NCBI GenBank assembly: GCA_000004985.1 | Contig: GG738850.1 | Length of the DNA stretch: 64,000 nucleotides | Strand: one strand, 5' to 3' | Source of the DNA: Naegleria gruberi | Taxonomy: Eukaryota | Made by a program: the position numbers and the translations under genes | The notes under the pieces: generated by a model | What the model was told of the DNA's origin: nothing | The model's database searches: none | Seen by the model: the letters and a program-made list of their open reading frames with translations, nothing else | Part shown: in pieces, positions 1 through 64,000 of the stretch | Layout of the letters: each line of letters begins with the position of its first letter | Numbering within the stretch: the first letter of the stretch is position 1

Positions 1-456
1 GATTATAACGTGCAAAAGGTTGCTAATGTTAGATCATTCCATCAATATACTTACGAATTTGATTCTGAAGGTGAAATGGATCTGCTTTGCAAGATATCTT
101 ATGAAGATGAGCATATAGAAGTCAAATCAGCAATATTGTTATCAAATTGTGGTGTGCAACTACAAGCAAATCATTGTCTATTCTGTAGAGAGGAGGGGCA
201 TAATCACAGAGTGTGTGATTTGATGGCAGAAGAATATTTAAAAGAAGATTTTGATCCTTCTTATTACGATTTCCTCTCGCGAGAGAATGATTATCTTCCA
301 GATAGAGAGGAGGACGAAGATGAAGAGGAATATTCATCCAGTGATGATGGTGAAGATGATACAGACAACGTTAGTGAAATTAGTATTGAAGTTGAACCTA
401 CCAGAGAAAAAAGAAACAACCGTGGCAACAGATGTGCCTCATTTTCTATTAAATAA
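1..456 (+). CDS. 3' part of a gene (5' end outside window) encoding a protein with one CCHC zinc knuckle (C-x2-C-x4-H-x4-C: CLFCREEGHNHRVC) and a strongly acidic D/E/S-rich C-terminus
   Basis: ORF open from base 1; tracked start at 10 is GTG, so the reading frame continues upstream; zinc-knuckle spacing read directly; stop at 456. Confidence 0.45.
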   Translation, partial: DYNVQKVANVRSFHQYTYEFDSEGEMDLLCKISYEDEHIEVKSAILLSNCGVQLQANHCLFCREEGHNHRVCDLMAEEYLKEDFDPSYYDFLSRENDYLPDREEDEDEEEYSSSDDGEDDTDNVSEISIEVEPTREKRNNRGNRCASFSIK

Positions 457-602
457 ACAATAAAACAGGATTGTTTATTTTTACTTTCTCGAAGTAATAT
501 GATTTTGATTCATTTAATCTTACATTTAGCACTATGATTTATAGTGTTAATGCTGATGCAGAACCTGTTCAAAATTGTAATTTAAATAATTTGAATGTGA
601 AG

Positions 603-686
603 TAGGGGTTCCCGAGTGGTCAAAGGGGGTAGACTCAAGTTCTACTGCGCAAGCTTCGTGGGTTCAAATCCCACCTTCTGCAAATT
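603..686 (+). tRNA. tRNA-Leu(CAA)-like element; anticodon loop ctCAAgt, long variable arm and T-loop GGTTCAAATCC present, but the 5' acceptor strand gtagggg does not pair with the 3' strand cttctgc
   Basis: Hand-folded: D-stem ccc/ggg, anticodon stem gtaga/tctac, T-stem gtggg/cccac; acceptor stem mismatched, so possibly a pseudogene or a misread on my part. Confidence 0.4.
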
Positions 687-1275
687 TTGTTTTTGTTTTT
701 TCTGATTGTCCAGTTTTAAATATTTTAATATTTTCTATTACCCATTGAAGTCTACTACAAGATAAAATTTGAATGGTAGTGTGATAATATATCTTCATGG
801 AGAAAATAGCCTCAGACTGATTTGTTCCAATTGTCCCTCATTTTTATCCAAAAATATTTAACAAAACAAGTAATCTTTGAATTACTCTCCAATCACTGAT
901 TTTCACAAAGTGATATTTCTACATTCTATCTACCATGCACCAATCTATCACCACACAAATTTTCTTTTTATCACCAACTTGCACAACAACATTATCCATT
1001 TTTCATTCACATCAAGTTTTAGGATAGGTGCTCAAAACGCACATTCCAAAACAACGCTCCTGCTTAGAACGTTAGAGGTTTTCTTCCTTTCCCACAGTTT
1101 TCTGAACGACCCAAGTTGAAGCGACAGAACAACGGAGCTGCCACCTTTCAAAAAAAAATAACAAACATGTCACTCTCTGTAACATCACCTAAAGGTTTGT
1201 GTTCTTCTTTTATTCAAATCCTCATCATTAAAAATACAAATCTCTCCCTTCAAAATAGTCATCATTATTTTATTA

Positions 1276-2446
1276 ATGATGATAATTAGCTGTTCATGTA
1301 ATTTGATTATTGACAGGAATCCGATAATCACTCCTGGAATGCCAAAAGTTTTGGCAGATAGATTACGATATCTAGAATCCATTAAAAAAGCCAAAGGTAT
1401 TAAAATTGCTAATGGATCAAAAGCAGCAACTAACGAATTTCCATTTATGGTATCTCTTCAGTATCAAGCAAGTAGTTCGAGCGTTCCTTATCATTTCTGT
1501 GGTGGATCAATTATTAATAAGCGATATATCATGACAGCAGGTAAGTTTTGATATGACTTTTGACATTTTTAACATTGTGAACTAGCTCACTGCATGTTCG
1601 ATGACACTAATGTAAAATTGACACCTTCTACCATTGTGGTTCTTGCAGGAGTCAACTATAACACCATTTCTACATCAAGTTTATCTGGAAATTACGCAAA
1701 AGGCAGCTCAATTACAGTTCATACAAGTTTCAGCTCGAAAACACTTGCAAATGACATTGCAATTATTTATTTAGATAGAGATTTGACAATTGATGGAACA
1801 ACTACACGTCTGGCTTACATTGAATCAGGTTCAGTTCCAATCCCAACTGCATCCTCAAAGATTCTCGTAGCTGGTTGGGGTTACACTGACTCAACTGAGG
1901 TTGCTTCTGAAAATTTGTTAAAAGTTAATATTCCAATTGTTTCTGATACGATCTGTAATTCATATCCATTGAGTTTGGATATGGCTAAACCAAGACAAAT
2001 ATGTGCTGGTGATGGTGCTGGTCACGATTCTTGTAAGTTGTTGATTTTTACAAAATTTAATTGTAAAATATTTTGAATTTATTACAATTATTGGAAATTG
2101 TTGGAAAATAGGTAGTGGTGATTCAGGAGGTCCATTGTTTAGAGTAGTCAATTCAAACACCAAGGACTTTGCAGTTGTTGGATTGGTAAGCTACGGACCT
2201 GATGGTTGTGGAACTGGATACGAAACTAACAGAGGTGTCTATACGAATACTACCTATTATTTGAATTCGTTTATTAGAAGTGTTGTTTCATCGGTTCAAA
2301 CTGATACCTACAATTCAAATTCAAGCTATGTCTATACCGGAACAAGTGGTGGTTCAACCAAATCTGATGCAAGTTTAGGATTTGATTTGAAGAGTTTCGT
2401 ATTTATTGTTGTAATGTGTTTGGGAATGATCTTTTATGCCTTGTAA
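1276..2446 (+). CDS. Trypsin/chymotrypsin-family (S1) serine protease, 3 exons (about 1276..1540, 1596..2042, 2112..2446); introns 1541..1595 and 2043..2111
   Basis: Catalytic triad contexts TAAHC (His, spans intron 1), DIAII (Asp), DSC|SGDSGGPL (Ser, spans intron 2); GTAAGT donors and TAG acceptors keep frame; true 5' end or signal-peptide exon not resolved. Confidence 0.85.
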
Positions 2447-2515
2447 TATAATATCAATACAAATTTTTAGAATTTTATTGATTCCTATTCCAATTTGAAA
2501 TCTTTATGGAAATAT

Positions 2516-3703
2516 TCAAAGTTCATCATGTGAATGCTTGTTGGAATAATCAGTTGATGGAGCATGAAAATGATTACCATTTTGGAATTGAGATAATTTA
2601 GTGGCACCTATGAGAATTGGATCGTCAATGGAGTGTAAAATATTCTTACCGAATTGATGTTCGATAATTGAAGAAATTGTTGGAAAGGAACATGTCGAAT
2701 TGAAAAGGATAATGTGATCTATTTGAGAGGGAGGATAGGATTCCATAATCTTGTGGAGATCTTGTTTGAAAATATCGAGTAATGGAGAGGAAACTTCAAT
2801 ATATTCTTCCAAGGTAATTTCCTTGAGTAATTTGCTATTCGAAAGGTCAGTTTCATGATCAAATATTTGGACTGGTTGTTTCTTAGCTAGTTTACATCTC
2901 AATTGCTTTGGATCTATTTTCAAATCAATTCCTCCAGGCCAATATCTTTCGAATAAGGAATCGAATTCATTCCATCCTATTCTTGGATCTGACTTTTCGA
3001 GTAATTTCTTTAATTTTTCATTAGAAAAATCCCAAACACCAACTTGCAACTCATAACTATTCCAATTCATTATCAAAATCTTTGAATTCTCCTCAGGAAT
3101 CAAATCATATCCTTTTATAGCTAAACTTTCCTCATCCACCAAATCAACTTGTAAATCCTTTGGCGCCAAATCCAATATTTTCCTTCTTTGTTGCTTGGAA
3201 AGTTGACTTGGAATAGAAATTATCATTCTCTCAACAGTTTCCTTCAGAAATTCTTCTGAACTTTCTTTCAACTTTTCGAATACTAAAATGGAAAATGCTT
3301 CAATCGGATCCAACAACTCAGTCGAACCATTATTAAACTTTAACTCCACAATTGGATTACCAGAATGATCTTGGATAATTTTACTTGGATAATCATCTAT
3401 AAAATCTGTTGGTAATTCATCAAATTTGTGCTCTAAAAGAAATCTGATTTGGTCAACTCTGTTTGAGTGTTGAAGATTTGCTTGTTCTCCAAACATAATT
3501 TCTCCATTTTCCATAATTGCAATAGAAGTATCCACTCTGTCATGTCCATTTGTGGTAATTCTGAAAAACATATCATGCTTGATGGTTGCAATGGAAATAA
3601 ATTCGTGAGTGAAATGAATTCCAACGCTCGCTTGATGAGAATGCAAAACAAGGGAAAGGATGAAAAATAGAAATATTAGCACCGCTGGTTGAATGGTTTT
3701 CAT
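2516..3703 (-). CDS. Signal-peptide-bearing, HDEL-terminated Hsp70-superfamily protein consisting only of a nucleotide-binding domain, with degenerate phosphate-binding motifs (STCH/HSPA13-like architecture)
   Basis: N-terminal hydrophobic signal MKTIQPAVLIFLFFILSLVLHS; VGIHFTHEFISIAT aligns to Hsp70 VGIDLGTTYSCVGV; IISIPSQLSKQQRRKILDLA aligns to VTVPAYFNDSQRQATKDAG; C-terminus ...HSHDEL. Confidence 0.6.
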   Translation of the reverse strand: MKTIQPAVLIFLFFILSLVLHSHQASVGIHFTHEFISIATIKHDMFFRITTNGHDRVDTSIAIMENGEIMFGEQANLQHSNRVDQIRFLLEHKFDELPTDFIDDYPSKIIQDHSGNPIVELKFNNGSTELLDPIEAFSILVFEKLKESSEEFLKETVERMIISIPSQLSKQQRRKILDLAPKDLQVDLVDEESLAIKGYDLIPEENSKILIMNWNSYELQVGVWDFSNEKLKKLLEKSDPRIGWNEFDSLFERYWPGGIDLKIDPKQLRCKLAKKQPVQIFDHETDLSNSKLLKEITLEEYIEVSSPLLDIFKQDLHKIMESYPPSQIDHIILFNSTCSFPTISSIIEHQFGKNILHSIDDPILIGATKLSQFQNGNHFHAPSTDYSNKHSHDEL

Positions 3704-3918
3704 TTTTTTTTTAAATATTATTTAGAATTTGTTGGAAGACTTTTTTGGAAACTTGCCAAAAATAGTGGATTATTTAAGTTTCGGTAGTTTCGTCCAAGAT
3801 TAAGGTTAGATGGAGAAAGTGAAGATATTTAAGCCAACAATTTAAGGCGAAACGTGATCAAGTCATAACTTTTTTTATTGACATCTCGTGTCAACTTGTT
3901 CATCACGTTTCTAAAAAA

Positions 3919-4891
3919 AATGGCAGAAAATACACTGGTTTTATGTGAAGAAGACTATTCTTTAACTAAACAACAATTTGCTGAAAATGAATTCGAAGAA
4001 ACAAATTTAAATTGTGAACAGAAACTAGACGAAAGTGATGATGATCAGTATATGGCTCATTCACCCAATACTAAACCAACAACAGAAACAAAATTGGAAG
4101 ATATCGCTGTAGGTGATGTTGAAAATTCCAACCATTTTCGTGTGAAAGCACGATCATTATCAATAACATCAATAGTTGCAGTGATAATAATCATGGGATT
4201 GGTATTTATTCGAATCGAGAATGAAAAAAACACTACTCATGTCAACAACTTGTTGGAAGAAGCCAGAAACGAAATTTCCAAATTAAAACACGATATGAAG
4301 ATGACACTGGAGGAAAAGAACAACCTTAAAGAACAATTTTACAAAGTGGCTCTCCAGGTTTTACATTTAGAACAGAAAGAACAAGAATCGTCCGTAAAGC
4401 TTTCGTCTATTCAAAAGCAAAACGAGAAAATCATTTCAACCTTGGAAGAACAACCCAAATCAGACTTGATAAATGGTTCAGATTTGAAGAGACAGCTTTC
4501 TGCGTTCCAAGAATCAATTATCAAATTCGAAAAGATAATCGAAGAAAAGAATGAGGAAATTCAAAACTTGAACTTTGAAATCTCTAAAAATTCAATTGCT
4601 ATTGAAAAATTGACTGATAGTAATATAGGTTTAAAGAAGGAAATTGTAAATCTGCCCCAACTCTCGCTGAAGAAGGAAGAATTAATTGAAGAAAATCAAG
4701 TCAAAGAAATGCATTATGAAAGCCTAAACGAACCGAATGCAGTTGATGATTTATCAAATAATGTTGAAGAAGAACATTTATTGTCACCACTACTGGTCAT
4801 ATTCTTTAGGGTTATTGAAATACTTGTTTTTACTTTTTTTGTCTTGATAGTTGGGTGCATATGTATTTTTGTTATGAGTATTAAAAAATAA
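3919..4891 (+). CDS. Coiled-coil protein with C-terminal transmembrane segment (tail-anchored-like); one earlier hydrophobic stretch
   Basis: ATG at 3919 (tracked ORF begins upstream at a non-ATG codon); heptad-like E/K/L-rich middle; C-terminal VIFFRVIEILVFTFFVLIVGCICIFVM. Confidence 0.5.
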
Positions 4892-4909
4892 GGCTTTATT
4901 TGAGGGAAG

Positions 4910-7900
4910 TTACAACTTTCTAATACCTAATGGATCTGGATCTGGATTTACCAAACTTCCGCACGATGAAACACCACCAAAGTATTTACATTGAGAAACA
5001 GTCATGGTTCTTACTCTGGTTTCAGCTGTTGCTGGTGCTCCAACAAATCTCATATTATCCATCAAGAATTCAATGAAATTAGTTTGATCTGGCAAGTACA
5101 AGATAATTCTGTGAATGTTTTGAATTGGTGCAAAACCAAGTTCAGAAAGTGGAATTCTCACACGAGTCACTGTATTTCCATCAATCTTTAAATATTGAGT
5201 GTGATTAGCTTGTGTAGTGATCTTGGAAAAGTCAACAACCTTTGTAACATTCAAATAACCAAATACAATTGTCAAACTTGGAACACTTCCAGTATTATTG
5301 ACAGTCTTGATAAAGAATTCAAAATATTGATAAATACTGGTATCTACATAAATCTTATTGGAACCAATCTTGTTGAATGAAATATTTCCCTTTCTGAAAC
5401 CAAAATGCATTGATGAGTTTCCACAAATAGCTGGTGCATAACTAGCATTAACAAATGTATTTCTAATATCAGCTGGAACATAGGCATACATGGACCATTC
5501 ATTGGTCAATTTTGGACCTTCACTATAAATTGAAATAACATGGGAAGAATTCTTCAAATTTAAAGCATCACACGGTTTAACATTTGAAACCAAAGGTGGT
5601 AAATTACAACTTGTTGATGTAGCATTGTTAATATAGAGTTGAGCTCTCAAATGTCCATTTGGATTTTGAGTAGTTGATAATTTCACAAACATTTTACCTT
5701 GGAGTAAATAATTCCATTCATCATATGATAAGGCATATCCAAATCTGCTTTGAGTATATGGAATAATCTTTGAGGTTGGTGTGGCAATATAATCTTCCTT
5801 TCCTGCAAGTCCAAATCCAATATCAATTGATGTGACAATAGCATTCAAATTGTGTTGAACAGTAAAATCAAGAGAAGCTGTTTTGGAATTCAAGAATGCA
5901 AAAACGTAACCACCTCCACTTGTTGAATTGGCAGCCAATGATTTCACACTTGCTTGTTGGCATGTTTCCAATCTTCCAACAAATCTATCTTCTCTCATTA
6001 ATGTCTTATATGTTGTTCCTGCATTGCTTGGATTGGAGAATTTTGATGGTGCACAAATACCTCTTGGACATGTGGCATTCAAATAAACAACACCATATGA
6101 GTAGTAATCAACAAAGCTATCAACAACTCTGTATGATGTTCTAGAAGCTTGATTTTGGATCTTCAAGTACAAATGTTCAGTAGCATCATCATAATAGTAG
6201 TAATTCTTAGGTTCACTCAACATGGTTGTAAAGTTTGCAGTTCTGGTCATGTTAATTGTTGTTGGATTCATGAAGAATCTAATGTTGAAAATTGTTCCTT
6301 TTGGATATTGAACAGCAACAACAATCCAATCATTTGCAGCGCTTGCATCAAGGAAGAAACTCAAATCTTTTGGTGTTGGAATGTCGTATGGCCAACGAAG
6401 CCCATAGAAACCTCTTGCTACCAAATTACTTTGCATATAAAAGTCACCACTGGAGCTTAATGCACCAATAACATTGGATTGGCGATTTCTCAATAAATCA
6501 ACAAGAATCATTCTTGGAACTCTCTTTCCTGAATTGATAATATCAGGTCTACTAATACCATCACTTCCAGTTGTGTTAACACTTGTTAAATTCCAATTCA
6601 AAACACGGAATTGAGCAAAAGATTCACCAAAGAATGGACATTGATAGGCATTCCATTCAGTTCTTGCTTGACATTGTGTGAATGTCATGGTTGTGTCATT
6701 ACCAGTAATCCAACCACCAATTGATGAAATACTTGTGATTGAGCCGTCTACATCCATCAAAGCAGTGGCCTTGTGATTCTCATAATAAGTTGGATGATTC
6801 CAAGGGAAAACCATATATCTGTTTGCATTAACAAACTTTAAATTGGCATATCTATTTCTGGATTGATGTTTAAAGTAATTATTCAATGAAGATAAGGAAC
6901 CTGCATATTTGAATGAATCAGTAACAAAGTTAATAAAAGTGATATTTCTCAAATATTGTGGACCACCATTATCATAAGTTTCATAACCCTTAATCAAATC
7001 CAAATTGGAACTAATATATTGACCTGGTCTTGTTCTATTTCCAAGATCAATCTTTGGTCTGTATGAAAATTCACCAACATTTTCAGATTCACCAATAAAA
7101 GTACTATCATGAATGATACTTGGTCCTGGTGGAGAATTCATGGCAATTCTATTATCAGTTAAGAATAAATTTTTGAAACGAAGTAAACCACCACGTGCCC
7201 AAACACCATATCCTCTATTCTTATAAGCAATAAATCCATTGTAAAGTGCTTCAACAACACCTGAAGGATAATAACCAGCAAGTTCTGTACTTCCATCAGC
7301 TTTTTCCATATCATCAATGTGAAGAGCATTTCCTGATGAACTGTGACCAACATTGTTTTCAAATGGTTTTGGAGGAGCAGTTCTTGGATTAATAGAGCCA
7401 GCTGCGTATCTGTTTGCACTCAATCCAGTTGGGAATGTTGGCATTGTAAACCAAAATGGGAAACGACCACCAACTGCATGATTTCCAATGAATGTATTAT
7501 TTGGATTAGTAATCCAAAAAACTGAAACATCAGAATCAGATAAAATGATTTGACGAGGATTTTCTCTTGAGATTGGAATTGGATCAACTCCCAAATTATT
7601 GTTAAATTCATTTCCTACTTCAGATCCATCTTCCAAGAAGTACATATGACCAAAAGCACGATAACAAACATTATTCTTCAATAAAATATAATTAGTATCG
7701 TGAACAACATAACATCTTTGGAAACTGTGATGAACTGTATTATCCTTAACTGTGAAATTCAATCCAAATGGTTTGTTTTGTAACAAGTGGAAATGGAAAC
7801 TATTAATGAATAATAAGTAATAGTTAAATAAATCATTAAAAACAATATTAAATACAAGTTAAATAAAAATGATTACCAACACCAAACATACCTATATCTT

Positions 7901-8895
7901 CCCATTAAACCTTGTTGACCAAATCTTGTAATTTCAACACCTTCCATATTAAATTTATCAACCAAACGAATAATAAAGTGACCACCAAAAAGTGAACTTT
8001 CAGATGAATCATCACCTCTGAAAACAATTCTTCTTGTTAATAAACCAACTTCTGCACGAATCTTTCCATCAACACTTGCAAAGTGAGTATAATTCAATGC
8101 TCTATCTAAAATAATGGTCTTGTTTCCATTCAATAATTGAATAATCTTTCTCTCTTCATTTTGATTTGGAAATCGTTCACCACGAATCCAACCCAATGAA
8201 GCATTCTTTTCAACTCTGTAATCATATAATTCACCATAATCTGTTGAAGCAATAACAATTGAATCACCAACTCTCCATTGAACAGCTTCTTTCAATTCAA
8301 GTTGTGAACTTCCTTTGGTGGAATTCTTGATAATTTCACTCCAACTTGGACCATCAACTTTACCATAAATTTGAACAATAGATCCACTCAAAAAAGCAAC
8401 ACCTTTAGAACCCAATTTACTTCCATCGAATGGATCACTACCAATGTCATTGATAGAACTATTGACACGATCACCATACAATGTCAAGATAACTTTTGAA
8501 GTGATTGGACAATTTGAACTACCCATAATAAAACTACCATTTGATTCAACTCTAATGAAATTCAAATTCAAATTGAGATCAATATTATCAAAAATTAAAG
8601 AACCACCTGATTTAACAGTGATTGAACGTAATTTGTTTGGAGGAGAAATATTTAACTTGACAGCTTTTGTAATAACAATATCATAATTGGCAACATTCCA
8701 ACCAGTTAATGTGTTAAAATTGACCAAACCAACTTGTTGATGAGGACATTGACCTTCCACAATAATACTTTCAATCAATACACACAATAAAATTGTGCTA
8801 ATTAATGAAAGAATTACTCTTGTACTACAATGTTTGTTGTAATACATATTGTTTGTTTTTTTCAAAGTGAGAAATAAAGTGTCTCTTCCATTCAC
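4910..8895 (-). CDS. G8-domain protein of the CEMIP/TMEM2 (KIAA1199) family, 2 exons: complement(join(4910..7800,7892..8895)), intron 7801..7891
   Basis: Exon 1 has signal/anchor (ILSLISTILLCVLIES) then G8 domain (GWNVANYDIVITKAVKL...GGSLIFD...SNGSFIMGSSNCP...LTLYG); family motif GQQGLMGRY|SFHFH straddles a GTATGT...AATAG intron; downstream right-handed beta-helix-like Gly/Asn-rich repeats. Confidence 0.75.
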
Positions 8896-9831
8896 TCAAT
8901 TTATGCACCTAACCATCTTGGTTGTGTATTATTCCTCAAATCACAACAGAACGTGTTGTTTGTGGTCCCTTCACCAAATACATGAAATTTGAAGATACTG
9001 AAAGGTGAACCATATTGTATAATTGAAGACGAATCATCAAACTAAACGATTGGATAATGGATGTGCACTTGCTTTACAACAACACATCTTTCATTTTAGG
9101 TGTACCCAAGCCCTAATAAAGTGAGCTGTCCATTCCAATTGTAAGCTGCAATAATTGTAAATAAAACTAAAGACGGAAAGTCAAGTGTTAAAATCAAGTC
9201 AACCAGCTTCATGAATATTGGAATAATAATGACGACAGCCCATTCTAAAGACCAGCATAATACGAATCATGATTACTTCCTATTGAGTCATTGTATTAAC
9301 CGTGTTCATAGCATATTCATTGGAAATCTTCTCATCTACAGTTGTTTGTCATCTTCATCACAAATGATTACAGTAATTAACCTATTCAGCATGGATATAC
9401 TGTTTTTCCTCATATATTTTCTCATCACATAATTAATTAATATTTTCACCAATTAATTTCCATCCAATCAATTTACTAATCGTCGAGTAACAAGGCAAAC
9501 TTTGATTTTCGCTGTTATCCCTTCTCATGATTAGTCACTCCGAAGAATCTTCCTCCTTCTTCTTTATTATTTAGTAAAAAATATCAACAAGCTCCTTTCC
9601 TCCTTTCTCTCCCAATAATTGACCAAGATTATCTTCTTCAAACAAGATATCATTCAATAATTATCATCAAGAGAAAGAATCATTCACCATAAAACAATTA
9701 TTTACGATAAAATATTTTGGCGCATTTTTTAATTTGGACTTCAATTATAGCAAACTCGATTCTCTTTATTTTTCATCATCCACACAATTAGTAAGCAATA
9801 TAATTTTCATAACCCAAAAGAAAAAAAACAA

Positions 9832-11274
9832 ATGACATTATCTTCAGCAGCAGAAACATCAGCAACATTAGAAATTTCTGGTAATTTGATTAAAAATTCA
9901 TCGGAATATGTGAGGGAAATGATAAATAATTTCGGAAGCACCAACAAGACAACACAACTATGTTCTATTGGTGGTGGATTATTGGGAAGTTTATTCATGT
10001 TAAGGTGGATTGTTGGAGTTTCTAAAAAGTCAAAGGAAAAGAAGAAGGAAATTGAAAGGATTTTCAAGGAAATTCAACAAGATTGTAGACAACAAGTCAA
10101 TGAATTGGTCAAGAAGGAAAATGTCTTGTCAAAGAAACAGAAAATTGGTGTCTTGATTGTTAATTTGGGAACTCCTTCACAAGCCACTCATCATTATGTT
10201 TACAGATATTTGTCTCAATTTTTAATGGATGGTCGTGTGATTGATGTGAGCTACTTGTTGAGATTTTTATTGGTGAGAGGAATTATTGTTCCATTCAGAT
10301 ATAAGAGATCGACTCGATTCTATCAAGAAATTTGGAAGAATAAGGATTATTCAAATTCAGAATGTTCTCCACTCAAATATAATACCACTAGTTTGGTTTC
10401 TAAAGTGAGTGAAAATTTGAAAGGATTGAATGATGACAATTGTGAATTCCAAGTGGAAATGGCCATGAGATATCAAGAACCTTCAATTGAAAGTGGTTTG
10501 AAAAAGCTTGAAGGTTGTGCACATATTGTAGTGGTGCCACTCTTCCCACAATATGCAAGTGCAACCACTGGATCTACTCATGAAGAATGCATGCGTGTTG
10601 TAATGAAATGGTTGACTATTCCAAGTTTACATTTTAATAGTACATTCAATTTGATGGACATGTTTATCAAATCCAATGTGAAGAGAATTCAAGAAGCTCT
10701 TCAAAGAACCAAGACTGAAAGAGAAAATCAACCATTCGATCACCTCCTTCTCACTTATCACAGTCTTCCAGTTCGTCATGTCACTCAAGAATTCCAAGAA
10801 AAGAAGAGTTTACAATATTCCTACTATCAACAATCCTTTGAGACTAGTGTTGCAATTTTGAAAGAATTATTCAACTGCACAGCAGAAGAATTAATCCAAG
10901 ATGAAACCAATGTTGGATGGTTTACTTACAAGAGAAGTCAATCTGATTCAAGTGATGACTATTCCTCCAATTTCACACCAACTCTCCAAATTTCCACATG
11001 TTTCCAAAGCAGATTAGGTAAGGAACCTTGGCTTGAACCTTACACCTCAAAAACTCTTGGACTCTTGGCAAAACAATCAAGTCGTGTCCTCATTGCTTGT
11101 CCATCATTCACTTCTGATTGCATTGAAACAGATCACGAATTGGAAATTGAGGAAAAGGAAGAATTCTACTTGAAGGGAGGTAAATACATGGCTGTTGCTC
11201 GATGTGTCAACGATGATGACCTATTTGCCAATGGATTGACTGATTTAATTGCTAAATATAAACAAGTTTTGTAA
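9832..11274 (+). CDS. hemH: Ferrochelatase (protoheme ferro-lyase) with N-terminal extension (probable organellar targeting/anchor)
   Basis: LIVNLGTP (cf. LNMGGP), VVVPLFPQYASATTGS (cf. YPQYSCSTTGS), LLTYHSLP (catalytic His context), C-terminal Cys cluster ACPSFTSDC. Confidence 0.85.
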   Translation: MTLSSAAETSATLEISGNLIKNSSEYVREMINNFGSTNKTTQLCSIGGGLLGSLFMLRWIVGVSKKSKEKKKEIERIFKEIQQDCRQQVNELVKKENVLSKKQKIGVLIVNLGTPSQATHHYVYRYLSQFLMDGRVIDVSYLLRFLLVRGIIVPFRYKRSTRFYQEIWKNKDYSNSECSPLKYNTTSLVSKVSENLKGLNDDNCEFQVEMAMRYQEPSIESGLKKLEGCAHIVVVPLFPQYASATTGSTHEECMRVVMKWLTIPSLHFNSTFNLMDMFIKSNVKRIQEALQRTKTERENQPFDHLLLTYHSLPVRHVTQEFQEKKSLQYSYYQQSFETSVAILKELFNCTAEELIQDETNVGWFTYKRSQSDSSDDYSSNFTPTLQISTCFQSRLGKEPWLEPYTSKTLGLLAKQSSRVLIACPSFTSDCIETDHELEIEEKEEFYLKGGKYMAVARCVNDDDLFANGLTDLIAKYKQVL

Positions 11275-11595
11275 GCTTTATAACTCATTCGAACATTTTT
11301 TACAAAAAGTGAAGGTAACCAGTCCACAATAATCAGTTTCATTTCAAATTCAACTTTGAATCAAATAATTTAGCTTTCATTTTCAAATTTAAAGCAATGA
11401 AAATTTTTCAAATTCAGAAATGAAAAAAATCAACAAACAACAACTAGCTAACGCTTCTCATCATACGAGAGCGAATTACAATAATTTTAAATAATATTAT
11501 TGGTTATTATCAACTAATAGTGTATAATAGTGTACAACAGATACGTTTAAATTTGTTAATTATTATTAATTTCGAAAAAGCTGTAATTTAACAAG

Positions 11596-12978
11596 ATGGG
11601 CAAGAAATCAAACTCTTCATCATCAGGCTCCTCCAGCAATTCTACTATTGGCTCTGTTCTTGGTATTTCCTTCTCCTCGGCACGTAATTCCTCTTCAAAA
11701 CCTCCACGAGAAATTATTCCTGCTCAAGAATACTATGAAAACATTCTCAAGTATACTTCCTCCACTTCAGAGGATGAATTAATTCAAGCCTTGAATAAGT
11801 ACTTGTTCAAAGCCTCTGATTTGTACTTTTATTATTATGAATTTAGTGGATGGAGGGATTTTACCAATGTAAGAAGAGCCTTCCATAAGATGGTGCAGAT
11901 GCAAACTTTCCTTTCACTATTGAGAGGAAAATACTATGTAGAAGTTACTAATAACAACAATAATAGTAGTAGTAGTAATAGTAATAATACTTCTTCAAGT
12001 AATCAGGAAGCAATTAATAATGAAGAAGCACCATCAGTAGAGAGTAAAGTCGTCCATATCGATTTTAATGCTCTGAAGAAGTCTCTCAAGTCTACACAGA
12101 GGATTGATTGTTCTTCACTTTCTGCAATTTCTAATATGGGAAAACCATCTGTGAAATCTTCCTCTAAATCTTCATCATCATCATCAGACTCTAAGAATAA
12201 TCGTGGAACAATCTTTCAAGTGGTGGAATCGGATTGTCTTGATGCAGCTGTTGCCTTAAAGACCAAACTCAAGTTGAATCCACTCATGTTGGTGAATGGA
12301 AGTTTGTCTCATCCTGGTGGAGGTTATTTGCAAGGTTCTTTTGCACAGGAAGAAGATATGTGCAGGAGATCTTCATTAGCTCTCTCATTGGATGATCCTT
12401 TCAAGATGGATGATGGTAGATCATGGTCCTATCCTTTACCAGAATTTGGAGGTGCTTATGTAGGTGATTGTTTTGTTATTAGAAAATCAGCCAAGGATGG
12501 TTATCAATTTTTGGAGAGTATTGTAAATATTTCAATGTTATCTATGGCTGCTTATGCTAATCCACCTGTGGAAAATCGAGTAATTGGAAAGGATGAGAAT
12601 GGAAAGGATATTGTGGAATGCTTTTTAGATTCAAAGCTCACATTAAGTATGAAAAAGAAGATTTCATCCTTTATTGAGATTGCTCTTCAAAAAGGTCACG
12701 ATTCTTTGGTGATTAGTGCAATTGGAGCAGGTGCTTATTCGAATCCAACATTTCACATTGCTACTCTCTTCAAAGAAGTTCTCTCCAGTGAAAATTACAA
12801 GGACAAATTTAAGATTGTTCTCTTCTCTATCATTAACGATAAGAATGCTGCCAATAATGTGAAGAATATGTATGGCACCTCACAGAAAACTAATCTTTCA
12901 ATCTTTTCCAATGTTATTCACTCTAAAGAACCTCATCTCCTTCCAACATTGGAAGAATTCATCCAACAACAAAAGTAA
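11596..12978 (+). CDS. Macrodomain protein of the bacterial-type poly(ADP-ribose) glycohydrolase family (DUF2263/TIGR02452-like) with Ser-rich N-terminus and poly-N/S inserts
   Basis: PARG signature GGGYLQGSFAQEEDMCRRSSL (GGG-x6-8-QEE, CRR[ST]); remaining sequence low complexity. Confidence 0.6.
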   Translation: MGKKSNSSSSGSSSNSTIGSVLGISFSSARNSSSKPPREIIPAQEYYENILKYTSSTSEDELIQALNKYLFKASDLYFYYYEFSGWRDFTNVRRAFHKMVQMQTFLSLLRGKYYVEVTNNNNNSSSSNSNNTSSSNQEAINNEEAPSVESKVVHIDFNALKKSLKSTQRIDCSSLSAISNMGKPSVKSSSKSSSSSSDSKNNRGTIFQVVESDCLDAAVALKTKLKLNPLMLVNGSLSHPGGGYLQGSFAQEEDMCRRSSLALSLDDPFKMDDGRSWSYPLPEFGGAYVGDCFVIRKSAKDGYQFLESIVNISMLSMAAYANPPVENRVIGKDENGKDIVECFLDSKLTLSMKKKISSFIEIALQKGHDSLVISAIGAGAYSNPTFHIATLFKEVLSSENYKDKFKIVLFSIINDKNAANNVKNMYGTSQKTNLSIFSNVIHSKEPHLLPTLEEFIQQQK

Positions 12979-13196
12979 AGAGATTTATCATTTCTCTCTT
13001 TTTATTCAAAGTTTAGTTTGCTAATCGCGATTTCAGTTTTCTGTTCATCGAATTTAAATGAAGATTCGTCATCCACAAATGATGATGCATACAAATTTCA
13101 TAAACAGAGATATCAAACTACTCAATAACCATTCAATCTATTTTAGCTTCCCTCCAAAACTTGTTTAAAAACTGTCAAATATCATTCAAAAAAAAT

Positions 13197-16100
13197 ATGA
13201 GTGGCACTTCCTGCAAAAACAAACAACTGACAGCGAATTTGCTCATCTCAGGGGAGTCCATCTCTAATGCTGTTATTTCCCATGAACACAGAGCAATTGC
13301 AAACGAACTTTGTCATCAAATTTTACAACAGGAAAATGTTGACTTGTTACAATTATTGAATTTTCAAAGGAATACAAATAATTATACAACAATGAATAAT
13401 AATTGTGGAGTTTCGGAACAAATAGGTGATGATGAAGGAGTTTCTAATCAAGGGGAGGCTCTAGTTTCGTCCAATTTATTATTGGAAGAAGGTAGTAGAA
13501 ATTCGAATAGTATTGATGGAAATAATGCGAATTCTGCTTCATTATCGTCGGAAGAATTGGATAGACTCGTCATGCCACCTCCTTCCATCAAATTAAGTCA
13601 AATTAATAGGAAAAACACTCAAAATTCCATCACGACTCCTTCATCTACCCTTTCGAATAATACTTTAAATTCTGTTGGGGCAGAATCTTTAAAACTTACA
13701 TTTTTAAATGAAAATTCTAATAGTGGAATGATAACAGGAGTGGAAATATGCATCTTGTCCAATACGAGTAATGAAATGATTTTTGTGGATCCAAATCTTG
13801 TCAAGTATTCGACAAGATTGCAAAACACATCATTGACAGGTGTAGATTCGTTAAATTCACCAGGTTTTAATGATAAGCTAATGTCTCCTCAATTTACAGG
13901 ACCTGTAAATGAGAATTCTCCTTCATTGATTGTTTCTCCTCGATTGAAGAATCAACATTCTAGGTGGTCAACTTATTACACGAGTGGAAGTACAGTTGGA
14001 TTGAGTGATTTTTTGAACACTTCTGTAAATTATGAAAATAGTGCTCTTTCCATTACTTCTTCCAATTCACTGAATAATAGTGCAATTAACAATGCATCAG
14101 AAACTAATCAGATTGTGCCCAGTGCATCTCTAATCAATTCCACAACTAATCAATCACCACTAGTGTCCCCACGAAATGGAGCAAACAATAGTTTCACATT
14201 CAATTCTTCTACTAGGAATTCTATAGTTCAGGATGAACCAAAGACGTCAACAGCTCCAAAACATCATCATCACACCATTAGCAGTTTAAACAAGAAGGAA
14301 TTTCAGCAATTTCTTCCTAGAGTCAGTTTACCAAATTATGGAGATATTTCTAGTGTTTTCAATTATTCAAATTTAGAAACTTTGAGTATGAGTGGAAATA
14401 GAACTTCATTCCATCTGGCATCTTCATCAGGAGGTGGCAATAGCAGTAGTGGACATGAAAATAACTTTTCAAAATCTTCATTCTTTAGCAAATCATTCAC
14501 TTTTGGAGGAGACAAGTATTCGAATGTTTCTATTGGAACAACAATGACATTTTCATCCATGATGGTTCCAAAAACATCACCCAGAGGTCAGGAAGCTAGA
14601 AGATTATCGAAAAATAACTTTTCCTTCTTTGGAAAACAATATATGAAAGAAGGTCAACAACAGCAACAATTAATTTCATCCACAAGTTCTGCAATTAATT
14701 TGAAAAAGGAAGAATCAATGCGGGAATCGATTGTGGAAGCATTCAGCGTTCAAGATATCATGTCAAGGAGATTTACAGATGGAGAGAATATTGAAAAATT
14801 CATGAATGGCAGAAGATCGACCACTAGTGAAATTCCAGATCATTCAGAATTACCTAGGAGAGGTTCTTCAGCAACTCCACTCCCATCTTCAACTGCTACT
14901 CAACCATCTACTGCCAAATCTCATATCAAGACTCTATCAACAGATGTAAAGAGGCAACACGAGAGAACTCCTTCCTCTCCTTTGGAAATTAACACTAGTC
15001 TGCTGGTTCCATCGAGCTCTTCTGGACAAATTCCTAAAACTCCAGAAAAGAAGAAATCCTCAAATATGTCCTCTAAGGTTAAGGAATTCTTCTCATCAAT
15101 TGGTAGAAGATCCAGAAAGAAATCGAATGCAGATTCGTTTGATCATTCTAATGATAGTTCATTACCTCCATCTCCTCCATTGAATAGTACAACGAAAATG
15201 ATAGGTCAAGAAACGAATCAAAACAGCTCAACAATGATGACTATTCCAACTTTACAGAGCTCAACTGATTTGATGGGAACAAGTCCATTCTCCAATCAAT
15301 CTCATAGCTCAACATCAACACCTCCAGTTCTATTGGATGGAAATATTCTCCTTTCTACAACACCAACCAGTACTGGATCAAGAGGAACTCTTGCAGACGA
15401 TGAGATTTCCAGTCATCATACTTTGGGAGGAAATACTCAATCAGCTCCTGCAATGACATGTACAACTAGCACTTCATTATCATCATCGCCACCTGCTTTA
15501 TCGACATTGAATGGGGCTACTCCTCTCATCGATGAAGTACATATTGACATGACAAGATCTAGAAGAGGAAGTGAAATTGAAACTCCAATCTCACCCAGTA
15601 GAAGAAGATCATCAATGAAGAAATCACCAAAGAGAAGAGAATCAATGCTCAGTAATCATACACCAGTTGTTTCTGAAATCGATCAAGGAAATTTGAAATA
15701 TCTAACCAATTTGATTGTCGATTTCAAAACTAGCTCACTTGCCTTTTCTAAACTTGTAGAAGAGTTTTCATTATTCGATTCTCTTGAAAAATCATCAGTT
15801 GATCCAGCATCTATCGTTCAGAGTCCTCTCTCAGTTGTGGAGGCACCAAGAGGAACCAAAAATCGAAGACCAACCTCAATGCACTACATTTCCAGTTCGA
15901 ATACTCCAATGGGAAGACTTTCGTCTGATTTATCCTACCTCTCTCAGCAACAATTACTCACACCAGTCACTTCAAATCCAACAATTTTCCATTGCATTAA
16001 TGAGAGAAGTAGTAATTTTTCACTCATCATTTTGAATGATATCACATTGTGTTTGTGGTACACTTTGGAAAATCAAAATCATCATGGAACTCTTTCAATC

Positions 16101-16283
16101 AAACAAAAATCTCTTTTATATGGTGGAAGTTTGGATGATAAATTGAAAGAAATTGGACTAAAGATTGAATACAAATTGAAGGAGGCCTTTGCGGCCAGCA
16201 AAGCATCAGATCACAAATCGTTAGGAGCTTTGAAGAGTAGCAAGTCAATGGAATTTAGTTTCTTCAATAAAAAAGTTCAATAA
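13197..16283 (+). CDS. About 1030-aa S/T/N/P-rich low-complexity (probably intrinsically disordered) protein, function unknown
   Basis: Single uninterrupted ORF; first ATG at 13197 (tracked start 13161 is non-ATG); no recognisable domain; basic patches RRRSSMKKSPKRRES. Confidence 0.45.
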   Translation: MSGTSCKNKQLTANLLISGESISNAVISHEHRAIANELCHQILQQENVDLLQLLNFQRNTNNYTTMNNNCGVSEQIGDDEGVSNQGEALVSSNLLLEEGSRNSNSIDGNNANSASLSSEELDRLVMPPPSIKLSQINRKNTQNSITTPSSTLSNNTLNSVGAESLKLTFLNENSNSGMITGVEICILSNTSNEMIFVDPNLVKYSTRLQNTSLTGVDSLNSPGFNDKLMSPQFTGPVNENSPSLIVSPRLKNQHSRWSTYYTSGSTVGLSDFLNTSVNYENSALSITSSNSLNNSAINNASETNQIVPSASLINSTTNQSPLVSPRNGANNSFTFNSSTRNSIVQDEPKTSTAPKHHHHTISSLNKKEFQQFLPRVSLPNYGDISSVFNYSNLETLSMSGNRTSFHLASSSGGGNSSSGHENNFSKSSFFSKSFTFGGDKYSNVSIGTTMTFSSMMVPKTSPRGQEARRLSKNNFSFFGKQYMKEGQQQQQLISSTSSAINLKKEESMRESIVEAFSVQDIMSRRFTDGENIEKFMNGRRSTTSEIPDHSELPRRGSSATPLPSSTATQPSTAKSHIKTLSTDVKRQHERTPSSPLEINTSLLVPSSSSGQIPKTPEKKKSSNMSSKVKEFFSSIGRRSRKKSNADSFDHSNDSSLPPSPPLNSTTKMIGQETNQNSSTMMTIPTLQSSTDLMGTSPFSNQSHSSTSTPPVLLDGNILLSTTPTSTGSRGTLADDEISSHHTLGGNTQSAPAMTCTTSTSLSSSPPALSTLNGATPLIDEVHIDMTRSRRGSEIETPISPSRRRSSMKKSPKRRESMLSNHTPVVSEIDQGNLKYLTNLIVDFKTSSLAFSKLVEEFSLFDSLEKSSVDPASIVQSPLSVVEAPRGTKNRRPTSMHYISSSNTPMGRLSSDLSYLSQQQLLTPVTSNPTIFHCINERSSNFSLIILNDITLCLWYTLENQNHHGTLSIKQKSLLYGGSLDDKLKEIGLKIEYKLKEAFAASKASDHKSLGALKSSKSMEFSFFNKKVQ

Positions 16284-16488
16284 TAATTTCTGCAATATTG
16301 CATTTTCATAGATCTTTTCGTATTTTATTCAAATTTAATTTTTATAATTATTTAAAATCCAAAAAAGAGCAAGTATGCAAGACAAAACAATAATGGAATC
16401 TATTTGGAAATCAAATAGATATCACCAAACATGTTGTAATTTAAAATAAAATTCTGTAAATAGCCCACAACCAATTTCCTCAAAAAAA

Positions 16489-17229
16489 ATGTTCACAACC
16501 AGCTCAACCAGTCCTATTTATGTATTGCTGCTCTGCGTCATCTTGATGATGGCAAGTAGCATGGTTACAGCTACATCCTTCCTCGGATCCACACTAAATG
16601 TAATGAACAAGATCCACAGTTCAGCCATCAAGATGGATGACTTTAAAAACTCTACCTTCCCTGAATATTCCTTCATCATGGGTGATTTCCAAACCTTTGA
16701 TATTCAAGATTCTAAATGTGTTGACGCCAATGCAACCTTTGTCAAGCTTCAAAGTTCTGGCAATTCCATTACCATTGCAACTGTCTACAGACCTAATGAT
16801 AAAATATTGATTAGAAATTGTGTGCAAGTGAAGGAAGATTATCATCTTTGTTCCATGTCAGTTGGTGCTGACTCAACTCCTGCATGTTTAAAGATTGATG
16901 ATGATATGAAAAGTGATGGAGAATTTAAAATGGCCATTAATTTGAATCCAATTGCATGTTTGGATCCAAGTTTTGATTTTAAACCAAAATGTGAGCTCAA
17001 TACTTTGGATGTAATTTCAATTTACAGTTATCCAGGAGAAAGTGCCACCAAATTGAGAAACTTTGTAGTGGTTGTTGTGTTGATTTTAGTATGCTTGTTT
17101 GTTTGTTGCATTGTTACGTGTGGTCTCGTTTTTTACTGTTGCATGATTAGAAGAAGAAAGCAAAAACTCATGAAAGGTAATATTAATGCTAGTAGACATG
17201 ATGCAACTGAATTGGTCGATGAAGAATAA
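16489..17229 (+). CDS. Small type I membrane protein (signal peptide, Cys-containing ectodomain, TM, short basic cytoplasmic tail)
   Basis: N-terminal hydrophobic MFTTSSTSPIYVLLLCVILMMASS; C-terminal TM VVVVLILVCLFVCCIVTCGLVFYCC followed by MIRRRKQK. Confidence 0.5.
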   Translation: MFTTSSTSPIYVLLLCVILMMASSMVTATSFLGSTLNVMNKIHSSAIKMDDFKNSTFPEYSFIMGDFQTFDIQDSKCVDANATFVKLQSSGNSITIATVYRPNDKILIRNCVQVKEDYHLCSMSVGADSTPACLKIDDDMKSDGEFKMAINLNPIACLDPSFDFKPKCELNTLDVISIYSYPGESATKLRNFVVVVVLILVCLFVCCIVTCGLVFYCCMIRRRKQKLMKGNINASRHDATELVDEE

Positions 17230-17251
17230 ATTATTGATTTGCTATTTCATA

Positions 17252-18430
17252 TTATTCCTCGTTCTCTTCTTCTTCGTCTTCTTCGTCTTCCTCGTCTTCA
17301 TCACTTGTGTTATCTTCTTGTGTTTGTCCAACATTGATTTCTTCATCAAATTCCTCTTCCTCTTCTTTAGTTTCATGAGGCGTTCTTAAAGAATTGGTAA
17401 GTAACACATCCAATTCCTTCAAATCACTATTATTCTTCAAAATTCTTCTACTTTTCAATAGAGAAGTGGTGATTGCCTTTCCATATGGATACGACAATTT
17501 AGTAATCTTGCAATTTGGGAATAAATATTTCAGAACTATTGCCATTGCCTTGTCGGCTTTCAATTTAAGGAATGAGCAGTCAAATTCCACTTTCTGAACA
17601 ATATATTGATCAGCATTCTCTTCCTCTTCTGAATTCTCCATAACAGAAATAGTCACTGATTTTAATTGTTTGGAATATCTTGTCACAATCTTGTATATTT
17701 GACTAATATTCACACAGAAAGCATCTGGATGGAACATTATCCTACCAAAATTAGGACTACAACTGAAAATAACATCCAACGATCCATAGACATTTAGTGG
17801 TCCATTCTCAGAATATCCATAAGTGGCATAAGAGAAATTCTCAATTACTTCCAACTCAGTCAATGCCAACTTTTCTTCACATCCACATTCTAAATCTGCA
17901 AAATCAAACACTCTCAACACCTCCAAGCTCGGTATCTTTTTCACAATCTTCCAAACTTGGTCAGAAAACACATATCCATAATACAAGTACTTGAGCTTTT
18001 TGAAATACTTTTCAATAAATGGCAAAAAGTAATAATCATCCATAAGCGGAATCCTCAATCTTTCCACTCTATTCAATTTACTCAAATTTTCATCATCTTC
18101 CTCTTCATCAGGAACAAACTCCCTCGCAAATTTCAAACTCCTCACCAAGGACATATTCGGAATGGCACGTTTCAATGGATACCTGACAATCACATCATTA
18201 AAACACTCACTCTCCGGATCAACCATTACTTCATGAAACATTTTCGAAACATGAACCAAATTGCAAACTCTCGTCTCCTTCGGAACAAATTGCAAAATAT
18301 GAATCAAGATTTCCCGAGGAATCTTTTCGATGAAATTATTAAATATGACGAGGTTTTCATCGTCATCTTCATTTGCTTTTGATTTTTTCCTCTTATTCGT
18401 TGGATTTGTTGTGCTTTCACGTTTTTTCAT
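17252..18430 (-). CDS. F-box-like protein with acidic E/D-rich C-terminal tail; tandem paralog of the next gene
   Basis: N-terminal PREILIHILQFVP...VCNLVHVSKMFHEVM (F-box-like); shares blocks YSYATYGY[SD]ENGPLN, FDCSFL, KAMAIVLKYLFPNC with the 18563..19684 gene. Confidence 0.55.
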   Translation of the reverse strand: MKKRESTTNPTNKRKKSKANEDDDENLVIFNNFIEKIPREILIHILQFVPKETRVCNLVHVSKMFHEVMVDPESECFNDVIVRYPLKRAIPNMSLVRSLKFAREFVPDEEEDDENLSKLNRVERLRIPLMDDYYFLPFIEKYFKKLKYLYYGYVFSDQVWKIVKKIPSLEVLRVFDFADLECGCEEKLALTELEVIENFSYATYGYSENGPLNVYGSLDVIFSCSPNFGRIMFHPDAFCVNISQIYKIVTRYSKQLKSVTISVMENSEEEENADQYIVQKVEFDCSFLKLKADKAMAIVLKYLFPNCKITKLSYPYGKAITTSLLKSRRILKNNSDLKELDVLLTNSLRTPHETKEEEEEFDEEINVGQTQEDNTSDEDEEDEEDEEEENEE

Positions 18431-18562
18431 TTTTTTTTATTTTTTTTTTGAAATAAATTTTGGCGGGAAATTGATTTTGTAACGGAATTACCCTTAATCA
18501 TTGTTATTGTTGGAATTGGAGATTGTACAATGACAGAATAAAGATTTGAGAAATATTCAAAG

Positions 18563-19684
18563 TTAGAGTCCATCATCTTCTCCATCTTCATCATATTCTT
18601 CCTCTTCCTCATCATCCTCCTCTTCATCATCATCTTGATCGTCTTCATCTTCTGCAGCTTTGACGAGTAGATTTTCCAAAATTTGCAAATCATTCTCATG
18701 TTTCAAGATCTTTCTCTTTTCCAAAAGTTCTCTTGTAATTTTCTTTCCTTTTATGCTAGATTCCAAAATTGTAATTTCACAATTTGGAAATAAATATTTG
18801 AGAACAATTGCCATACTCTTGTTGGCTCTCACCGCGAGGAATGAACAATCGAAATCTATTTTTTGAACTTGATTTGGTTCAGAATCTGTATTAGGATCGA
18901 CATCTTCCAAAATGGAAAGAGTTATCAATTCCAATTGTTTCCAATGATCTGTAATAATCTTGTATAATAAACTTAAATTGATATAGAAAGAATCAGCATG
19001 GAATTGAATTCTTTCCAATTTAGGACAAGATTTGAATATACTTTGCACTGTTTTGTTAAAATTCAATGGTCCATTTTCATCATATCCATAAGTGGCATAT
19101 GAATAATCCATAACGACTTCCAAATCAGTCAAATTTAAATTTGCATTTTCAAATTCTGATTCTTCCAAATCTACAACCTTTAACACTTGCAAATTTGGTA
19201 ATTTCTGTAAAAGTTTCCATAATTCATCATTAAGTATTTGTCCAAAAAATAAATATTTTAAATTTGAAAAATAATTTTCTATAATTGGCAAGTATTCGAA
19301 ATCTTCTTGAAGTGGAATGTATAATTTTTCAATATTTAGTTTTTTTAAAGCTGCAAAATGTTTCTTTTCAACAAGAAAATTCTTTTTCATTTCCAAACAT
19401 TTCACAAGTGAAAAATTAGGAATTTTGTATTCGAAAGGAAACAAGACTAAAGTTTGATCAAAGAAACTGTTTTGTGGATTGTAGATTATTTGATGGAAAT
19501 TCTTGGAAACAAAAACCAAAGAATTTGTTAACGTTTCGGAAGGAACAAGACGAAATATTTCTATTAAAATTTCTTGTGGCACAGTTTCGAATAATTTTGG
19601 ATCAAACTTGATGAGCGGTTCATCATCATGGTTCAGTTTGGCTTTTTTAGAGGATTTTACATTATTTGCATTGTTTCGTTTCAT
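18563..19684 (-). CDS. F-box-like protein, paralog of 17252..18430, acidic C-terminus
   Basis: VPQEILIEIFRLVP...LVFVSKNFHQII; same conserved blocks; about 35-nt near-identical nucleotide stretch in both genes (caatttggg/aaataaatattt...attgccat). Confidence 0.55.
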   Translation of the reverse strand: MKRNNANNVKSSKKAKLNHDDEPLIKFDPKLFETVPQEILIEIFRLVPSETLTNSLVFVSKNFHQIIYNPQNSFFDQTLVLFPFEYKIPNFSLVKCLEMKKNFLVEKKHFAALKKLNIEKLYIPLQEDFEYLPIIENYFSNLKYLFFGQILNDELWKLLQKLPNLQVLKVVDLEESEFENANLNLTDLEVVMDYSYATYGYDENGPLNFNKTVQSIFKSCPKLERIQFHADSFYINLSLLYKIITDHWKQLELITLSILEDVDPNTDSEPNQVQKIDFDCSFLAVRANKSMAIVLKYLFPNCEITILESSIKGKKITRELLEKRKILKHENDLQILENLLVKAAEDEDDQDDDEEEDDEEEEEYDEDGEDDGL

Positions 19685-19936
19685 TTTTTAATAAATTGTA
19701 ACTTTAGAATATCTATCATCAATATTGCAATCAAGAAGGGGCTGATCTATCGCTGCTTACATTTATGTTGAATTGATTCTTAATATCCATTTACCTAATT
19801 GAGATTTCATTCATTAGCTAAACCTCCATATTGGATGACCTTCTAAATGAAACGAATCTGTAGTAGAACTTCTTTTAAGGATTTTCGGTTAGCTAGTAGA
19901 ATTTCCCAAATTATTGTAAACTGTTTATTCGAAAGT

Positions 19937-20589
19937 TTATTCATTGACAAGGACATTCGGCAGAACCAAAGATTCATTTTGTAAAGTTTCACCTTCGATC
20001 GATTTCAGTAATTCACTCATTGAAGGTAAAATAAAAGAATTGGAAAGTTGGGCATTAGAATAGGAAAATGGCTTTCGAATAATTGTCGAGCAGCTGACCG
20101 ATTGTTCGGTAATAATGGAAGGACTAATTGGTAGTACGTTAGTTGGCAATGATAATTGTTGTGGTTTCTCACAGTTGAAACAACATTCGAATAATGATCT
20201 TGCTTGACTCGTTTTGGAGGAGACGAAATTTGACTAAACTCAACAACTGTTGGACTATTATCTACTGAACATGCACTCATATTGGAAACTGATGTTGCAA
20301 CTGAAGAATTAGTCTTGTTTCGTTTACGTTTTTCTTTTGCTTCTTTCTTTCTGCTGACAACTAACTTTCCATTTTGGTTAACTTGACAGGTCTGCACATA
20401 GAAAAGACATTGTTTTTGATTTGATATTGGAGCTGTGAATGTGTTTGTTTGTTGGATTGTGAAGGTTTGATGAGGTGAGGAACTGCCACTTGTCATTTCT
20501 CTTCTTTTCAGGTTAGTATTATTTGATGGGGAGGAGAATTTATCGGTGGAAGATGTGAAACGATCTCTGGATGTGTAATTTGATGGCAT
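19937..20589 (-). CDS. Hypothetical S/T-rich protein with basic patch (KKEAKEKRKRNK); likely multi-exon, 3' part may continue in overlapping frame 19937..20149
   Basis: Two overlapping minus-strand ORFs in different frames; exon structure not resolved. Confidence 0.3.
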
Positions 20590-21548
20590 TTTGTTATTAG
20601 ATTAGGTTTCGAATAATTAGTTAGGTTTAGTTTGCAATACACACTAGTTTACCAGATTCTTCTTCTGATTCGAAATCGATTTCCTTGCTATATGAGAAAG
20701 GTAACAAGCAAGTGCTGTTGCGTTTGTTTTTTTAATGTTGTTTCTCACCGAATTTTATTCTAATCTAGTATGTATTGTAAGTCGACCTTCGCAATAATTT
20801 TAAATGGATAGTTCTGCAAATGGACTTTTTAAACAACCGAATTATTCCTCTCAAAGAGTTTGAGAATACAAATAAATGGATAAATAATTTGGCTTAGGAA
20901 AACAATTATTCGAAAGGTTTAGGATAAGACTTTGCAGTGACTCGCTCTGGTGAAAATTACTGTTGTATAAACATCTACTTTGGTCACTTAACCATAAAAT
21001 AGCTAGATAAAAACTAAACTTACCATAAAAAATTGACGAAATAGTTACCTAAACAGGAAGTGTATCACTTTACAATCCTGTTCAAAACAAATAAAGATTA
21101 AAATTGATAAAGCGGTGGTGTAGAGAAAACCTGCCAATAATAATGGTGATATCCTTACTTTGGAAGAGAAACATCACTACAGTTTAGTTTGCAGTGAAAA
21201 ATTATCAGAAAGTGATTCGTATTCGAATGCTATCACTTCAATATCCTCCATGAATTTTGAAAACGAATCCAAACTTTCCACCTGAAAAATTGATTCACCG
21301 CTTTTCGTCAGTGCAAAAATCTCACACTTGAAATTGATTCCACAAATTCACGTCCATATCCATATTTGGTATTGTTCATGGTTGCCCAAAAATACTAATA
21401 GTTTCCCATTCGAATGATAAAATATTTAAAATGGTTGACGTTTGCAAAATGACCTTTTTTGGTTTCTAACTTTTTAGAATTCATTTAATTCAATAAACGG
21501 TTATTCACTGTAGTTTTACAATTTTCTTTGAACTTTATTTAAATTTTG

Positions 21549-24500
21549 TTAAATAACGAACAAAATACAACCCAAAACAAAAATTAACACTGCTTTCGTA
21601 ACATTGCAAGAGGTAGCTGCCAATGAAACTGTTGGTATGATAATCTTTGGTAATTCAACAGTAACTCTTTCAATTGAAGTTCCATCGGCTGCAAATGTGG
21701 AAATTGAAGCAACTGGTGTTGAGCTAGTTCCAGAATTAACCTTAACTTTCATTGTGATGGTGTAACTTGCTGGTGAGAGAGTTTGACCGAGAGTTGCATT
21801 CAATTTGTTGGAGGCATCAACATTCATTGAAGTAAATTGAATGACAATACCTTTTGAATCTGTTATAATGAAATTATCTGAAAGTGCACGTTTACTTTCA
21901 GATGTAAGTGTGAATGCTGCAGGAAGTGACATGACCAATGAACCTCCCATTGGAATTGGCTTTGTAATCACCATGGCTGTCTTGACACTCACCATTCCAC
22001 CAACAGGAACATAGGCAGTAGTACTTGTTTGTGGAGTAACAGGATTAATTGGATTGGTAGAATTATTGTTTGTAGAATTTGTGTTGGAGGTGTTATTGGC
22101 AATGGTTGAATTGTTGGTGGATGTACCATTGTTAACTACTGGATTAGTGGATGAATTAGTGGAATTGTTTCCATTATTGTTAATGACATTGTTGTTTGGA
22201 TTTGTGGAATTTGAATTGGTAGTATTGGAAGTGGATGTGTTGTTTCCATTCATTGAATTATTTCCACCAGAATCTGTTGTATTAGTTGTTGATGTATTAT
22301 TTGTTACAATAGAACTGTTACTATTTGTGGAGGAATTATCAACATTTGTACCATTACTAATAATTGAGTTATTTCCACTTGTTGTATTATCAACATTAGT
22401 ATTGTTACCATTGTTAACATTTGTATTATTACTGGCATTGGTATTATTGCTAGATGTAGTAGAATTGTCTACATTTGTGCTATTATTTCCATTGTTAACG
22501 TTAGTATTGTTATTGATGTTAGTGTTATTGCTGTTAGTAGTAGAATTATCAATATTTGTATTGTTATTATTATTAACATTAGTATTATTACTATTTGTGG
22601 AGGAATTATCCACATTAGTATTATTATTATTAGCATTGGTAGAATTATCAAAGTTAGTGTTATTATTACTACTACTTGTTGAATTATCAACATTAGTAGC
22701 ATTATTATTAAGACCTGGATCAGTATTATTATTCGAAGGAGAATCATTGACTGAAGATACAGTAAAAGTACCAGTGCTCTTAACAGTTAATATATAACTA
22801 CCACTGGATTGATCTTGTGTTGCAGTGCAGGTATCATCTGCAACATAATCACCAACAGAATCGTCCCATTTCAAACATTGATAAGTGGTTGTTGAAATTG
22901 TTCTCAATCCACGCAATTTTCTTGTAGAGCTACTGATTGAGGAATCAATTTGTAACTCGGCAATGCTTTCGGTATGATTCACATTCAATGCTTGATTCAA
23001 GTGTGAAATGACAAATTCAACAGCATTGGCCAATGCCTTGGAACAATTTGGTTTGAAAACATTAAGAGTAATATCAACTGAATCAGTAACATTGGACAAA
23101 GTTTGTAATAGATTGAACTTTTCACTCAATTTGAAACCATTTTTACCAGATATAGTTTCATTCAATCCATTTAAGAACGACTTGGTAACCTTTCTTCCGT
23201 AGGCCTTAACATCCTTATTAAGTAAAATAGTGGCTGGCATATCTGGAACCTTTTGATTTGAAGCAATATTGACCAATGAAGTATAAACTTGTTTAAGTTT
23301 TTCAGTTGGTTTCTCAGTTTTCAATTTTGAAGGTAAAATAGATCTGACACTTGAAGTAGTAAACAAAGTATCAGCTACTTGTTGAGTTTGTGTAAGAGTT
23401 TCATCAGATACTGGAATTGAACTATCCAGAGCTGTTGTTGTAGTTGAAATTAAAGTATCAGCAATTAAATTTGAAGTGTTTGATGACATCATGTCCATAT
23501 TTTCAGTTGCAATATCCAAAATAGTTGCTGTTGAAGCAACAAGAGATTCGGTTGGACTAGTAATAGATGCTTCTTGTTGAGTATTATTCAACATGGTGTT
23601 AATAACTGAATCAGCAACTTGAGCCAATTCTTGTTGAACCGTTTCACTGTCATTTGATTGAGAGTAATTAGCATTGGCAATGGATTGAATTAAAGCAGCA
23701 CCATCTGAAACTGGAATATTACTTTGATCAGCAATAGCATTTGCAGTTGCAACAGTTTCGTCCAAAGTTGCCTCGGTAACATTTACAGTTGTAATGGCAC
23801 TCGAAGAAGCACCCATTGCATCATAGACAGTTACTGATACTTCATTCACACCTACGATACCCAACTTTAATGAATAGAAACTAGTCTCAGAACGTGACGA
23901 AACAATGGTCCTTACTGAATTGGAATTTGGACCTCTTGTACTAAATTCATAAGTTAATGGAAGTTGCGCATCAGTCCAACCATTACCACATGAAACCTTA
24001 AAATCTGTCAATAGGGAAACACCAGAGCTTGGCTCAACGAGTAATTCACCAACTGTTGGTGGTGAGTTCACAGTGAAGAACACTTCAGCAGTACCTTCTT
24101 TATCGATAGTTGTGTTTCCAATAATAACAGTATCCTTAATGGTAATCTTCATTTCATTGGAGCTACCTGGAGTTAATAATTTTGATGGAATGATAATGTA
24201 TGCCTTTGTTACTTCCACACCAGTTAAATCAATCGATGAAGATTCCCATAAGAATGATTTGGAATCACTGAGTACAACTGGTTGAATTAACAATGCTCTC
24301 AAAACCAAATCCTTTGATGGATTGACAACTGATAAATCAACGCCGTCCATAGGCATAATTGACGAGGTAATAACAGTGTCCTTTGAAATTTCCAAAACGG
24401 TAACCTTAAGAGAATCAGTAGCAGTTCTGTTTTGCTTTCTATAAGTAACAGTGAAAAGATAGGAACCAGGATCCATTAATTGACTCATTTTCATGGTATT

Positions 24501-27500
24501 TGTAATATCGAGTGGGAATGAACCATTTGTACAAACGTCACCACTGTCCAAATCAAGACAGTCAATTGCAATGGATTGTACCTCATTGGTTTTTGATGGA
24601 TCTTGAGCAATAACTGAGAGTGAAACTGGATCTTCCATCGATTGAATTACATCTCTCAATGTAAATGCTACTTTCAATGCTGCAGAGGAAGCAGTTACTT
24701 TAAATGGCAAAGAAACATCTTGAACTCCGTCTTGTCTTGCAGTGAGCATGAAATAATATTCACCTTCCATTGGAAGAACAGTTCTTCCAGGACCAATAAT
24801 TAATCTTCCATCCTCAACAATGAAATTAGTAATGTTAGTAACACTGCTATAATCACTATTCATAGAGTAAATGAATTTAACACGACCTCTTCCCTTATTG
24901 CAAGCTCTATTGGAATAGGAAATGACTGGTGTAATGATGTTTAATAATCCCAAAGTATTAGAAATTGAAACTCCTTCCTTAATTGACAAATTAGGAATAG
25001 AATCTTCACTGACAACAAAGGAAATTGTTTGAGTTGAAGTAATTTCTGGAGCCAATGGACTACTGACAGTAACTTGAATAGAATAAGTTCCATTACTCAT
25101 ATTATTAGTATCCAAGATTAAATTTGGTTTGTTGAAAGTGGAAATCAAAGAGCTGAGGGTTAAAGAATCATCGGTGGTTGGTGCAGAAACAACTTGCCAT
25201 GCGAATTTCAATGGTCTTCTATCGAATGATTGAGAATTGGCAGCACTAATGAACAACTTATCGCATCCACGTGACACAACTGATTTTTCAACGTTGATTT
25301 GTGCTTCAGGTGATTGTGGTTTGAAGGATCCTTGCTTGATGGTTATGGAAATAGATTCAGATGATTGTGGATAAACGCTTAATGATAAATTTTGACCAAT
25401 TGAAATAGATGAACTATATCCAAGGATAATAGTTAATTTAGATTCACCATTCAACATACACATTGCTCCCTTTCCAATAAAATCAATTGAATCTGGTCTA
25501 ATTAAATCTTGACATGGAATAATTGACTTGATAGTGGAATAAACAGTACCATAGACTATATCAGCCTTTTCAGATAATTCAAAGTTATCAACAACGCTGA
25601 AATCACATTTGCTTCCATACCATCCTTGGGCACATTGTGAACAATTTGCACCAATTGAGTGACCTGAACATTTACAAGTACCATCATTCAAACAAATTCC
25701 TCTATTAGAACATGTCAATGCAGGAGAACATTGAATTTCACAATCAACACCAACAAATCCATTTGCACATGATTGACAGAAAGGTCCAGTAAATCTCTCT
25801 TCACATAAACATTTCAATTGTTGAGTACAATTACCACGATTATTACAAGTGTCTGAACTACAACGTGGAGTTTTACATTCTTCCCCATTGAAGGAAGGTA
25901 AACAGGTTGAACAATAAGTGGAATTATCATAATTACCATAGCAAACACATTGATCCTTAGCAATACATTTTCCTTTTTTGGAGCAGACATTAGAATCATA
26001 TCTTCCAACTCCATTACAAGTAAAAGTAGCACAATTTGGACCAGTATATCCATCAGTACATGCACATGTATTAGGTTGTGTACAAATGCCTCTTCCACCA
26101 CATACATTCTTATCATTAGCAGGCAATTGACCACAAATTGGAATTTTACAATCAACACCAGTATATCCATCCTTACAATTGGAACATGATTGGCCTTCAA
26201 AGTTACCAGTACATGTGCATTTGCCTTCCATTGAACATTTACCACGGAACGAACAACCACCTTGAGTTTCAGTTCTTCCATTACATGTTGGAATATCACA
26301 CATTTCACCTGAAAATCTTTCTTTACAGATACAATTGTCTGGTCCAATACATTTACCATTTCCAGAACACACTGATGGATCAGTGGATGCTTTTTGGAAA
26401 CAAACTAAGCTTTGACATCTATCTCCTGTATATCCTTGATTACAAATGCATGTATCTGTACTACCACATTTGCCACGACCTGAACATGCAAGTGGATTTT
26501 CTGAAGGTAAGCCAAAACATTTAATAGCTTGAGTGGAATTGGCTGAGAAACAATCATTGGTGGAATTCAGTGTTGAACAATAATCGGTAGCCATGTTAGA
26601 AGATAATCCCATTTCACTTGTTACAATATTCTTACAAGCATTGTTACACAATGGTTGAGATAAAACATTGGTTGAATTGATTGAACAAGATTTGAATGTT
26701 TTCAAACAGGATACTCTTAAAAGACCCTTTTTGCATGAATCTCCACAATTCTTGTATCCAACACTGTCAAGTAATTCAGAATTCTTCTTGTAAAGTGTTG
26801 TAATTTTTGTGGAAACTGACAAGGCCATTTTAGATTGAAAATCTGCTGGACTTGTTGAAATCACTTGACTCATTAAATCATCAGTGCTAATCATGTAATT
26901 AACATGATCAGAACATCCACTTAGTAAAGTCTTTGGAGGAATGATACATTGAGCAGCAGGTTTAAAATATTGACAATCTGTACCATAATAATTAGATGGA
27001 CAAATTCTTTGACAAGTTGTTGAATCATCAGACAATTGGAAACCTTCTGCACAATCAGTACATGGTCTATTGTTTCCCAATGTAGTATAACCCTTAGTAC
27101 AAGTACAATAAGGAGTATAGGCAGATGAATAAGAACATGTACCATTTCCACAACCTTGCTTTCCACAATTTGGAACCTTTGTAATACATATTCCATTAGC
27201 ATATATTAAATTATCAGAGCATTTCAAACAAAGTGGATACACCATTCCTTCGATAGCACATTTATCACAACTTGCACCACTATATTTGGTATTAGAGCAA
27301 GCTGAGCATGGAGCTGACATATTCACAGTCATGTAGCCAGTATTACAGACACATTGAGCAGTTGAGAGTGTAACTGCTTTACAAGCACCATTTCCACAAT
27401 TAGGTGTTGGACACACTGGTAATTTTACATATGGTCTATCTAATACATTTGGTTTAGGTGAATAATTACAAACAATCAAGGTAGCTCCATTCAATTCTGG

Positions 27501-28032
27501 CTTGTTGAACACTTTTGCACAGGTAGCTCTGGAACACCCGACTTTGGTGGAAGCTGCTGAGACAACTTGAATATAATGTTGGCAATCACCACTCTTTAAA
27601 CATAAGCTTCCTTAATTGTAAATCATAAACACTTACAGAACAATAATTATTTGTAAAGTCATATTTAGAAGATTCTAAAGTCCATTCATTCACAATATCC
27701 ACCACTGACATATTTCCCTTCATACTGACATGAATATTTACGCCCAAATTGAGAGAATTACTTGATGGTCCTGCAGCACATTTAGTAAGCCAAGAAGCTG
27801 CCCTAGATGCCAATTCATCACTCCATTCCAAGGCTGCTAACTTGTTAAGTGGAGTCGGAGCCACTGATAAACGTGCGGAATTGTGGGCATTCAAAATGGC
27901 TGTCTTTTCTGAAGAAGTTAATTCCGCAGCCCTTACTTGTTGTTGTTGATTCATCATCAACATGGATACAACCAAAAGCATCACCAACACAAGGCTAACT
28001 TTGTGATGATGGTGCGGATAAATGATGTTCAT
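21549..28032 (-). CDS. Giant (about 2120 aa) secreted/membrane protein: signal peptide + CAP (SCP/PR-1) domain + about 20 EGF-like Cys repeats + REJ/PKD-like module + N/S/T-rich linker + C-terminal hydrophobic tail; complement(join(21549..27593,27637..28032)), 43-nt intron 27594..27636
   Basis: CAP motifs spread over both exons (AILNAHNSARL, LEWSDELASRAASW, then after intron QHYIQVVSAASTKVGCS...LIVCNYSPKPN); GTAAGT...AAAG intron is phase 0; tracked 'start' at 27512 is GTG; C-terminus ...AVLIFVLGCILFVI (TM or GPI signal). Confidence 0.75.
22060..22760 (-). repeat. Coding low-complexity array: degenerate repeats of (N-N-[ST]-N/T-N-V-D-N-S-T) inside the giant CAP-EGF gene
   Basis: Direct repeats of gttaataatg / attattact-type units on the + strand; translate to NNNTNVDNSTT... 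on the minus strand. Confidence 0.6.
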
Positions 28033-28377
28033 TCTTTTTTTTTGCTGATTTGAAGATTAATATTTTTGGCGAATTTTCTTCCTTAAACACTTGGTTGAAG
28101 AACAGCTGTAAAAAGTTCTGTTTCAAGCATTGAATATTGTACTGCTCAATTTTCATGTGGCGATTGTTGAGAATGTGTGGCTAGGGAATTGAGGTTGGTG
28201 GTTGGTGTGGAACTTGGGAATTAAGGCAATACGGAGAGTCGTTATTGAGAGATAATCTGTCAGGATTATTAAATTACAGTTCGTTGAGTGAAAATCATGC
28301 ATTTCCACAATTATGTGGAAAACTTTTAATTAAATAAAACCCGATACAATTCCTCCAGTTTGACAAAAATCAAAAAA

Positions 28378-28950
28378 ATGTCTCAACAATCAAACACTTC
28401 ATTCACACCACTTACAACTAGTCAATTGACCTCCACTCAACGATTGATTTCACCAACACTCCATCTAGGTGTACACTACCAAGCCGACATTATCAATGGC
28501 AAGATTTATTCTCTCACTCAAATTCCTGGAGATTATTTGTGGGGAAGAGAGGGAAGATATCCAGTGAGTTTCTTCCTGTTGGAAGCTGTTGTGGTGAATA
28601 ATATGGTCGGAAAGGATTTTAAAACTGCCTTGATAAAGTTGAAGGAAATTATATTGAGTAGCATTGCTAGACGATCGTTTAATGATGATGATGAGGCAGA
28701 TCAACAAGTTACTTCTCGATTGGAGGAAGAACTTGTGCAAGATTTGGATGAATATTTGAGTTTGAGTTATCCAAGTGATTATATTCAAATTGCAATTGTT
28801 GAAGAGGTTGCATTGAGATACATGGATATTCAAACTCATAGACCACTTGCCTTTTTTGAAGGACCTAGAGCAGATGATAAGACCATTCAACAACAAAGAG
28901 AAGCACTCTCAATGCTCAGTGCCGTTGAAGCTCGCTTAAAAAACAAATAA
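28378..28950 (+). CDS. Hypothetical 190-aa protein, divergent from the giant CAP-EGF gene with about 330 bp between the two start codons
   Basis: ORF with ATG at 28378; no recognisable domain. Confidence 0.4.
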   Translation: MSQQSNTSFTPLTTSQLTSTQRLISPTLHLGVHYQADIINGKIYSLTQIPGDYLWGREGRYPVSFFLLEAVVVNNMVGKDFKTALIKLKEIILSSIARRSFNDDDEADQQVTSRLEEELVQDLDEYLSLSYPSDYIQIAIVEEVALRYMDIQTHRPLAFFEGPRADDKTIQQQREALSMLSAVEARLKNK

Positions 28951-29080
28951 ACTTTGTCTTACTGAACTCTATCTCCCATAAAACTCCTCAAAAACTCCTC
29001 TTATTCGGAGCGTTTCAAGAATCTTCACAATAAAAAAAATTACAAAAAAATAAAAAATTTAAAAAAACCCTGAAAAAAAA

Positions 29081-30667
29081 ATGCAACTCTCTTCACTGCT
29101 CGTTGCCGTCGCATTGATGATTGCGTTGATGATTTGCGGATCATCGGCTGATGCATCATCATCGGAGAGAGTTTTTTTATTAAAGAGAGATCCAGTATCC
29201 ATGCTCTCTAGAAAACAATCCAATAAGTCTACAAGAATGGCCTCTGCACTTCCACCATACAAGACTTTATATTTCGATCAAAAATTGGATCATTTTGATT
29301 TTACCAATGACAAGACTTTTAAACAACGTTATTTGGTTTGTGATTCCTTTGTTGGAAAGATGACACCATCTACTCCTATCTTTTTCTATACTGGTAATGA
29401 GGGAGATATTGTGACTTTTTATGAAAATACTGGATTGATGTTTGACACTGCTCCACAATTCAATGCCTTGATTATTTTTGTTGAACATCGTTATTATGGT
29501 GTCAGTAATCCTTTTGGACCTGTTAATTCATTCACTCCTGAGAATATCAAGTGGTTGAGCAGTGAACAAGCTCTTGCTGATTATTCTTATTTCATTACTG
29601 AAATGTTTGGATTGGATGAAAAGAGAACTAACCCAGTTATTGCCTTTGGAGGATCTTATGGTGGTATGCTGAGTAGTTGGTGGCGTATGAAGTACCCTCA
29701 CATTGTGGACGGTGCTATTGCTGCTAGTGCTCCAATCTTCCAATTCACTGGTTTGACTGCTCCAAATGTTTACAATCAAATTTGTACTGAAGATTTCAAA
29801 AAGTCAAGCAATTTGGCCAAGTACCATGAAACTTGTGACGCTGTCATTAAGAATGGTTTGAGCATTTTGAATCAATACTATCAAAACAATAATCCTCAAA
29901 TTTTGCAAAAGCTCTCTTCTCAATTCAGGATTTGTTCACCTGGTATTAGAACTTCAGCAGATGTAAATCAATTGATCAGTTGGTTGACTCAAGCTTACAA
30001 TACCTTGCCAATGATTGATTATCCATATCCAGCCAACTTTTTAATGCCTCTCCCAGGTTATCCAATTCAAGTTATTTGTGACAGAATTAGTACCATTATG
30101 GCTTCTGAAAAGGTCACTACTGATACCTATCTTAAGGCTGTTTTGGAAGGTGCCAATGTTTATTATAATTATACTGGAACTAGTACTTGTAATAATTTGA
30201 CTCAACCAGATTCTCCAAGTTTGGGTGATGACGGATGGGAATATCAAACATGTAATGAAATGGTCATGCCAATTGGTAATTATCCTCAAACTGACATGTT
30301 CATTCCTGCTCCTTGGGATCTCCAAGCATGGATTTCTTATTGTCAACAAAAGTGGAAGGTTACTCCAAGAACCAACTGGGCTATTACTAACTATGGTGGT
30401 AAGAGAGCTATTTTGGAAGCTACTAATATTGTCTTTTCAAATGGTGATTTGGATCCATGGCATGGTGGTGGCGTTTTGCCAGGAATGAAAGTTAATGAAA
30501 AGGTTAAGGTTGTTTACATTGAAGGTGGTGCTCACCATTTGGATCTCAGAAGTTCAAATCCTTTGGACCCACAAAGTGTCAGATTGGCCAGAGCTTTGGA
30601 AGTTAAGGAAATTACCGCTTGGCTCAATGAATTCTCTGCCAAGAGAGGCCTCAAAATGAAATATTAA
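29081..30667 (+). CDS. S28-family serine carboxypeptidase (lysosomal Pro-X carboxypeptidase / DPP7-like) with signal peptide
   Basis: YFDQKLDHFDF, IFFYTGNEGDI, FVEHRYYGVS, nucleophile motif AFGGSYGGMLSSWW, SEQALADY. Confidence 0.85.
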   Translation: MQLSSLLVAVALMIALMICGSSADASSSERVFLLKRDPVSMLSRKQSNKSTRMASALPPYKTLYFDQKLDHFDFTNDKTFKQRYLVCDSFVGKMTPSTPIFFYTGNEGDIVTFYENTGLMFDTAPQFNALIIFVEHRYYGVSNPFGPVNSFTPENIKWLSSEQALADYSYFITEMFGLDEKRTNPVIAFGGSYGGMLSSWWRMKYPHIVDGAIAASAPIFQFTGLTAPNVYNQICTEDFKKSSNLAKYHETCDAVIKNGLSILNQYYQNNNPQILQKLSSQFRICSPGIRTSADVNQLISWLTQAYNTLPMIDYPYPANFLMPLPGYPIQVICDRISTIMASEKVTTDTYLKAVLEGANVYYNYTGTSTCNNLTQPDSPSLGDDGWEYQTCNEMVMPIGNYPQTDMFIPAPWDLQAWISYCQQKWKVTPRTNWAITNYGGKRAILEATNIVFSNGDLDPWHGGGVLPGMKVNEKVKVVYIEGGAHHLDLRSSNPLDPQSVRLARALEVKEITAWLNEFSAKRGLKMKY

Positions 30668-30724
30668 CTTATTTCTTAATTTATCTATTTATCTAAATAA
30701 TAATAACAACTTGTTATTGAACAT

Positions 30725-30946
30725 TTAAACATCCAAATGGCTTTTATTTTCAATGGTAATTCCTAATTGTTTTGCTTTTTGAATCAATTCATGAATTGCA
30801 CCTGTTGGTCCTTTTTCAATGGTGGAATCATCCTTTCCAATAAGAGTGAAAGCATGCTTGCATGGTAGGGATTCTAAACAACCTCTCTTTATGATGATTT
30901 TCTTTATGGTTGACAAGTCAACTCCTGCAACTTGGTTTGAGCTCAT
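30725..30946 (-). CDS. Small 73-aa hypothetical protein (possibly a terminal exon of a larger gene)
   Basis: ORF only; no confident homology. Confidence 0.25.
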   Translation of the reverse strand: MSSNQVAGVDLSTIKKIIIKRGCLESLPCKHAFTLIGKDDSTIEKGPTGAIHELIQKAKQLGITIENKSHLDV

Positions 30947-31020
30947 TTTTTATCTTGTTTTACAGTGTTACCACTCATCTCAATAAAAAGGAAATCCTGA
31001 TTACAATGATAATATTATTT

Positions 31021-32103
31021 TTATTTCTTTCTCTTGAAACTTCCAACCAATTGCTTAATATTTCCTCTAATCTTTCCAGCATTCTCCTTCACAATCTTTC
31101 CATTGAAATTCTTGGCTGCTTCCTTAAATTGTGCAATAGAACTCTTTATATCTTTGAACTTTTTTGGGAATTTCACATTTTTGAAAGCTTTGAATTGTGA
31201 AATAGTTCCCTTAATTAAGCCAATTGTTTCCTTAATCTTTCCTGAGGTGTTCTTAATGAACGGAATGACTTTGTCCTTTAATTTACCTTCGAGAGGTCCT
31301 AATTTAGTTGAGGAGAATTTTTGAATTCCTTTTCCCAAGTCGAGAGCAAAATTTGCAAGTTTGGGAAATCCAAGGTTTTGTAATTCTTGGGAAATGTCGG
31401 TGGTGAGTTTGGAACCAATGGAATTGACCTTGTCAGAGTAGGTACCGATATTGTCTATGAATTGACCTGCTTTTTCATTCCATGCTTGCTGAGCTTTAGA
31501 GACGAAACTTTTGGTTTTATCTGAAACCTTTCTGAAAGTATCTTTGAATTTTTTGCCGATAAAGAGAGTTGAAGCCCCACCGTTCTTGTTTCTTCTCATC
31601 TTTGAGGACTTTCTTGAAGTAGATTCTTTAGAAATGTCATTCAAGGAACCTTTCAAAATGTCAGATGTTGGATGTGAAGACTTCTTTGTCAAACTCTCAA
31701 TATATTTCATAAGTTTATCCTTAACAGCCTTTGTCTTCTCTTCATCAGGAATTGCCTTATACATGGTATTGAGTTTTTCAGCAAATCCCAAGAAATCATT
31801 AGCAATTCCAGTTTCAACCTTTTTTGGAATTACTTTCTTGGCTTGTTGAATAATATCTTGACTTTCTTGCATAATTTCAGGTGATTTGAATGGATTGGTT
31901 TTCAACCCTTTGGTATAAACAGGACCCTTATGAACAGTTACTTTAGGTTTACCATTTCCAAAATGTAATTGAATTACCAAGTGAATGTCATCTTGATCAT
32001 GTTGAGAGATTATTCTCTTGGATTCTGATAATTGGATACAGGAGGTTAACAAGGTGATTAAGAGGAGAATGGAAAAAAGTATGCTTGTTGTTAAGGATTT
32101 CAT
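31021..32103 (-). CDS. Secreted Lys-rich 360-aa protein of unknown function
   Basis: N-terminal signal MKSLTTSILFSILLLITLLTSC; about 20% Lys, repeated K-x-x-K spacing. Confidence 0.45.
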   Translation of the reverse strand: MKSLTTSILFSILLLITLLTSCIQLSESKRIISQHDQDDIHLVIQLHFGNGKPKVTVHKGPVYTKGLKTNPFKSPEIMQESQDIIQQAKKVIPKKVETGIANDFLGFAEKLNTMYKAIPDEEKTKAVKDKLMKYIESLTKKSSHPTSDILKGSLNDISKESTSRKSSKMRRNKNGGASTLFIGKKFKDTFRKVSDKTKSFVSKAQQAWNEKAGQFIDNIGTYSDKVNSIGSKLTTDISQELQNLGFPKLANFALDLGKGIQKFSSTKLGPLEGKLKDKVIPFIKNTSGKIKETIGLIKGTISQFKAFKNVKFPKKFKDIKSSIAQFKEAAKNFNGKIVKENAGKIRGNIKQLVGSFKRKK

Positions 32104-32489
32104 TTTTTTATGTATTGTTTCTTCTGGTTTCTTCTGAATTGCTTTTATTCTGAATCAAGTGAAATGAAATCACTGAGTCAAGGCGGCTCAGTCAATAGTG
32201 TGATGCGTGAAGTAAACTATCGAGAGGTCGGTTTTCCTTATAAGGTGGTCATATTCCAGCCAACTTCCTGGAAGTCATTTATTCAAAAGCAATTACATCT
32301 GACGCAACAAGATTGAGTTTTATTAAAACATGGAAAGTTCAGAGTAATTAATTTAATTTATGTTTTACAATTGTTTTCTTTCAATATTTATTTACAAACT
32401 CTCATTATTCGAATGATTCTTCATCAATTTACTCGAAAATGTTTCACGACTCGATACTTGGAAGGATAATGTCTTCTCTCCTTCCCTGA

Positions 32490-33434
32490 CTATAGTTCAT
32501 TTGAGAAAACATATGGCACACCATGCATGATGGTTGGCACTTGTTCCATTTGGCTTGACTGTTGTTGGTGAGGTGTTTGAAAATAGTGGAATGTCGGTGT
32601 ATCAGTGAGTCCAAAGATTTCTTCCATAGAGAGTGGAGTCTCAACAGTTGTTGTGGTGGTAGTTGCAGGTGAGCTCGACACGCTTTCAACATGAAAATGT
32701 GCAACTGGTGTGTTCATTATAATTGGAGAGTCATTGCTATTCGAATCTTTCATCATTTCAATGAGGAGAGAAAGTTTTTCTTCCAATTCATTCTTCAATC
32801 TCATCTGCTTCTCTAATGTTTGTTCGAATTCAAGCTTTATCTGCTTGACTTGCTCAAAGAGATCATCAGAGTTACTTGATGATTCAAGAGAATGTTTGGT
32901 TCCACTCTTTGGTTTACATATTTCATCTCTTGTTGCACTTTGGAATGAGTTACTCTCTACCCAACACAAAATTGTGCCATCTTCCTTTTCCACTTTTCTG
33001 CTTCTGTACTTGTTAAACTTTCTTGTGAAATTCAAGGTGTCTAACACAAGATATTTGGTCGAGACAAGTACTCCTAGTCTAAAGTTTGGTTTGGTTGGTT
33101 TCTTCTCGTTTCTCTCAATCTTTCCCAATTGCTCTTCAACATGATAGGAGTATTCTCCACTCTTAACTTTGATTTGCTTGTGTTTCAGCAAGCAAAACAC
33201 TTCAGAGCCGCAATTCAAGTAGAATTGCAAATAGAGATTTTGTTTCTTCTCATTGATTGCTTCATCAACCAAGTATTGACGTAAGTTGACTATTATTGGG
33301 GAAGGAAGCTTTCTTACTCCCTCCTTGATCATGGATTCACTCCTGCCTGCCATTGAACCAATGATATACTTGTAGTTTGATTCAATAGCTTGCTTGAAAC
33401 TAATGCTAATATTATTACTTTCGAATAATTGCAT
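32490..33434 (-). CDS. Hypothetical protein with coiled-coil segment and C-terminal Thr/Gln-rich region
   Basis: ORF; LEFEQTLEKQMRLKNELEEKLSLLIEMM heptads; no firm domain call. Confidence 0.4.
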   Translation of the reverse strand: MQLFESNNISISFKQAIESNYKYIIGSMAGRSESMIKEGVRKLPSPIIVNLRQYLVDEAINEKKQNLYLQFYLNCGSEVFCLLKHKQIKVKSGEYSYHVEEQLGKIERNEKKPTKPNFRLGVLVSTKYLVLDTLNFTRKFNKYRSRKVEKEDGTILCWVESNSFQSATRDEICKPKSGTKHSLESSSNSDDLFEQVKQIKLEFEQTLEKQMRLKNELEEKLSLLIEMMKDSNSNDSPIIMNTPVAHFHVESVSSSPATTTTTTVETPLSMEEIFGLTDTPTFHYFQTPHQQQSSQMEQVPTIMHGVPYVFSNEL

Positions 33435-34775
33435 CTCCTTTGATTTCTCTCTGTTGTTCTTGCTGTTTTTTTCTAATTAGAAATATTTCATCGGCTAGCT
33501 CTGGGAGCTCTATTATTATATTAAATCAAATAGTAAACAACATTAGATTAGAAGCTACCTAGAGCCAAATGGATAATGAATGGAAAACAAGTGTTATCAC
33601 AGAATCTTCGTTTTGTTATGGCCAAGTACATTGCAACTTCGCCTCTTTTTCTCTTGGCAAAGCTCTCTCCACAGTCAACTGTCATTACTATTTTTGTGTT
33701 CATTGGGAGCAGAACATGTAATTAACAAGAACTTAAAGTACTAAACACGTATTAAAACCATGTTGTTCTGTCCCTGAAAACATGTCCAGAAACCAAGAAG
33801 AGGAAGGGAGTTGGAAGATAGTACTCGGAAAGACCAATTCTTTCATATTTTGATAGAAAATCTACAGTTTTTCAATGATTATTGCTAGCTTATTAAATAT
33901 TCACCTTCTGATTCTTCTTTGTGTATTACATATCGCTTAATCCATCAACCTAAAAGCCTTCTTCTCAATCCTCTCAATTCTTCTTCTACAAACCTCATCA
34001 CGATTATTTTAATATTTTTTTTTTAATAAAAAATAAAAACCACAATTTACGAGGCGCCACTTTTTGCTCTCCAATTCGAGAGGTAATATCATATATTAGA
34101 TCTTATCCATTGTGAAGGCCCATGCAAACTGCAATGTTATTATTGTTCCTAACATTGTGGCTCAATCGAGTTCTTCTTTAGTAATTCCCTCATCCTTATA
34201 ATCTTGTATCTGGCGGCTCGATCCTCTGCTACACTTGAATCGCTTCGAAACAGGTTATACATCTTACGTTTTTTTATGTTGAAGGTTGGGGCAGGAACAA
34301 AACGTGTTAACTTTGCAAGAAATATCAAACACGTTGTGTGATTAACCAGCCGTTACACAACAGAATTTGATTTAAAATTATTTTTATAATTTTTCAAAAT
34401 TAATTAATTTAAAAAAACAAAGCAATATTGGATAATGTCATCATGAAAAGATTAAATATTTAACAGGTAGTCATGCACTCCTTCACAACAACCACCAAGA
34501 TAAAGGATGATACATTGATGAGCCTGACAATTTACTGCACATGATTGTGAATCTCCATTTTGATGGTTTTATTCTTTCTACCATAGCTGAAGATTAGCAC
34601 CTCCTCTTTTATTGGCAGGACCACGAGCACCTCTCTTGTAACCTCTACCATCTTCTGGTATAGACCATGGCGATGTCATCTGACAATTCAGCAAATATTC
34701 CTCCAACAACAATTTGTTTGATAGCGGTTCAAGAAGGTAGATGCACAAGAATAAACTATGAAACATGATTTTTGT

Positions 34776-36939
34776 TTAATGCTCTTTACAGCAGGCATGT
34801 TTGTGGATTATCCAATCTGCCTTTTGACATTCTGTACTGCAATATCTTACATTTTCACACCTGGAACAAATCTTTGTTCCCTTCTTTCTGCAATTTTGAC
34901 AATTGCTGTCAGGGATAAGATCATTATCATTTCTAACAATGGCATCATCCGTTTTCAACTGGTAACTGCACAAATCTTCAGTAAAACCTCCAGACAAGAG
35001 CTGCTTCATTGTGATGGTATGGAATGTAAAGTCAAAGTATGGAGTGGATTGCTGAGAGCACCAATTAATATATGTCTTTAAAGTTTGGACTGTTGCTGAA
35101 TTATTGAGAATTTCAGTATTGGCATACAGAATTGCTTCAATAAATGTGGTAATAGATTGAATTCCATGCCTGTAATACTTCATAATTCCTTTCAAAATAT
35201 TGATGAAGAGTGATATTCCTATTGGACTCCTCTTGAGTACAAGCTTGAATGAAACACCATCAAAGTCATGGAAATATCTCACAACTGATGAGCAATAAAC
35301 AAAAAAGCTCGCCTCTTGTTCTGAATGTTCTTTAGAACTAGAACTCAAATAAAACATGATATCTGTTATGAGCTCGGTAACTTCCTTGCAATATTCCCTA
35401 GTTAAGAATTGGTGGAAACTCTTGTAACAATAACCTCTCAATAAACATTCCATGGCCTTTTGGAGTACATTGATATTTTCCTTTCTGTAATTTTTCAAGA
35501 GTGGTAAAACTTTAGATTGGTAGTGATTGTCCAATTCCATTTGTAATCTGAATGCTCCAGTTTTGTTAATGGTCGAATATGAAACAATTGCAAGTGCATA
35601 CTCTTTAAACTTGGTATATGAAAGAGTTGGATCCATATAAAGTACAGCAGCTCTGATAATTCCATGTCTATATAAATTATGGTGATGAAAAGAAAAGTAC
35701 ATTAATGCTACAATACAGTACAGAGCTGACGGGCATTCTCTTGTTTCAATATTTGCAGCATATCCTTCCAACATTTTCACCAAGTGTGGTATGATAATTT
35801 GCAATTTCTATTAATTAATTCATTATTGGTATAATTGATTATTAGTTCATATGAATTAATTAAATACTTACCACTGTGATGGCATTCAGAAATTGAGCAT
35901 CCTTTTCGATCAAAGGTGTCATCAAATCTGTTAAATTTCTAATAGCAAATTCCTTCATTGTCATGTCAACATCTTTGTTGATGAAAATGTAAGCAAACAT
36001 GTTAAAGAATGGACCAAACTTGTAATTTGGTAAGGTAACAATCTTATCCATATTTCTCATTGATGAAAGAATTGCAAAGATGGCATACAGTCTCATTGAA
36101 AAACTTTTAGATTCCAATAGAGCATAATCTAATATATTGTTTGGAATATTAAGACCCTTAACTGATTCTCCAATATTTCTACAGCCATAAATAGAATTTC
36201 CAAGTAATCTCAATAATTCAGTAACATTATCATCAGATACACTCTCATACAATGCCAAACAGTCCAAAATAATTTTGGTTGGGTGATAATTGTCTCTAAT
36301 CTTTGCAAAAAGATCATTTTCTGCATAAATATTATTCAATATTCTGCATTCTTCCTTGATAGAAACTTCCTTATCGGTACCTGTCAACTTATTCTTGATA
36401 GTATTGAGTAATGCAGTACTATTCTCAACCACTTGTCCTGCTGAATACTTTTTCCATTCCTTCACAAGTGGTTCATCAAATTCTCTTAATCTAGAATCTC
36501 TAGGAGATTCATTTCTAATACCGTCATCCTTCATCTTTCTCTGAGATAGAGCCATCATGCACTGCACCAATAATTCTTGTAATTTTGTCCTTCCTTCTTC
36601 GGAATCAAATTGACAAACTTCCAAAGCAGTCCTACATGTATTTTCCATTTCACTCAATCGATCGTGTTGCAAATGAGCCAAAGCCAATCTCAAATACCCC
36701 TTCCACCATTTTGGTTTTAATTTGGTACACATTTGAGCGTCATCAATTGCTTCCAACTCTCTTCCCAAGCACAAATTAGTAGCCGATCGATTTGAATAAT
36801 ATTCACCCTTCTTCGGATCAGCTGAAATTGCATTAGAATAGTGTAAGAGTGCTTGATCGTAATTTTGTGAGCGGAAGGCCTTGTTGCCCAACTCTTTTTC
36901 TGCCTCTGCTGTTTCCTTATCTCGTACCATTTTGCACAC
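34776..36939 (-). CDS. TPR-repeat + MYND-zinc-finger protein, 2 exons: complement(join(34776..35809,35873..36939))
   Basis: N-terminal TPRs (AEKELGNKAFRSQNYDQALLHYSNAI...EYYSNRSATNLCLG); C-terminal MYND CQNCRKKGTKICSRCENVRYCSTECQKADWIIHKHAC; GTAAGT...AATAG intron keeps frame between the two tracked ORFs. Confidence 0.65.
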
Positions 36940-37199
36940 AATGGGTGTTTTTTGATTTTTGTGATTTTTTTAATTTGTTACAACGTGCTGCAGAAATGCC
37001 TGTTTTGGAAAGTTACAATTTAATAATAGAATAAAAATGTTGCTTACAATGCAATGTATTCATGATGTGTGAAGACCAAGATGGATGGAGCAAGATCGTG
37101 ATATGGCCGTAGCCATCAATTACATGTGTTTCAATTATTGTAGAGTTCCCTTAATATTTTTCACTCGATATTGATGGAGGTAATTAGCAAAATATGGAA

Positions 37200-37873
37200 T
37201 CAAAGTAGAACACTTTACAGGTGTCTTATAGAATGCAATGGGCAACTCATTGGAGAATGAGAAGTGAACTTAATGATGGTTAAGGAATCATCATCCTCAC
37301 TTTTGGAAGCCTCAAATTGATCCTTTGTTACTGCATTTCCTTCCATACACTCGAGTTGAAGGAAGCATCTTTAGCAAAGGCGTTAATAATACAGAAATTG
37401 CTGTTCACTAAGGAATGTAATTCTTGATTCTATGGCAGAGAATGTATTCTCGAATCTCTCTTTAACAATGAAAAACATTAAATCTTCACTCTCATCCACA
37501 TTATCAATAAAAGCCTTAAATTCGGATAAACTTAAAACCTTTCCATCTTGTACTCTCAAACCAATAAATTTCCCTTTAAATATACTCTTTTGGAGCGAAT
37601 GTCTTGATTAAATTCCAAATATCTGCCACAGAGGAGTTCTTTAGTTGTGGAAAGGTGAATGGATGTCTTTTAATGGAGTGAACATTCAGTAGGGAAGAAA
37701 TCATTTTCAGATTTATCGTCTTCCATGTAAATCGTATAACATTGCGGTTTATACTGTGCTTGCTGAGTTGGTATTAAGACAATTTCTTGGCTTGCTTCAT
37801 CGATGATTTTTTCAATCATATGAGAGGTTTTGAGTTTTCTCTTTTTTCCGAAGGAATCGCTGGGATTAGACAT
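37200..37873 (-). CDS. Probable multi-exon gene, not resolved; coding signal in more than one frame
   Basis: Tracked ORF 37670..37873 plus downstream open frames (…KGKFIGLRVQDGKVLSLSEFKAFIDNVDESEDLMFFIVKERF…) separated by stops consistent with short introns. Confidence 0.25.
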
Positions 37874-37968
37874 TGGTATTTTTTTAAGGTATGTTGTGAA
37901 CTTGAGGAATTAACACATATGTATATATTCAATAAATTGATTGTTCTCCATCAGGTTCGTTTTCATGA

Positions 37969-38889
37969 TTATATTCCAAAAGTTCTACAATAACTATTGA
38001 TAATATTAAGGCAATTGTTTGCTTCTTTAACCCATGTATTCGGTTCCTCAATTCTGTAAGTAACTATTCGATAAGGAAGAGCTATTTTGGTGGTATAAAT
38101 TGGAATTTCACAATTAATAATTGAGCAAAAATCCAAAATTTGTTGATTTTTCTTCAATTCATCTGGTACATAATCAATAATGTTTGCATCTTGTTTAAGA
38201 GCACTTATAATAAATTCTCTATCATATCTCAATTCATTACTGGCATATTGAAATGCAGATCTATTTTCTTTAATAGCAGCCATCACAATTTCAGAATTAT
38301 TTCTCAATTCATTACTAGCATATTGAAGTGTAGATCCATTGTGTTTGATGGCTGTCAAAACAATTTCAAAATCATTTTCCCATTTTTCAAAGGCATATTG
38401 AAAGTAAGTACTATCTTTTCCAACAATTCTCAATACAAACGATCTATATTGCCACAAATTCAACCATTCAGCCAAACAATTAATTGCATTAATATTCGAA
38501 AAACAAGAGGGAAATAATTCATGTTCCATGAAAGAAGTAATCAAATCCAAATCTCTAACCACATCAATCCGATTCAAATAATTAACCTCATCATTCAAAT
38601 TAAAATCTTTAACCATATCAAACCGCTCAAAATTAGGATACCTATTATTCAAATAATTATCAAGTTGTTGTTTGATCACTTCATAGGTTGATTTTTTCAT
38701 AATCTTTCCTTTTAATAATTCCGAATAATTTAATGGAGTGTCGCCATTGTTTTGATTACCATGAGTAGTAATTATGATTAAATCCGTTAAATGACAATTC
38801 GTTATTGTTGCTGTGTTTTTTTGTTTCTTATCCCAATAGAGTTGACCACAAGAAACTTTTCTCTTCATTTTTTTGTGTTTTATTGGCAA
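37969..38889 (-). CDS. DUF4116-repeat protein
   Basis: Tandem about 30-aa repeats IVLTAIKHNGSTLQYASNELRNNSEIVMAAIKENRSAFQYASNELRYDREFIISALKQD. Confidence 0.55.
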   Translation of the reverse strand: MPIKHKKMKRKVSCGQLYWDKKQKNTATITNCHLTDLIIITTHGNQNNGDTPLNYSELLKGKIMKKSTYEVIKQQLDNYLNNRYPNFERFDMVKDFNLNDEVNYLNRIDVVRDLDLITSFMEHELFPSCFSNINAINCLAEWLNLWQYRSFVLRIVGKDSTYFQYAFEKWENDFEIVLTAIKHNGSTLQYASNELRNNSEIVMAAIKENRSAFQYASNELRYDREFIISALKQDANIIDYVPDELKKNQQILDFCSIINCEIPIYTTKIALPYRIVTYRIEEPNTWVKEANNCLNIINSYCRTFGI

Positions 38890-39653
38890 AGAAGAACAAA
38901 TTAGTGAATATATGGGTGGAATGAATGGATTTGGCCATCAATTTTTCACTCGATACTGATGGAGGTAGATTTATACACATTGAACGTGTCATGAAATCTG
39001 TTAAATTTCTAGTAATTTCAGTAACATGTAAAGAAGATTCTGAAAGAATTGGCTTATACACTCGATATTGATAAGAGATAAAGTCACTCTTTCCATATTC
39101 CATGAATTTCTTCTCGTTGAACAATAAACAGTCCAAAAACAGCTCGATGTCAGATGTGGAATACAAATAAGTAAATTTGAAACACCAATTCGTTGGAATG
39201 GACTTTATCAGAACTTTTATAGATAATAATGAAAAACACTTGTGAAATCTACAAATTCATTCTCTTTTATTCTATATAGAATCTTTTTTACTTCCTTTTG
39301 TGCAATATAGCATCTTTCATATTGTTGTATGTTATCAATTCGATATATTAATGATGATGATCATCTAATGTTGTATGTTTTTCATCATCCCGATCATAGT
39401 GATGATTGAAGGCTTACTGTACCATCCATCAGCCATTACCATTATCTACATTGTTTAATTCCATTCAAGAGAAGATCCTTCTTCTCAACAAGTTGTTTAT
39501 TTCATGTTGCTGATTGATGGAACAATTCTTCTTGTTTGTTCTTTTGGATTTCTGGATTGTGATTCGCGCCTTTTTTAGATGGCACGAAAACTACATTTTG
39601 CTTTTGGATCATACAAAAAAAAAGACACAACACACAACACTCTATAGCATAAA

Positions 39654-40352
39654 ATGGACTTGTGGTTCGCTGAAGAAGAAATAGAGAGGGTTGACCAATT
39701 GCTTGAACAATGGGAAGAGGAGATTGGAAATATTGATTACAAGACGATGAGAAGTGAAATGTTGATTGCTTCTTTGAAAAGTGTTGATGATGAAAAGAAT
39801 GAATATATGGAAAGTTGGGAATGCTGTTCTGATTGTTCTGATGATCAATCAAGTGTTTATTCCTATGACTATGAAGAAGAGTGTGATTCACCAATCAGCA
39901 CTCTATCTACAAGCTCTTGTTACAGCTTCTTTGATGAGGAACAAGAGGAAGAAGCCTTCGAACAAAGATTCGAATGTTGCAATTTCGTCGGAGGCTTGCT
40001 TGGTGACTTTGAAGTCATCGAACAAGATGAAGATGAAGAAGAATCAGATGCTGATGACACAGCCTCTGAATGTACCATAATTACCTGTAATAACAATAAT
40101 AATAATGAGGAAGAACCTCAATGTATAACAATCCATCAATTGTACATTAGTGAAATAAAACGAAAAGAACAAGTTTTAGAAACAATCTGTTTAATATTCA
40201 TTTGCTTTATTAAACTGAACATCAAGCTATGTGTTAACATTAGAATGTTGGTATTGAACAATTCCATAAATGTAAAAAATCAAATCGCTCAAAAAGGTGA
40301 TTTTACAACTTTCCAAAACAGGACAGCAGCGCTAAATAATTTTTGGCTATAA
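39654..40352 (+). CDS. Acidic (D/E-rich) Cys-containing hypothetical protein
   Basis: ORF with ATG start; no domain recognised. Confidence 0.4.
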   Translation: MDLWFAEEEIERVDQLLEQWEEEIGNIDYKTMRSEMLIASLKSVDDEKNEYMESWECCSDCSDDQSSVYSYDYEEECDSPISTLSTSSCYSFFDEEQEEEAFEQRFECCNFVGGLLGDFEVIEQDEDEEESDADDTASECTIITCNNNNNNEEEPQCITIHQLYISEIKRKEQVLETICLIFICFIKLNIKLCVNIRMLVLNNSINVKNQIAQKGDFTTFQNRTAALNNFWL

Positions 40353-40395
40353 ATTACATTAAACTAATTGGAATGATAAAAATCATTTTGGTTTG

Positions 40396-41370
40396 TTAAT
40401 CAAAGTCAAAGTCTTCCTCTACATATGTAATTCCATTAACTAGAATACTTCTACAAATGAACTTAATGTATTGTTCAGAATATTGTTCCTTTTCTGGTAG
40501 TTTCTTATTTAGCTCGATGTAATGTTGTTTTTCATATTCAATTTCTCTCCTTCTCTCATTATTACAACCAAAATTAAAGACTTGAGAAAGTATAGTTTCA
40601 TTTTCATCAATATTTTCAAATTCATTCAAGCTCAAGGATTCGTATTGTAACTTGGCATCGACTTTACCTTGTTCAATTAGTTTAGAATAGAGTGTCTTGT
40701 TGTTCCTACTCAAGTATTCAACAATTTTGCTCCTGCATGGTTTAAATATTTCACAGTTGGTTATTGTTTCACTTTCTGAAAATGAATAATGTCCCTTAAA
40801 TGAAAAGACAATAAAGGTTTCGCCATTTTCGAATAGAACCTTATCCACAACCAAAGTGGCATCACTTTCCTTATGTTGGTACCTTTCTCTTGAAACATCA
40901 AGAACTATTCCATCACATCTTTCCAATATTTGCCTTAATCTGACAAATTCTTCTCCTGTTTCACGTTTTACTTGCTCGAGAGGAATAACCCTTTTTCTAA
41001 CTTGTTCAATTGTTGGTGGGGAAGTAGTGGTGATGAGCTTAATTGAAACCTCTTCATTAGTCTTGTTGTTTGCATCATAATGTTGCACCAGTTTAATCCA
41101 CCAACCTTTTTCCATCAACCTGTATTGTTCATTGTCGTAATCATAGAAAATTTCTCTGTGTGAAGATTTTCCAACCAACACAAAGAAGGGTTTGATCTGA
41201 TTGTCGAAATCTTCCTTGCCCATAACAAACGAATATTTAGTTTTCATGTTGGGATCATGTTTTAGAGATCTACCTTGTAACAAATCTCTAGGACAGCCAT
41301 AATAATAAACTTGGTTGGACAAAGGAGATTGATCCATCAATTTCAATAGGTGATCATTAAGCGTCGACAT
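40396..41370 (-). CDS. Hypothetical 324-aa protein
   Basis: Long ORF with ATG; no domain recognised. Confidence 0.4.
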   Translation of the reverse strand: MSTLNDHLLKLMDQSPLSNQVYYYGCPRDLLQGRSLKHDPNMKTKYSFVMGKEDFDNQIKPFFVLVGKSSHREIFYDYDNEQYRLMEKGWWIKLVQHYDANNKTNEEVSIKLITTTSPPTIEQVRKRVIPLEQVKRETGEEFVRLRQILERCDGIVLDVSRERYQHKESDATLVVDKVLFENGETFIVFSFKGHYSFSESETITNCEIFKPCRSKIVEYLSRNNKTLYSKLIEQGKVDAKLQYESLSLNEFENIDENETILSQVFNFGCNNERRREIEYEKQHYIELNKKLPEKEQYSEQYIKFICRSILVNGITYVEEDFDFD

Positions 41371-41446
41371 TTTTTTGTGTTGTTTCGGTTATTGGAAAAT
41401 TCACTTCCACCTTGATGTAAAAACTTGTGTATTATTTATTAATGTA

Positions 41447-43706
41447 TTACTTTTTCTGATAGGAAAGAACATTCTTAATATTTTCAATATTACCATCTGT
41501 TATAGTGGATGGTTTAATTTTGAGTAATTCGGCAATTAAGGAGTGAATATGAATATTTTGTATCATTTCATATGCTTTCACACCTCCTCTCTTCAATTTA
41601 GGTCCAATTCCAGTAAAGAAGGCATACATTTCATCGATATCATTTCTATAGCCATGATCACCTCTTTCATTCCACCAAGCTGAAGAATCCAATCCACTAT
41701 AATATCCAGGGTCTGATATGAGTAAAATATCAGGAATTCTTTCATTCTTATTATAATGATATTGGGCTGGAATTTCATCTCGTTTGTAAATGGTACAATT
41801 CAAAGAATATCTCTTGACAGTTTCTTGAAGATCAGTATAGAGTTGATTAATGGTATTCCTTTTCAATACTGCATCAGTACTATTGACGAGTACATTCATA
41901 TCTACCAATGTTCCAACTGTATTACTGGTCACTACTGATTTGAAATCAACTCGATTGGTTGGTTGGGTTTCATTGTAATATTTTTCCAACATGGTTCTAA
42001 TCCAAACAATTCTATCCGCGCTCAAATTAAGCATTCCATGATCTGAAACTATAAGGAAATTAACTCTCGATTTCATTCCAAGTTCATCAATCTTTTTCAT
42101 AATTCCATCAATGAAACCATCAGTAGTTTTGAGAGCATTATAAAATACAGCACTATCATTAGTGGTGCTATCATCAGTGTCTGGGACACCGTAGTAATGA
42201 GCAGCAGAATCAACCCAACTCACATAGTACATGATGAGAGATGGAGCTCCAGGGACCTTATCCCTCTTCATTTTCAAATATTGTTCAATTTTTCCAAGAC
42301 GTCTCTCAAATCCACTTTCCTTAATATAGACAGGTTCGTAAAATGATGGATAAATTCCTTGAATTTTCACGTTACCTCCTGGATAATCATAGGTAGCAGT
42401 TGAAACATTTTGTTTTTCTGCAGTGATCCAAATAGGTTCTCCCTGAGACCACCAGTAAGGATCAGTCAATGTTTGTTTGAACAATTTGTTAGCAAATGGA
42501 GCATTTCTATCATAGAAGCTATTTGAAACAAGTCCATGATTTTCCACATATTGACCTGTTGCAATACTGTAATGATTAGGGAAGGTCTTTGTTGGAAAGC
42601 AAGGTTGCATTCTACCAACGGTCACTCCCTGCTTTCGGAGCGAGGACAAGGCAGGCATGTATTTTGCAAATTTATCCACAAAGTCATATCTGAAGGCGTC
42701 TATGGATACAAGAATAACAATTGGTTCAGGTGATGAATCAATCTATTTTTCACAAACATAATTTCATACATAATTGGAAATTTTTACATCGTTATGAAAT
42801 AAATGCACAGTCCAACAATGAAAGGTTCACAACAATTTTCCAAACATTAAAATCATCAATTATTCATTACATGTTTCATTATCAAATTGAAATACGCCAA
42901 TTATTATTATTTAACAAATTCCTTCTCTCACTAACAAAACTTACCAACAAGATGCACAAAATCAACGTTAAGAAAGCAATAGCTCCCATCAATATGAACA
43001 GCAATGCAAGGGCCACAAACATTGCAAATGGATTACATTGTCTCACTCCCACTATAAAAGTTTGCAACTTTCCTCTCCTCTTATTCTCTTGATGATGATG
43101 ATGGTGCTGCTGACGATGTGAAATACTCGATGAGGAATCATCCTCCTGACTCATCCTTGAGTAACGAGCATCAACAGCATTCGATGAGTCCAAGGCTGTT
43201 CCACCAACCCCCGAATGACTACCCACGAGGTGTAATTCAATGGACATTTTTGAATTCTTTTTTTCTAATGAAGAATTTCCTCTTATTGAGGAAGAAGTAA
43301 ATCTTCTTGAAGATGATGACGGAGTGGAAGTGAATGGAGGACAGGAGGGATTGTATTCTTCAGAGTAGTAATTGGAATTGAGGGAAGTTTGGGGTTTGAG
43401 ACGAAGAGTTGTTGTTGTTGAGGAATTGTGGTTGTTACTTTGAGAATTGTTGCCTCGGAGAGATGATGAGGAAAGATTAATGGTAAATTCATTATCATCA
43501 TTATCCAATATTATTGAATTATCTATTTCATCATTCCCATTAAATTGATGATGAATTAAATTATTATTTTCCAATAATAATTCATCATCATCTTCATCAT
43601 CATGATCACTTAAATTATTAATTATCGGATCGTAATTTACTCTATCGATTGATGATAATTCTCTTCCTCCACTCCTAATGATGGATTGTAAAAAGTTGAT
43701 CATCAC
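41447..43706 (-). CDS. Type II membrane ectonucleotide pyrophosphatase/phosphodiesterase (ENPP/NPP family), complement(join(41447..42742,42945..43706)), about 200-nt intron
   Basis: Exon 1: long cytoplasmic N-terminus (His run QQHHHHHQ, D/E/N-rich) + TM FAMFVALALLFILMGAIAFLTLILCILL|GTAAGT; exon 2 starts IDSSPEPIVILVSIDAFRYDF...PTKTFPNHYSIATGQYVENHGLVSNSFYD (NPP catalytic core). Confidence 0.75.
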
Positions 43707-44135
43707 GTTGTAGTTTCAATTTAATATAAAAACTTGCTGATTCAGAAGATGGCTTATCAGAAAAGAAGGAAAATTCAATCCAAACCATGCATGGGTAATG
43801 AATGTAAAAAACAATATCTTGTTTTGTGTTCAGATTGGTAGAGTTTCGAAAGCTTTCACTTTTGGCCTTTTTTTTGATTTGTGAAATTGGATAATCCTTT
43901 GGATTCTCAAATAAATTCAAGCAACAATGATGAAAAATTGAGATGAATTTCTTAAAGTCCACATTAAATTCATTGTAAACTTGTTAAATTTACATCAAAA
44001 AGTGGTTTTGATAATTCGCCTCCAATTTTTTCAAATTATTTAAAAATTTAAATTTGCAATGTTTGAAAAAAAATTCTAAAAAAAAATAGCAAAAACACTA
44101 TCAAAGTAACAAAGCCACTAAGATTACATTAAAGA

Positions 44136-44948
44136 ATGGGATTTTTCGGATTCGGAGCAAAGCCTAAAGTTGAAAATGAAATGTTGGAAAATTTATTTGA
44201 TATTGAAACATTGAATAGAACTTCGTGTTGGTTTATTACTCGTCATTTGTACAAGACAAAGGATAGACAAATGAAGAATTACTATTACTCATGTTTGGAT
44301 ACCATGTTTAGGAAATTGGATTTATATCGAACGGATAAGCAAAAGAGTTACAATTGGCAATGTCAAACTTATCCCGATTACTTTATTGTACATTCGAATT
44401 TGATTGGAAAAAAGACAGTAATTAATCCAGAAACTGGAAAAGAAATGAGTTTGGAGGAAAGATACATTTCGATGGCTGAGTGCCAGACTTGTGAAACATG
44501 TCCAAAGAAAAAACTCAGAAAGGATGTTGTGGACGACAAGCTGAAACCTGCCTTGAGTGGTGCATTTCTCTCAACCTTCCCACAGGAATGGATTAAGGAA
44601 ATGAATGATAATTCCAATACCGATAAAGCCTATCTTCCATTGAATAAGAAGGAGGAATTACTGAACTCTTCTTATTGTAACCAATATCGACCAAGTAATC
44701 CAAACTTTGTGCCCTATGTGCAGAAAAACCCAACAGATTTTTACATTCCAACTAAGGAAAATTTTGAAATGGAGAAACAAGTTTTGAAATATCAATATTG
44801 CATCAATTCAGTTATGTGTGCCAAGACAATTCAAAAGTGTTTGAATAATTTGAAACAACACTCTGAGAATGGAATTATTGAGAACAAACATCTTTCTCAA
44901 TGTATGACCTTTGATCAAGATACTATTAAATGTATAAATTCAATTTGA
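44136..44948 (+). CDS. Hypothetical Cys-rich 270-aa protein
   Basis: ORF with ATG; no domain recognised. Confidence 0.4.
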   Translation: MGFFGFGAKPKVENEMLENLFDIETLNRTSCWFITRHLYKTKDRQMKNYYYSCLDTMFRKLDLYRTDKQKSYNWQCQTYPDYFIVHSNLIGKKTVINPETGKEMSLEERYISMAECQTCETCPKKKLRKDVVDDKLKPALSGAFLSTFPQEWIKEMNDNSNTDKAYLPLNKKEELLNSSYCNQYRPSNPNFVPYVQKNPTDFYIPTKENFEMEKQVLKYQYCINSVMCAKTIQKCLNNLKQHSENGIIENKHLSQCMTFDQDTIKCINSI

Positions 44949-45140
44949 TTTTATCTAATTCGAATTATTTGTTACAGTTTTAAAAATCAAATTAATGTCA
45001 AACATCTTCCTAGCTCATAATAATAAATTGAATTCTTTTAAGAGAATTAATTTTTTAATATATTTTATATAATTAACTAGGTATTAGATAAAAATTGTGT
45101 GAATGTGTGTGTTGTCGATTGTTGGTAATAAATTGGTCAT

Positions 45141-46126
45141 TTAGAACTTTCCTCCAAATTTGCCACCTCCTCTAGAAAATCCACCTCTGCCACCTCTATC
45201 GCCACCGAATCCACCACGGTCGCCACCGAAACCTCCACGGCCACCACCACGACCACCACCGAAACCACCACGGTCACCACCGAATCCACCACGACCACCT
45301 CTATCTCCACCAAATCCACCACGACCACCACCACGGCCACCTCTATCACCGAAACCACCTCTACCACCACCTCTGGATCCACCACGACCACCGAAACCTC
45401 CACGGCCTCCTCTTCCACCACGACCACCACCACCGGCCTTCTTTTCCTTTGGCATGAGTCTGTATGTGAATAAGGTCAGAAAAAAATTGAACGATTTACA
45501 AAAATACTTACGGATTCTTTGGTTCTGGAGGAATGAAACGATCCAATGGTAACAATCTCTTTGTATTCAGATAAGCTTCAGTACCCTTAGCAACGTTTCC
45601 TCTAAAGTTAGCATCCTTTTCCATAGAGAAATACTGTTGTTGTTGTGATTAGTTAAAACGATCAAATTTGAAACATACCACTTGGTTGATTGGTCCCAAA
45701 ACTTCCTTCAATTTACCGATTAAGGTCTTATCTTTAGTATATACATTGGAGTTACACAATGGAACGAGCTTTTCACCATCGAGAACAGACTTGAACAAGA
45801 ATTCTGTTCCAGCAGGCTTTTCAAATTGACCAGCAACTGTATTTCCACAACCAATAACAATTTACACATTTTGAAACATTTCACAAAATAATTTCATCAA
45901 CATCAACAATAAATTTGAACACATTTTCAAAGATTTGATACTAACACTTAATTTCTTCTGGTGGGAATTCTTCACCTCCTCTTCCACCGGAGCCACCAAA
46001 TCCACCTCTACCACCACCACGACCGCCTCCACGGCCACCACCTCTACCACCAAATCCACCTCTACCACCTCTATCACCACCAAATCCACCACGACCACCT
46101 CCACGAGAACCTCCTCTGAATGACAT
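45141..46126 (-). CDS. GAR1: H/ACA snoRNP subunit GAR1, 4 exons: complement(join(45141..45449,45502..45632,45679..45836,about 45947..46126))
   Basis: MSFRGGSRGGGRGGFGG... N-terminal GAR domain; core IGKLKEVLGPINQV|YFSMEKDANF..RLLPLDRFIPPEPK (cf. IGKVDEIFGQL..FYFSVK..KLLPLQRFLPRPP); C-terminal GAR domain; three 45-96-nt introns with GTRWGT donors. Confidence 0.85.
45160..45430 (-). repeat. GGN/CGN triplet-rich simple repeat encoding the C-terminal GAR (Gly-Arg) domain; a second block at 45960..46110 encodes the N-terminal GAR domain
   Basis: Repeated ccacc-acgacc-accgaa units on + strand; creates spurious Pro-rich ORF 45160..45552(+). Confidence 0.7.
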
Positions 46127-46630
46127 TTTTTATATTTTTTTTGAAAACGAAAAATGAGAAATTTTTTCTCAAAGAACAAGCAATTTTTTGCTTCAAGAAG
46201 AATTTTGAGAAAAATTTAAAGAAGGCTTTGATTCAAGAAAACATCACATCAATATTATTATTATCATGAAGAATAATAGACAACGTATTGGAGAGTAGGT
46301 TTTTTTTTCAAAGTGAATCATCGGATGATGATGAATTATTGATGATGATTTGATGATAATTTTGATGATGAAATTTGTTGTTGTTGATGTGGTGATGATG
46401 AAATTATTCAGATCGAATATTAATTGGGTGGAAGCTGCTTTGGGAATTGGTAAGAATAGAAGAAAGGTTTGTTATTTCATCTATTTTATCTCTAATCTTT
46501 TCTTTAATAATATATTAAATAATAATATTTAATTATTAAATATAATATAACAATGAGAGGATAGACTGTCGGATTTGGAGCCTACAATAAGAAAACAAAA
46601 GAATATGAGGATGAATTCTACATTCGTGAA

Positions 46631-47299
46631 ATGTCCATCATTGATGCAGGTATTGGATGTGCCTTGTGGGATGCAGCCATCATCATGACTCGATACATTT
46701 ATGAATTTGGAGATTTGATATTCAAGGATCGTAAAGTAATGGAATTGGGAGCTGGTGTTGCATTGTGTGGAGTTTGTGCAGCTCGTTTTGCATCCACTTG
46801 TTATATTACTGATTTGCCTCACTTGATGGATAATATGAAATTCAATTTGAAGGCCAATTCTGATTTTGACGAAACTGATGAGAATACCAAATGTAAAACT
46901 GAGAAAATTAAGGAACAAAAGGAAAATATGCAAAAAAGTGGAAAAGTTGTAGAGCTTGATTGGTACAAGATTTATAATGAAATTCCAAAAGCTATGGAAC
47001 AAATTGCTAGAGGTGAAACACCAATTTTGGAAGTACCAGACAAGTGTGAAATTATTATTGGAAGTGAATTGACCTATACAGGAGATGAAAAGACAGTAGA
47101 GGCATTGATGAAAGTTATTGATACATTTATGGATGAGAAGGGAGTCTTTTTGGAAATTTTGAGTGATGATCGTGATGGTGTTTCATATTTTGTGGATCAA
47201 ATTACAAACCCTGAACGATACAATTATGTAATCAAGGTTTTCAAAGTTCATAGTAGATATATGGGTAATTTTGGAACTGGTCAAAGAGATGAAACATAG
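46631..47299 (+). CDS. Class I SAM-dependent methyltransferase, METTL21/FAM86-like (protein-lysine methyltransferase family); 5' exon possibly missing
   Basis: GIGCALWDAAIIMTRYI then KVMELGAGVALCGVCAARF (motif I) ...YITDL; the WDAA motif lies only about 10 aa from the tracked Met. Confidence 0.5.
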   Translation: MSIIDAGIGCALWDAAIIMTRYIYEFGDLIFKDRKVMELGAGVALCGVCAARFASTCYITDLPHLMDNMKFNLKANSDFDETDENTKCKTEKIKEQKENMQKSGKVVELDWYKIYNEIPKAMEQIARGETPILEVPDKCEIIIGSELTYTGDEKTVEALMKVIDTFMDEKGVFLEILSDDRDGVSYFVDQITNPERYNYVIKVFKVHSRYMGNFGTGQRDET

Positions 47300-47436
47300 T
47301 AAGTAGTAGAATGTTGATCATTTTTTTGCTAATCAACTATTCCAGTAAATTTTATCTTTTAACTAGAAAGGAAAATGAAAATGGTGAATTATTCCTCAAG
47401 ATGTGTGAGACTCTCCAAAATGATCAATAAATTTAT

Positions 47437-48140
47437 TTACATTCCTTGAGCCTTGAGAATGAGATTATCTTGATTGGCATCTTCGGCAATTTCTCTTAAC
47501 AATCTAATCAAGTTGATGTACTAAATTAAAGAAATGTTTTTAAAGAATGGAAATACATTTTTGGATATAATTTGAGGTTCTTTTTGATTACTTACATTTT
47601 CCTTAGATGTGACACCAACAACTGATGATTATTAATTTTAAATTTCAATATTCAATAATTAATGTCGTCAGCTCGTATTGGATCATGAAATTACTTACAT
47701 TTGGTATCTTCGTCCCATCCATTTCTTTGAATAGAGACTTGCTTTCCTTCCCAAAAGAATACAATGGCAGGACAAGCCTTTACATTGCATTCCAAAGCAA
47801 ATTGAATATTTTCTGTTGGATCCAAAATAAATATTTGAGCATAGCTCACAGAATCTCCCATACGAATTTCCTCAAAGCCTTATATTATTTAAATAAATTA
47901 TTAAATTCCATCATTGATTATTATTTTTAAATTCCAATAATATTAATGATTTTCATCCCATCATTAAATTCTCCAATTTATGGTTCGATATTAAGAAAAC
48001 CTACACTTTGCTAATCCTCTAGAAATTGGAGAGAATGGTTCAGCAAAACAACAAACGATCAATTTCATGTCTGATTTTGAGAGTAGCGAATCCCGAACTA
48101 AATCAGAGACATCCCACCGAATAGAAACACTTTCTGTCAT
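47437..48140 (-). CDS. Thioredoxin-fold protein, Dim1/TXNL4-like layout, about 4 short exons missed by the ORF track
   Basis: Exon 1 MTESVSIRWDVSDLVRDSLLSKSDMKLIVCCFAEPFSPISRGLAK; exon 2 CFEEIRMGDSVSYAQIFILDPTENIQFALECNVKACPAIVFFWEGKQVSIQRNGWDEDTK; micro-exon FVGVTSKEN; last exon YINLIRLLREIAEDANQDNLILKAQGM-TAA followed by AATAAA; all junctions GTAAGT or GTAGGT ... AG and frame-preserving. Confidence 0.45.
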
Positions 48141-48256
48141 TTTTTATTATTAATTGAGGTTCTTTGAGATGAAAAGTGTACAATTTTGGCGCCAAAATTT
48201 TGGAATGAAGCGTTTTACTAAGGCCAAGTAAGGAATCGATTCGTTCTTAATGTAAT

Positions 48257-48318
48257 CGGGTGTGGTAGCATTCCAGACTGTCACTCTGGCGACCCGGGTT
48301 CAATTCCCGGCACTCGAG
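48257..48318 (+). tRNA. tRNA-Asp(GTC)-like element with truncated D-arm (possible pseudogene or tRNA-derived sequence)
   Basis: Acceptor tcgggtg/cactcga (6 WC + 1 GU), anticodon stem ccaga/tctgg with loop ctGTCac, T-arm ccggg-ttcaatt-cccgg, but only about 8 nt where the D-arm should be. Confidence 0.35.
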
Positions 48319-48678
48319 ATTAATTTTTGACACTATCTACAATATTTAAATTTTAACTTTTTCATAATAGGAGGAATGATATATGATCTAGCTAATTTTC
48401 AATTATCAAAGTTTCAACTTTTAAAACCATCGAGAAAATAATCAAAGATTTGCCACTTTCATTTTCCGTAACAATATCACAACTCGAAACAATTCTATCC
48501 ACCAATCTTTAAATTGTCTCAATCCTACTCTCGATGTGCAAGTTCATTCAATAAAAAAACACAATTTCCAAGAAAACAACTATTATTGATTCAAGAGGGT
48601 ATAAGCTTTATGAAAAACAAATATAATAGGGTTATAATTTTGAAATATTCAATACATTTAGTTTAAACGTTTATTCAA

Positions 48679-51600
48679 TTAAACACTATAACTTAACATT
48701 TCCACTTGAGCGTTAGGATCCCCAACTACTGGAACCTCATAGACAGGACCCTTTCTTCTCTTACAACAATCCCACTTCAATTTTAATAAGACAACAATAA
48801 AAACAAAGACTGTACATAATAAACAAGTGAAACCAAGAATTGTTCCAAGAATTATACCCAAATATCGATCTTCTGCTATTGGTGTGGAAACCTTTACAAC
48901 CTTTTCAAGAATATTTTCAATAATCATAGTGCTTGTTGTAGAGTTGCATTTACAAGTTGCGGTAGAGTTGGAGCTCACCACAACAACACAGGATGGATCA
49001 ACTCCAACAGTGAAATTCTTAAATGTTCTACATAATAATTCTGAAGATCTATACACTTTTGTAATTACATTTTTGTTTGATTGAGTGGATTTAGTTGTGG
49101 AAATCAAAGAGTTGCTTGGATAATTCTTGACGTTAGATATTGTCATATTATAAGTGATTGGAGTCAATACATCTGCAGTGGATTCCAATAATTCAAAGAA
49201 TAAGACATTGCTTCTAAGAAACATGGTAGAAGATATTGATGTTTCAATCTTAGATGTGTTCACAGTGATGGTGCTATCACTTAACACCACCTTAGCGGCA
49301 ACAGTGTCAGAAATACCAAATATATCGTTGGAGGAAATTGAAATAAAGGAAATAGACTTTCTGTTAGATTTTTCGCTCAAGTAGAGAGGCATTTCTGGAG
49401 GCAACAAAACAACAGCACCTTCAAGTGGTGATGTTAATCTTGATTCAAAACCTGCTCTAAAGAGCTTGTTGGATGAAATTGAAGCAAAGACTGTCTTCAA
49501 TTGTAAATCTCTTTCACCAATGTAAATACCTCTCAACATTAAATTAGAAACACGTTTCAGCATTGTGTAGAGAGAACTGAGTTGGTCTGATGCTTGTAAC
49601 TGATTGTATGTAATATAATTGTAGATAGAATTCAAGATATTGGTCAATAACTTGTCAACTCCAAAAGGAACTCTAAGCTCCTTATTATATTCGCAGAATT
49701 TAAGTAAGGTGTTAACAATATCATAGGCCTTTTCCATACTATGTCCATCCAATTCATCATACTTTTCAATCAATGAATCCAAACCGTATGCTTGAAGAGT
49801 CAAGTAGGTTTCTGTAATAATTTCATATGGATTTCTAGCGTCGAATGTTTGAATAAATTCATCCATCAAGGCAACTCTGATTTCCTTATAGGCAGCAAAA
49901 TCTTCCTCTGTAACACTGCAATCTGCCTTTTCAAATCCAGATGCACATGAACATCTATTGGTTTCAGTAATAAGAGTTCCTCCATTTTGACAAACGAGCT
50001 TCACATCTCTTCTTCTTGCACCACTGGTAATCTTTGTTAGCATACCATCAGCGACTCTTGAAATTGTTGCAGAGTTGAAAACCATCTTGGCTGTATCACC
50101 ATCTTTGAGTGAATTTTGAATTGTACTGTAAGAGGCAACCTTCTTTTTAACTTCCACGACACTCTTTACAGCTGCAAGATCAATGGTAATGTCCTTTTTG
50201 ATTTCAGTGTAGGCACCAGTGGATTTATCTGTTATTCTAATGTATGTGGTGACGATCTTGTTAGAAAGTGGTGTGTATGAACATGGCAGCTTGGTTGAAT
50301 AGACTTCTCCGTTTTGATAAAGTGGAATATTAGCACCTGATTTGTCATCAATAAAACCATAGACCACTTGAAGGGTCTTTTGAGCGTTTTGACAATTGGT
50401 ACATGCGAATGAGAAACTAGTTTCTAAGGCAATACCTGATGAAGGAGAAACAGTGCATGGACAAGCTTGAGGTGGAGCAGCAATTTGGAAAGAGTATGAA
50501 TAGACAGCACTCAATCCATTTCTAATATCAGTTACCTTCAAGGACAAGACATAGGTAGCTCCATCTTCCAACGTTGCAGGATCAATAACAACAGAGTTGG
50601 ATAGTGTTGGGCTGGAAGTCATTTTAGAGATAACTGCTTCACCATTTGAAAGTATCTTTGAATTCAAAGTCCATTCTCTGCTAATATACTGATCAATTCC
50701 AACAGATTCTCCATTGGCAGTGACTGCAAGTTGCAAGTTAACAATATCTTGTTTCAAAATGACAGTCTTAGTTGGGACAACTGAAATAAGTGTAACGGTT
50801 GGAGGAACTTTCTTACTTTCAGGGAAAACAAAATCAAGAGTAGTTTGAACTGATCTTATTCCCTTAACAACCGAGAGGGTTAATTTAAGAGTTGGCATCG
50901 AGTTGTAAACTTTGAGGTCAGCTGAGGAAATTAAAGGTCTAACAGTTCTATCATTTGAATACGAGATAAGGGCAGAATCAATAGTTGTTCCACACCCAAC
51001 ATTATTAGTTGCATCGAAGCAAGACCATGTCCATGTTTCAGCCTCAGATGTGACATCAGGATCAACAAGATTGACAACAATAGTACCCATATCGGAAGAT
51101 ACTTCATCACTATATAAAATTAAGCTCAAAGGGCTTGGTCTAACAGTAATCTTAATGGTGTCGGATGCAGTCGAAAGAGGATTCACCACTGAAGTTACAG
51201 TGATTTTGAATTCATAGACGGCTTCAACCAGACCAGAAAAGTGGGTGACTGCCAAGTTGTTAAACTTGTCTGTTTCAAAAGTTGTAACTGGACCTGATAA
51301 TTGTTCCCAGACAATGTTTAATTGTTGGTTTGGATAGAAGCAACTTGGAAGCTCCAAATGCTTCTTAATGACAACAGGAGATTCATACTTGATAATAGTT
51401 CTGTCATTGAAACCAATAATGTATAGCACTGGAAGTGGAACGGCTGCCTTTGAAACACTCCAAATACTCATAGTACTGACCTTTCCAGATATTGAGCTTT
51501 CTACTTGAAGACCGAACTTGTACTCACCAGGATATTGCATTGCAATGTAATCAAGAGACAAAACTGAGGTGTTAGGCATAGAGACAGAAAGGAAATTACT

Positions 51601-54600
51601 TGGAGAAGAAACAATTGTCCAATAATATTTCAATGGCTTTCTATCTCCAGAATAAGAAGCAGAGGCATCCAGACTAAAGTTATCGCAAGTACCAATATTA
51701 TTCAGACCAGAAAAGACGACAACTGGTATTGCTGGATTATCGGCATTCAAAACATATACATCTTGTAAATCAGTACCACTGGCATCAAATACCAGTCTAT
51801 TCATTCCAACAACTGCTCCTGGCATTAAGGAATAATCATCTCCAAAGAGAATTGTAAATTCACCACTACCTCTATTTGTCCACATGCATACAGGACCAGT
51901 ACCAAACAAGGATAATTGGGAGCTTGAAATTAATCTTGAACAATCAACTTTTGATTGAGTATAAGAAGCAGGACCAATAACTTTGAAAACAATGCCATTA
52001 AACATGTCCAAGAATTTGGCAGGACCGAATATTTGAGTTGAACATTGTGAACCATAATAACCAGTTTGACACTTGTTACAATTGGATCCTTCCCAATACC
52101 CTTCAGTTGGACTAGCATAACAAGAGCATGTTCCATTATTGGTACAATCTCCATGGTTAGAACATGTTGTTGATTTTTCACAAAATGTTCCACAATCAGA
52201 ATTAGGATTGTAATAGTTGGTCTTGCAAACGGAACAGAACTTTCCGTCCCAATTACCATTGCAAACACATTGGAGAGCTGAATTACAATAGCCATGTTGG
52301 TTACAAGTAGTAGCAGGATCACACTTGAGCTTCTTACATCCTGTTAATTCAGTTTCATAGTCAAGTCTACAAACATCACAATAGGTTCCTTGCCAATAAC
52401 CATCTTGATTATTTTGATTGCAAGAACATGTGTTGTAATCTGTACAATTACCCTGTCCACTGCAGACACCAGATTGATCGAACCTAATATTATTACAAGT
52501 GTAATATTGACAATAATCACCAGAGTATCCTGTACTGCATTGGCATCCAGTGGAACTACAAATACCCTTTCCATTACATACTCTTGAGTCTGTTGAAACA
52601 ACAAATGTATTCTCCTTACTCAAACATTGAAGATATTGACATTGATTTCCAGTGACTTTAGAAAGAGCAGTTGGAGCTGGGCAATTACATACATTAGGTG
52701 ATGAACAGACACCTTTTCCACTACAAACATTGGAATCATTTGCAGGCTTTCCAAAACAAACTGGAATTTCACATGTGGCTCCAATGTATCCATTATTGCA
52801 AGAGCAAGTATTTGGAGCTGTGCAGGTTCCATTTGAGCTTGAACAAACTTTTGAATTATTAGCTAAAATTCCAAAACAGATTGGAATATCACAAGTAAAG
52901 CCAGTATATCCTGAAATGCATTGGCAAGAATCTGGAGCTGAACAAATCCCTTTTCCTGAACAAACTGAACTTGAATTTGACAGAATGTCATAACATTTTT
53001 TGTGTTCACAGGCCTCTCCTGCATAACCTTGTTTGCAGGTGCAATTGTTTTGACCTACACAATAGCCATTACCTGAACAAGCTTGAGGGTTCAAGCTTGC
53101 GATTCCGTAGCAAGTAAAAGTACCTGGAATGATAAACTCACAATTATCTCCATAAAATCCTGCGAGACAACTGCAATTATTGACAGATACACATGCACCT
53201 CTGGATGAGCAAACAGAAGAAGAATTGAACATGGTTCCATTGCAGGTATGATGTTGGCAGTCATTACCAGTGTAGTTCTTGTTGCAAGAACAAACACCAG
53301 ATAGACAAATACCATTAAAGGAACAAACTGATGGATCTTCGGCTGTTTTACCATTGCATTTCACATTTTGGCAATCATTTCCGTATGTTGAGGAATTACA
53401 ATTACAAACTCCTGAAATGCATTGACCTGCATAAGAACAAACAGATGGATCTTCAGCAGTCTTTCCATTACATTTGATAAATTGACAGTCATTACCATAG
53501 TTGGAGGAAGAGCAGGTACAAGCTCCTTGATAACAAGTGCCATTGGAGGAACAAACACTTGGATCGACTGCTGTTTTTCCATTACATTTCATGAGTTGAC
53601 AGTCAGATCCGTAAGTGGTGGCGTTACAGCTACATGTTCCAGAAATACATTGACCTGCATAAGAACAAACAGAGGGATCTTCAGCAGTTTTACCATTACA
53701 TTTGATAAATTGGCAATCATTACCGTAGTTAGTTGAAGAACAGGTACAAACACCTGAGGAGCATGTTCCATTCGATGAACATACTGTTGCGTTTTCTGCT
53801 GTTTTTCCATTACATTTCAAGAATTGACAATCGTTACCATATGTAGTTGAATTACAATTACACACTCCAGAAATACATTGACCAGATGAGGAGCAAACAG
53901 TGGAATCATTAATCATCTTTCCATTGCACTTCAACATTTCACATTGGTTACCATAAACAGTTGAGTTTACACAGGAACAAACGTCCTGAGCAATGCAAGA
54001 ACCCATTCCACTGCAAACACTTTGACTACCGGCAGAAATTCCAAAACATGTAAAGAGACTTCCTGAACAATCATTTCCAAAGAATCCTGTATTGCAAGTG
54101 CAATTATCAGTTGAAATGCAAGAACCATGGCCAGAGCAAACTAGAGTTTCATTGCTCATGACACCACTACATTTCCAAACTTCACAATCAGATCCATAAA
54201 AACCAGAAGAACAATTACAAGTGCCAGTTAATGCATTACAATCACCACGTGAATGACAAACTGAAGAATCATTGGCAAACTTTCCATTACACTTGGAAAA
54301 CTCGCATTCATTACCGTAGAAATCAGATCTGCAAGCACAAGTGTCCAATCTGATGCAATCACCTCTGGAATTACAAACTGAAGAATCATTGGCAAGCTTT
54401 CCAAAGCAAGATGGCTTATCACAGAGAGGACCTGTCCATCCTGGCTCACATTGACACTTATCAGTGCCAACACAAGAGCCATGTACACAACCTGGATTAC
54501 AAGACAAACTACAATTTGCAGTTATGATACCATCTTCACATTGACACAAATTATTGCCAGCACAAATACCATGACCACTGCAATAATTCAAAGCGCTGCA

Positions 54601-55723
54601 ATCAAATTGATCACCAACATAGAGAGACGCAGTTGTAAAAGCAGCATTTTCACAAGCATACTTGTAGGCAAGTTTTCTTCTTGGATGGGAGCAAACATTT
54701 GTTCCCTTTCCACCCATTCCATGATAGGCACCTGTTTGACTTCCACCAATACCAATGTAGGCATCAAGTTTTCCACTCTCAACACAAGAGGCATTTGAAG
54801 AGGTTACAACACCAAATCTCACTTTCAAATAATTACTATTTCCCATGTTGAATCCAATTAATTTGTTGGCACAATATTTGGCAGATGTGTAATCTGGAGC
54901 TAGAGAATAGAAATTTCTAGCAGTTCTCAAAGATCCTGGAACTACTCTGGATTGATAAGTTTCATCAGAGAACGCTTCTAACAATGACTTTTTGTTAACT
55001 GTAAAAACAGCAGTATTGGTCTTGTTAGACTCGACAATGAATCCGTCATGATCCAAAACAAAAGCTGTCTTAACTGTTGTCATTTTCAAAGAGTGAGCAA
55101 CATGTTTAGTAAAAGCCAAAGTCTTCAAATTAGTATATTGATATCCAATACTTCCAACTGTGGCGTTATTGGTCCAATATTGACTAGAATAGGAGAAGGT
55201 TGCATCAGATCCATCCTTCAAATCCAAAGCAAGAGCCCAAGCACCTATATTTTAACACAAAGGAGCCTTGTTAAATATGAAGAAGGAATAATAACATACC
55301 CTTTGATGAAACATCAAACAAGCACTTGGTTTGATAAGTAACCTTATTGTTATTTCCATCCAAAAGGAACAAGTAGAACAAGTTTCCAGAGATACTTGAC
55401 ACTGACTCTCCCTTACTCAAATAATAATCTCTGATGGCACCACAACTTACAGCAGCGGTATCAGCAGAAGATCCATTAGAGACTTTCAATTTGAGTGTAG
55501 TAAAAGAATCAATCATCCACTGACCCAAATTATCGGAAGGAGAAGAAGCAGCAATTATAGAACAGTTAAATAAAACAATTAATGCAATAATGGCCATAAT
55601 CATGGAGGCGCTTAATAAATTGGAGAATGATTTCTTCAACCTATTGAAACCACCATCATCATCACAGCGTTGAACTTTGTTGCTCAAATGAGGACACGTA
55701 AAATGTCCCCTCATTGAATTCAT
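48679..55723 (-). CDS. Giant (about 2300 aa) type I membrane protein: signal/anchor, N-terminal Gly-rich globular domain, about 35-40 EGF-like Cys repeats, REJ/PKD-like module, Ig/FN-like spacer, TM and 37-aa cytoplasmic tail; complement(join(48679..55234,55291..55723))
   Basis: Exon 1 has hydrophobic MIMAIIALIVLFNCSIIAASS and ends ...DVSSKG|GTATGT; exon 2 begins AWALALDLKDGSDATF (tracked ORF 'M' is TTG); repeats of CSG.G.C...C.C..G..G..C; C-terminal TM LGIILGTILGFTCLLCTVFVFIVVLL then KLKWDCCKRRK. Confidence 0.75.
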
Positions 55724-56101
55724 TTTTTTTTACACTTGAATCTTTGCAATTTGCGCGGGAGGAAAGGATGCAAATGTTTTTGGTCTTAATTTCCCAAAGG
55801 AAACATACTTGCTGAATATAAAGCATGGAGACGAAGAAAGATTCTGAAAAAGTTAAGGCTGTCTTGTTTCTTGCTTCGTAATAATCGTTGAAAAAATAAC
55901 AACTTTTTTCCTTAATTATTTTGTGTACAATTAAGAACTGAAGGTGATTAAGGTAAGCTTTACTTTTATAATGGACCCTCCTCATCCCGCCAAAATACTC
56001 TCTAATGAAAAGTCATCATATGCGAGTCTTAATTAAAAAAAATACCTCTGAGAGAGTACACCCACCACAATCAATAATATATTTTCATACCTCGCGAAAT
56101 T

Positions 56102-59100
56102 ATGCAAATATCATCACGGAATGTGTTTGTTGTGGTATTGTTGGTAATTGGTTTATTGTCCAATAATGTTTATTCCTTTAATGCTTCAGTGTGCCCCACT
56201 TTCAATAGCCAAGCGTGTAATGGTGCCGCCTTATTGAATCCGTGTGCTTCTGGTGGTGAAGAAACAAATTATTGTGACTGTTTTGGATTTGGGAGTGGCG
56301 GGTTTTCAGCCTTTTATGGAGGTGTTGCATGTGAAACCTTTCAATGCTATAAAGTAGACATGCATATTGGAATTGGTCTGTACGACCAATATATTTGTTC
56401 AAATAATGGAGATTGCATTGGACCCAATAGTTGTCAGTGTAATCAAGGTTATACTGGTTACAAATGTCAATACTCTATTGCAGATATTTCTTGTTTTAAC
56501 TTACCCGCAAATAGTTCTACTGTCTGTAGTGGAAAAGGAAAGTGTACACATCCGAATGAATGCCTTTGTAATAAGGGATATGAAGGTTTAAATTGTGAAA
56601 AGTTTAGATGTTATGGTCATTTGAACTCGGATTCGAATGCTTGTAGTGGGAAAGGAAAGTGTATAGATTGGAATGTCTGCGATTGTGACAACGGAAATTC
56701 TGGAAAAAATTGTGAACTAGTGTCCACTGTTGGTAGCTCCATTCAAAGAGTATGTTTTGGAATACCTAACACTAACAATTCGGTCTGCAATAACCGTGGT
56801 GTTTGTGTTGGACCTGATTCCTGTGTATGTAATCCAGGATATTTTGGATCTGAATGTGAACATTCCTTCTGTTTTTCTATTCCTCAAAATGACTCATCTG
56901 TTTGTAATGGCAGAGGCTTTTGTAATGAAAAAGATTCATGTAATTGCCTTTCTCAACTCTCAAATGTTCTGATTTCAGGAAGTGAATGTGAATATTTACA
57001 GTGCAAGGGAACTTTTGGCCAATACTATTTCTCTACAGATAGTACCAATGTATGCTCTGGAAATGGAATTTGCACCCTAAACGGTTGTAACTGTACTGAA
57101 GGGTACTCTGGAGAATTTTGTCAAGATTATTTCTGTGGTGGTGTCCCAAATTACAGTCCATCGTCATGCTCTGGACATGGTAACTGTATTGCTCCAGATG
57201 ATTGTTCTTGCTATACTAATTCAACTCATGGTTTTTGGATAGGATCTGATTGCAGTGTTTGTGATTCATCTCACCATGGATCTGACTGTTTGTCCAGTGT
57301 CAACTGTGACAGATATGAAACTTGTAATGGCCAGGGAAATTGCTCTTCAAATCATACATGCCTTTGTGATGATGGATTCGAGGGAGAATTCTGTGATGAA
57401 TGCTCAAATGATAGATATGGTTGGGATTGTAAGCAGTTTTGTTCAAGAATTTCAAGCTGCTATGGTCACGGTGAGTGTTCCAGAGATGGCCAGGTATGTG
57501 AATGTGATTATTCCCAAAGCACTGGTTTTTGGAAAGGAAATAATTGCTCCTCTTGTGCTGATGGTTTTTTTGGAGACGATTGTTTGACAAAGGTTGGATC
57601 AACCTTTGAGTTTAATTCCCTAGGAAATGAGATTTACTTTGATTTGAATGGTCCTTCAACCTATCTTGGTGGTGTTGTTGATTGTTCAACCCTCTTATCC
57701 TCTTCCTCTTACTCATCTATTGGAAGTTCATTAGCTAAATGTATTTTCAAAACTCCTTTAATTCCATCAAGAATTTCTATAGAGCTTGCAAGCACATCAA
57801 CTATTAAGCCAGGCGACTCCTTGGAGGTTAATTTGAAAGTTTTTGATGCACAACATCTACCAAGATCTCTCTCCACACTCTCATGTTCAGCATCTAATAT
57901 ATCTTCTCCTATTGCTGAAATTGTTTACCACAACACCTTAGTGAGATATTCTGAAAATTTGGTTCTTACAGGAAGAAATAGATTAGGTATTCCTCGTGAA
58001 CGCGTATTGTTCTATGAGTGGACTTTAATTTCAAGTACCTCTTCTTTTAATTCTCTTTCTAGTGTTGTGTCGTCAGGATCAGGTCTAGGAAAATCAGTTC
58101 TCAATATTTCTAACACGGATTTACCAGATAACAATGCATTTGCAATTCAACTTAAAGTGAAACACCCAGACTTTAACTTGTGGAGTAATTATGTAATCGT
58201 TAACTTTACAAAAGAAGATCAACCAATAGTTCAATCACCGTACAAAAAATATGAAGTGTATATATATCCTCCTTTAGACCCCTATTATGTGACAGAGTTT
58301 GTTTTTCCAATCACTGTTCCGTATCAAGTTTTGGAAGATGGTGTTCCAGTGGATACTTCTTCATTTACTGCAATTAGTTGGACATTTGATCCAGATATTC
58401 AAGCAAGTGGGCAGAGTATTTTTACAGTGGATACAACAACAAATGGTGTACTTTCTTTTGATGCAACCATTAGTGAAATGGAAAATACTATTGTCACAGT
58501 TAAATGTGACGTTATAGAAAACAATGTTGTATTAACATCCAGTTCTTTCAAAATCAAATCTGTTGCAGAGTATAAACCTTCTCTCAAAACAAATGAGACA
58601 GATTATGGGGTTTTCTTTAATATTGGATCTTTGAAGGGAATGCCATTACAGCAGAGCTATTGGGAATGTCACGCACCAACACAGCACCAGGGAAAATGTG
58701 AACCTGAAATCGAGGCTTTCTTCAAAGATGCAACTAACAAGAAAAGCGTCTTTATTCCTAATGAATATTTATACAAGTACAAAGTACTTTATTATGCTCG
58801 TGTTTCAATGGTTGTTAATGGGGCTCATTATAAGGGACAAGCGGATGCTTTTGGTAAAAAGGGTTTAGAAATCTTAAAGATTGGAAATGAAGATGTAAAG
58901 CATTATGTCTATTTGAGTAGAACGCAACAAACTAACTACATTTTGTACTATGACAACACAAGACAATCAATGACAAGCCCTCCTTCATATTCAATGTTTG
59001 ATGAGCTTGGAAATAACATTACAGATATTCTTGTTTTGGATGCAACAAACAAACGTATTATAATCAATCCTACCGCAATACCATCTCAATCAACTTTATT

Positions 59101-59674
59101 AACCTTGTCCCTTACTGACACTTATGGAAGCATGATTTATAAGAAAAACCTTCATGCATTTGTTGACATGCTCCCTAAATCAAATTGTACTGTTAAAATT
59201 GCTGAACATCCGGTTACAGTTAGTGTTTTTAATGGAATACTCTACTTTTACAATATTACAGTAGCATGTGTAACTTCTTCAAAATTGCCAACAGTTAAAG
59301 TGTATTTGAAGAACCAAAATACCGAACTATTCGTATGTGATTTTGATCCACTATTGCTTCCAAGTCAATCTTGCTACATTCTACTTCCAGAATTGATTGG
59401 ACCAACAGATGTGTTTGCCAATGTTACTCATGCAACCCAGGAATTGGTTGCCCTATTACCTGTTGCAGAAGTAAGTGAATTGATTCCTATTGGAAGTCTA
59501 AGAGAAAGACAAACAACTCCCTCAGCAGATATTGATTCTCTTCAACAAATGTTCTACCAATATTTTGCCAATCCAAGAGATGTTGAAAACACATCTATGT
59601 TACTTCAAACTCAAATCAAAAAACTGCTCTACTTACACTACCCAGAAAAGGAGCTTTCGTATCCAAATCTCTAA
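56102..59674 (+). CDS. Secreted 1190-aa paralog of the giant EGF/REJ-like family (signal peptide, about 14 EGF-like repeats, REJ/PKD-like module, no TM in this ORF)
   Basis: ATG at 56102, signal MQISSRNVFVVVLLVIGLLSNNVYS; EGF-type Cys spacing; shared post-EGF motif GPSTYLGGVVDCSTLLSSS...VLFYEWTLISSTSS aligning with GPASYTQSKVDCSRLISSS...PLKYYWTIVSSPS in 48679..55723. Confidence 0.75.
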   Translation: MQISSRNVFVVVLLVIGLLSNNVYSFNASVCPTFNSQACNGAALLNPCASGGEETNYCDCFGFGSGGFSAFYGGVACETFQCYKVDMHIGIGLYDQYICSNNGDCIGPNSCQCNQGYTGYKCQYSIADISCFNLPANSSTVCSGKGKCTHPNECLCNKGYEGLNCEKFRCYGHLNSDSNACSGKGKCIDWNVCDCDNGNSGKNCELVSTVGSSIQRVCFGIPNTNNSVCNNRGVCVGPDSCVCNPGYFGSECEHSFCFSIPQNDSSVCNGRGFCNEKDSCNCLSQLSNVLISGSECEYLQCKGTFGQYYFSTDSTNVCSGNGICTLNGCNCTEGYSGEFCQDYFCGGVPNYSPSSCSGHGNCIAPDDCSCYTNSTHGFWIGSDCSVCDSSHHGSDCLSSVNCDRYETCNGQGNCSSNHTCLCDDGFEGEFCDECSNDRYGWDCKQFCSRISSCYGHGECSRDGQVCECDYSQSTGFWKGNNCSSCADGFFGDDCLTKVGSTFEFNSLGNEIYFDLNGPSTYLGGVVDCSTLLSSSSYSSIGSSLAKCIFKTPLIPSRISIELASTSTIKPGDSLEVNLKVFDAQHLPRSLSTLSCSASNISSPIAEIVYHNTLVRYSENLVLTGRNRLGIPRERVLFYEWTLISSTSSFNSLSSVVSSGSGLGKSVLNISNTDLPDNNAFAIQLKVKHPDFNLWSNYVIVNFTKEDQPIVQSPYKKYEVYIYPPLDPYYVTEFVFPITVPYQVLEDGVPVDTSSFTAISWTFDPDIQASGQSIFTVDTTTNGVLSFDATISEMENTIVTVKCDVIENNVVLTSSSFKIKSVAEYKPSLKTNETDYGVFFNIGSLKGMPLQQSYWECHAPTQHQGKCEPEIEAFFKDATNKKSVFIPNEYLYKYKVLYYARVSMVVNGAHYKGQADAFGKKGLEILKIGNEDVKHYVYLSRTQQTNYILYYDNTRQSMTSPPSYSMFDELGNNITDILVLDATNKRIIINPTAIPSQSTLLTLSLTDTYGSMIYKKNLHAFVDMLPKSNCTVKIAEHPVTVSVFNGILYFYNITVACVTSSKLPTVKVYLKNQNTELFVCDFDPLLLPSQSCYILLPELIGPTDVFANVTHATQELVALLPVAEVSELIPIGSLRERQTTPSADIDSLQQMFYQYFANPRDVENTSMLLQTQIKKLLYLHYPEKELSYPNL

Positions 59675-59684
59675 TCATAAAATT

Positions 59685-62600
59685 TTAATTGAATTCATTA
59701 TTGATTTTTCTCTTTCTTGAGAATATTTCTGCATCTCTGGAAACAAATGGAAAAACAGCAAACCAAATCATACACAATAAACAACTAGAAACCAAACACC
59801 ACCCAAGACCTAAACTGAATGCAATCTCATTATTATCACTAACAATACTATCGTCATCATTGAAAGAGAATGGGAATCTGAATATGGTCTCAGTAATCAT
59901 GGTAGAAATCAACATGGCCGAGAGAAGCAGAGGGGCAAAGTATTTGACTAAAAAGCACCAAACCCACAAAACTGTCTGTGTTGCCAAATCAGTGCATTTG
60001 TAAACAAATGTATTCTCAGTGAAAATATTTTCCTCTCCATCTTCATTCTCCTCAGTAGCATACTTTTGAATAATCTTTTGTTTTTTAGCAAGAATGTGGT
60101 TTTTAAATCTCTCAACAGAGAAGAAGGCCGCTCCTTTCCAATATTTCTTTGGGTTGTTTTTCAGTTTTCTGAATGCATGTGTGAGATTAGGGCAGTGAAT
60201 CAAATATTTGAAAAATACCACAAAGTGGGTGGCCATGATTTTACAACGTTTTGTAAATCTTGCACACACAGAGGTGTCTCCCTCCAAAACCATATCAACT
60301 ATTCCCTCCTCTGATGGCTCTATCATTTGAATCATTTCTTCTTGCCATTTTTCATGGTTAGCTGCCAAAGCTTCATTAATCTTGTTAACGATATCCTTCT
60401 CTTCCAATTCACTGCATTGACTTTCAAACATTTTACTTCCAAATGCAAAATATCCAACAACTATACACTCAGCCAATCCCATCAAAACTAGACAATAATT
60501 TGAAATGTAGTGATCCACAATTCTAATCAAGTAGTATCCATTATTAAGAGTGAACGGCAATCCTAAAATGAAGCCAACAAGGCAAACAATAAAAGTTGCC
60601 ACGTTTCTGTTAGTCAACATTTTGTAAGTGAATGGCATGTCTGGTACATTGTCCTCATGAAGCAAATCTTGCTTCTCTGGAGGAAGATTAATAGTCTCCT
60701 TCTTAATAGCCACAGGAGAAGATGAAATCACATTGGATGAATCGATGGTATCCTCCAGTGGTACTTCATGTTGAGCATCAACTGCTTGTTCTGTCATTTC
60801 ATGTTCATTGTGGAAATTCTGCATGTAAATCTTTTGAACATACTTCCAACGTTGAACTTTGAGATTCCACTGCATTGAGAAGTGATCCATCAGGGCACTT
60901 GTTACACATTCCACACAAGCAAAGGCACTATCTAATCCCATTGAAAATATAGTGGCAATCAGTAAGAGAGCAGAAAAGTGAGGAACTGGCAAATAGGAAA
61001 CAGCTTGGAAGTAGACAATAAAAGCCAATCCCAATCCTGAACGAACTGTATCACTAGTAAAGAGCTTGTCAAAATCTGCAAGAGCTGTTTTCAAATAATA
61101 TTATATGAATATTAAGGTAAAAATTAATATTAAAAAAGGTTTGTGAAAAAACTTACCATTCTCACCAAACTTGTCATGAGCCATAACACCCAAAATTGAA
61201 AAGATAGTAAAGCCACTCAAAAAGGCAATAAAGCAATTGGCTGCCACCACAACAACTGAAGCAATGATAATATTTGATTTTCTACTCAAATATGAAGAAT
61301 AGGTAGAGTTGGTTCCATTTCCAACACCAACACTGAAGAATACCTGACCAGCAGCCGCCAACCAAATTTCAGTTTTCAGCAAGACACTGAAATCTGGTTT
61401 GAAAAAGTAGTACAAACCAGAGCTACTTCCCACTTCGAACAATATAGTTCTCAACAAGTAAATGGCCAATAAACAAATTGGCAAAGGTACTGAAATGAAA
61501 ACTACAAATTTGATACTGCTCACACCCTTAAAAACGCACAAAAAGTTGAAAAATACCACAACCAGTAAGCCCAATAAAATTGGCATGGAAACAAAGTCTA
61601 CTCCATAAAAATTCGATGGATAATTGCTTATCAATGTAGTTGGTCCAGTGGATTTTCTCAAAACTACAGAATTGAAGAACTCTTCAGCCTTCCCAATCCA
61701 TGGTAATTCAGCTTGGAATAAGTTTACAAAATAAACACAAGTCCAACTCAGAATTACATTATAATAACTCAAAATTAATAAACTTCCAAAAACTGTCATG
61801 GCCAAACCAACTCCACAAGCTCTTCTATTCCACTTTGAAATGGATAATATGGAAGATCTTCTCGACATGACACCAAGTGAAAATTCCAACAAGGTCAATG
61901 GCAATCCCAAAACAACCAAACAGAAAATGTAAGGAATGAGAAATCCACCACCTCCATACGTATAAACAAGATATGGAAAACGAATCAAATCTCCCAAACC
62001 AACACTCGAACCAATGGCTGCAAATAAAAAGCTAATAACTGATCCAAAATGTTGTCTCTTATCATCTTCCAATCCATTCGATCCATCATCCACAAATTTG
62101 AAACATTTCTCATTGGCAATACTTGCCAAATCCAAAGAACTCGTCTCTGAAACATTATCTGCATAATAATCCATACTAGAAGTGGCAGATAAACTTTCCT
62201 CTTCAGTTGTTGTACCTTCCTCTGATTCGAATGCTTGCTCTTCACTCTCAACTTTTGGACCCAAATCTGAATGTCTATGAATGTGATGAGAAATCTTTGG
62301 CTTGTGATTTGGTTTTCTATGGTGATGTCCATGATGACGATGATGAGAAAGTCCCCTTGTGGCATTAAGTTGTTGTTGCTGATGATGACCACGAAGATTA
62401 TTACGAGAACTTCTTCGAGAGGAATCTCTCTTCACTTCTTCCATCATTCCAGCCTGATGTTCCCTCTCAACATCTTCCATCATGATTGTTTCCTCCAACT
62501 CTTCTGGATGATGATTATGAGTGCCTTGTTGTTCTTCTCCTTCTCCAATCATTCCTCTCTTATCAAAGGCTAGAGATGATAAAGTTGTTGGAGCAGCTCC

Positions 62601-63077
62601 TACTCCGTAATGATGAATGTGTTGGGAGTAGATGGATTTGAGTGCTGAATTATTTACAACTCCAATCCTGTTGCCAATCAATTGGCTATTATCCAAACTT
62701 CTTCTCATATTATTATTGTTAATTATATTTAAATTATTTAAAGTTTTGGAGGGTGGATCCTCTCCACTACTACTACTCATCGATTGTTGTTGTTGTTGAA
62801 TGAGAAGTGTGGATGGAAGTTTGGGCGAAGAGGGTGAATTGTTATTTGTATTAGAAAATTGTTGCTGTTGTGATTGTAAAATTCTGGGTGATGACGATGA
62901 CTGAGAAGAAACTCTCGGAGAAGATGTACCTGAATTATTGTTCATCATTTCCTTCTCAAAATTGCTGTGAAAATCTTCACAATGGTTTGTTTTCAATTTT
63001 TTGGTTGTTGTCCAACAACTGAAAATTTGGTCACAACTCTGAGATGAGAATTGGTTTTGGTTAGTACTTGATTCCAC
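59685..63077 (-). CDS. SLC6/NSS-family Na+-coupled transporter, 2 exons: complement(join(59685..61084,61157..63077)); long His/Gln/Ser-rich N-terminal cytoplasmic extension
   Basis: TM1 signature GSSVGLGDLIRFPYLVYTYGGGGFLIPYIFCLVVLGLPLTLLEFSLGV (cf. [22 protein letters not shown]); GTAAGT...AACAG 72-nt intron, phase 1, links ...DKFGEN|ALADFDKLF; the first ATG is well inside the tracked ORF, whose own start codon is GTG. Confidence 0.8.
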
Positions 63078-63324
63078 AAGAGTAACAATAAGAGAGTTCC
63101 TTACGAACAGTTGAGGGTAAGAGAGCAGATTGATAAGGAGATTGATCTGTATTCATCTTCTTCAATCTTGGATGATTCCTTGGTAATCCATTCCTTATTA
63201 CGGACGAGGATTTCATCAGGATTCAATCTGGTAGCCTTGATTTGGGCAGTGTAGTGATTCAGATTTTTCATAATAAAGGGTATGTACAATTTAATAATGT
63301 GAGTAAAATCAATGTGTGTGAAAA

Positions 63325-64000
63325 TTAATTCTTCTTATTGTCTTTAAGGTCTTGATTATTCTTTCCACTTCCAAAGAGTTTTGACCAAATGTTATCATGA
63401 AGAATCCACAATAAGGTTGAGGTGAATTTAAAATAGAGAGCTGCAATGTATGGAGGTTTCATTTTGGATAAATGTGTCACAATCATGACCAATGCAGGGA
63501 AAATAAATAGTGGAATAATGCATGCAGCAAATGAGAATCGTCCTGCATTTCTCAATGAAAGACCACCCACAGGGTTATAAGGTTCCAAAATTAAATTCAA
63601 ATGATCTTGCCAAACCTTTGCAACACCATACTCTCTAGCTCCCTCTCTCAAAATATTCAAATATCTAGCACTTGGCAATGCATCAACAATATCCGGTTGA
63701 ACTGCTTGCAATGCAATTGCATCAATAGTTTGTCCAAACCATGAAGCATCCTCAGATGCCTTTCTATACTTATCTACAAAACCATCATTCGGATAGAATG
63801 GTTCATAAATCTGAGCCTGAACAATAATTTCTCTATATCCCAAATCATCATGTCCATTTCCTCCCTCTGTTCTTCTAATATGATCCATTTGTTCTCTCGT
63901 AATTTTATGCACAACACCATGACAATAACCAATCGATCCAATAGCCTTCTCCGATTTTGAAATTGAAGCAAAAGCAGGTTCAAAGTAAGGAAGACCCTTC
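63325..64000 (-). CDS. 3' part of a gene (5' end outside window) encoding a membrane protein with C-terminal TM (FSFAACIIPLFIFPALVMIVTHL); function unknown
   Basis: Frame open to the window edge; ORF 63101..63289 may be a further 3' exon. Confidence 0.35.
   Translation of the reverse strand, partial: KGLPYFEPAFASISKSEKAIGSIGYCHGVVHKITREQMDHIRRTEGGNGHDDLGYREIIVQAQIYEPFYPNDGFVDKYRKASEDASWFGQTIDAIALQAVQPDIVDALPSARYLNILREGAREYGVAKVWQDHLNLILEPYNPVGGLSLRNAGRFSFAACIIPLFIFPALVMIVTHLSKMKPPYIAALYFKFTSTLLWILHDNIWSKLFGSGKNNQDLKDNKKN

What the first reader, a model, noticed from the sequence alone, without database searches (positions are those of the whole stretch)
2516..3703. ER-retained, NBD-only Hsp70 relative with degenerate ATP-binding motifs (candidate pseudo-chaperone)
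The protein has a signal peptide and a C-terminal HDEL. It aligns along the Hsp70 nucleotide-binding domain (VGIHFTHEF...TSIAIMENGEIMFGEQA...RMIISIPSQLSKQQRRKILDLA). The phosphate-1 loop DLGTT[YN]S is replaced by HFTHEFI, and there is no substrate-binding domain. This resembles STCH/HSPA13 (NBD-only, microsomal), but with the catalytic loops lost. The product is probably non-catalytic, perhaps a regulator or co-factor of ER Hsp70 (BiP).
Basis: partly seen in the sequence, partly recalled or inferred. Interest (0 to 1): 0.6.

Follow-up and report, generated by a model that had tools for sequence, protein, structure and literature searches.

The report
ER-retained dead Hsp70 ATPase-domain protein
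A single-exon gene of the amoeba Naegleria gruberi encodes an ER-targeted protein that keeps the fold of the Hsp70 chaperone's ATPase domain but has lost nearly every ATP-binding residue and the whole client-binding half, so it is a lineage-specific "pseudo-chaperone" of unknown role rather than a working Hsp70.

Summary
Window 2516-3703 (-) is an intact 395-codon ORF, identical to N. gruberi NEG-M "predicted protein" NAEGRDRAFT_63429 (XP_002681546.1, D2V3N4). It has a hydrophobic N-terminal signal-like segment, an Hsp70 nucleotide-binding-domain (NBD) match (PF00012, 46.5 bits, E=2e-12), no linker or substrate-binding domain, and a C-terminal HDEL.

All three nucleotide loops are destroyed, lobe IIB is about 19 residues shorter, and the J-domain-contact Arg is Asp. 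Only 23 of 55 family-conserved columns survive, against at least 38 in each of 74 other Hsp70s.

An exhaustive search of 1.84 billion proteins found one relative, a 98% identical environmental Naegleria strain. dN/dS against it is 0.21, with no indels in the coding sequence.

It is not an HSPA13/STCH orthologue. It has no special affinity to BiP profiles.

Best reading: a fast-evolving, still constrained, ER-lumenal, nucleotide-independent protein built on the Hsp70 NBD scaffold. Its partner is unknown, and the BiP-cofactor idea is untested.

It is a new variant of a known kind, of moderate interest.

The parts
2516..3703 (-). Complete single-exon CDS (395 codons plus TGA). It is N. gruberi NAEGRDRAFT_63429 / XP_002681546.1 / UniProt D2V3N4.
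   Evidence: ORF list and sequence. Exact-sequence look-up.
3629..3703 (-). N-terminal signal-like segment, aa 1-25 (MKTIQ + PAVLIFLFFILSLVL + HSHQA). It lies upstream of the first NBD beta-strand.
   Evidence: Hydropathy scan. It aligns with the signal peptide of a BiP (P0002) and lies outside the NBD in the alignments. No signal-peptide predictor was available, so the cleavage site is an inference.
2582..3628 (-). Hsp70 nucleotide-binding-domain-like fold, aa 26-374, with lobes IA, IB, IIA and a shortened IIB.
   Evidence: Pfam PF00012. PDB phmmer. AF2 with MSA gives pLDDT 88.2 and pTM 0.85. Foldseek top hits are mortalin, BiP and Hsc70 NBDs at TM about 0.75, E about 1e-25.
3596..3622 (-). 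Degenerate phosphate-1 loop, aa 28-36: GIHFTHEFI in place of GIDLGTTYS. Changes are D10->H30, G12->T32, T13->H33, T14->E34, Y15->F35.
3443..3445 (-). Codon for R87, which stands in the place of the catalytic Lys (Hsc70 K71).
   Evidence: 88% of 74 Hsp70s have K here; 4 have R.
3041..3079 (-). Degenerate phosphate-2 loop, aa 209-221: ILIMNWNSYELQV in place of VLIFDLGGGTFDV. Changes are D199->N213, G201-203->N215/S216/Y217, T204->E218, D206->Q220.
   Evidence: PDB alignments..
2681..2713 (-). Degenerate adenosine motif, aa 331-341: IILFNSTCSFP in place of IVLVGGSTRIP. Changes are G338/G339/S340/T341/R342 -> N335/S336/T337/C338/S339. This creates an N-x-T sequon (N335-S-T).
2819..2953 (-). Shortened lobe IIB region, about aa 251-295. 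Hsc70 residues 244-249, 259-261, 265-266 and 287-290 have no counterpart. The adenine/ribose contacts E268, R272 and S275 are replaced by K271, K275 and V278.
   Evidence: AF2 confidence dips here (pLDDT 69-82).
2519..2581 (-). C-terminal tail, aa 375-395 (NGNHFHAPSTDYSNKHSHDEL). It is predicted disordered and ends in the ER-retrieval tetrapeptide HDEL (nt 2519-2530). There is no interdomain linker and no substrate-binding domain.
   Evidence: Sequence. pLDDT is below 50 for aa 382-395. N. gruberi uses canonical K/HDEL signals and has a canonical KDEL receptor (PMC10903960).

Best explanation
This is a real N. gruberi gene that is still under selection. Its product enters the ER through an N-terminal signal sequence and is kept there by HDEL/ERD2 retrieval.

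The protein folds like an Hsp70 nucleotide-binding domain but cannot bind or hydrolyse ATP in the Hsp70 manner. It has no client-binding domain, so it cannot run a chaperone cycle.

It arose by duplication of a eukaryotic-type Hsp70, followed by loss of the linker and substrate-binding domain and very fast divergence within the Naegleria lineage.

It most likely acts as a nucleotide-independent binding or scaffold protein in the ER lumen. The most plausible setting is the BiP/translocon machinery, by analogy with NBD-only HSPA13. The partner is unknown.

What is shown:
- gene integrity;
- NBD homology and predicted fold;
- loss of the motifs;
- absence of the substrate-binding domain;
- the HDEL ending;
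- narrow distribution;
- dN/dS below 1.

What is inferred:
- ER-lumenal residence;
- lack of ATP binding;
- a binding or regulatory role.
For: **Gene integrity and identity**
- The 395-codon ORF is identical to XP_002681546.1.

**Homology and fold**
- PF00012 scores 46.5 bits, E=2e-12.
- PDB phmmer hits are only Hsp70 NBDs.
- AF2 with an MSA gives pLDDT 88.2. Foldseek gives TM about 0.75 to BiP, mortalin and Hsc70 NBDs.

**Dead active site**
- Only 8 of 36 functionally annotated Hsc70 positions are kept.
- All of D10, G12, T13, T14, K71, D199, G201-203, T204, D206, G230, E268, R272, S275 and G338-R342 are changed. The reference sequence was verified identical to PDB 1HPM.
- 23 of 55 family-conserved columns are kept, against at least 38 in all 74 comparison Hsp70s.
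- An independent BiP-profile alignment gives the same loop correspondences.

**ER targeting**
- The N-terminal segment is hydrophobic.
- The protein ends in HDEL.
- N. gruberi calreticulin ends in HDEL; Grp94, PDI and Grp170 end in KDEL. Naegleria has a canonical KDEL receptor. D2V3N4 is itself tabulated among N. gruberi xDEL Hsp70s (PMC10903960).

**Selection**
- Against a 98% identical environmental strain there are 8 synonymous and 7 non-synonymous changes. dN/dS is 0.21, with binomial p=0.004 for an excess of synonymous changes.
- There are no indels in 1188 coding bases, against 3 in 425 flanking bases.
- Ferrochelatase from the same pair of strains gives dN/dS 0.08.

**Precedent for ATPase-independent action**
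- ATPase-dead HSPA13 mutants still affect ER import, and do so more strongly than the wild type (PMC9691929).
Against: - No expression, localisation or biochemical data were found.
- The selection test rests on only 15 substitutions between two near-identical strains.
- No orthologue in any other species allows a test of surface conservation.
- Known Hsp70 partner surfaces are not kept: the J-domain Arg is lost and lobe IIB is shortened. This weakens the specific BiP-system hypothesis.
- The confident AF2 model depends on an alignment made of Hsp70s. The single-sequence model was poor, with pLDDT 44.5. The structural evidence is therefore not independent of the sequence homology.
- E175, K271 and D366 equivalents survive, and K71 is conservatively Arg. 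Some non-canonical ligand binding cannot be excluded.
Confidence: 0.7

Rival explanations
1. It is a decaying relic. A duplicated, truncated ER Hsp70 lost its function and is drifting. The ORF, signal peptide and HDEL are simply not yet destroyed.
For: - Divergence is extreme: 21.8% identity to Hsc70.
- No orthologue exists outside the N. gruberi complex in 1.84 billion proteins.
- dN is about four times that of ferrochelatase in the same strain pair.
- One of the seven replacements in the sister strain hits a conserved Ala (A75P).
Against: - Divergence to about 22% identity implies long evolution. Over that time an unconstrained 395-codon frame in 33% GC DNA would have acquired stops or frameshifts, with a chance of staying open of about 1e-13.
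- dN/dS is 0.21 (p=0.004), and there are no indels in the coding sequence while the flanks have three.
- The structural core residues of the NBD are selectively kept: G72, A75, P133, K146, E150, P165, Q172, R173, E191, Y199, G243, K274, P341, F351, G366. The catalytic ones are selectively lost.
- Both targeting signals are intact.
Confidence: 0.15
2. It is still a nucleotide-binding, possibly slow, ATPase that uses non-canonical residues. This would resemble atypical Hsp70s that bind ATP without a normal cycle.
For: - The E175 equivalent (E191), K271 (K274) and D366 (D360) are kept, and K71 is replaced conservatively by Arg.
- The overall two-lobe cleft architecture is predicted to be retained.
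Against: - All glycines of the phosphate-1, phosphate-2 and adenosine loops are replaced, several by bulky residues: G12->T32, G201-203->N215/S216/Y217, G230->W244, G338-339->N335/S336. L200 is also W214.
- Both Mg/phosphate-coordinating Asp residues (D10, D199) and both Thr residues (T13, T204) are lost.
- The ribose/adenine contacts E268, R272 and S275 are changed.
- No comparison Hsp70 among 74 is nearly as depleted.
Confidence: 0.07
3. It is the Naegleria orthologue of HSPA13/STCH, the metazoan NBD-only microsomal Hsp70.
For: The gross architecture is the same: N-terminal signal, an NBD only, and an ER setting.
Against: - 104 HSPA13 sequences all keep GIDLGTTYC, DLGGGTLD and VGGSTRIP.
- They end in xNFN, not K/HDEL.
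- They carry an insertion of about 40 aa in lobe IIB, where this protein has deletions.
- The HSPA13 profile scores 31.2 bits against 30.9 for a BiP profile, and the pairwise score of 32.8 bits is the lowest of five references.
- HSPA13 is described as conserved across Eumetazoa and as an active ATPase (PMC9691929).
Confidence: 0.03

Closest known systems
HSPA13 / STCH (metazoan NBD-only, ER/microsomal Hsp70)
   Same: - Both have an N-terminal signal sequence, consist of an Hsp70 NBD without a substrate-binding domain, and act in the ER.
- HSPA13 shows that an NBD-only ER Hsp70 can act at the translocon. ATPase-dead mutants keep, and even strengthen, the effect (PMC9691929).
   Different: - HSPA13 is an active ATPase with all motifs intact.
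- It is about 39% identical to BiP, whereas this protein is about 22% identical to Hsc70.
- It has a large lobe IIB insertion and no K/HDEL.
- There is no sign of orthology.
BiP / GRP78 / HSPA5 (canonical ER Hsp70)
   Same: - Both have a signal peptide plus a C-terminal K/HDEL and a eukaryotic-type NBD.
- A published supplementary table lists D2V3N4 under 'Hsp70 (BIP family)', with two other N. gruberi xDEL Hsp70s.
- The best PDB hit is annotated only 'Chaperone DnaK' (5umb, 52 bits), which I recall from memory to be a Plasmodium BiP NBD. Human BiP NBDs follow at 43 bits.
   Different: - This protein has no linker, substrate-binding domain or lid.
- All nucleotide loops are lost.
- The J-domain-contact Arg is lost.
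- The BiP-specific profile scores only 30.9 bits, lower than the generic Pfam HSP70 model at 46.5 bits.
Atypical secretory-pathway Hsp70-like proteins of other protists (Tetrahymena XP_012654978.1 'heat shock-binding protein 70, ER luminal protein'; a 426-aa NBD-only Cavostelium transcript)
   Same: - These give the highest pairwise scores to the query among labelled references: 61.4 and 64.7 bits, against 37-38 for BiP.
- They have a signal peptide and partly degenerate motifs, for example FHLGG with the catalytic Asp replaced.
- The Cavostelium protein is also NBD-only.
   Different: - They keep most glycine-loop residues (DFGTTYS, HLGGxT, GGSTRIP).
- They share no meaningful set of derived residues with the query.
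- The higher scores may reflect shared composition or divergence rather than common descent.
Hsp110 / Grp170 (Hsp70-superfamily nucleotide-exchange factors that act by NBD-NBD contact)
   Same: They are a precedent for an Hsp70-fold NBD working as a binding partner of another Hsp70 rather than as a foldase (established knowledge). ER Grp170-like proteins with KDEL appear among weak hits.
   Different: - Hsp110 and Grp170 bind ATP and have large substrate-binding domains.
- The query is closer to classical Hsp70s. The 60 best PDB hits listed are all classical Hsp70s (DnaK, BiP, Ssb1, Hsc70).
- The query lacks the lobe IIB length that such contacts use.

Membership tests
Hsp70 superfamily (Pfam PF00012) | Significant match to the family profile above the curated threshold | tested here: met
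   46.5 bits against a gathering score of 20.6, E=2.1e-12, covering profile positions 28-369. All PDB sequence hits are Hsp70 NBDs.
Hsp70 superfamily (Pfam PF00012) | Actin-like two-lobe NBD fold | tested here: met
   AF2 with MSA gives pLDDT 88.2 and pTM 0.85. Foldseek gives TM about 0.75, E about 1e-25, to BiP, mortalin and Hsc70 NBDs. Caveat: the model depends on an Hsp70 alignment, and the single-sequence model was poor.
Hsp70 superfamily (Pfam PF00012) | Phosphate-1 (DLGTT), phosphate-2 (DLGGGT.D) and adenosine (GGSTRIP) motifs, and the catalytic K71 | tested here: not met
   The motifs read HFTHE, NWNSYELQ and NSTCSFP, and K71 is R87. 23 of 55 conserved columns are kept, against at least 38 in the other Hsp70s.
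Hsp70 superfamily (Pfam PF00012) | Interdomain linker plus substrate-binding domain and lid | tested here: not met
   The ORF ends 22 residues after the NBD. The Pfam match stops at profile position 369 of 599. The next gene is 70 bp downstream.
BiP / HSPA5 | ER targeting: N-terminal signal sequence and C-terminal K/HDEL | tested here: met
   Hydrophobic N-terminus. HDEL ending. HDEL and KDEL are the signals on N. gruberi ER residents. Localisation itself was not tested.
BiP / HSPA5 | Specific sequence affinity to BiP over other Hsp70s | tested here: inconclusive
   A profile of 61 HDEL-bearing BiPs scores 30.9 bits, equal to the HSPA13 profile (31.2) and lower than generic Pfam (46.5). The BiP set was taxonomically narrow. 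The N. gruberi paralogues D2VYB2 and D2VAK2 could not be fetched.
HSPA13 / STCH | NBD-only architecture with an N-terminal signal sequence | tested here: met
HSPA13 / STCH | Active ATPase with conserved catalytic Lys/Thr (K100, T230) and intact glycine loops | tested here: not met
   All 104 HSPA13 sequences keep the three motifs. The query has none, with R87 and E218 at the two catalytic sites.
HSPA13 / STCH | Family-specific lobe IIB insertion and conserved xNFN C-terminus, used as orthology signatures | tested here: not met
   The query has deletions where HSPA13 has an insertion of about 40 aa, and it ends in HDEL. The profile score is no better than for BiP.
HSPA13 / STCH | Association with the Sec61 translocon | not testable with these tools
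   This requires proximity labelling or co-purification in Naegleria.

The most novel reading that the evidence does not exclude
The Hsp70 ATPase domain has been converted in Naegleria into a pseudoenzyme that works in the ER lumen without nucleotide. One possibility is a constitutive modulator of protein import or BiP function, a natural equivalent of the ATPase-dead HSPA13 mutants. Another is a receptor for a new ligand in the remodelled His/Glu/Trp-lined, possibly N-glycosylated, former ATP cleft (H30, H33, E34, W214, Y217, E218, W244, N335-S-T).
Probability: 0.25. Interest if true: 0.6.

Novelty: new variant of a known kind. Interest (0 to 1): 0.4.

Why it matters
Pseudoenzymes are well studied among kinases and phosphatases but hardly at all among Hsp70 chaperones. 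I found no description of an Hsp70 ATPase domain that has lost essentially its whole nucleotide site and yet is kept as an intact, apparently constrained, ER-targeted gene.

This protein would be a natural test case for what the NBD scaffold can do without ATP. That speaks directly to the unexplained finding that ATPase-dead HSPA13 acts more strongly on ER import than the wild type.

Its reach is limited. It is confined to one species complex, and there are no functional data. It is also a caution for annotation, because it has been tabulated as a 'BiP family' member on the strength of BLAST plus HDEL.

Tried and rejected
1. **Orthologue hunt.**
   - The word-indexed search, the exhaustive phmmer search over 1.84 billion representatives and the JGI metagenome scan gave only one 98% identical environmental sequence.
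   - The top remaining hits come from unrelated taxa: a beetle, Juncus, Histomonas, Papaver, Cavostelium and Tetrahymena. They share no derived residues with the query. A hidden subfamily was therefore rejected.
2. **Fetching the two other N. gruberi xDEL Hsp70s (D2VYB2, D2VAK2).**
   - A BiP-seeded search returned only algal and plant BiPs in the 120 rows shown.
   - A literature search found nothing.
3. **Expression evidence.** There was no mention of the gene identifiers in full texts. Nothing was found in the supplements of three Naegleria omics papers, and one of them had no files held.
4. **Single-sequence AF2.** The model was uninformative (pLDDT 44.5).
5. **AFDB Foldseek.** The library was unavailable.
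6. **Subfamily origin.** PDB pairwise scores (Plasmodium BiP-type 52, DnaK 41-44, Ssb1 43, human BiP 43, Hsc70 37-39 bits), the NCBIfam hits and the class profiles do not discriminate. Only Y15->F35 and Hsc70-like spacing hint at a eukaryotic cytosol/ER-type ancestor.
7. **The 134.5-bit 'diverse Hsp70' profile score.** I do not use it as evidence, because that profile was built from hits selected by the query itself.
Full report
**What is there.** The window is part of a 707-kb scaffold of Naegleria gruberi NEG-M. Six ORFs from the window match deposited N. gruberi proteins residue for residue. The finding's coordinates delimit exactly one minus-strand ORF, 2516-3703, of 395 codons from ATG to TGA. 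It is identical to EFC48802.1 / XP_002681546.1 / UniProt D2V3N4, annotated only as 'predicted protein' NAEGRDRAFT_63429.

The region is 32-34% GC, like its surroundings. The gene is compact. A trypsin-like gene on the other strand ends 70 bp downstream. A divergently transcribed coiled-coil membrane-protein ORF begins about 175 bp upstream. No further exon could supply a substrate-binding domain.

**Homology and fold.** Pfam finds one family above its curated cut-off, HSP70 (PF00012). It scores 46.5 bits against a gathering score of 20.6, E=2.1e-12, with residues 53-368 on profile positions 28-369 of 599. That span is the nucleotide-binding domain (NBD) only.

A phmmer search against all PDB chains returns only Hsp70 NBDs, from E=4.5e-13 down to about 1e-8. 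They include a Plasmodium BiP-type NBD, human BiP, Ssb1, DnaK and Hsc70.

AlphaFold2 on the single sequence was uninformative (pLDDT 44.5). With an alignment of 75 Hsp70s it gave pLDDT 88.2 and pTM 0.85. Foldseek places that model on mortalin, BiP and Hsc70 NBDs at TM about 0.75 and E about 1e-25. The model is conditioned on an Hsp70 alignment, so it corroborates the sequence homology rather than adding independent evidence.

**The nucleotide site is gone.** I aligned the protein to bovine/human Hsc70 residues 1-382. That reference is identical to PDB 1HPM/3HSC.

| Hsc70 element | Hsc70 residue(s) | This protein |
|---|---|---|
| Phosphate-1 loop | GIDLGTTYS | GIHFTHEFI |
| | D10, G12, T13, T14, Y15 | H30, T32, H33, E34, F35 |
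| Catalytic Lys | K71 | R87 |
| Phosphate-2 loop | D199, G201, G202, G203, T204, D206 | N213, N215, S216, Y217, E218, Q220 |
| | G230 | W244 |
| Ribose/adenine contacts | E268, R272, S275 | K271, K275, V278 |
| Adenosine motif | GGSTR (G338-R342) | NSTCS (N335-S339) |

- Of 36 functionally annotated positions, 8 are kept. They include E175, K271 and D366.
- A second MAFFT alignment and an independent profile alignment against 61 BiPs give the same loop correspondences. So do the HMMER alignments to PDB chains for phosphate-2 and the adenosine motif.
- Among 55 columns that are at least 80% conserved in 74 diverse Hsp70s, the protein keeps 23. The most depleted of the other 74 keeps 38.
- The survivors are mostly structural core residues: G72, A75, P133, K146, E150, P165, Q172, R173, Y199, G243, P341, F351, G366. 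This pattern is what a fold retained without catalysis would show.
- Overall identity to Hsc70 is 21.8%.
- Lobe IIB is about 19 residues shorter. The Arg that contacts the J-domain HPD motif (Hsc70 R171, DnaK R167; established knowledge) is Asp187.
- The new NST in the former adenosine loop is an N-glycosylation sequon, and there is a second at N125. If these are used in the ER lumen, the cleft would be blocked further. That is my inference.

**ER residence.**
- Residues 4-20 form a strongly hydrophobic stretch after a Lys. This stretch lies upstream of the first NBD strand and aligns with the signal peptide of a BiP.
- The C-terminus is HDEL.
- A published analysis states that Naegleria has a canonical KDEL receptor (D2V4W2) and canonical K/HDEL motifs (PMC10903960).
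- Its S15 Table lists N. gruberi calreticulin ending in HDEL, and Grp94, two PDIs and Grp170 ending in KDEL. D2V3N4 itself (YSNKHSHDEL) appears under 'Hsp70 (BIP family)', next to D2VYB2 (..AQHDEL) and D2VAK2 (..SPKDEL).
- The gene has therefore been noticed as an xDEL Hsp70 homologue. Nothing was said there about its truncation or its dead site.
- A chance [KH]DEL ending has a probability of about 3e-5 per protein (my estimate).
- Localisation remains an inference.

**Distribution.**
- The word-indexed search of 5.8 billion cluster representatives found one relative, a 98% identical protein on a 1.6-kb contig of an ENA metagenome.
- The exhaustive phmmer search of 1.84 billion representatives found the same single relative. 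The next hit drops to 94 bits and 27% identity.
- The ten best remaining hits come from a beetle, Juncus, Histomonas, Papaver, Cavostelium, Tetrahymena and a metagenomic DnaK. They have intact or only mildly altered motifs.
- None shares a meaningful set of derived residues with the query.
- A JGI metagenome scan found nothing.
- Within the limits of annotated proteomes, the gene is confined to the N. gruberi complex.

**Is it alive?**
- Against the environmental strain there are 15 nucleotide differences in 1188 coding bases, 8 synonymous and 7 non-synonymous.
- This gives dS 0.035, dN 0.0074 and dN/dS 0.21, with binomial p=0.004 for an excess of synonymous changes.
- There are no indels in the coding sequence, while 425 bp of flank carry three.
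- Ferrochelatase from the same pair of genomes gives dS 0.021 and dN/dS 0.08. It too has no coding indels, against ten gap openings in its flanks.
- The gene therefore evolves faster than a housekeeping enzyme but is not neutral. The sample is small.
- The stronger argument is that a frame which has diverged to about 22% identity is still open, and both targeting signals are intact.

**Comparison with known families.**
- *HSPA13/STCH* is the obvious analogue. It is NBD-only, ER-associated and acts at Sec61. It is an active ATPase, about 39% identical to BiP, and conserved across Eumetazoa (PMC9691929).
- I retrieved 104 full-length tetrapod HSPA13 sequences. All keep GIDLGTTYC, DLGGGTLD and VGGSTRIP. 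All end in xNFN. All carry an insertion of about 40 residues in lobe IIB, where the Naegleria protein has deletions.
- An HSPA13 profile scores the query at 31.2 bits and a BiP profile at 30.9 bits. The protein is therefore not an HSPA13 orthologue, and its parent subfamily cannot be resolved from these data.
- Y15->F35 and Hsc70-like spacing hint at a eukaryotic cytosol/ER-type ancestor.
- The highest pairwise scores among labelled references are to a Cavostelium NBD-only secretory transcript (64.7 bits) and a Tetrahymena 'ER luminal' Hsp70-like protein (61.4 bits). Both have partly degenerate motifs. This suggests that atypical ER Hsp70 derivatives arise repeatedly in protists, with this one as the extreme case.

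**Mechanism.** I commit to the following reading. The protein is an ER-lumenal, nucleotide-independent protein on the Hsp70 NBD scaffold. It is retained by HDEL retrieval and acts by binding rather than by a chaperone cycle (confidence about 0.7 for this general statement).

The most plausible setting is the BiP/translocon system. NBD-only HSPA13 acts there, and its ATPase-dead mutants are more potent than the wild type. However, the loss of the J-contact Arg and the shortening of lobe IIB argue against simple mimicry of BiP towards J-proteins or exchange factors. I give that specific role about 0.25.

The rivals are:
- a not-yet-disabled relic (0.15);
- residual non-canonical nucleotide binding (0.07);
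- HSPA13 orthology (0.03).

**Verdict.** The gene is a new variant of a known kind: an NBD-only ER Hsp70 derivative that has become a pseudo-ATPase. It is already present in databases but uncharacterised. Interest is moderate, because the combination is unusual and bears on how NBD-only Hsp70s work, but it is restricted to one lineage and no functional evidence exists.

Noticed in passing
window 602-682 (+): A tRNA-Leu(CAA) gene lies just upstream of the trypsin-like gene.
   Followed up: no
window 1276-2446 (+): A trypsin-family serine protease gene (PF00089) is split into three ORF pieces (1276-1551, 1594-2076, 2135-2446), presumably by two short introns. It ends in a hydrophobic tail (SFVFIVVMCLGMIFYAL) suggestive of a GPI anchor or membrane anchor. 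It converges on the pseudo-Hsp70 gene with only 70 bp between the stop codons.
   Followed up: partly
window 3878-4891 (+): A coiled-coil protein with an internal and a C-terminal hydrophobic segment, so tail-anchor-like. It has a weak, sub-threshold KASH_CCD hit (21.9 bits against a cut-off of 43.3). It is divergently transcribed from the pseudo-Hsp70 gene across about 175 bp.
   Followed up: no
window 4910-8895 (-): Two adjacent ORFs carry G8, CEMIP beta-helix, CEMIP domain X and a borderline CHRD match (23.3 bits against a cut-off of 24.1). They are probably one large secreted CEMIP/KIAA1199-like gene with an intron near 7786-7873.
   Followed up: no
window 9832-12978 (+): Ferrochelatase (480 aa, with an N-terminal extension of about 100 aa before the Pfam domain) is followed by a microbial-type PARG-domain protein. 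The ferrochelatase has a near-identical copy in the same ENA metagenome as the pseudo-Hsp70 relative (ERZ929261). That sample therefore contains a N. gruberi-complex strain about 98% identical at the DNA level.
   Followed up: partly
window 17252-19684 (-): Two tandem paralogous ORFs (392 and 373 aa) each have a weak N-terminal F-box-like match.
   Followed up: no
window 21549-27512 (-), 48679-55227 (-), 56102-59674 (+): Three very large ORFs are rich in teneurin-type EGF repeats. Two of them also have a REJ domain, and one also has a PKD-like domain. Together they form a cluster of polycystin-1/REJ-like surface proteins.
   Followed up: no
window 59685-63077 (-): A sodium:neurotransmitter symporter (SNF, PF00209) gene is split into two ORFs, probably by an intron.
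   Followed up: no
proteins P0016, P0018, P0020, P0022 (hits): Several of the best-scoring Hsp70s from other protists have the catalytic Asp of phosphate-2 replaced by His (FHLGG). Some also have signal peptides or are NBD-only. Partial degeneration of secretory-pathway Hsp70 paralogues may be recurrent.
   Followed up: partly

What the first reader, a model, noticed from the sequence alone, without database searches (positions are those of the whole stretch)
4910..8895. G8-domain CEMIP/TMEM2-like gene reconstructed across a 91-nt intron; signature GRY-x-HFH motif is split by the intron
The 340-aa ORF carries the G8 domain and the 958-aa ORF carries the beta-helix region. They join at GQQGLMGRY|(gtatgt...aatag)|SFHFH, which reproduces the conserved G-x-x-G-R-Y-P-[IV]-H-F-H motif of the hyaluronidase-type CEMIP/TMEM2 family. 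The family is patchy outside animals. A membrane-anchored member here could be a cell-surface glycan-degrading or glycan-binding protein.
Basis: partly seen in the sequence, partly recalled or inferred. Interest (0 to 1): 0.5.

Follow-up and report, generated by a model that had tools for sequence, protein, structure and literature searches.

The report
Annotated Naegleria CEMIP/TMEM2-like beta-helix gene
The two reading frames do join across one short intron into a 1281-residue protein related to the animal hyaluronan-degrading proteins CEMIP and TMEM2, but this exact gene model is already in the public Naegleria gruberi annotation, so the finding is correct and ordinary.

Summary
On the minus strand the coding sequence is 8847..7892 plus 7799..4910. 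The intron is 7891..7800, which is 92 nt rather than 91, and runs GTATGT...AATAG. It splits the Ser codon in GRY-S-FHFH.

The spliced 1281-aa product is identical, residue for residue, to Naegleria gruberi NAEGRDRAFT_46431, which UniProt names "G8 domain-containing protein".

- **Domains:** Pfam finds G8, CEMIP_beta-hel (spanning the junction), CEMIP_X and CHRD.
- **Junction:** it aligns without a gap to 47 homologues, including intron-less bacterial ones.
- **Core fold:** a confident AlphaFold model (pLDDT 92.9) matches the human TMEM2 ectodomain (TM 0.79).
- **C-terminus:** it folds as a carbohydrate-binding-module-like beta-sandwich.

Three parts of the interpretation need correction:
- The protein lacks both lectin-like (GG) domains of CEMIP/TMEM2. 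These include the domain carrying the residues reported as needed for hyaluronan degradation.
- Its only hydrophobic segment looks like a cleaved signal peptide, not a membrane anchor.
- The family is not patchy: about 4,800 sequence clusters, mostly bacterial and protist.

The best reading is a secreted beta-helix polysaccharide-degrading enzyme of unknown substrate. The gene is already annotated and interest is low.

The parts
7892..8847 (-). Coding exon 1 (ATG at 8847; 956 nt; residues 1-318 plus two bases of the Ser319 codon)
   Evidence: The spliced product is identical to NAEGRDRAFT_46431.
7800..7891 (-). Intron, 92 nt, GTATGT...AATAG, phase 2, with an in-frame stop six codons in if retained
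   Evidence: Removing it gives a gap-free alignment to 47 homologues, including bacterial ones. The closest N. lovaniensis homologues have an intron 7 nt further 3'.
4910..7799 (-). Coding exon 2 (2890 nt; third base of the Ser319 codon to residue 1281, plus the stop codon at 4912..4910)
8755..8847 (-). N-terminal hydrophobic segment (residues 1-31). It is a probable cleaved signal peptide ending ...IIVEG before QCPHQ.
   Evidence: It is the only hydrophobic 19-mer in the protein. Homologues end ...AVSA|QCPHQ...MVSG|QCPHQ...FVHA|QTCPHQ. Cleavage is inferred, not tested.
8335..8691 (-). G8 domain (residues 53-171), the first turns of the beta-helix
   Evidence: Pfam PF10162, E 3.3e-18. The model shows continuous beta-helix strands here.
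7331..7989 (-). CEMIP beta-helix Pfam match (residues 287-475). The span includes the intron.
   Evidence: Pfam PF24606, E 7.7e-55.
7787..7902 (-). Family motif G-R-Y-S-F-H-F-H (residues 316-323), interrupted by the intron
   Evidence: Column conservation is R 46/48, Y 47/48, H321 47/48, H323 47/48.
6131..6421 (-). CEMIP domain X match (residues 779-875), a beta-sandwich that follows the beta-helix
   Evidence: Pfam PF24605, E 2.1e-8. The region is modelled at high confidence and is included in the match to 8c6i.
5636..5935 (-). CHRD domain (residues 941-1040)
   Evidence: Pfam PF07452 scores 23.3 bits on the whole protein, just under the 24.1 cut-off, and 25.1 bits on the C-terminal fragment. 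13 of 25 family members match it.
5030..5557 (-). C-terminal beta-sandwich (about residues 1067-1242) with a carbohydrate-binding-module-like fold

Best explanation
This is the two-exon Naegleria gruberi gene NAEGRDRAFT_46431.

It encodes a 1281-residue protein of the secretory pathway. The parts, in order, are:
- an N-terminal signal peptide;
- one continuous right-handed parallel beta-helix, whose first turns are the 'G8 domain' and whose core carries the GRYxxHxH and GHxYFLEDGxE motifs;
- the CEMIP-type 'domain X' beta-sandwich;
- a CHRD domain;
- a C-terminal beta-sandwich that looks like a carbohydrate-binding module.

The most likely function is an extracellular polysaccharide depolymerase. 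In this reading the C-terminal module holds a glycan chain, and the conserved polar face of the beta-helix cleaves it.

Shown: the gene structure, the domain content, the fold, and retention of every family-conserved polar residue.
Inferred: secretion, catalysis, and the division of labour between domains.

The substrate is unknown and need not be hyaluronan. The protein lacks the GG lectin domains tied to hyaluronan degradation in animals.
For: - Exact identity to the public protein.
- Pfam G8, CEMIP_beta-hel, CEMIP_X and CHRD.
- Sequence match to the TMEM2 ectodomain 8c6i, E 7.9e-46.
- AlphaFold model of residues 32-919 with pLDDT 92.9 and pTM 0.93. It matches 8c6i at E 5.7e-47 and TM 0.79. 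All other hits are beta-helix polysaccharide depolymerases: capsule lyases, phage tailspikes, GH110, GH28.
- 109 of 120 columns conserved at 85% or more keep the consensus residue. These include every conserved His, Glu, Asp and Arg: H321, H323, H352, H370, E375, D376, E379, D407 and others.
- Only one hydrophobic segment, at the N-terminus, followed by signal-peptidase-like residues.
- 26 N-glycosylation sequons and 16 Cys.
- The junction is gap-free against intron-less bacterial homologues.
Against: - No enzymatic activity has been shown for any non-animal member in the literature I could search.
- Even for human TMEM2 the intrinsic activity is disputed, and no active site has been assigned in its crystal structure (PMC10206443, PMC10276149 against PMC10474455).
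- No transcript evidence for the junction was available. The protein look-up found no gene record, and a scan for the spliced junction in metagenome contigs found nothing.
- Signal-peptide cleavage was judged by eye only. TMEM2 itself is type II anchored, with its beta-helix starting right after the membrane segment, so a signal anchor is not excluded.
Confidence: 0.6

Rival explanations
1. The protein is non-catalytic. In this reading it is a glycan-binding, adhesion or receptor-type surface protein that uses the beta-helix and the CBM-like domain only to bind extracellular polysaccharide, for example on prey bacteria or the cyst wall.
For: The crystal-structure study of the TMEM2 ectodomain found no hyaluronan degradation and could not assign an active site (PMC10206443). 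Another study concluded that human TMEM2 is a regulator and not an enzyme (PMC10276149). CHRD and CBM-like domains are binding-type modules.
Against: A dense set of invariant His, Glu and Asp residues is conserved from bacteria to Naegleria to TMEM2. That is more typical of a catalytic or metal site than of a scaffold. All structural neighbours other than TMEM2 are depolymerases. Purified TMEM2 ectodomain was reported to be active (PMC10474455).
Confidence: 0.25
2. The protein is a membrane-anchored, type II cell-surface hyaluronidase equivalent to TMEM2.
For: It shares the beta-helix plus domain X core with TMEM2. The N-terminal hydrophobic stretch of about 19 residues could in principle act as a signal anchor. 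In TMEM2 the beta-helix also starts directly after the membrane segment (PMC10206443).
Against: Both lectin-like (GG) domains are absent. These include the one carrying R265, D273 and D286 of TMEM2 (PMC10206443). The cytoplasmic N-terminus would be only 10 residues. Homologues have canonical A-x-A or small -3/-1 sites before QCPHQ. From general knowledge, hyaluronan is a vertebrate and bacterial-capsule polymer with no known role in a free-living soil amoeba.
Confidence: 0.08
3. The two ORFs are separate genes, or a pseudogene broken by a frameshift, and the 'intron' is an artefact of reading.
Against: - The junction lies inside one Pfam domain match and inside one continuous, confidently modelled beta-helix.
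- It restores an eight-residue motif without a gap against 47 homologues.
- The intron has canonical GTATGT and AG ends.
- Two N. lovaniensis homologues carry an intron 7 nt away.
- The public annotation uses the same junction.
Confidence: 0.02

Closest known systems
Human TMEM2 / CEMIP2 ectodomain (PDB 8c6i) and CEMIP / KIAA1199 / HYBID
   Same: A continuous right-handed beta-helix that begins with the G8 region, followed by 'domain X'. All family motifs are shared: RAEVGxLTR, FGGH, GRYxxHFH, IHHSFxRC, GHxxFLEDGxE, FWIxxPNN. Sequence E 7.9e-46; structural TM 0.79, 21% identity.
   Different: - No lectin-like (GG) domain 1 inserted in the helix, and no C-terminal lectin-like domain 2.
- CHRD plus a CBM-like domain sit at the C-terminus instead.
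- A short N-terminus with a probable cleaved signal peptide, rather than an 80-residue cytoplasmic tail plus a type II anchor.
- Ser in place of the usual Pro in the motif (GRY-S-FHFH), which is shared by 7 of the 48 aligned sequences and was seen only among the Naegleria/Willaertia group and one unnamed metagenome protein.
Heterolobosean and other protist paralogues (NAEGRDRAFT_66848 at 68% identity; N. lovaniensis C9374_003197 at 61% and C9374_000471 at 55%; Willaertia magna; Planoprotostelium fungivorum PROFUN_14515)
   Same: Same full-length architecture with 93-99% coverage, the same signal peptide followed by QCPHQ at the start, and CHRD in many of them.
   Different: Intron content differs: one intron here, against six and four in the two closest N. 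lovaniensis genes. The intron inside the motif lies 7 nt further 3' in both of those genes.
Bacterial G8 + CEMIP_beta-hel proteins of about 750-930 residues (for example Capsulimonas corticalis CCAX7_22670, and genomes assembled from metagenomes of Gammaproteobacteria, Nitrospira and Thermaceae)
   Same: The beta-helix core with the same invariant residues, at about 30% identity over 50-65% of the query.
   Different: They are shorter and lack the CHRD and CBM-like C-terminal half. They are uncharacterised in the literature I could search.
Beta-helix polysaccharide depolymerases (Klebsiella K1 capsule lyase 7w1c, phage tailspikes 4ru4/4ru5/1tsp, GH110 7jw4, GH28 2uvf, chondroitinase B 1ofm)
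   Same: The right-handed parallel beta-helix fold. Foldseek probability is about 1 for many of them. The modular pairing with a CBM is typical of carbohydrate-active enzymes.
   Different: TM-scores are only 0.12-0.24 and identity 7-11%, so the similarity is at fold level only. No catalytic residues could be mapped across.

Membership tests
CEMIP/TMEM2 beta-helix superfamily (Pfam G8 PF10162 + CEMIP_beta-hel PF24606 + CEMIP_X PF24605) | G8 domain detected above the curated threshold | tested here: met
   66.2 bits against a cut-off of 22.9, E 3.3e-18, residues 53-171.
CEMIP/TMEM2 beta-helix superfamily (Pfam G8 PF10162 + CEMIP_beta-hel PF24606 + CEMIP_X PF24605) | CEMIP-type beta-helix core with the GRYxxHxH and GHxxFLEDGxE motifs | tested here: met
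   PF24606 at 186.4 bits against a cut-off of 27.3. The motifs are present and align without gaps. 109 of 120 conserved columns are retained.
CEMIP/TMEM2 beta-helix superfamily (Pfam G8 PF10162 + CEMIP_beta-hel PF24606 + CEMIP_X PF24605) | Domain X beta-sandwich after the helix | tested here: met
   PF24605 at 34.4 bits against a cut-off of 27.6. The predicted structure superposes on 8c6i with TM 0.79.
Animal CEMIP/TMEM2 hyaluronan-depolymerising proteins in the strict sense | Lectin-like (GG) domain 1 inserted in the beta-helix, carrying the residues whose mutation abolishes activity (TMEM2 R265, D273, D286; CEMIP R187) | tested here: not met
   There are 56 residues (129-184) where the TMEM2 chain has about 211. 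No GG/ILEI-type Pfam match at E<=0.1. The model shows only helix turns there. The residue locations come from PMC10206443.
Animal CEMIP/TMEM2 hyaluronan-depolymerising proteins in the strict sense | Second lectin-like (GG) domain at the C-terminus | tested here: not met
   The C-terminal 400 residues fold as CHRD plus a CBM-like sandwich.
Animal CEMIP/TMEM2 hyaluronan-depolymerising proteins in the strict sense | Degradation of hyaluronan | not testable with these tools
   This needs a biochemical assay. It is contested even for human TMEM2 (PMC10206443, PMC10276149, PMC10474455).
TMEM2-type type II membrane proteins | Uncleaved N-terminal signal anchor preceded by a cytoplasmic domain | tested here: inconclusive
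   There is one hydrophobic segment at residues 11-30, with only 10 residues before it. The small -3/-1 residues before the conserved QCPHQ in homologues favour cleavage. No signal-peptide predictor was available.
CHRD domain proteins (PF07452) | Match above the Pfam gathering score | tested here: met
   25.1 bits against a cut-off of 24.1 on the isolated C-terminal fragment. The whole protein scores 23.3, just below. 13 of 25 relatives match. This is a borderline match.
Carbohydrate-binding modules with a beta-sandwich fold (CBM8/CBM11/CBM30-like) | Fold similarity to solved CBMs | tested here: met
Carbohydrate-binding modules with a beta-sandwich fold (CBM8/CBM11/CBM30-like) | Sequence membership of a CAZy/Pfam CBM family, and demonstrated glycan binding | tested here: not met
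   This protein has no Pfam CBM match. Only one homologue touches CBM30, at E 8.7e-4. Identity to the solved CBMs is 11-14%. Binding itself cannot be tested here.

The most novel reading that the evidence does not exclude
The protist and bacterial G8/beta-helix proteins could be an uncharacterised family of secreted polysaccharide depolymerases. Their active site would be the invariant His/Glu/Asp cluster around GRYxxHxH and GHxYFLEDGxE. This Naegleria protein has the catalytic core plus a CBM-like module and no GG lectin domains. It, or a bacterial relative, would then be a simple system to test whether the CEMIP/TMEM2 beta-helix is intrinsically catalytic. That question is currently disputed for the human proteins.
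Probability: 0.3. Interest if true: 0.5.

Novelty: already known. Interest (0 to 1): 0.15.

Why it matters
For genome annotation it matters little. The gene, its intron and its G8 label are already public.

The modest value lies elsewhere:
- It shows that the CEMIP/TMEM2 core is an ancient, widespread microbial module, with about 4,800 sequence clusters.
- It shows that the animal proteins are the elaborated form, with two lectin domains added.
- Free-living amoebae carry several secreted paralogues with CBM-like tails. These could be useful, simpler models for finding the chemistry and active site of a family whose human members are medically important and whose catalytic status is disputed.

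Tried and rejected
- **Gene record look-up.** I looked for a gene record or transcript assembly encoding the exact protein and its N. gruberi paralogue. None was on record, nor for the Willaertia homologue.
- **Junction scan.** I scanned metagenome contigs for the 30-nt spliced junction as a stand-in for cDNA evidence. It found no matches. This was expected and is not informative.
- **Literature.** I searched for Naegleria plus G8, for the locus tag, for 'G8 domain-containing protein', and for bacterial G8 enzymes. Nothing relevant turned up. A search for a CEMIP cryo-EM structure or catalytic-site paper also found nothing usable.
- **Tandem paralogue.** I considered a second copy in the window. 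tblastn finds only the gene itself.
- **Cellulose or cyst wall as substrate.** I considered this because of the CBM8-like fold. The literature search returned only Acanthamoeba work, and the similarity is at fold level only, so I make no such claim.
- **Two separate genes or a pseudogene.** I rejected this (see the rival explanations).
- **Not done.** A phylogeny with animal sequences, which were not among the retrieved hits. Mapping the conserved residues in three dimensions, because the tools do not return model coordinates. One fold search was left unused.
Full report
**Observation**

The window is AT-rich, at about 34% G+C. On the minus strand it carries a 340-aa ORF (7873..8895) and a 958-aa ORF (4910..7786).

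Reading the DNA and splicing it by script gives this layout:
- Exon 1 ends ...GGA AGA TAT AG at 7892.
- A 92-nt intron, GTATGT...AATAG, occupies 7891..7800.
- Exon 2 begins T TTC CAT TTC CAC at 7799.

The join restores G-R-Y-S-F-H-F-H, with the Ser codon split after its second base. If the intron were retained, translation would stop after six more codons (RYVWCW*). The start is the ATG at 8847 (MYYNKH...). The coding sequence is therefore 8847..7892 plus 7799..4910, giving 1281 codons plus the stop.

**Identity**

The spliced protein is identical over all 1281 residues to a public protein, Naegleria gruberi NAEGRDRAFT_46431. NCBI calls it a hypothetical protein and UniProt calls it a G8 domain-containing protein (string equality checked).

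The look-up tool held no gene record for it, and no paper in the searchable library mentions it.

**Support for the junction**

No transcript data were available, and a scan of metagenome contigs for the spliced junction found nothing. The comparative evidence is nonetheless strong:
- The Pfam CEMIP_beta-hel match (residues 287-475, E 7.7e-55) spans the junction at residues 318/319.
- In a 48-sequence alignment the region GQxxx[LMV][GA]RY[PS]xH[FW]H is gap-free in 47 sequences. These include bacterial homologues, which have no introns.
- The one exception is another public N. gruberi model, NAEGRDRAFT_56847, which lacks the motif and is probably mis-spliced.
- The human TMEM2 sequence aligns across the junction as MGRYPVHFHL.
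- The two closest N. lovaniensis homologues also carry an intron inside this motif.

**Architecture**

Pfam on the whole protein gives:

| Domain | Residues | E-value |
|---|---|---|
| G8 | 53-171 | 3.3e-18 |
| CEMIP_beta-hel | 287-475 | 7.7e-55 |
| CEMIP_X | 779-875 | 2.1e-8 |
| CHRD | 941-1040 | 1.2e-4 |

The CHRD match scores 23.3 bits, just under the 24.1 cut-off. On the isolated C-terminal fragment it scores 25.1 bits, and 13 of 25 relatives match it.

An AlphaFold model of residues 32-919, built with 47 homologues, is confident (pLDDT 92.9, pTM 0.93). Its best solved match by far is the human TMEM2 ectodomain 8c6i (E 5.7e-47, TM 0.79 on the query, 21% identity). All other hits are generic beta-helix polysaccharide depolymerases at TM 0.12-0.24. 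By sequence, 8c6i is the only PDB hit (E 7.9e-46).

**Differences from CEMIP/TMEM2**

According to the TMEM2 structure paper (PMC10206443):
- G8 is simply the start of one continuous beta-helix.
- A small sandwich and lectin-like domain 1 are inserted after three turns.
- Domain X and lectin-like domain 2 follow the helix.
- All substitutions reported to abolish TMEM2 activity (R265C, D273N, D286N) lie in lectin-like domain 1.

In the alignment to 8c6i, the Naegleria protein has 56 residues (129-184) where the TMEM2 chain has about 211. Pfam finds no GG/ILEI-type domain, and the C-terminus is CHRD plus a CBM-like domain. Both lectin-like domains are therefore absent. The protein belongs to the superfamily core, but it fails the features specific to the animal hyaluronan-depolymerising proteins.

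**Secreted or anchored**

The only hydrophobic 19-residue window is at residues 11-30. It is preceded by 10 residues and followed at once by QCPHQ, the conserved start of the helix.

Homologues end their hydrophobic stretch with ...AVSA...MVSG...FVHA or ...FVHT directly before Q(x)CPH. This is the usual signal-peptidase pattern. There is no C-terminal hydrophobic tail. I therefore favour a cleaved signal peptide and a secreted protein. A type II anchor as in TMEM2 is not excluded, because no predictor was available.

**Distribution**

An exhaustive HMMER search with residues 32-919 against 1.84 billion cluster representatives found 4786 proteins at E<=1e-3, 3034 at E<=1e-10 and 1091 at E<=1e-30.

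Full-length relatives (93-99% coverage) named by their sources come from Naegleria, Willaertia and Planoprotostelium; others are unnamed EukProt transcriptome and metagenome proteins. Many proteins of about 750-930 residues, named from Armatimonadota, Gammaproteobacteria, Actinomycetota, Nitrospira, Thermaceae and others, share the beta-helix core at about 30% identity. The family is not patchy outside animals.

**Function**

Of 120 alignment columns conserved at 85% or more among the 47 homologues, this protein keeps the consensus residue in 109. The 11 differences are mostly conservative and remove no conserved His, Glu or Arg; the one conserved acidic position that differs is a mild Asp-to-Asn change at residue 66. 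The retained polar residues include H255, E266, H290, E305, R317, Y318, H321, H323, R347, H352, H370, E375, D376, E379, D407, N417, N420, H471 and K512. The same motifs are present in TMEM2.

Three features point to a secreted polysaccharide depolymerase: this density of invariant ionisable residues, a fold otherwise used by glycan hydrolases and lyases, and an appended CBM-like module. Neither the chemistry (hydrolase or lyase) nor the substrate can be inferred. No non-animal member has been characterised in the searchable literature.

The catalytic status of human TMEM2 is itself disputed. Two studies found no activity and no assignable active site (PMC10206443, PMC10276149). A third reported robust activity of the purified ectodomain (PMC10474455). 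A binding-only role is the main rival.

**Verdict**

The gene model already exists in public annotation, so novelty is nil for the gene itself.

The residual interest is that microbial members lacking GG domains could serve as simple models for the disputed CEMIP/TMEM2 chemistry.

Noticed in passing
window 7800..7891, compared with L001 2199..2273 and L002 1373..1433: The intron position is shifted between species. N. gruberi splits the motif as GRY-S(phase 2)|FHFH. The two closest N. lovaniensis homologues (C9374_003197 and C9374_000471) both have a phase-0 intron 7 nt further 3', at GRYSLH|FH. A more distant paralogue (L003) has no intron there. This is either intron sliding or independent gain and loss at nearly the same site.
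   Followed up: partly
L001 1001..5337, compared with window 4910..8847: The closest N. lovaniensis homologue has six annotated introns where the N. gruberi gene has one. The intron in the motif is 75 nt and has no in-frame stop. Only homology shows that it must be removed.
   Followed up: partly
public protein P0010 (NAEGRDRAFT_56847), not in this window: This public N. gruberi paralogue model lacks the RYxxHFH motif in the alignment, with a gap directly after ...GVMG. The likely cause is a mis-called intron or exon boundary in the public annotation.
   Followed up: no
window 3878..4891 (+): A convergent neighbouring ORF of 337 aa has no Pfam match and a hydrophobic C-terminal end. It ends at 4891, leaving 18 bases before the stop codon of the G8 gene at 4910, so the two 3' ends must overlap or abut.
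   Followed up: no
window 21549..27512 (-) and 56102..59674 (+): There are two large ORFs rich in teneurin-type EGF repeats. The first also has a REJ domain (E 3e-28), the module known from polycystin-1. It lies 13 kb from a G8 protein, and G8 is the domain known from fibrocystin. This is probably coincidence.
   Followed up: no
window 9832..11274 (+), 11596..12978 (+), 2516..3703 (-): The neighbouring ORFs encode ferrochelatase (E 9e-77), a protein with a microbial-type PARG catalytic domain (E 9e-17), and an Hsp70-like fragment (E 2e-12). These are ordinary housekeeping context with no functional link to the G8 gene.
   Followed up: no

Follow-up and report, generated by a model that had tools for sequence, protein, structure and literature searches.

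A single-exon gene for a bacterial-type PARG homolog with an intact catalytic signature in Naegleria gruberi

The gene and its surroundings

The window analyzed here is a 64,000-nt stretch of contig GG738850.1 from Naegleria gruberi, a eukaryote (a heterolobosean amoeboflagellate) that is neither an amoebozoan nor a fungus. The ORF list of the window contains an intact ORF with an ATG start at 11596..12978, coding for 460 aa on the plus strand, on which all features described below are located. It represents the complete single-exon CDS of a bacterial-type homolog of poly(ADP-ribose) glycohydrolase (PARG), which takes off ADP-ribose marks, as identified from the ORF list, from the matching NCBI protein and from the PF10021 and TIGR02452 profiles. 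Its product is identical (100%, full length) to the N. gruberi protein XP_002681414.1 / EFC48670.1 / UniProt D2V3N8 / NAEGRDRAFT_63432. The GC content (0.360) and GC3 (0.306) of the gene are equal to those of the flanking genes, which are eukaryotic (ferrochelatase, G8/CEMIP-like, and weak F-box-like matches), and the scaffold carrying it is 708 kb in length. The gene is intact and well integrated in the N. gruberi genome. A tblastn search of the window with the PARG protein yielded no second copy or pseudogene, and its paralogs are therefore not clustered at this locus.

Family assignment and predicted structure

When the query protein was searched against Pfam, PF10021 PARG_cat_microb (= DUF2263) was matched with E=9.1e-17 (62.2 bits, curated cut-off 23.5), and neither canonical PARG nor any other Pfam family was matched at E<=1. 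The NCBIfam profile TIGR02452 was matched with E=2.3e-23 (83.1 bits, cut-off 50), residues 197-423 of the query corresponding to profile positions 48-262 out of 266. Both matches are far beyond chance. Sequence matches to solved structures were to the PARG entries 5zd* and 3sig, with DrPARG at the top of the PDB list (E=4e-08). The initial annotation had placed the gene in the microbial PARG / DUF2263 family rather than with canonical eukaryotic PARG, and the two profiles, each matched above its curated cut-off, together with the PDB matches, confirm that the query belongs to the bacterial/microbial-type family and not to the canonical eukaryotic one. The fold is in line with this assignment: in a Foldseek search of the PDB with the AlphaFold (AF2) model of the query (pLDDT 87.9, pTM 0.88), all of the 13 best matches were TcPARG or DrPARG, the top one being TcPARG 3sig (E=8.7e-12, TM 0.79 on target) and DrPARG the next, while generic macrodomains appeared from rank 14 on and canonical PARG was absent from the best 50.

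The protein begins with a basic, poly-Ser N-terminus (residues 1-20, 11596..11655; sequence MGKKSNSSSSGSSSNSTIGS), which is predicted to be disordered (pLDDT 41-52). N-myristoylation of its MGKK start was considered and dropped, as the Lys at position 3 presumably breaks the PROSITE pattern. Next comes a structured N-terminal extension (residues 21-99, 11656..11892, pLDDT about 90-95), which can be aligned in heterolobosean and Balamuthia relatives and is gapped in TcPARG and DrPARG; it opens with a VLGISF motif, the counterpart of which in relatives is PFGI or PLGI, and the motif is enriched (17/91, versus 0.5% in shuffles). Residues 100-180 (11893..12135), alignable to TcPARG residues about 7-45, are the equivalent of the N-terminal helical accessory element, and at about residues 117-148 (11944-12039) they accommodate a disordered poly-N/S insertion, with pLDDT of 53-62 inside and >90 on either side. 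Another disordered low-complexity insertion, this time of poly-Ser (residues 181-203, 12136..12204, pLDDT 53-68), is variable or missing in orthologs, having been deleted, for instance, in N. fowleri. The PARG-type macrodomain core occupies residues 204-445 (12205..12930), as judged from the extent of the TIGR02452 match (197-423) and from Foldseek, and, unlike TcPARG, has a beta-hairpin inserted at about residues 325-344. The low-complexity poly-N/S tracts lie at residues 5-16, about 117-136 and about 186-203. Bacterial homologs are gapped at these places, and nowhere else in the model is pLDDT low, which agrees with the earlier description of the tracts as eukaryote-style insertions and identifies them as disordered loop insertions.

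Catalytic and ligand-binding residues

The catalytic loop, G241-G-G-YLQGSFA-Q251-E252-E253 (12316..12354), was located by residue mapping and by conservation in 247 homologs, and forms the first part of GGGYLQGSFAQEEDMCRRSSL (residues 241-261, nt 12316-12378). GGG-X6-8-QEE has been described as the PARG signature (PMC8120803, PMC4245714), and the query displays it as GGG-X7-QEE, with a spacing of 7 and two consecutive glutamates, at positions that are near-invariant in the 247 homologs. With TcPARG residue numbers rebuilt from PDB alignments and anchored on the 3sij E115A mutant, the query can be matched one-to-one with TcPARG S98, G103-105, Q113, E114, E115, G223, G225, F227 (Tyr in the query) and N229; these mapped key residues are also near-invariant across the 247 homologs. 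E253 aligns with TcPARG E115 and DrPARG E112. The role of the signature glutamates has been addressed previously (PMC4030884, PMC6445106), and mutation of the equivalent glutamate abolished activity in DrPARG (PMC6445106) and in SCO0909/DRB0099 (PMC11833690).

The diphosphate-binding loop, G377-A-G-A-Y381-S-N383-P-T (12724..12750), corresponds by alignment and conservation to TcPARG G223-C-G-V-F227-G-N229-D-P. Both glycines are kept, and the aromatic residue, which in this family positions the distal ribose, is Y381 (Tyr in 67/154 and Phe in 78/154 members of the query's subfamily, described below). A378 replaces the otherwise almost invariant loop Cys, Ala being a rare occupant of this position (4/154 in the same subfamily); in DrPARG, the contacts made by the diphosphate loop are main-chain (PMC6445106). 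The N. fowleri ortholog has a Gly-to-Arg change in this loop.

In the C-terminal "ribose-cap" region (12883..12906), N433 aligns with TcPARG R268 and DrPARG T267, and F437 with TcPARG F272. The significance of the cap position is known from earlier work (PMC6445106). The ribose cap, Arg268 in TcPARG, restricts the enzyme to exo-glycohydrolase action. The Arg is not family-defining, since DrPARG, with Thr, is still a member, and in the query's subfamily Asn is found in 139/154 sequences. In DrPARG, activity was lowered by the substitutions T267R/K. Having Asn433 where TcPARG has Arg268, the query may, like DrPARG, leave the 2′-OH of a bound unit accessible; on this speculative reading, some endo-cleavage would be possible.

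Relatives and subfamily placement

When the full protein was used in a word-indexed search for homologs, only 13 matches came back, probably because low-complexity words had filled the candidate list, and with a domain-only profile most matches were to mainstream bacterial TIGR02452 proteins. The true nearest relatives were found by an exhaustive representative search combined with cluster look-ups. Orthologs and paralogs are present in N. fowleri, N. lovaniensis, Willaertia and Acrasis; the close orthologs are 50-79% identical to the query and keep the same motifs. In the representative search, the nearest relatives were eukaryotic (33-49% identity); mainstream bacterial proteins are at 24-31%. 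Orthologs in public databases are already annotated as “Microbial-type PARG catalytic domain-containing protein”.

A neighbor-joining tree was built from 247 sequences and 200 columns with 100 bootstraps; giant-virus PARGs were not placed in it. The tree, which includes bacterial and amoebozoan homologs, is split with 99% bootstrap support into a group of 93 sequences containing TcPARG and DrPARG, and a group of 154 containing the query. Thus, the query falls outside the TcPARG/DrPARG-type subfamily, from which it differs both in tree placement and in the diphosphate loop (G-C-G-V-F-x-N-D-P in that subfamily). Position 384 is Pro in 150/154 members of the query's subfamily and Asp, Asn or Glu in the Tc/Dr type, so that an N-P-x diphosphate loop marks what we call the NPP-loop subfamily. 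Most of its named members come from eukaryotes (Amoebozoa, Heterolobosea and rotifers), several phagotrophic amoebae among them, and one bacterial Synergistaceae MAG joins them. Homologs from Willaertia and Acrasis form a clade with the query (bootstrap 78), and the deep branches inside the subfamily have bootstraps of 0-30.

The family name and its first structures are bacterial, and a few bacterial sequences, such as the Synergistaceae MAG, share the query's subfamily, which could be taken to indicate recent horizontal transfer from bacteria or a contaminant of the assembly rather than a long-resident eukaryotic gene. We regard this explanation as hardly credible and effectively refuted by composition, flanks and orthology: GC and GC3 are as in the eukaryotic flanking genes, the 708-kb scaffold and the low-complexity inserts speak against it, heterolobosean orthologs exist, and eukaryotic relatives are nearer than mainstream bacterial ones. 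The same composition and flanks uphold the earlier view of a gene acclimated to its host genome. That annotation had also suggested an “anciently acquired or lineage-restricted” enzyme; we regard the gene as old and not confined to one lineage, given homologs across Heterolobosea and a subfamily shared with Amoebozoa and rotifers.

Paralogs and probable retention of activity

Bacterial-type PARGs have reportedly been known in eukaryotes since the first TcPARG work. Perina et al. 2014 described them in most eukaryotic supergroups, including fungi, the rotifer Adineta vaga and protists, and counted up to seven bactPARGs in N. gruberi, three of them with the full signature (PMC4245714). The Naegleria copies are given in that text without accessions (PMC4245714); as a PF10021 protein with a complete GGG-X6-8-QEE, the query fits the description of the three with a fully conserved motif, and we infer that it is one of them. 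The PARG reading is correct but ordinary, being already known.

The signature is degenerate in several of the N. gruberi copies, whose functionality has been questioned (PMC4245714). In our alignment, a sister paralog clade carries GGK, GGA or AGS where the query has GGG, and the multiplicity of paralogs, some with a degenerate GGG, suggests sub- or neo-functionalization. Such degeneration, together with the Ala at the conserved loop Cys of the query itself, would be expected if the query were a pseudo-enzyme, binding ADP-ribose or PAR as a non-catalytic reader, or if it were a decaying copy among the seven. This we consider very improbable, as the query has the complete GGG-X7-QEE and every other mapped ligand-binding residue, an intact ORF and a confident fold, and its close orthologs at 50-79% identity retain the motifs.

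Proposed function

Taken together, the gene probably encodes a catalytically competent bacterial-type PARG, a macrodomain hydrolase acting on PAR, and its most likely function is that of a glutamate-dependent ADP-ribose O-glycosidic hydrolase. Enzymatic activity and PAR as the physiological substrate are predictions of ours, and the roles proposed for individual residues are transferred from studies of TcPARG, DrPARG and canonical PARG; the enzymes in which signature-Glu-dependent PAR hydrolysis has been demonstrated are all either bacterial members of the family or canonical PARGs (PMC6445106, PMC8120803, PMC11833690). In the proposed mechanism, the ADP-ribose unit would be bound in a cleft formed by the catalytic loop (residues 241-253) and the diphosphate-binding loop (residues 377-383), and the ribose(1′′->2′)ribose O-glycosidic bond of poly(ADP-ribose) would be cleaved, with E253 acting as a general acid on the leaving 2′-OH and a water positioned by E252 attacking the oxocarbenium intermediate to yield free ADP-ribose. 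PARP genes have been reported in N. gruberi (PMC4245714), and the query and its paralogs might erase the PAR made by these PARPs. Points that can be raised against this reading are Ala in place of the loop Cys, Tyr in place of Phe227, the N-terminal extension of about 100 aa, and the existence of multiple paralogs.

A different physiological substrate is also conceivable, namely ADP-ribosylated nucleic acid, modified either at the RNA 2′-OH, which has the same 1′′->2′ linkage, or at phosphorylated DNA/RNA ends, rather than protein-linked PAR. The enzyme would then act in repair or in immunity against ADP-ribosyltransferase (ART) toxins of bacteria eaten or hosted by this bacterivore, and paralog expansion would reflect conflict with toxins. 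SCO0909, DRB0099 and human PARG reverse the ADP-ribosylation of RNA 2′-OH and phosphate ends made by RhsP2, and protect E. coli from this toxin (PMC11833690); the query has the same catalytic machinery, N. gruberi has several copies of the family (PMC4245714), structurally similar PARGs occur in amoeba-infecting giant viruses, and phagotrophic amoebae are among the named relatives. However, direct evidence for such a substrate exists in no eukaryotic member, and no toxin- or defense-related gene is linked to the PARG gene in the window, so that we find this option rather unlikely as a replacement for the PAR-directed one. Both reactions involve identical chemistry, so neither activity precludes the other.

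We would also entertain, only tentatively, that the NPP-loop subfamily, which is distinct and apparently uncharacterized biochemically, has a substrate or a mode of action of its own and constitutes a new eukaryotic and viral module for ADP-ribose reversal. The subfamily is marked by the NPP loop, by Asn at the ribose cap and by a longer structured N-terminus, to which a sub-clade adds a basic N-terminus followed by PFGI or PLGI. If so, the module might, for example, perform PAR endo-cleavage, or remove ADP-ribose from RNA or DNA and thereby shield phagotrophic amoebae from the ADP-ribosyltransferases of bacteria or viruses, and the several Naegleria paralogs would be the product of an arms race. 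The remaining value of the present case lies in this subfamily, for which we found neither a biochemically tested member nor a solved structure. The subfamily might also have a bearing on PAR turnover in Naegleria, the pathogen N. fowleri being a species of this genus.

Comparison with known systems

The characterized enzymes of the family (Tc, Dr, H. aurantiacus and SCO0909) are all bacterial, and those that could be placed in the tree, TcPARG and DrPARG, belong to the other subfamily. TcPARG from Thermomonospora curvata (PDB 3SIG/3SIH/3SIJ), the founding structure of the bacterial-type PARG / DUF2263 family, has in common with the query the macrodomain, the N-terminal helical accessory element, GGG-X7-QEE, the diphosphate loop and the conserved Ser and Asn. 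It is, however, only about 19% identical to the query and represents the other subfamily, with an NDP rather than an NPP loop and with Arg268 rather than Asn433 at the cap; furthermore, the query possesses the structured N-terminal extension of about 100 aa, two disordered low-complexity inserts and the beta-hairpin insertion in addition to what is seen in TcPARG. DrPARG/DRB0099 from Deinococcus radiodurans (PDB 5ZDA-5ZDG) resembles the query in the signature and the catalytic Glu, and also in having a small polar residue at the cap position (Thr267, versus Asn in the query), with no Arg in either. Unlike the query, it is bacterial, operon-encoded, about 250-280 aa in length, and of the Tc/Dr type. 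Its activities (endo and exo hydrolysis of PAR and removal of ADP-ribose from RNA 2′-OH) are experimental, whereas those of the query are predicted from sequence and model.

Canonical PARG, as in human and Tetrahymena, employs the same chemistry, with GGG-X6-8-QEE within a macrodomain, but has an accessory “B” domain and a tyrosine clasp (PMC4030884), both of which are missing from the query. Neither the subfamily split nor the N-terminal motif seen here was described in the survey of Perina et al. (PMC4245714). In a viral structure library, the canonical PARGs of baculoviruses gave E of about 1e-5 and TM of 0.24-0.31 against the query, and structurally similar microbial-type PARGs were found in the amoeba giant viruses Pandoravirus, Harvfovirus, Tupanvirus, Orpheovirus and Marseillevirus. 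The best viral match, Pandoravirus neocaledonia A0A2U7UDI9 (E=1.8e-23, TM 0.61/0.73, 373 aligned columns, 28% identity), is structurally closer to the query than any solved bacterial PARG. The giant-virus PARGs are 21-29% identical to the query in sequence, in comparison with which its cellular eukaryotic relatives, at 33-49%, are nearer.

Genomic setting of the PARG-like gene

The PARG-like gene is an uninterrupted ORF of 460 aa with an ATG start, lying exactly at 11596-12978 (plus strand) of the window and coinciding with a single-exon public gene model, NAEGRDRAFT_63432, on a 708-kb scaffold. From end to end its product, hereafter the query, matches N. gruberi XP_002681414.1 (EFC48670.1; UniProt D2V3N8) at 100% identity, and the motif GGGYLQGSFAQEEDMCRRSSL corresponds to its residues 241-261. 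In a window with a GC content of 31-38% along its whole length, the GC and GC3 values of the gene (0.360 and 0.306) resemble those of the upstream ferrochelatase gene (0.351 and 0.304) and of the downstream ORF (0.359 and 0.269), and its neighbors are ordinary eukaryotic genes (ferrochelatase, G8/CEMIP-like and HSP70-like). The gene forms a fully integral part of the N. gruberi genome, and this composition and these flanks bear out the suggestion of the initial annotation that it has become acclimated to its host. No second copy was found in the window by tblastn.

The ferrochelatase gene (9832-11274, plus strand; PF00762, E=9e-77) ends 320 bp upstream and has an N-terminal extension of about 100 residues with a hydrophobic stretch, LCSIGGGLLGSLFMLRWIVGV, which is perhaps a targeting or anchor segment. 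Two adjacent CEMIP/TMEM2-like ORFs recognized by Pfam matches (4910-7786 and 7873-8895, both on the minus strand) are probably a single gene, interrupted by a frameshift or a short intron. The upstream one covers a G8 domain plus the CEMIP beta-helix up to about position 37; the downstream one resumes at beta-helix position 50 and goes on to CEMIP domain X and a CHRD match that is weak and below threshold. Directly downstream of the PARG-like gene is a Ser/Thr/Asn-rich ORF (13161-16283, plus strand; 1040 aa) with no Pfam match, probably coding for a largely disordered, Naegleria-specific protein; as it is listed with a TTG start, the true ATG probably lies further inside. Two neighboring minus-strand ORFs (17252-18430 and 18563-19684; 392 and 373 aa), each with a weak N-terminal F-box-like match below the Pfam cut-off, look like a local tandem duplication.

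Family membership and predicted structure

The query matches Pfam PF10021 (PARG_cat_microb, formerly DUF2263) with E=9.1e-17 (62.2 bits; cut-off 23.5) and NCBIfam TIGR02452 with E=2.3e-23 (83.1 bits; cut-off 50), its residues 197-423 aligning with positions 48-262 of the 266 in the latter profile. The initial annotation had named these profiles as the check on its assignment of the motif to the microbial PARG/DUF2263 family, and since both matches are significant, its observation stands. Sequence search also retrieved the solved PARGs of Deinococcus radiodurans (DrPARG, 5zd*; E=4e-08) and Thermomonospora curvata (TcPARG, 3sig; E=6e-06), over a span covering the catalytic and diphosphate loops. 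No other Pfam family, including canonical PARG, was detected in the query at E<=1.

The AlphaFold2 model, made from a 90-sequence alignment, has a mean pLDDT of 87.9 and a pTM of 0.88, with low confidence only in residues 1-20, ~121-148 and ~181-203. These segments coincide with Ser/Asn-rich tracts, which are gaps in bacterial homologs and variable or absent in orthologs, so that the poly-N/S insertions described earlier as eukaryote-style are confirmed as disordered loops. Leaving out the insert, residues 100-180 are the counterpart of the N-terminal helical element of TcPARG, and residues 21-99 form an extra extension, folded with confidence. Foldseek comparison with PDB placed TcPARG first (E=8.7e-12; TM 0.79, normalised on target), followed by all DrPARG entries, with generic macrodomains from rank 14 on and no canonical PARG among the best 50 matches. 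Canonical PARG identity, which the initial annotation had already disfavored, was dropped in view of the Pfam and fold results, and PF10021/TIGR02452 membership holds by all sequence and structure criteria tested.

Relatives and phylogeny

HMMER was run exhaustively against 1.84 billion representatives; 4,419 of these are related to the query at E<=1e-3, among them 82 at E<=1e-30, and the closest ones bearing species names are all eukaryotic. Relatives occur in Heterolobosea (N. fowleri, N. lovaniensis, Willaertia magna, Acrasis kona and Heterolobosea sp. BB2), in Amoebozoa (Stenamoeba, Ceratiomyxa, Copromyxa and Balamuthia, which has two, one of them carrying a UBA-domain annotation), and in the bdelloid rotifer Rotaria, whose versions are long and multi-domain. 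The contigs of two further relatives carry eukaryote-type genes: F-box, ankyrin, GST and DEAD-helicase on one, ESCO-type acetyltransferase and DUF2009 on the other. Outside Heterolobosea, identity to the query domain is 30-49% among the representatives listed; for mainstream bacterial TIGR02452 proteins it is 24-31%. Microbial-type PARG proteins are also encoded by giant viruses that infect amoebae and other protists, as seen in a structure search of viral proteins (BFVD) with the model. The best match, from Pandoravirus neocaledonia (E=1.8e-23, 373 aligned columns, 28% identity), is structurally closer to the Naegleria model than any solved bacterial PARG, and is followed by Harvfovirus, Sylvanvirus, Tupanvirus, Orpheovirus, Marseillevirus and Bodo saltans virus; such viruses are a possible route of PARG spread among protists.

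In a neighbor-joining tree of 247 domain sequences (200 columns, 100 bootstraps), Naegleria, Willaertia, Acrasis and two further sequences form a Heterolobosea clade with 78% bootstrap support. Given this clade and the wider relatives, the gene is old in Heterolobosea, and of the two options initially offered, ancient acquisition or lineage restriction, the second fails on the amoebozoan and rotifer relatives. The gene may ultimately derive from a bacterium, a virus or an early eukaryote. Vahlkampfiids have at least two paralog lineages; the second (homologs P0004, P0005, P0007, P0008, P0015 and P0017, including Willaertia, N. lovaniensis and N. fowleri) forms its own weak cluster (bootstrap 30), minus one Willaertia sequence that clusters with the query lineage (bootstrap 54). 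Its members are 580-675 aa long, with long Lys/Glu-rich inserts, a degenerate GGG (GGK/GGA/AGS) and a preserved QEE, matching a remark by Perina et al. 2014 on partially conserved signatures (PMC4245714); they are possibly neo-functionalised or reader-like copies.

A split with 99% support sets 93 TcPARG/DrPARG-type sequences, in which the diphosphate loop is followed by N-D-P, apart from 154 of the query type with N-P-P (the NPP-loop subfamily), 139 of which have Asn at the cap position. The query side includes all 131 of the nearest representatives that entered the tree, plus a few sequences from bacteria, e.g. a Synergistaceae MAG; deeper branches within this side have low bootstraps in the NJ tree. 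Placement of the query in the TcPARG/DrPARG-type subfamily was dropped, as it lies on the opposite side of the split. The sub-clade around the query displays, within the first ~40 residues, a PFGI/PLGI-type motif preceded by a basic stretch; of the 91 sequences with long N-termini, 17 have it, vs 0.5% expected from shuffles (relatives P0004, P0005, P0007, P0015, P0016, P0019, P0021, P0024, P0027, P0031, P0040, P0044, P0046, P0074, P0082 and P0130). Its form in the query is VLGISF (residues 21-26; 11656-11673, plus strand), a confidently placed beta-bridge in the model; the N-terminus ahead of the motif is Lys-rich.

Active-site residues and proposed function

TcPARG and DrPARG sequences were rebuilt from PDB alignments, with literature numbering anchored by the 3sij E115A mutant. 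Query residues S236, G241-G243, Q251-E252-E253 (the PARG signature), N383 and F437 correspond to TcPARG S98, G103-G105, Q113-E114-E115, N229 and F272, respectively; the diphosphate loop G377-A378-G379-A380-Y381 corresponds to G223-C224-G225-V226-F227, and N433, at the ribose-cap position, to R268 (T267 in DrPARG). The signature and loop glycines are near-invariant in the 247 homologs. Ala378 stands for a Cys kept in 145/154 members of the query's subfamily, in which Tyr is as frequent as Phe at the Tyr381 position. In P0003 (FDP41_000498), the N. fowleri ortholog, the loop reads GCRAY, with Arg at the TcPARG G225 position, which is Gly in 147/154 subfamily members; this change could weaken the binding of ADP-ribose by the pathogen's protein, or be an error of sequencing or annotation.

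During PARG catalysis, a proton passes from the second signature glutamate to the leaving 2'-OH of the ribose-ribose bond, and a water activated by the first glutamate attacks the oxocarbenium intermediate, freeing ADP-ribose (PMC4030884, PMC8120803); activity is abolished in DrPARG E112A, and main-chain amides of the G-x-G-x-F loop hold the diphosphate (PMC6445106). The query possesses all mechanistic elements, namely both signature glutamates and a G-x-G-x-aromatic diphosphate loop, and with these in place it would most likely act, by analogy, as a glutamate-dependent ADP-ribose O-glycosidic hydrolase on PAR; N. gruberi is reported to have PARPs (PMC4245714). A role as a pseudo-enzyme is unlikely for this copy because the signature is complete. 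It is plausible, and compatible with PAR hydrolysis, that the query removes ADP-ribose from nucleic acids (RNA 2'-OH, phosphorylated ends): bacterial-type PARGs and human PARG strip it from RNA 2'-OH, which is the same linkage, also act on phosphorylated nucleic-acid ends, and can shield cells from an ART toxin (PMC11833690), and the host is a bacterivorous amoeba with several paralogs.

Comparison with known bacterial-type PARGs

Bacterial-type PARGs have been noted by reviews in filamentous fungi, a rotifer and some protozoa (PMC6445106, PMC4030884), and by Perina et al. 2014 in all eukaryotic supergroups except Plantae, with as many as seven in N. gruberi (PMC4245714). With its GGG-X7-QEE, the query would fit one of the three full-signature N. 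gruberi bactPARGs of the latter study, and its UniProt orthologs are already titled “Microbial-type PARG catalytic domain-containing protein”. The initial annotation was right in its observation and essentially right in its interpretation; that eukaryotes can have a bacterial-type PARG was already established, and the query is a catalogued family member in a published genome. The NDP/NPP split, the near-universal cap Asn and the N-terminal basic stretch with its PFGI/PLGI motif are not described in the PARG literature cited here. That the NPP-loop subfamily is functionally distinct, e.g. as a nucleic-acid de-ADP-ribosylase or an endo-PARG in amoeba-microbe conflicts, seems rather improbable. 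In TcPARG, the Arg268 ribose cap enforces exo-only action, while Thr267 of DrPARG leaves the 2'-OH exposed (PMC6445106); Asn433 of the query is closer to the latter, and this resemblance makes endo-cleavage conceivable. Those characterised enzymes that could be placed belong to the TcPARG/DrPARG-type subfamily, whereas the query lies outside it.

What the first reader, a model, noticed from the sequence alone, without database searches (positions are those of the whole stretch)
21549..59674. Local paralogous family of giant EGF-repeat / REJ-like extracellular proteins (three members within 38 kb)
Three genes (21549..28032 minus; 48679..55723 minus; 56102..59674 plus) share one architecture.
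- N-terminal region.
- Then 14 to 40 tenascin-type EGF-like Cys repeats (C-S-G-x-G-x-C ... C-x-C-x2-G-x2-G-x2-C).
- Then a conserved about 150-aa module with the motif [RK]-x-L-x-[FY]-x-W-x-[LIV]-[VI]-S-[SA], resembling REJ/PKD-type repeats.
- Then Ig/FN-like Ser/Thr-rich stalks.
- Ends differ: TM plus tail in 48679..55723, a hydrophobic C-terminus (TM or GPI signal) in 21549..28032, and a secreted form in 56102..59674.

The N-terminal heads differ: a CAP/PR-1 domain, a Gly-rich globular domain, or a Cys-knot-like head. That pattern suggests a modular receptor or adhesion family diversifying by head-domain swapping, with candidate roles in cell-cell recognition or adhesion.
Basis: partly seen in the sequence, partly recalled or inferred. 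Interest (0 to 1): 0.75.

Follow-up and report, generated by a model that had tools for sequence, protein, structure and literature searches.

The report
Naegleria EGF–REJ–GAIN-like surface protein genes
Three giant genes in this Naegleria gruberi window belong to a large, unstudied, genome-wide family of surface or secreted glycoproteins that share the extracellular core of polycystin-1 and the sea-urchin egg-jelly receptor, a real but not unprecedented architecture.

Summary
The window is Naegleria gruberi, not a social amoeba.

**Shared architecture**
- All three genes are intact.
- Each encodes a signal peptide, teneurin/tenascin-type EGF arrays and a shared post-EGF module of about 215 aa. 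A profile built without g3 finds g3 at p 2e-21.

**Differences between the genes**
- g1 and g2 continue into a Pfam REJ domain (E about 1e-28).
- Both then carry a GAIN-like juxtamembrane domain. It is homologous to the GPS-bearing region of protist relatives (hhalign 98.7% and 97.2%). The catalytic His-Leu-Thr is missing.
- g2 ends in one TM helix and a 34-aa tail.
- g1 adds an Asn/Ser/Thr-rich stalk and a GPI-like hydrophobic end.
- g3 is a truncated secreted form with no REJ core, GAIN or TM.

- EGF counts are about 10 to 22, not 14 to 40.
- g3 has no separate head.
- The g2 head is unassigned.
- Only the g1 CAP head is confirmed.
- The family is not local. At least 22 further N. gruberi members lie on other scaffolds, and 3207 cluster representatives match the family profile worldwide.

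Function (adhesion or recognition) is inferred. I rate this a new member of a known kind, of moderate interest.

The parts
21549..28032 (-). g1 gene: exon 1 28032..27637, 43-nt intron 27636..27594, exon 2 27593..21549; 2146 aa
   Evidence: Reading of the sequence and the spliced model give a single stop at the end. The splice restores the CAP consensus across the junction.
27462..27894 (-). g1 CAP/PR-1 head (aa 47-176, spans the intron)
   Evidence: Pfam PF00188 CAP, E 2.5e-14, 54.6 bits against a cut-off of 21.1.
25602..27422 (-). g1 Cys-rich region (aa 190-796): cEGF and teneurin-type EGF units plus an unassigned Cys-rich insert at aa 330-500
   Evidence: Pfam EGF_Teneurin 6.6e-12, EGF_2 4e-8, cEGF 2.7e-7. 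Regex counts.
24960..25601 (-). g1 shared post-EGF module with motif RPLKFAWQVVSA (aa 797-1010)
   Evidence: Alignment. Weak REJ N-terminal match, E 1e-4. Family HMM covers g1 803-1760 at 664 bits.
23787..24959 (-). g1 REJ core (aa 1011-1401)
   Evidence: Pfam PF02010 REJ, E 3.3e-28, 98.9 bits.
22740..23786 (-). g1 GAIN-like domain (aa 1402-1750) with a degenerate GPS: CLKWDD..DDTC..ILTVKSTGTFTV. The second Cys pair and the His-Leu-Thr are absent.
   Evidence: hhalign of the g1-type set against the canonical-GPS set: 97.2%, E 3e-11, 268 columns. Shuffled and reversed controls give E 0.2-1. With the GPS columns removed the result is 93.1%, E 3e-7.
22020..22739 (-). g1 Asn/Ser/Thr-rich low-complexity stalk (aa 1751-1990)
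   Evidence: Translation. Tandem repeats of 39 to 81 bp at 22386..22710.
21552..22019 (-). g1 C-terminal unassigned domain and hydrophobic C-terminus (..SCNVTKAVLIFVLGCILFVI), a GPI-signal-like end
   Evidence: Translation. No Pfam match below E 0.03. GPI signal inferred from small residues, a spacer and a terminal hydrophobic run; no predictor was available.
48679..55723 (-). g2 gene: exon 1 55723..55300, 55-nt intron 55299..55245, exon 2 55244..48679; 2329 aa
54598..55543 (-). g2 head (aa 61-357), unassigned globular region after a signal or anchor segment at aa 36-60
   Evidence: No Pfam hit at E<=10. No PDB sequence hit. AF2 pLDDT 30. No similar head in 64 family members.
52042..54597 (-). 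g2 EGF array, about 20-22 units of 38-39 aa. It includes a 114/228-bp tandem repeat at 53290..53925.
   Evidence: Pfam EGF_2 3.7e-63, EGF_TEN 1.8e-47. Unit list. TRF.
51394..52041 (-). g2 shared post-EGF module with motif KPLKYYWTIVSS (aa 1210-1425)
   Evidence: Weak K319L-like PKD and PKD_4 matches, E 7e-3.
50002..51393 (-). g2 PKD-like repeat plus REJ core (aa 1426-1889)
   Evidence: Pfam REJ 6.4e-29, 101 bits; K319L-like_PKD 1.9e-9.
48883..50001 (-). g2 single EGF followed by a GAIN-like domain (aa 1890-2262). The GPS-like motif CRTFKN..SC..CKCNSTTSTMII is at 48919..49032.
   Evidence: hhalign of the g2-type set against the canonical-GPS set: 98.7%, E 3e-16, 310 columns, with the four Cys in register. 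Controls. Pfam GPS reaches only E 1.4. AF2 shows five helices and then a low-confidence beta region.
48682..48861 (-). g2 transmembrane helix (aa 2270-2295) and 34-aa cytoplasmic tail
   Evidence: Hydrophobic segment scan, AF2 helix 430-470 of the model, coordinates.
56102..59674 (+). g3 gene, single exon, 1190 aa: signal peptide aa 1-25, EGF array aa 26-494 (56177..57583), shared module plus one PKD-like repeat aa 495-820 (57584..58561), unique C-terminal region aa 821-1190 (58562..59671). No TM.
   Evidence: 100% identical to NCBI N. gruberi 'predicted protein' P0001. Pfam finds EGF families only. Module homology. Nothing matches the C-terminal 370 aa.
55724..56101 (.). 378-bp intergenic region between the divergently transcribed g2 and g3 (possible shared promoter)
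   Evidence: Sequence. The promoter function is inferred only.

Best explanation
g1, g2 and g3 are three members of a large Naegleria (Heterolobosea) family of secreted or membrane-anchored glycoproteins. The family is built on an old eukaryotic ectodomain scaffold.

**Scaffold, N- to C-terminus**
- a signal peptide;
- an optional variable head;
- a rod of teneurin/tenascin-type EGF units;
- a run of PKD/REJ-like Ig-fold repeats (the REJ domain);
- one EGF;
- a GAIN-like domain placed directly before a single transmembrane helix.

**The three genes**
- g2 is the full type-I form with a 34-aa tail.
- g1 carries a CAP head. It inserts a mucin-like Asn/Ser/Thr stalk and a small domain between the GAIN-like domain and a GPI-like hydrophobic end.
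- g3 keeps only the EGF rod and the first two PKD-like repeats, then a unique C-terminal region. It is secreted.

**Shown:** domain content, homology and family size.

**Inferred**
- The proteins hold a binding head far from the membrane on a stiff EGF/Ig stalk. They would serve adhesion or recognition of substrate, prey or other cells.
- The GPS position lacks His-Leu-Thr (g2 has Asn-Ser-Thr-Thr; g1 has lost the second Cys pair). They are therefore probably not autoproteolysed and do not use a tethered-agonist mechanism.
- With a short tail that has no recognisable domain, any signalling would need partner proteins.
For: **Identity and integrity**
- Organism.
- The exon-2 reading frames run 1987 (g1) and 2182 (g2) codons in DNA of 34% G+C.

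**Domains**
- Pfam EGF, REJ and CAP hits are well above their cut-offs.
- The shared module is significant in all three genes.
- hhalign of the 350-aa juxtamembrane regions against relatives carrying a canonical CxCxHLT motif gives 98.7% (E 3e-16) and 97.2% (E 3e-11), with Cys in register.
- Shuffled and reversed controls give E 0.2-1. Homology persists after the GPS columns are removed.
- Those relatives have Pfam GPS hits (5e-10 and 5e-8) and the same REJ-EGF-[about 300 aa]-GPS-TM order.

**Family size and spread**
- The exhaustive profile search finds 3207 cluster representatives at E<=1e-3.
- 25 of the 27 named proteins among the 30 looked up are N. gruberi 'predicted proteins' on many scaffolds, giving at least 22 distinct members outside the window; the other two are N. 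lovaniensis.
- Most relatives are EGF plus REJ plus one C-terminal TM.
- Canonical-GPS relatives occur in Stygiella, Mantamonas and Lagenidium.
- GAIN is already known to be ancient, in Dictyostelium and Tetrahymena (PMC3321182).
Against: - The GAIN fold could not be verified structurally. AF2 gave pLDDT 48 overall and about 25-35 in the beta part.
- Pfam GPS is not significant on g2 (E 1.4) and is absent on g1.
- The PDB profile search gave only E 0.3-0.4 for adhesion-GPCR GPS regions.
- g3 lacks the REJ core and GAIN, so it shares only part of the architecture.
- Nothing here bears on expression, localisation, ligand, cleavage or GPI anchoring. Function is by analogy only.
Confidence: 0.75

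Rival explanations
1. They are polycystin-1-like signalling receptors. The REJ plus GAIN ectodomain senses a ligand or mechanical force and gates a partner TRPP-type channel, for example in the flagellate stage, as PKD1/PKD2 and suREJ/suPC2 do in animals.
For: REJ is above threshold in g1 and g2. The GAIN-like domain is homologous to GPS-bearing relatives. Some distant relatives combine REJ and GPS with several TM helices.
Against: g2 has a single TM helix and a 34-aa tail. It has no PLAT domain and no channel-like TM block. g1 and g3 have no TM helix. The GPS His-Leu-Thr is missing. No partner channel was looked for or found.
Confidence: 0.12
2. They are mainly structural extracellular-matrix, glycocalyx or cyst-wall components, not receptors. 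The EGF and Ig-like repeats would build a coat.
For: g3 is secreted with no anchor. All three are rich in N-glycosylation sequons: 66, 37 and 19. g1 has a mucin-like stalk. The EGF arrays contain fairly recent unit duplications, which are typical of repeat-length variation.
Against: Most family members keep a juxtamembrane GAIN-like domain and a single TM helix. Diverse N-terminal heads suit binding functions better than a bulk matrix.
Confidence: 0.1
3. The three-gene cluster is a recently expanded local paralog set, diversifying in place by swapping head domains.
For: Three members lie within 38 kb, and g2 and g3 are adjacent and divergent. A fourth member, P0002, is on the same scaffold. 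Other adjacent pairs exist in the genome: EFC38199/EFC38200 and EFC41041/EFC41042.
Against: Identities between the three are only 27-35%. g1 is closer to N. lovaniensis P0021 (39%) and to N. gruberi P0030 on another scaffold. g2 is closer to P0002 (42%). g3 is as close to P0054 as to g2. g1 and g2 belong to different GPS-variant subfamilies. Any local duplication is therefore old.
Confidence: 0.03

Closest known systems
Sea-urchin sperm receptor for egg jelly, suREJ1 (from my own knowledge of Moy et al. 1996; not retrieved here)
   Same: A single-pass type-I protein in which N-terminal binding modules and EGF precede a REJ module and one C-terminal TM helix with a short tail. This is the closest overall match to g2.
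   Different: suREJ1 has one EGF and two C-type lectin modules, not about 20 EGFs and an unassigned head. Sequence relatedness is limited to the REJ profile. No functional data exist for Naegleria.
Polycystin-1 family (PKD1, PKD1L1-3, PKDREJ)
   Same: The REJ domain is followed by a GAIN/GPS domain immediately before the first TM helix. PKD-type Ig repeats lie upstream.
   Different: Polycystin-1 proteins have 11 TM helices, a PLAT domain and a channel-like C-terminal block, and they cleave at HL^T. g2 has one TM helix and lacks His-Leu-Thr. g1 and g3 have no TM helix.
Adhesion GPCRs (GAIN domain; Arac et al. 2012, PMC3321182)
   Same: A juxtamembrane GAIN-like domain of about 320-350 aa, with a helical part, then a beta part, and a four-Cys GPS-like segment in g2.
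   Different: There is no 7TM domain. The GPS catalytic triad is absent. Sequence matches to solved adhesion-GPCR GAIN domains are not significant (E 0.3-0.4).
Protist EGF-REJ-GPS-TM proteins (Stygiella incarcerata P0064, Mantamonas plastica P0094, Lagenidium giganteum 'GPS domain-containing protein' P0092, and metagenomic P0046, P0048 and P0062)
   Same: The same order of EGF array, PKD/REJ, EGF, GAIN and TM. They are true homologues by profile search.
   Different: They keep the canonical CxCxHLT motif. The sampled Naegleria members have replaced His (for example CRCSKLTNVF or CKCNSTT) or lost the Cys pair.
Teneurin/tenascin-type EGF arrays and KIAA0319-like PKD repeats
   Same: The EGF units match Pfam EGF_Teneurin and EGF_TEN. 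The motif-bearing repeat weakly matches K319L-like PKD.
   Different: No other teneurin, tenascin or KIAA0319 domains (YD shell, FN3, fibrinogen globe, MANSC) were detected.
CAP superfamily (PR-1/CRISP/antigen 5), g1 head only
   Same: A Pfam CAP domain covering the full profile, positions 1-117.
   Different: Here it is the N-terminal module of a 2146-aa EGF-REJ protein, not a small secreted protein.

Membership tests
REJ domain proteins (Pfam PF02010) | Match to the REJ profile above the gathering score (25 bits) | tested here: met
   g1 98.9 bits, E 3.3e-28. g2 101.3 bits, E 6.4e-29.
REJ domain proteins (Pfam PF02010) | The same feature, for g3 | tested here: not met
   No REJ hit on g3 at E<=1 on the post-EGF 704 aa, or at E<=10 on its parts. 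Only the first two PKD-like repeats match the family HMM.
GAIN/GPS domain | Pfam GPS (PF01825) match above 22.5 bits | tested here: not met
   g2 segment: 10 bits, E 1.4, in the expected register. g1: no hit.
GAIN/GPS domain | Homology of the whole ~320-aa juxtamembrane region to regions that carry a verified GPS | tested here: met
   hhalign 98.7% (E 3e-16) for the g2 type and 97.2% (E 3e-11) for the g1 type. Controls give E 0.2-1. Homology holds without the GPS columns. Targets have Pfam GPS at 5e-10 and 5e-8.
GAIN/GPS domain | Cleavage motif His-Leu-Ser/Thr after the CxC pair | tested here: not met
   g2 reads CKC-N-S-T-T. g1 reads L-T-V-K-S-T-G-T with no CxC. No sampled N. gruberi paralog has CxCxH[LMIV][ST].
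GAIN/GPS domain | GAIN fold: six-helix subdomain A plus beta-sandwich subdomain B | tested here: inconclusive
Polycystin-1 / PKD1-like channels | Eleven TM helices with a PLAT domain and a channel-like C-terminal TM block | tested here: not met
   One hydrophobic helix in g2 and none internal in g1 or g3. No PLAT or PKD_channel Pfam hit.
Adhesion GPCRs | 7TM (secretin-like) domain after the GAIN domain | tested here: not met
   Single TM helix. No 7tm_2 hit.
Teneurin/tenascin-type EGF repeats | Match to EGF_2, EGF_Teneurin or EGF_TEN profiles | tested here: met
   g1 EGF_Teneurin 6.6e-12. g2 EGF_2 3.7e-63. g3 EGF_2 5.7e-19.
CAP superfamily (g1 head) | Match to PF00188 above 21.1 bits | tested here: met
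   54.6 bits, E 2.5e-14, profile positions 1-117 of 117.
GPI-anchored proteins (g1) | C-terminal omega-site, spacer and hydrophobic signal; release by PI-PLC | not testable with these tools
   The sequence ends ..AATSCNVTK-AVLIFVLGCILFVI, which is compatible. No predictor or experiment was available.

The most novel reading that the evidence does not exclude
The Naegleria proteins would be a diversified recognition system descended from a very early eukaryotic EGF-REJ-GAIN receptor. A non-cleaving GAIN domain would serve as a fixed juxtamembrane platform. Interchangeable heads (CAP, an unassigned possibly lectin-like globule, many lineage-specific domains) would give specificity for prey, substrate or mating partners. 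The divergently transcribed g2/g3 pair would be a co-regulated membrane receptor and soluble decoy or ligand.
Probability: 0.1. Interest if true: 0.7.

Novelty: new member of a known kind. Interest (0 to 1): 0.42.

Why it matters
- **Age of the ectodomain core.** The ectodomain core shared by polycystin-1 and the egg-jelly receptors (PKD/REJ repeats, then GAIN, then a TM helix), here preceded by an EGF array, is present and strongly expanded in a free-living heterolobosean. Canonical-GPS relatives occur in a jakobid, Mantamonas and an oomycete. This supports a very old, pre-metazoan origin of the architecture.
- **A natural test set.** The family offers GAIN-like domains that have lost the cleavage residues.
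- **Relevance to Naegleria biology.** The family is a plausible but untested source of surface adhesion or recognition molecules. That includes relatives of the pathogen N. fowleri.
- **Annotation.** g1 and g2 did not appear in either protein collection searched, so these giant genes may be missing from the public gene set.

Tried and rejected
g3 is 100% identical to an N. gruberi protein.
- **Word-indexed homolog searches:** three runs gave almost nothing, 1, 2 and 2 hits. The third did not even recover rows of its own query alignment. The exhaustive HMMER search was needed.
- **The look-up of encoding contigs for g3:** not on record.
- **AF2 of the g2 head:**
  - The exon-2 part alone gave pLDDT 30.5, so no fold search was run on it.
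- **g2 head against databases:** nothing from Pfam at E<=10 or from PDB sequences. A by-eye resemblance to the fibrinogen-related/intelectin pattern remains an untested lead.
- **Pfam GPS on short segments:** not significant.
- **PDB profile search with the Naegleria GAIN-like alignment:** dominated by the EGF at its start. Adhesion-GPCR hits reached only E 0.3-0.4.
- **g3 C-terminal 370 aa:** no match to the family HMM or to Pfam.
- **Literature:** no paper links Naegleria with REJ or GAIN domains. The polycystin and EGF searches gave nothing relevant.
- **Rejected readings:** PKD1-channel and adhesion-GPCR membership, a 'Cys-knot head' in g3, and a purely local family.


Full report
**1. What is there**

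The window has 31-38% G+C. It comes from Naegleria gruberi: the 1190-aa product of 56102..59674(+) is 100% identical to an NCBI 'predicted protein [Naegleria gruberi]' on a 707,703-bp scaffold.

- g1 is 28032..27637 plus 27593..21549 on the minus strand, 2146 aa. A 43-nt GTAAGT..AG intron interrupts it, and removing it restores the CAP-domain consensus.
- g2 is 55723..55300 plus 55244..48679 on the minus strand, 2329 aa, with a 55-nt intron.
- g3 is a single exon.

Reading frames of 1987 and 2182 codons (exon 2 of g1 and g2) in such AT-rich DNA cannot be chance. g2 and g3 are divergently oriented with 378 bp between their start codons. About 20 kb of unrelated genes separate g1 from them: S28 peptidase, an NPP-type phosphodiesterase and others.

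**2. Domain content**

Pfam finds teneurin/tenascin-type EGF repeats in all three: EGF_2, EGF_Teneurin and EGF_TEN. The unit is 38-39 aa with six Cys. A conservative pattern count gives 20 units in g2, 10 in g3 and 7 in g1, plus other Cys-rich units in g1. g2 contains a 114/228-bp tandem repeat of EGF units at 53290..53925 with 76% matches. This shows fairly recent unit duplication.

The g1 head is a CAP/PR-1 domain (PF00188, E 2.5e-14).

The g2 head (aa 61-357) matches nothing:
- no Pfam hit at E<=10;
- no PDB sequence hit;
- AF2 of its exon-2 part gave pLDDT 30.

By eye it resembles the fibrinogen-related/intelectin pattern, but that is only a lead. g3 has no separate head. After the signal peptide comes a six-Cys EGF-like unit.

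**3. The shared post-EGF module**

The motif occurs at g1 925, g2 1344 and g3 634. The surrounding module of about 215 aa aligns in all three and in paralog P0002.
- An HMM built from g1, g2 and P0002 only finds g3 at 62 bits, p 2e-21.
- A 145-sequence family HMM matches g3 502-820, g1 803-1760 and g2 1210-2209.
- On its own the module hits the start of REJ weakly in g1 (E 1e-4). In g2 it hits K319L-like PKD and PKD_4 weakly (E 7e-3).

The motif is therefore the signature strand of a PKD/REJ-like Ig repeat lying upstream of the REJ core. The REJ core itself (PF02010) is far above threshold in g1 (98.9 bits) and g2 (101 bits). It is absent from g3. The last 370 aa of g3 match nothing.

**4.

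After REJ, g2 has one EGF, about 300 aa, the segment CRTFKN..SC..CKCNSTTSTMII, and then the TM helix. g1 has CLKWDD..DDTC..ILTVKSTGTFTV. Pfam GPS is not significant on either (E 1.4 and none).

The exhaustive profile search recovered relatives with a canonical CxCxHLT motif just before their first TM helix.
- Two of them have Pfam GPS hits, at 5e-10 and 5e-8.
- They show the same REJ-EGF-[about 300 aa]-GPS-TM order.

Profile-profile comparison of the 350-aa juxtamembrane regions against 26 canonical sequences gave these results:

| Query set | Sequences | Probability | E-value | Columns |
|---|---|---|---|---|
| g2-type | 17 | 98.7% | 3e-16 | 310, Cys in register |
| g1-type | 12 | 97.2% | 3e-11 | 268 |

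- Column-shuffled and reversed controls score E 0.2-1.
- Homology persists after the last 75 columns are removed: 98.0% (E 1.6e-13) and 93.1% (E 3e-7).

The region is therefore homologous to GAIN/GPS regions over its whole length.

The fold could not be confirmed.
- AF2 with four sequences gave five helices and then an unreliable beta part (pLDDT 48).
- A PDB profile search gave only E 0.3-0.4 for ADGRL3 and ADGRF1.

None of the sampled Naegleria members keeps His-Leu-Thr. Autoproteolysis is therefore unlikely.

**5. Ends**
- g2 has a TM helix at aa 2270-2295 and a 34-aa tail.
- g1 continues from the GAIN-like domain into a 240-aa Asn/Ser/Thr-rich stalk with 39-81-bp repeats. An unassigned domain of about 140 aa follows, then a terminal hydrophobic run compatible with a GPI signal. 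That last point is inferred.
- g3 has no hydrophobic segment beyond its signal peptide.

**6. Family size and distribution**

The profile of g2, P0002, the Willaertia protein P0003 and g1 found 3207 cluster representatives at E<=1e-3, 792 at <=1e-10 and 86 at <=1e-30.

Of the 30 proteins looked up by name:
- 27 carried a taxon name, and 25 of those are N. gruberi 'predicted proteins'. With the two extra cluster members found, this gives at least 22 distinct members outside the window.
- They lie on many different scaffolds and range from 1071 to 4968 aa. They include other adjacent pairs.
- The rest are from N. lovaniensis, the jakobid Stygiella, Mantamonas, the oomycete Lagenidium and metagenomes.

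Most relatives are EGF plus REJ plus one C-terminal TM helix. Heads are very diverse, and sampled paralog heads have no Pfam match.

The three window genes are not each other's nearest relatives. The cluster is part of a dispersed old family, with at most an ancient local duplication for g2 and g3.

**7. Interpretation**

What is shown is the architecture and the homology. What is inferred is the role: surface or secreted adhesion or recognition proteins that present a variable head on an EGF/Ig stalk above a non-cleaving GAIN-like platform.

- Membership of the polycystin-1 channel family and of adhesion GPCRs fails on the TM topology.
- The closest overall analogue is the single-pass sea-urchin receptor suREJ1. 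That comparison is from my own knowledge, not from a paper retrieved here.
- GAIN domains were already known to predate animals (PMC3321182).
- No paper in the searched library links Naegleria with REJ or GAIN domains.

**8. Verdict**

All the domain types are known, and automated annotation already flags REJ in paralogs. It is a new member of a known kind, of moderate evolutionary interest.

Noticed in passing
window 21549..28032 and 48679..55723: Neither g1 nor g2 was returned by the word-indexed protein searches or by the exhaustive representative search. Both were rows of the query profile, and g3 and many paralogs are present. These two giant genes may be missing or modelled differently in the public N. 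gruberi protein set.
   Followed up: partly
window 4910..7786 and 7873..8895 (-): A large gene with CEMIP beta-helix (E 6e-40), CEMIP domain X and CHRD domains. This is a CEMIP/TMEM2-like protein in an amoeboflagellate.
   Followed up: no
window 59685..61094 and 61101..63077 (-): A sodium:neurotransmitter symporter (SNF) family gene is split into two adjacent ORFs only 6 nt apart. The cause could be a short intron, a frameshift or an in-frame stop.
   Followed up: no
window 45178..46104: Dense 21-54-bp tandem repeats of CCACCACGACCACC type. On the minus strand they would encode Gly/Arg/Phe-rich (RGG/FGG-like) repeats.
   Followed up: no
window 53290..53925 and 22386..22710: g2 carries a 114/228-bp tandem repeat of EGF units (76% matches). 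The Asn-rich stalk of g1 carries 39-81-bp repeats. Both suggest repeat-number evolution inside these genes.
   Followed up: partly
window 26090..26600 approx. (g1 aa 330-500): A Cys-rich insert of about 170 aa lies between EGF blocks in g1. Its spacing differs from EGF and it has no Pfam match at E<=10.
   Followed up: partly
window 13161..16283 (+): A 1040-aa ORF has no Pfam family at E<=0.001.
   Followed up: no
window 11596..12978 (+) and 9832..11274 (+): A microbial-type poly(ADP-ribose) glycohydrolase catalytic domain (E 9e-17) lies next to a ferrochelatase gene.
   Followed up: no
P0032 (Logan assembly, 2530 aa): A distant relative combines 16 EGFs, REJ, a canonical CxCxHLT motif and several TM helices with a RhoGAP domain at aa 2021-2135. 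The receptor is fused directly to a Rho regulator.
   Followed up: no
N. gruberi paralogs P0011-P0016, P0022, P0025: Their GPS position reads C-x-C-x-[KRQ]-[LF]-T-N-V-F. His is replaced while Leu-Thr is kept. This is a family-wide substitution, not random decay.
   Followed up: partly

What the first reader, a model, noticed from the sequence alone, without database searches (positions are those of the whole stretch)
27512..28032. CAP (PR-1/SCP) domain fused to an EGF array through a 43-nt phase-0 intron
The tracked 148-aa ORF (27586..28032) and the 1987-aa ORF are one gene. The CAP domain is split by the intron: ...DFTNNYCS|gtaagt...ttaaag|SGDCQHYIQVVSAASTKVGCS...LIVCNYSP. The second half, holding the HYTQVVW-like and VCNY motifs, lies in the big exon, whose tracked 'start' is only a GTG. 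A CAP head on a giant EGF/REJ-like stalk is an unusual combination. The intron is very short at 43 nt.
Basis: seen in the sequence. Interest (0 to 1): 0.6.

Follow-up and report, generated by a model that had tools for sequence, protein, structure and literature searches.

The report
Naegleria CAP-EGF-REJ surface protein gene
A 43-base intron in the amoeba Naegleria gruberi joins a small CAP/PR-1 exon to a 6-kb exon, making one 2146-residue surface protein; the public annotation has the intron but cuts the protein off after 187 residues, so this is a useful gene-model correction, not a new kind of biology.

Summary
The window is Naegleria gruberi NEG-M. On the minus strand, exon 1 (28032..27637, 132 codons) is followed by a 43-nt GTAAGT...AAAG phase-0 intron (27636..27594) and a 6045-nt exon (27593..21549). 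Only this splice completes the Pfam CAP domain: 54.1 bits over HMM positions 1-117. Unspliced it scores 29.4 bits, and with the only other frame-restoring splice (136 nt) 26.9 bits, both covering positions 1-85 only.

The junction is already in GenBank. EFC48807.1 ('predicted protein, partial', 187 aa) equals residues 1-187 of the joined protein. It stops at the end of the CAP homology, where the DNA has no stop codon. No public protein matched the remaining 1959 codons (EGF array, REJ domain, N/S/T-rich linker, GPI-like tail).

The intron is short but not exceptional: a 45-nt intron in the same window restores the TAAHC motif of a trypsin-like gene. CAP followed by EGF is known (human CLEC18), and so is a CAP head on a GPI-anchored stalk (yeast Pry3). 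I did not find CAP with REJ among the 150 closest CAP relatives.

The best reading is a secreted, probably GPI-anchored surface protein that displays a CAP domain with a degenerate metal-binding tetrad. No RNA evidence was available. Interest is modest.

The parts
27637..28032 (-). Exon 1: ATG, signal peptide and the first two thirds of the CAP domain (132 codons)
   Evidence: Pfam CAP HMM positions 1-85, 29.4 bits, when scanned alone.
27928..28032 (-). Predicted signal peptide (aa 1-35). The hydrophobic core is VSLVLVMLLVVSMLMM. The likely cleavage site is after VRA.
   Evidence: Hydropathy scan. The AlphaFold2 model has a helix at residues 9-28 ahead of the CAP fold. The cleavage site is inferred from the -3/-1 rule.
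27594..27636 (-). 43-nt spliceosomal intron, phase 0, GTAAGT...AAAG, 26% GC
   Evidence: The same junction is used by the public model EFC48807.1.
21549..27593 (-). Exon 2: 2014 codons plus TAA, one uninterrupted ORF from the last third of the CAP domain to the C-terminal tail
27462..27894 (-). CAP / PR-1 / SCP domain (aa 47-176), interrupted by the intron
   Evidence: Pfam PF00188, 54.1 bits, HMM positions 1-117 of 117. PDB phmmer best hit is PR-1 9lyt, 5e-17. The top 30 Foldseek hits of the AlphaFold2 model are all CAP structures.
27429..28032 (-). Extent of the public partial model EFC48807.1 / XP_002681551.1 (187 aa). It ends at ...NVLDRPY, where the DNA has no stop codon.
   Evidence: tblastn of the CAP region maps to 27927..27637 and 27593..27429.
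27051..27413 (-). Two EGF-like cysteine modules directly after the CAP domain (aa 193-313)
   Evidence: Cysteine-pattern scan. Pfam cEGF, 34.9 bits.
25605..26519 (-). Array of about seven teneurin-type EGF repeats (aa 491-795)
   Evidence: Pfam EGF_Teneurin 45.6 bits and EGF_2 33.5 bits. Pattern scan.
23754..24527 (-). Core of the REJ domain (aa ~1155-1412). Similarity to the paralog suggests the REJ-like region begins nearer aa 800.
   Evidence: Pfam PF02010, 99.2 bits, two stretches. BLASTP to the in-window paralog.
21975..22721 (-). Asn/Ser/Thr-rich low-complexity linker (aa ~1757-2005), dense in N-x-S/T sequons
   Evidence: Composition by 100-aa block.
21552..21593 (-). C-terminal 14-residue hydrophobic tail AVLIFVLGCILFVI with no cytoplasmic extension, which resembles a GPI-attachment signal
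   Evidence: It is the only hydrophobic segment besides the signal peptide. Sequence. The GPI reading is an inference.
21534..21551 (-). TAA stop (21551..21549) followed by AATAAA (21539..21534)

Best explanation
This is one two-exon gene of Naegleria gruberi. It encodes a 2146-residue secreted surface glycoprotein.

Shown by the sequence and the tools:
- A 43-nt GT-AG intron must be removed to join exon 1 (signal peptide plus CAP HMM positions 1-85) to exon 2.
- Exon 2 starts with CAP positions 86-117 and runs without a stop through two EGF-like modules, a cysteine-containing spacer, about seven teneurin-type EGF repeats, a REJ domain, a helical region, an Asn/Ser/Thr-rich linker, a small C-terminal domain and a 14-residue hydrophobic tail.
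- The public annotation (EFC48807.1) uses this exact splice but ends after residue 187, where homology to PR-1-type proteins ends. The other 1959 codons are left unannotated.

Inferred:
- The signal peptide is cut after about residue 35.
- The protein is heavily N-glycosylated (73 sequons).
- It is tethered to the outer face of the plasma membrane by a GPI anchor, or by a tail-less membrane span.
- It holds the CAP domain at the far end of a long, stiff EGF/REJ/mucin-like stalk.

The CAP domain lacks two of the four metal-binding tetrad residues: the first His is missing and the Glu of the GEN motif is Val. It also has Ser in place of the Trp of the CAP1 motif. It therefore more likely acts as a binding module for a protein, sterol or other lipid than as a metal-dependent site. 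The whole molecule most plausibly serves adhesion or recognition of prey, substrate or other cells.

The confidence given applies to the gene structure and domain content. The functional reading is much less certain.
For: Organism and locus: nine of ten ORFs tested and two of seven sequences tested match N. gruberi NEG-M proteins exactly, on a 707,703-bp contig.

Splice: canonical GTAAGT donor and AG acceptor, in phase 0. Only 43 nt or 136 nt restore the frame. The CAP score is 54.1 bits over the full HMM with the 43-nt splice, 29.4 bits unspliced and 26.9 bits with the 136-nt splice. Exon 2 alone carries HMM positions 86-117. Alignments to PR-1 and GLIPR1 cross the junction without a gap. The AlphaFold2 model of residues 1-187 (pLDDT 67) finds only CAP structures in its top 30. 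The public model EFC48807.1 has the same junction.

One gene: only about 17 residues separate the end of the CAP match (aa 176) from the first EGF-like cysteine (aa 193), in one open frame. The big exon has no ATG before residue 220 and no signal peptide of its own, yet it is a cysteine-rich extracellular-type protein. The ORF of 2014 codons in a 34% GC genome carries EGF and REJ domains. The in-window paralog has the same layout: a small first exon, a 55-nt intron and a giant exon.

Truncated annotation: the exact joined sequence and the first-ATG version are both absent from the collection. A 613-aa REJ-region query found nothing at E<=1. A full scan of 1.84 billion representatives returned only EFC48807.1 at 100% identity, covering query residues 1-152 only. 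EFC48806 and EFC48808 are the flanking minus-strand models.

Intron size: a 45-nt intron in the same window is verified by TAAHC restoration and a continuous Trypsin match to positions 1-218 of 220.
Against: No transcript evidence could be consulted, so splicing and the single long mRNA are inferred from sequence logic. The acceptor is AAG, whereas the other seven introns in the window end in TAG or CAG. No ortholog with this architecture was found in other organisms, so there is no comparative support. At 90% identity the CAP model clusters with no other sequence (1 member, 1 contig), whereas three of the nine matched neighbouring genes do have ENA or Logan cluster members; this gives no independent sign that the gene is sampled or expressed elsewhere. 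The GPI anchor, glycosylation and function are inferences only. The CAP domain is divergent (degenerate CAP1 and CAP4 motifs, 2 of 4 tetrad residues), so its activity is uncertain.
Confidence: 0.82

Rival explanations
1. There are two independent products. One is a small secreted CAP-only protein, as the public 187-aa model implies. The other is a separately transcribed or untranslated EGF/REJ ORF starting from an internal site.
For: The only public model stops at residue 187. No public protein covers the big exon.
Against: The DNA has no stop codon after residue 187, and the model is flagged 'partial'. The CAP C-terminus and the first EGF-like cysteine are about 17 residues apart in one frame, which leaves no room for a poly(A) site, promoter or start codon. 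The first ATG of the big exon is at residue 220, inside an EGF-like module, and it would give a cysteine-rich extracellular protein with no signal peptide.
Confidence: 0.06
2. The intron is not removed, or only rarely. The locus then yields a 148-aa truncated CAP fragment, and the large ORF is a relic.
For: At 43 nt it is the shortest intron in the window, and it has the less common AAG acceptor. No transcript data were available.
Against: Read-through would delete CAP HMM positions 86-117, including the HY.Q and CNY motifs and three of the six cysteines. A 45-nt intron is clearly functional in the same window. A 2014-codon open frame with intact EGF and REJ domains is not expected in a relic.
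Confidence: 0.04
3. The fusion is an assembly or recent rearrangement artefact, or a young pseudogene. A CAP gene fragment landed in front of a member of the EGF/REJ family and is no longer under selection.
For: The EGF/REJ family is locally duplicated and carries different heads. No ortholog with a CAP head was found elsewhere. The CAP motifs are degenerate.
Against: Both exons are intact and in register, the splice signals are canonical, all six CAP cysteines are kept, and the CAP score is well above the Pfam cut-off. Domain shuffling of this kind is the ordinary way such architectures arise, and it does not imply loss of function.
Confidence: 0.06

Closest known systems
EFC48807.1 / XP_002681551.1, 'predicted protein, partial [Naegleria gruberi]' (the existing annotation of this locus)
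   Same: It is identical to residues 1-187 of the joined protein. It has the same ATG, the same 43-nt intron and the same junction NNYCS|SGDCQHY.
   Different: It ends at ...NVLDRPY, where the CAP homology ends, although the reading frame continues for 1959 more codons. It therefore misses the EGF array, REJ domain, linker and C-terminal tail.
Saccharomyces cerevisiae Pry3 (CAP superfamily, GPI-anchored cell-wall protein; PMC7340583)
   Same: It has an N-terminal CAP domain, a long Ser/Thr-rich region and a C-terminal GPI signal. The CAP domain acts at the cell surface, in cell-cell (mating) interaction.
   Different: Pry3 has no EGF or REJ modules. [quoted passage not shown] The GPI anchoring of the Naegleria protein is only inferred.
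Human CLEC18A/B/C (CAP, then EGF, then EGF-like, then C-type lectin-like domain; PMC11103991), and P0024 (391 aa, CAP plus 2 EGF)
   Same: An N-terminal CAP domain is followed directly by EGF modules in a secreted protein.
   Different: These proteins have two EGF modules and are 400-450 residues long. The Naegleria protein has about nine EGF-like modules plus REJ and 2146 residues, and it has no lectin domain.
Polycystin-1 / PKDREJ / sea-urchin suREJ family (REJ-domain proteins)
   Same: The REJ domain scores well above the Pfam cut-off (99.2 bits) in a very large extracellular region.
   Different: No GPS/GAIN match was found. There is no PLAT domain and no multi-pass membrane region, because the only hydrophobic segments are the signal peptide and the last 14 residues. 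The family has no CAP head.
In-window paralog at 48679..55723(-), and the MMETSP transcript P0001 (EGF plus REJ giants)
   Same: Both have teneurin-type EGF arrays followed by REJ. The paralog is 27% identical over 982 residues and has the same gene layout of a small exon, a short intron and a giant exon.
   Different: Neither has a CAP domain. The paralog ends in a transmembrane helix with a cytoplasmic tail rather than a bare hydrophobic tail.

Membership tests
CAP / SCP / PR-1 superfamily (Pfam PF00188) | Match to the family profile above the curated cut-off, covering the whole domain | tested here: met
   54.1 bits against a cut-off of 21.1, over HMM positions 1-117 of 117 at aa 47-176 of the spliced protein.
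CAP / SCP / PR-1 superfamily (Pfam PF00188) | Three-layer alpha-beta-alpha sandwich fold | tested here: met
   AlphaFold2 model of aa 1-187: pLDDT 67, pTM 0.64. The top 30 Foldseek hits in the PDB are all CAP structures at probability 1.00, with target-normalised TM-scores of 0.26-0.65. The model has only moderate confidence.
CAP / SCP / PR-1 superfamily (Pfam PF00188) | CAP1-CAP4 signature motifs | tested here: inconclusive
   CAP3 (HNxxR) is present as HNSAR. CAP2 is nearly intact (LIVCNYSPKPNV). CAP1 is degenerate (QHYIQVVSAAS, with Ser where Trp is expected). CAP4 reads GVNI instead of G[EQ]N[ILV]. The motif definitions come from my own knowledge and from PMC10189770.
CAP / SCP / PR-1 superfamily (Pfam PF00188) | Tetrad of two His and two Glu that binds divalent cations (PMC10189770) | tested here: not met
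   In the alignments to PR-1 9lyt and GLIPR1 3q2r, the first His aligns to Pro/Ser or to a gap and the GEN Glu is Val. The W..E Glu and the HY.Q His are kept, so 2 of 4 are present. This argues against metal binding but not against CAP membership.
CAP / SCP / PR-1 superfamily (Pfam PF00188) | Caveolin-binding motif (aromatic residues at positions 1, 3 and 8) in the loop used for sterol binding (PMC10189770) | tested here: inconclusive
   The loop reads Y-D-F-T-N-N-Y-C. Aromatic residues sit at positions 1, 3 and 7, and position 8 is Cys. The intron lies immediately after this loop.
REJ-domain / polycystin-1-like proteins | REJ domain (PF02010) | tested here: met
   99.2 bits against a cut-off of 25, in two stretches.
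REJ-domain / polycystin-1-like proteins | GPS/GAIN autoproteolytic domain after the REJ domain | tested here: not met
   No Pfam hit at E<=1 in the last 783 residues. AlphaFold2 of aa ~1404-1760 gave pLDDT 48. Foldseek found only generic helical repeats, none at E<=0.001. A loose C..W..D..C ... TGTF resemblance seen by eye is not evidence.
REJ-domain / polycystin-1-like proteins | PLAT domain and a multi-pass membrane / channel region | tested here: not met
   The only hydrophobic windows are aa 8-30 and aa 2121-2146. There is no PLAT or PKD_channel hit.
EGF-repeat extracellular proteins | Six-cysteine EGF modules above the Pfam cut-offs | tested here: met
   EGF_Teneurin 45.6 bits (cut-off 24.3), EGF_2 33.5 bits (cut-off 22.1) and cEGF 34.9 bits (cut-off 26.6). 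The pattern scan finds about nine modules.
GPI-anchored surface proteins | N-terminal signal peptide plus a C-terminal hydrophobic signal preceded by small residues, with no cytoplasmic tail | not testable with these tools
   The sequence features fit...LAATSCNVTK followed by 14 hydrophobic residues and then the stop. No GPI predictor or experiment was available.
Spliceosomal (U2-type) intron | GT-AG boundaries, restoration of the frame, and a length within the range used by this genome | tested here: met
   GTAAGT...AG in phase 0. Homology-verified introns of 45 and 79 nt, and further ORF-joining introns of 55-92 nt, occur in the same window.
Spliceosomal (U2-type) intron | Spliced transcripts observed | not testable with these tools
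   No RNA-seq or EST resource was available. The only indirect support is that the public gene model uses the same junction.

The most novel reading that the evidence does not exclude
CAP proteins (CRISPs, yeast Pry3) and REJ proteins (sea-urchin receptor for egg jelly, PKDREJ) are each tied to gamete or mating-cell recognition in opisthokonts. A Naegleria surface protein that joins the two on one polypeptide could be a cell-cell (mating-type or kin) recognition receptor in an organism whose sexual cycle has never been observed. It would also show that a polycystin-1-like REJ ectodomain with swappable heads existed as a free-standing surface module outside animals.
Probability: 0.06. Interest if true: 0.6.

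Novelty: new variant of a known kind. Interest (0 to 1): 0.3.

Why it matters
In practical terms, the reference annotation of N. gruberi, which comparative studies of early eukaryote evolution rely on, lists this locus as a 187-residue CAP fragment. It appears to treat about 5.9 kb of intact coding sequence as intergenic. Giant single-exon surface-protein genes of this family may be systematically under-annotated there, which would distort counts of EGF, REJ and CAP proteins in Heterolobosea.

In biological terms, the gene adds a CAP-EGF-REJ architecture to the catalogue of CAP superfamily proteins. It also gives a non-opisthokont example of a CAP domain displayed on a long surface stalk. That could be used to test whether surface display, rather than the metal-binding tetrad, is the conserved aspect of CAP function. 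None of this overturns current understanding.

Tried and rejected
- Exact-sequence look-ups of the joined 2146-aa protein, the first-ATG version of the big exon and the 148-aa read-through ORF were all absent from the collection. A look-up of encoding contigs for a neighbouring N. gruberi protein found nothing, so that index seems not to hold this genome, and it was not pursued.
- The word-indexed homolog search with 1750 aa returned only one distant MMETSP transcript and missed the self-hit EFC48807.1. A negative from that tool alone is therefore weak. I relied on the shorter queries and on the full HMMER scan.
- A metagenome contig scan for relatives of residues 36-797 found 55 pattern matches, none confirmed.
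- Literature searches for Naegleria with CAP superfamily, REJ domain with CAP domain, and Naegleria with REJ found nothing relevant.
- I tested a GAIN/GPS domain after the REJ domain, prompted by a motif seen by eye in the target and the paralog. Pfam found nothing, the AlphaFold2 model was poor at pLDDT 48, and Foldseek was non-specific. I rejected the idea as unsupported.
- The alternative 136-nt in-frame splice is rejected because it removes the CAP1 motif and drops the CAP match to HMM positions 1-85.
- The afdb50 fold library was unavailable.
- Bacterial promoter and terminator scans, and the phage, plasmid and E. coli collections, were not used because the window is eukaryotic.
Full report
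**Where the window comes from.** Nine of the ten ORFs I tested from across the window are identical, residue for residue, to annotated proteins of Naegleria gruberi strain NEG-M on a 707,703-bp contig. Examples are ferrochelatase EFC48669.1 at 9832..11274 and lysosomal carboxypeptidase EFC48673.1 at 29081..30667. Two of seven further sequences tested also match. The window is 34.5% G+C and gene-dense.

**The observation.** On the minus strand, the ATG at 28032 opens a frame that runs 132 codons to ...DFTNNYCS. A GTAAGT follows at 27636. The sequence GTAAGTGTTTATGATTTACAATTAAGGAAGCTTATGTTTAAAG is exactly 43 nt (27636..27594). After it, the text reads SGDCQHYIQVVSAASTKVGCS...LIVCNYSP and continues without a stop to the TAA at 21551..21549.
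- Unspliced, the first frame stops 16 codons later at 27588..27586. That is the 148-aa ORF.
- The two ORFs are in different frames, so only an intron whose length is 1 modulo 3 can join them.
- A systematic scan of donor/acceptor pairs found just two possibilities within 260 nt, 43 nt and 136 nt.
- The 'GTG start' at 27512 comes from how the ORF lister picks starts. The frame is open back to a TAA inside the intron, and its first ATG is residue 220 of the joined protein, inside an EGF-like module.

**Is the splice real?** Four independent lines of evidence say yes.
1. *Domain completion.* Pfam CAP (PF00188) matches exon 1 alone over profile positions 1-85 (29.4 bits). It matches the first 44 residues of exon 2 alone over positions 86-117 (17.4 bits, below the cut-off). 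It matches the 43-nt join over positions 1-117 of 117 in one stretch (54.1 bits, E=3.4e-14). The 136-nt alternative falls back to positions 1-85 and 26.9 bits.
2. *Alignment to solved CAP structures.* The joined domain aligns with plant PR-1 9lyt (E=5e-17), human GLIPR1 3q2r (7e-15), triflin, SmVAL4, P14a and Pry1. The alignments run across NNYCS|SGDCQHY without a gap. For example, PR-1 reads SNLCIGGECRHYTQVV there.
3. *Fold.* An AlphaFold2 model of residues 1-187 has moderate confidence (pLDDT 67, pTM 0.64). It gives a helix/sheet order typical of CAP, and its top 30 Foldseek hits in the PDB are all CAP proteins.
4. *The public annotation.* EFC48807.1 / XP_002681551.1, 'predicted protein, partial', is 187 aa and is identical to residues 1-187 of my joined protein, junction included.

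I had no access to transcript data, so splicing itself remains an inference, although a strong one.

In the same window, a trypsin-like gene on the plus strand has a 45-nt intron (1541..1585, GTAAGT...CTAG). Removing it restores the catalytic TAAHC motif. A 79-nt intron (2033..2111) restores C-S-GDSGGP. The spliced protein then matches Pfam Trypsin continuously over positions 1-218 of 220 at 154 bits. Other ORF-joining introns in the window are 55, 64, 72 and 92 nt, plus one unverified candidate of 202 nt. The published mean of 203 bp for N. gruberi, and the 30-bp minimum intron length that the N. fowleri authors chose for read mapping 'based on an assessment of predicted genes', are both in PMC8296547. 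The 43-nt intron is thus at the short end of a normal class. Its only slightly unusual feature is an AAG acceptor, where the other seven introns use TAG or CAG.

**One gene or two?** The last CAP residues (…VCNYSPKPNVLDRPY, aa 173-187) and the first EGF-like cysteine (aa 193) lie a few codons apart in the same uninterrupted frame. That leaves no room for a stop, a poly(A) site, a promoter or a start codon.
- On its own, the big exon would encode a cysteine-rich, N-glycosylated, extracellular-type protein with no signal peptide. Exon 1 supplies one. The hydrophobic core is at aa 12-27 and the likely cleavage site is after VRA at residue 35.
- A paralog 21 kb away (48679..55723, minus strand) has the same layout of a small first exon, a 55-nt intron and a giant exon.
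- I therefore put the single-gene model at roughly 0.8-0.85.

**State of the annotation.** EFC48807.1 ends at ...DRPY. That is where PR-1-type proteins end (compare 9lyt, which ends ...GQRPY). It is not where the DNA has a stop, hence the flag 'partial'. The minus-strand models on either side are EFC48806.1 (20017..20589) and EFC48808.1 (31021..32103), so no consecutive accession is left for the big exon. Three searches agree:
- Neither the joined protein nor the first-ATG version exists in the 15-billion-sequence collection.
- A 613-residue query from the REJ region found nothing at E<=1.
- A full HMMER pass over 1.84 billion cluster representatives, with residues 36-330 as query, returned only EFC48807.1 at 100% identity. 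That hit covered query positions 1-152 only.

One caveat applies. The word-indexed search failed to list EFC48807.1 even though it was contained in the query, so negatives from that tool are weak on their own. The unindexed scan does not share this weakness. My conclusion is that about 5.9 kb of intact coding sequence (21549..27428) is missing from public protein sets as sampled here.

**Anatomy of the protein (2146 aa).**
- Signal peptide: aa 1-35.
- CAP domain: aa 47-176.
- Two EGF-like modules: aa 193-313.
- Cysteine-containing spacer: aa ~326-480.
- About seven teneurin-type EGF repeats: aa 491-795.
- REJ domain: Pfam 99.2 bits, core at aa ~1155-1412. Similarity to the paralog starts nearer aa 800.
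- Helical region: aa ~1430-1600.
- Asn/Ser/Thr-rich low-complexity linker: aa ~1757-2005, holding 36 or more of the 73 N-x-S/T sequons.
- Small C-terminal domain, then a 14-residue hydrophobic tail with nothing after it.

The signal peptide and the tail are the only hydrophobic segments, so the protein has no internal membrane span. The tail, preceded by small residues (LAATS), looks like a GPI-attachment signal. The trypsin-like gene in the window ends the same way. An AATAAA lies 10 nt past the stop.

**The CAP domain in detail.** All six cysteines expected of a PR-1-type domain are present at positions 85, 131, 136, 152, 157 and 174. Cys131 and Cys136 flank the splice junction.
- CAP3 (HNSAR) is intact and CAP2 (LIVCNYSPKPNV) is nearly intact.
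- CAP1 is degenerate (QHYIQVVS, with Ser for the usual Trp).
- CAP4 reads GVNI, with Val for Glu.
- Of the His/Glu/Glu/His tetrad that binds Zn2+ or Mg2+ in other CAP proteins (PMC10189770), only the second Glu and second His are kept. This is seen in the alignments to PR-1 and GLIPR1.
- The loop that carries the caveolin-binding motif reads YDFTNNYC, close to the aromatic 1-3-8 pattern but not matching it.

I therefore expect a binding role for this domain, not a metal-dependent one. That is an inference.

**How it probably works.** Shown: the gene structure, the domain content, the signal peptide-like N-terminus and the tail-only C-terminus. Inferred: secretion, heavy glycosylation, GPI or tail anchoring, and display of the CAP domain at the tip of a long EGF/REJ/mucin-like stalk. 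There it could bind a ligand on prey, substrate or another cell.

The nearest functional analogy is yeast Pry3, a GPI-anchored wall protein with an N-terminal CAP domain and a Ser/Thr-rich region. Its surface-proximal CAP domain interferes with mating (PMC7340583). [quoted passage not shown]

**Comparison with known architectures.** CAP followed by EGF is not new. Human CLEC18 proteins are CAP (aa 45-190), EGF, EGF-like and C-type lectin-like domain (PMC11103991). P0024, a 391-aa protein, is CAP plus two EGF domains.

I scanned 27 of the 150 closest CAP representatives against Pfam, covering all nine longer than 900 aa. The long ones are tandem multi-CAP arrays (up to 10 copies), CAP with fibronectin-III and zona pellucida domains, or CAP with CUB domains. 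One is a probable retroelement chimera. None has a REJ domain.

Conversely, the relatives of the stalk that I could find have EGF plus REJ but no CAP. These are the in-window paralog, at 27% identity over 982 residues, and an MMETSP transcript of 2917 aa.

The protein is not a polycystin-1 family member in the full sense. It has REJ, but no detectable GPS/GAIN domain, no PLAT domain and no channel region.

Within the reach of these searches, the CAP-EGF-REJ combination is therefore unmatched. The survey covered only the top 150 of 3108 CAP hits and is not exhaustive.

**Verdict.** The finding is real and correctly interpreted in its structural claims. It is partly already known, because the intron and CAP head are annotated. 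It is partly a correction, because the annotated model is truncated and the giant body appears unannotated. As biology it is a new domain-architecture variant within the well-known CAP superfamily, produced by ordinary domain shuffling in a locally expanded family of EGF/REJ surface proteins. I rate interest at 0.3.

Noticed in passing
window 21549..27428 (-): About 5.9 kb of uninterrupted, domain-bearing coding sequence lies downstream of the 'partial' model EFC48807.1. It appears to be in no public protein model, so the reference annotation seems to treat it as intergenic.
   Followed up: yes
window 48679..55723 (-): This is a paralogous giant gene: exon 1 at 55300..55723, a 55-nt phase-1 intron at 55245..55299 (GTATGT...TAG), then a 2182-codon ORF. 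It carries EGF_2/teneurin EGF arrays, a K319L-like PKD domain and REJ (101 bits). Its N-terminal head gave no Pfam hit at E<=0.01. It ends with a cysteine motif (ATCKCNSTTSTMII), one transmembrane helix and a cytoplasmic tail of about 40 residues. Whether it is annotated was not checked.
   Followed up: partly
window 56102..59674 (+): EFC48676.1 (1190 aa) is an EGF-only protein, transcribed divergently from the paralog. Together with the target gene it forms a local cluster of EGF-rich surface-protein genes.
   Followed up: partly
window 1276..~2320 (+): This is a trypsin-like serine protease gene with a 45-nt intron (1541..1585) that restores TAAHC and a 79-nt intron (2033..2111) that restores GDSGGP. 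It ends in a hydrophobic tail (FVFIVVMCLGMIFYAL) like the target's, which suggests that GPI-type C-terminal signals are common among this genome's secreted proteins.
   Followed up: yes
window 22710..23780 (-), aa ~1404-1760 of the joined protein: After the REJ domain comes a helical region, followed by a motif that looks GPS-like by eye (CLKWDD...DDTC...KSTGTFTV). It aligns with a similar motif in the paralog. Pfam, AlphaFold2 (pLDDT 48) and Foldseek gave no support for a GAIN/GPS domain.
   Followed up: yes
window 59685..63077 (-) and 4910..8895 (-): A sodium:neurotransmitter symporter (SNF) gene is split by a 72-nt intron (61085..61156). A G8/CEMIP-like gene with a CHRD domain is split by a 92-nt intron (7800..7891). 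Both have GTAAGT or GTATGT donors and very AT-rich introns (17% GC).
   Followed up: partly
window 28003..28014 (-), aa 7-10: A run of four histidines (YPHHHHK) sits in the n-region of the predicted signal peptide. This is unusual for a signal peptide and remains unexplained.
   Followed up: no
(tool behaviour): The word-indexed homolog search with a 1750-aa query did not return the 187-aa self-hit EFC48807.1, which a 192-aa query found at E=3.5e-99. Negative results from long queries in that tool should be treated with caution.
   Followed up: partly
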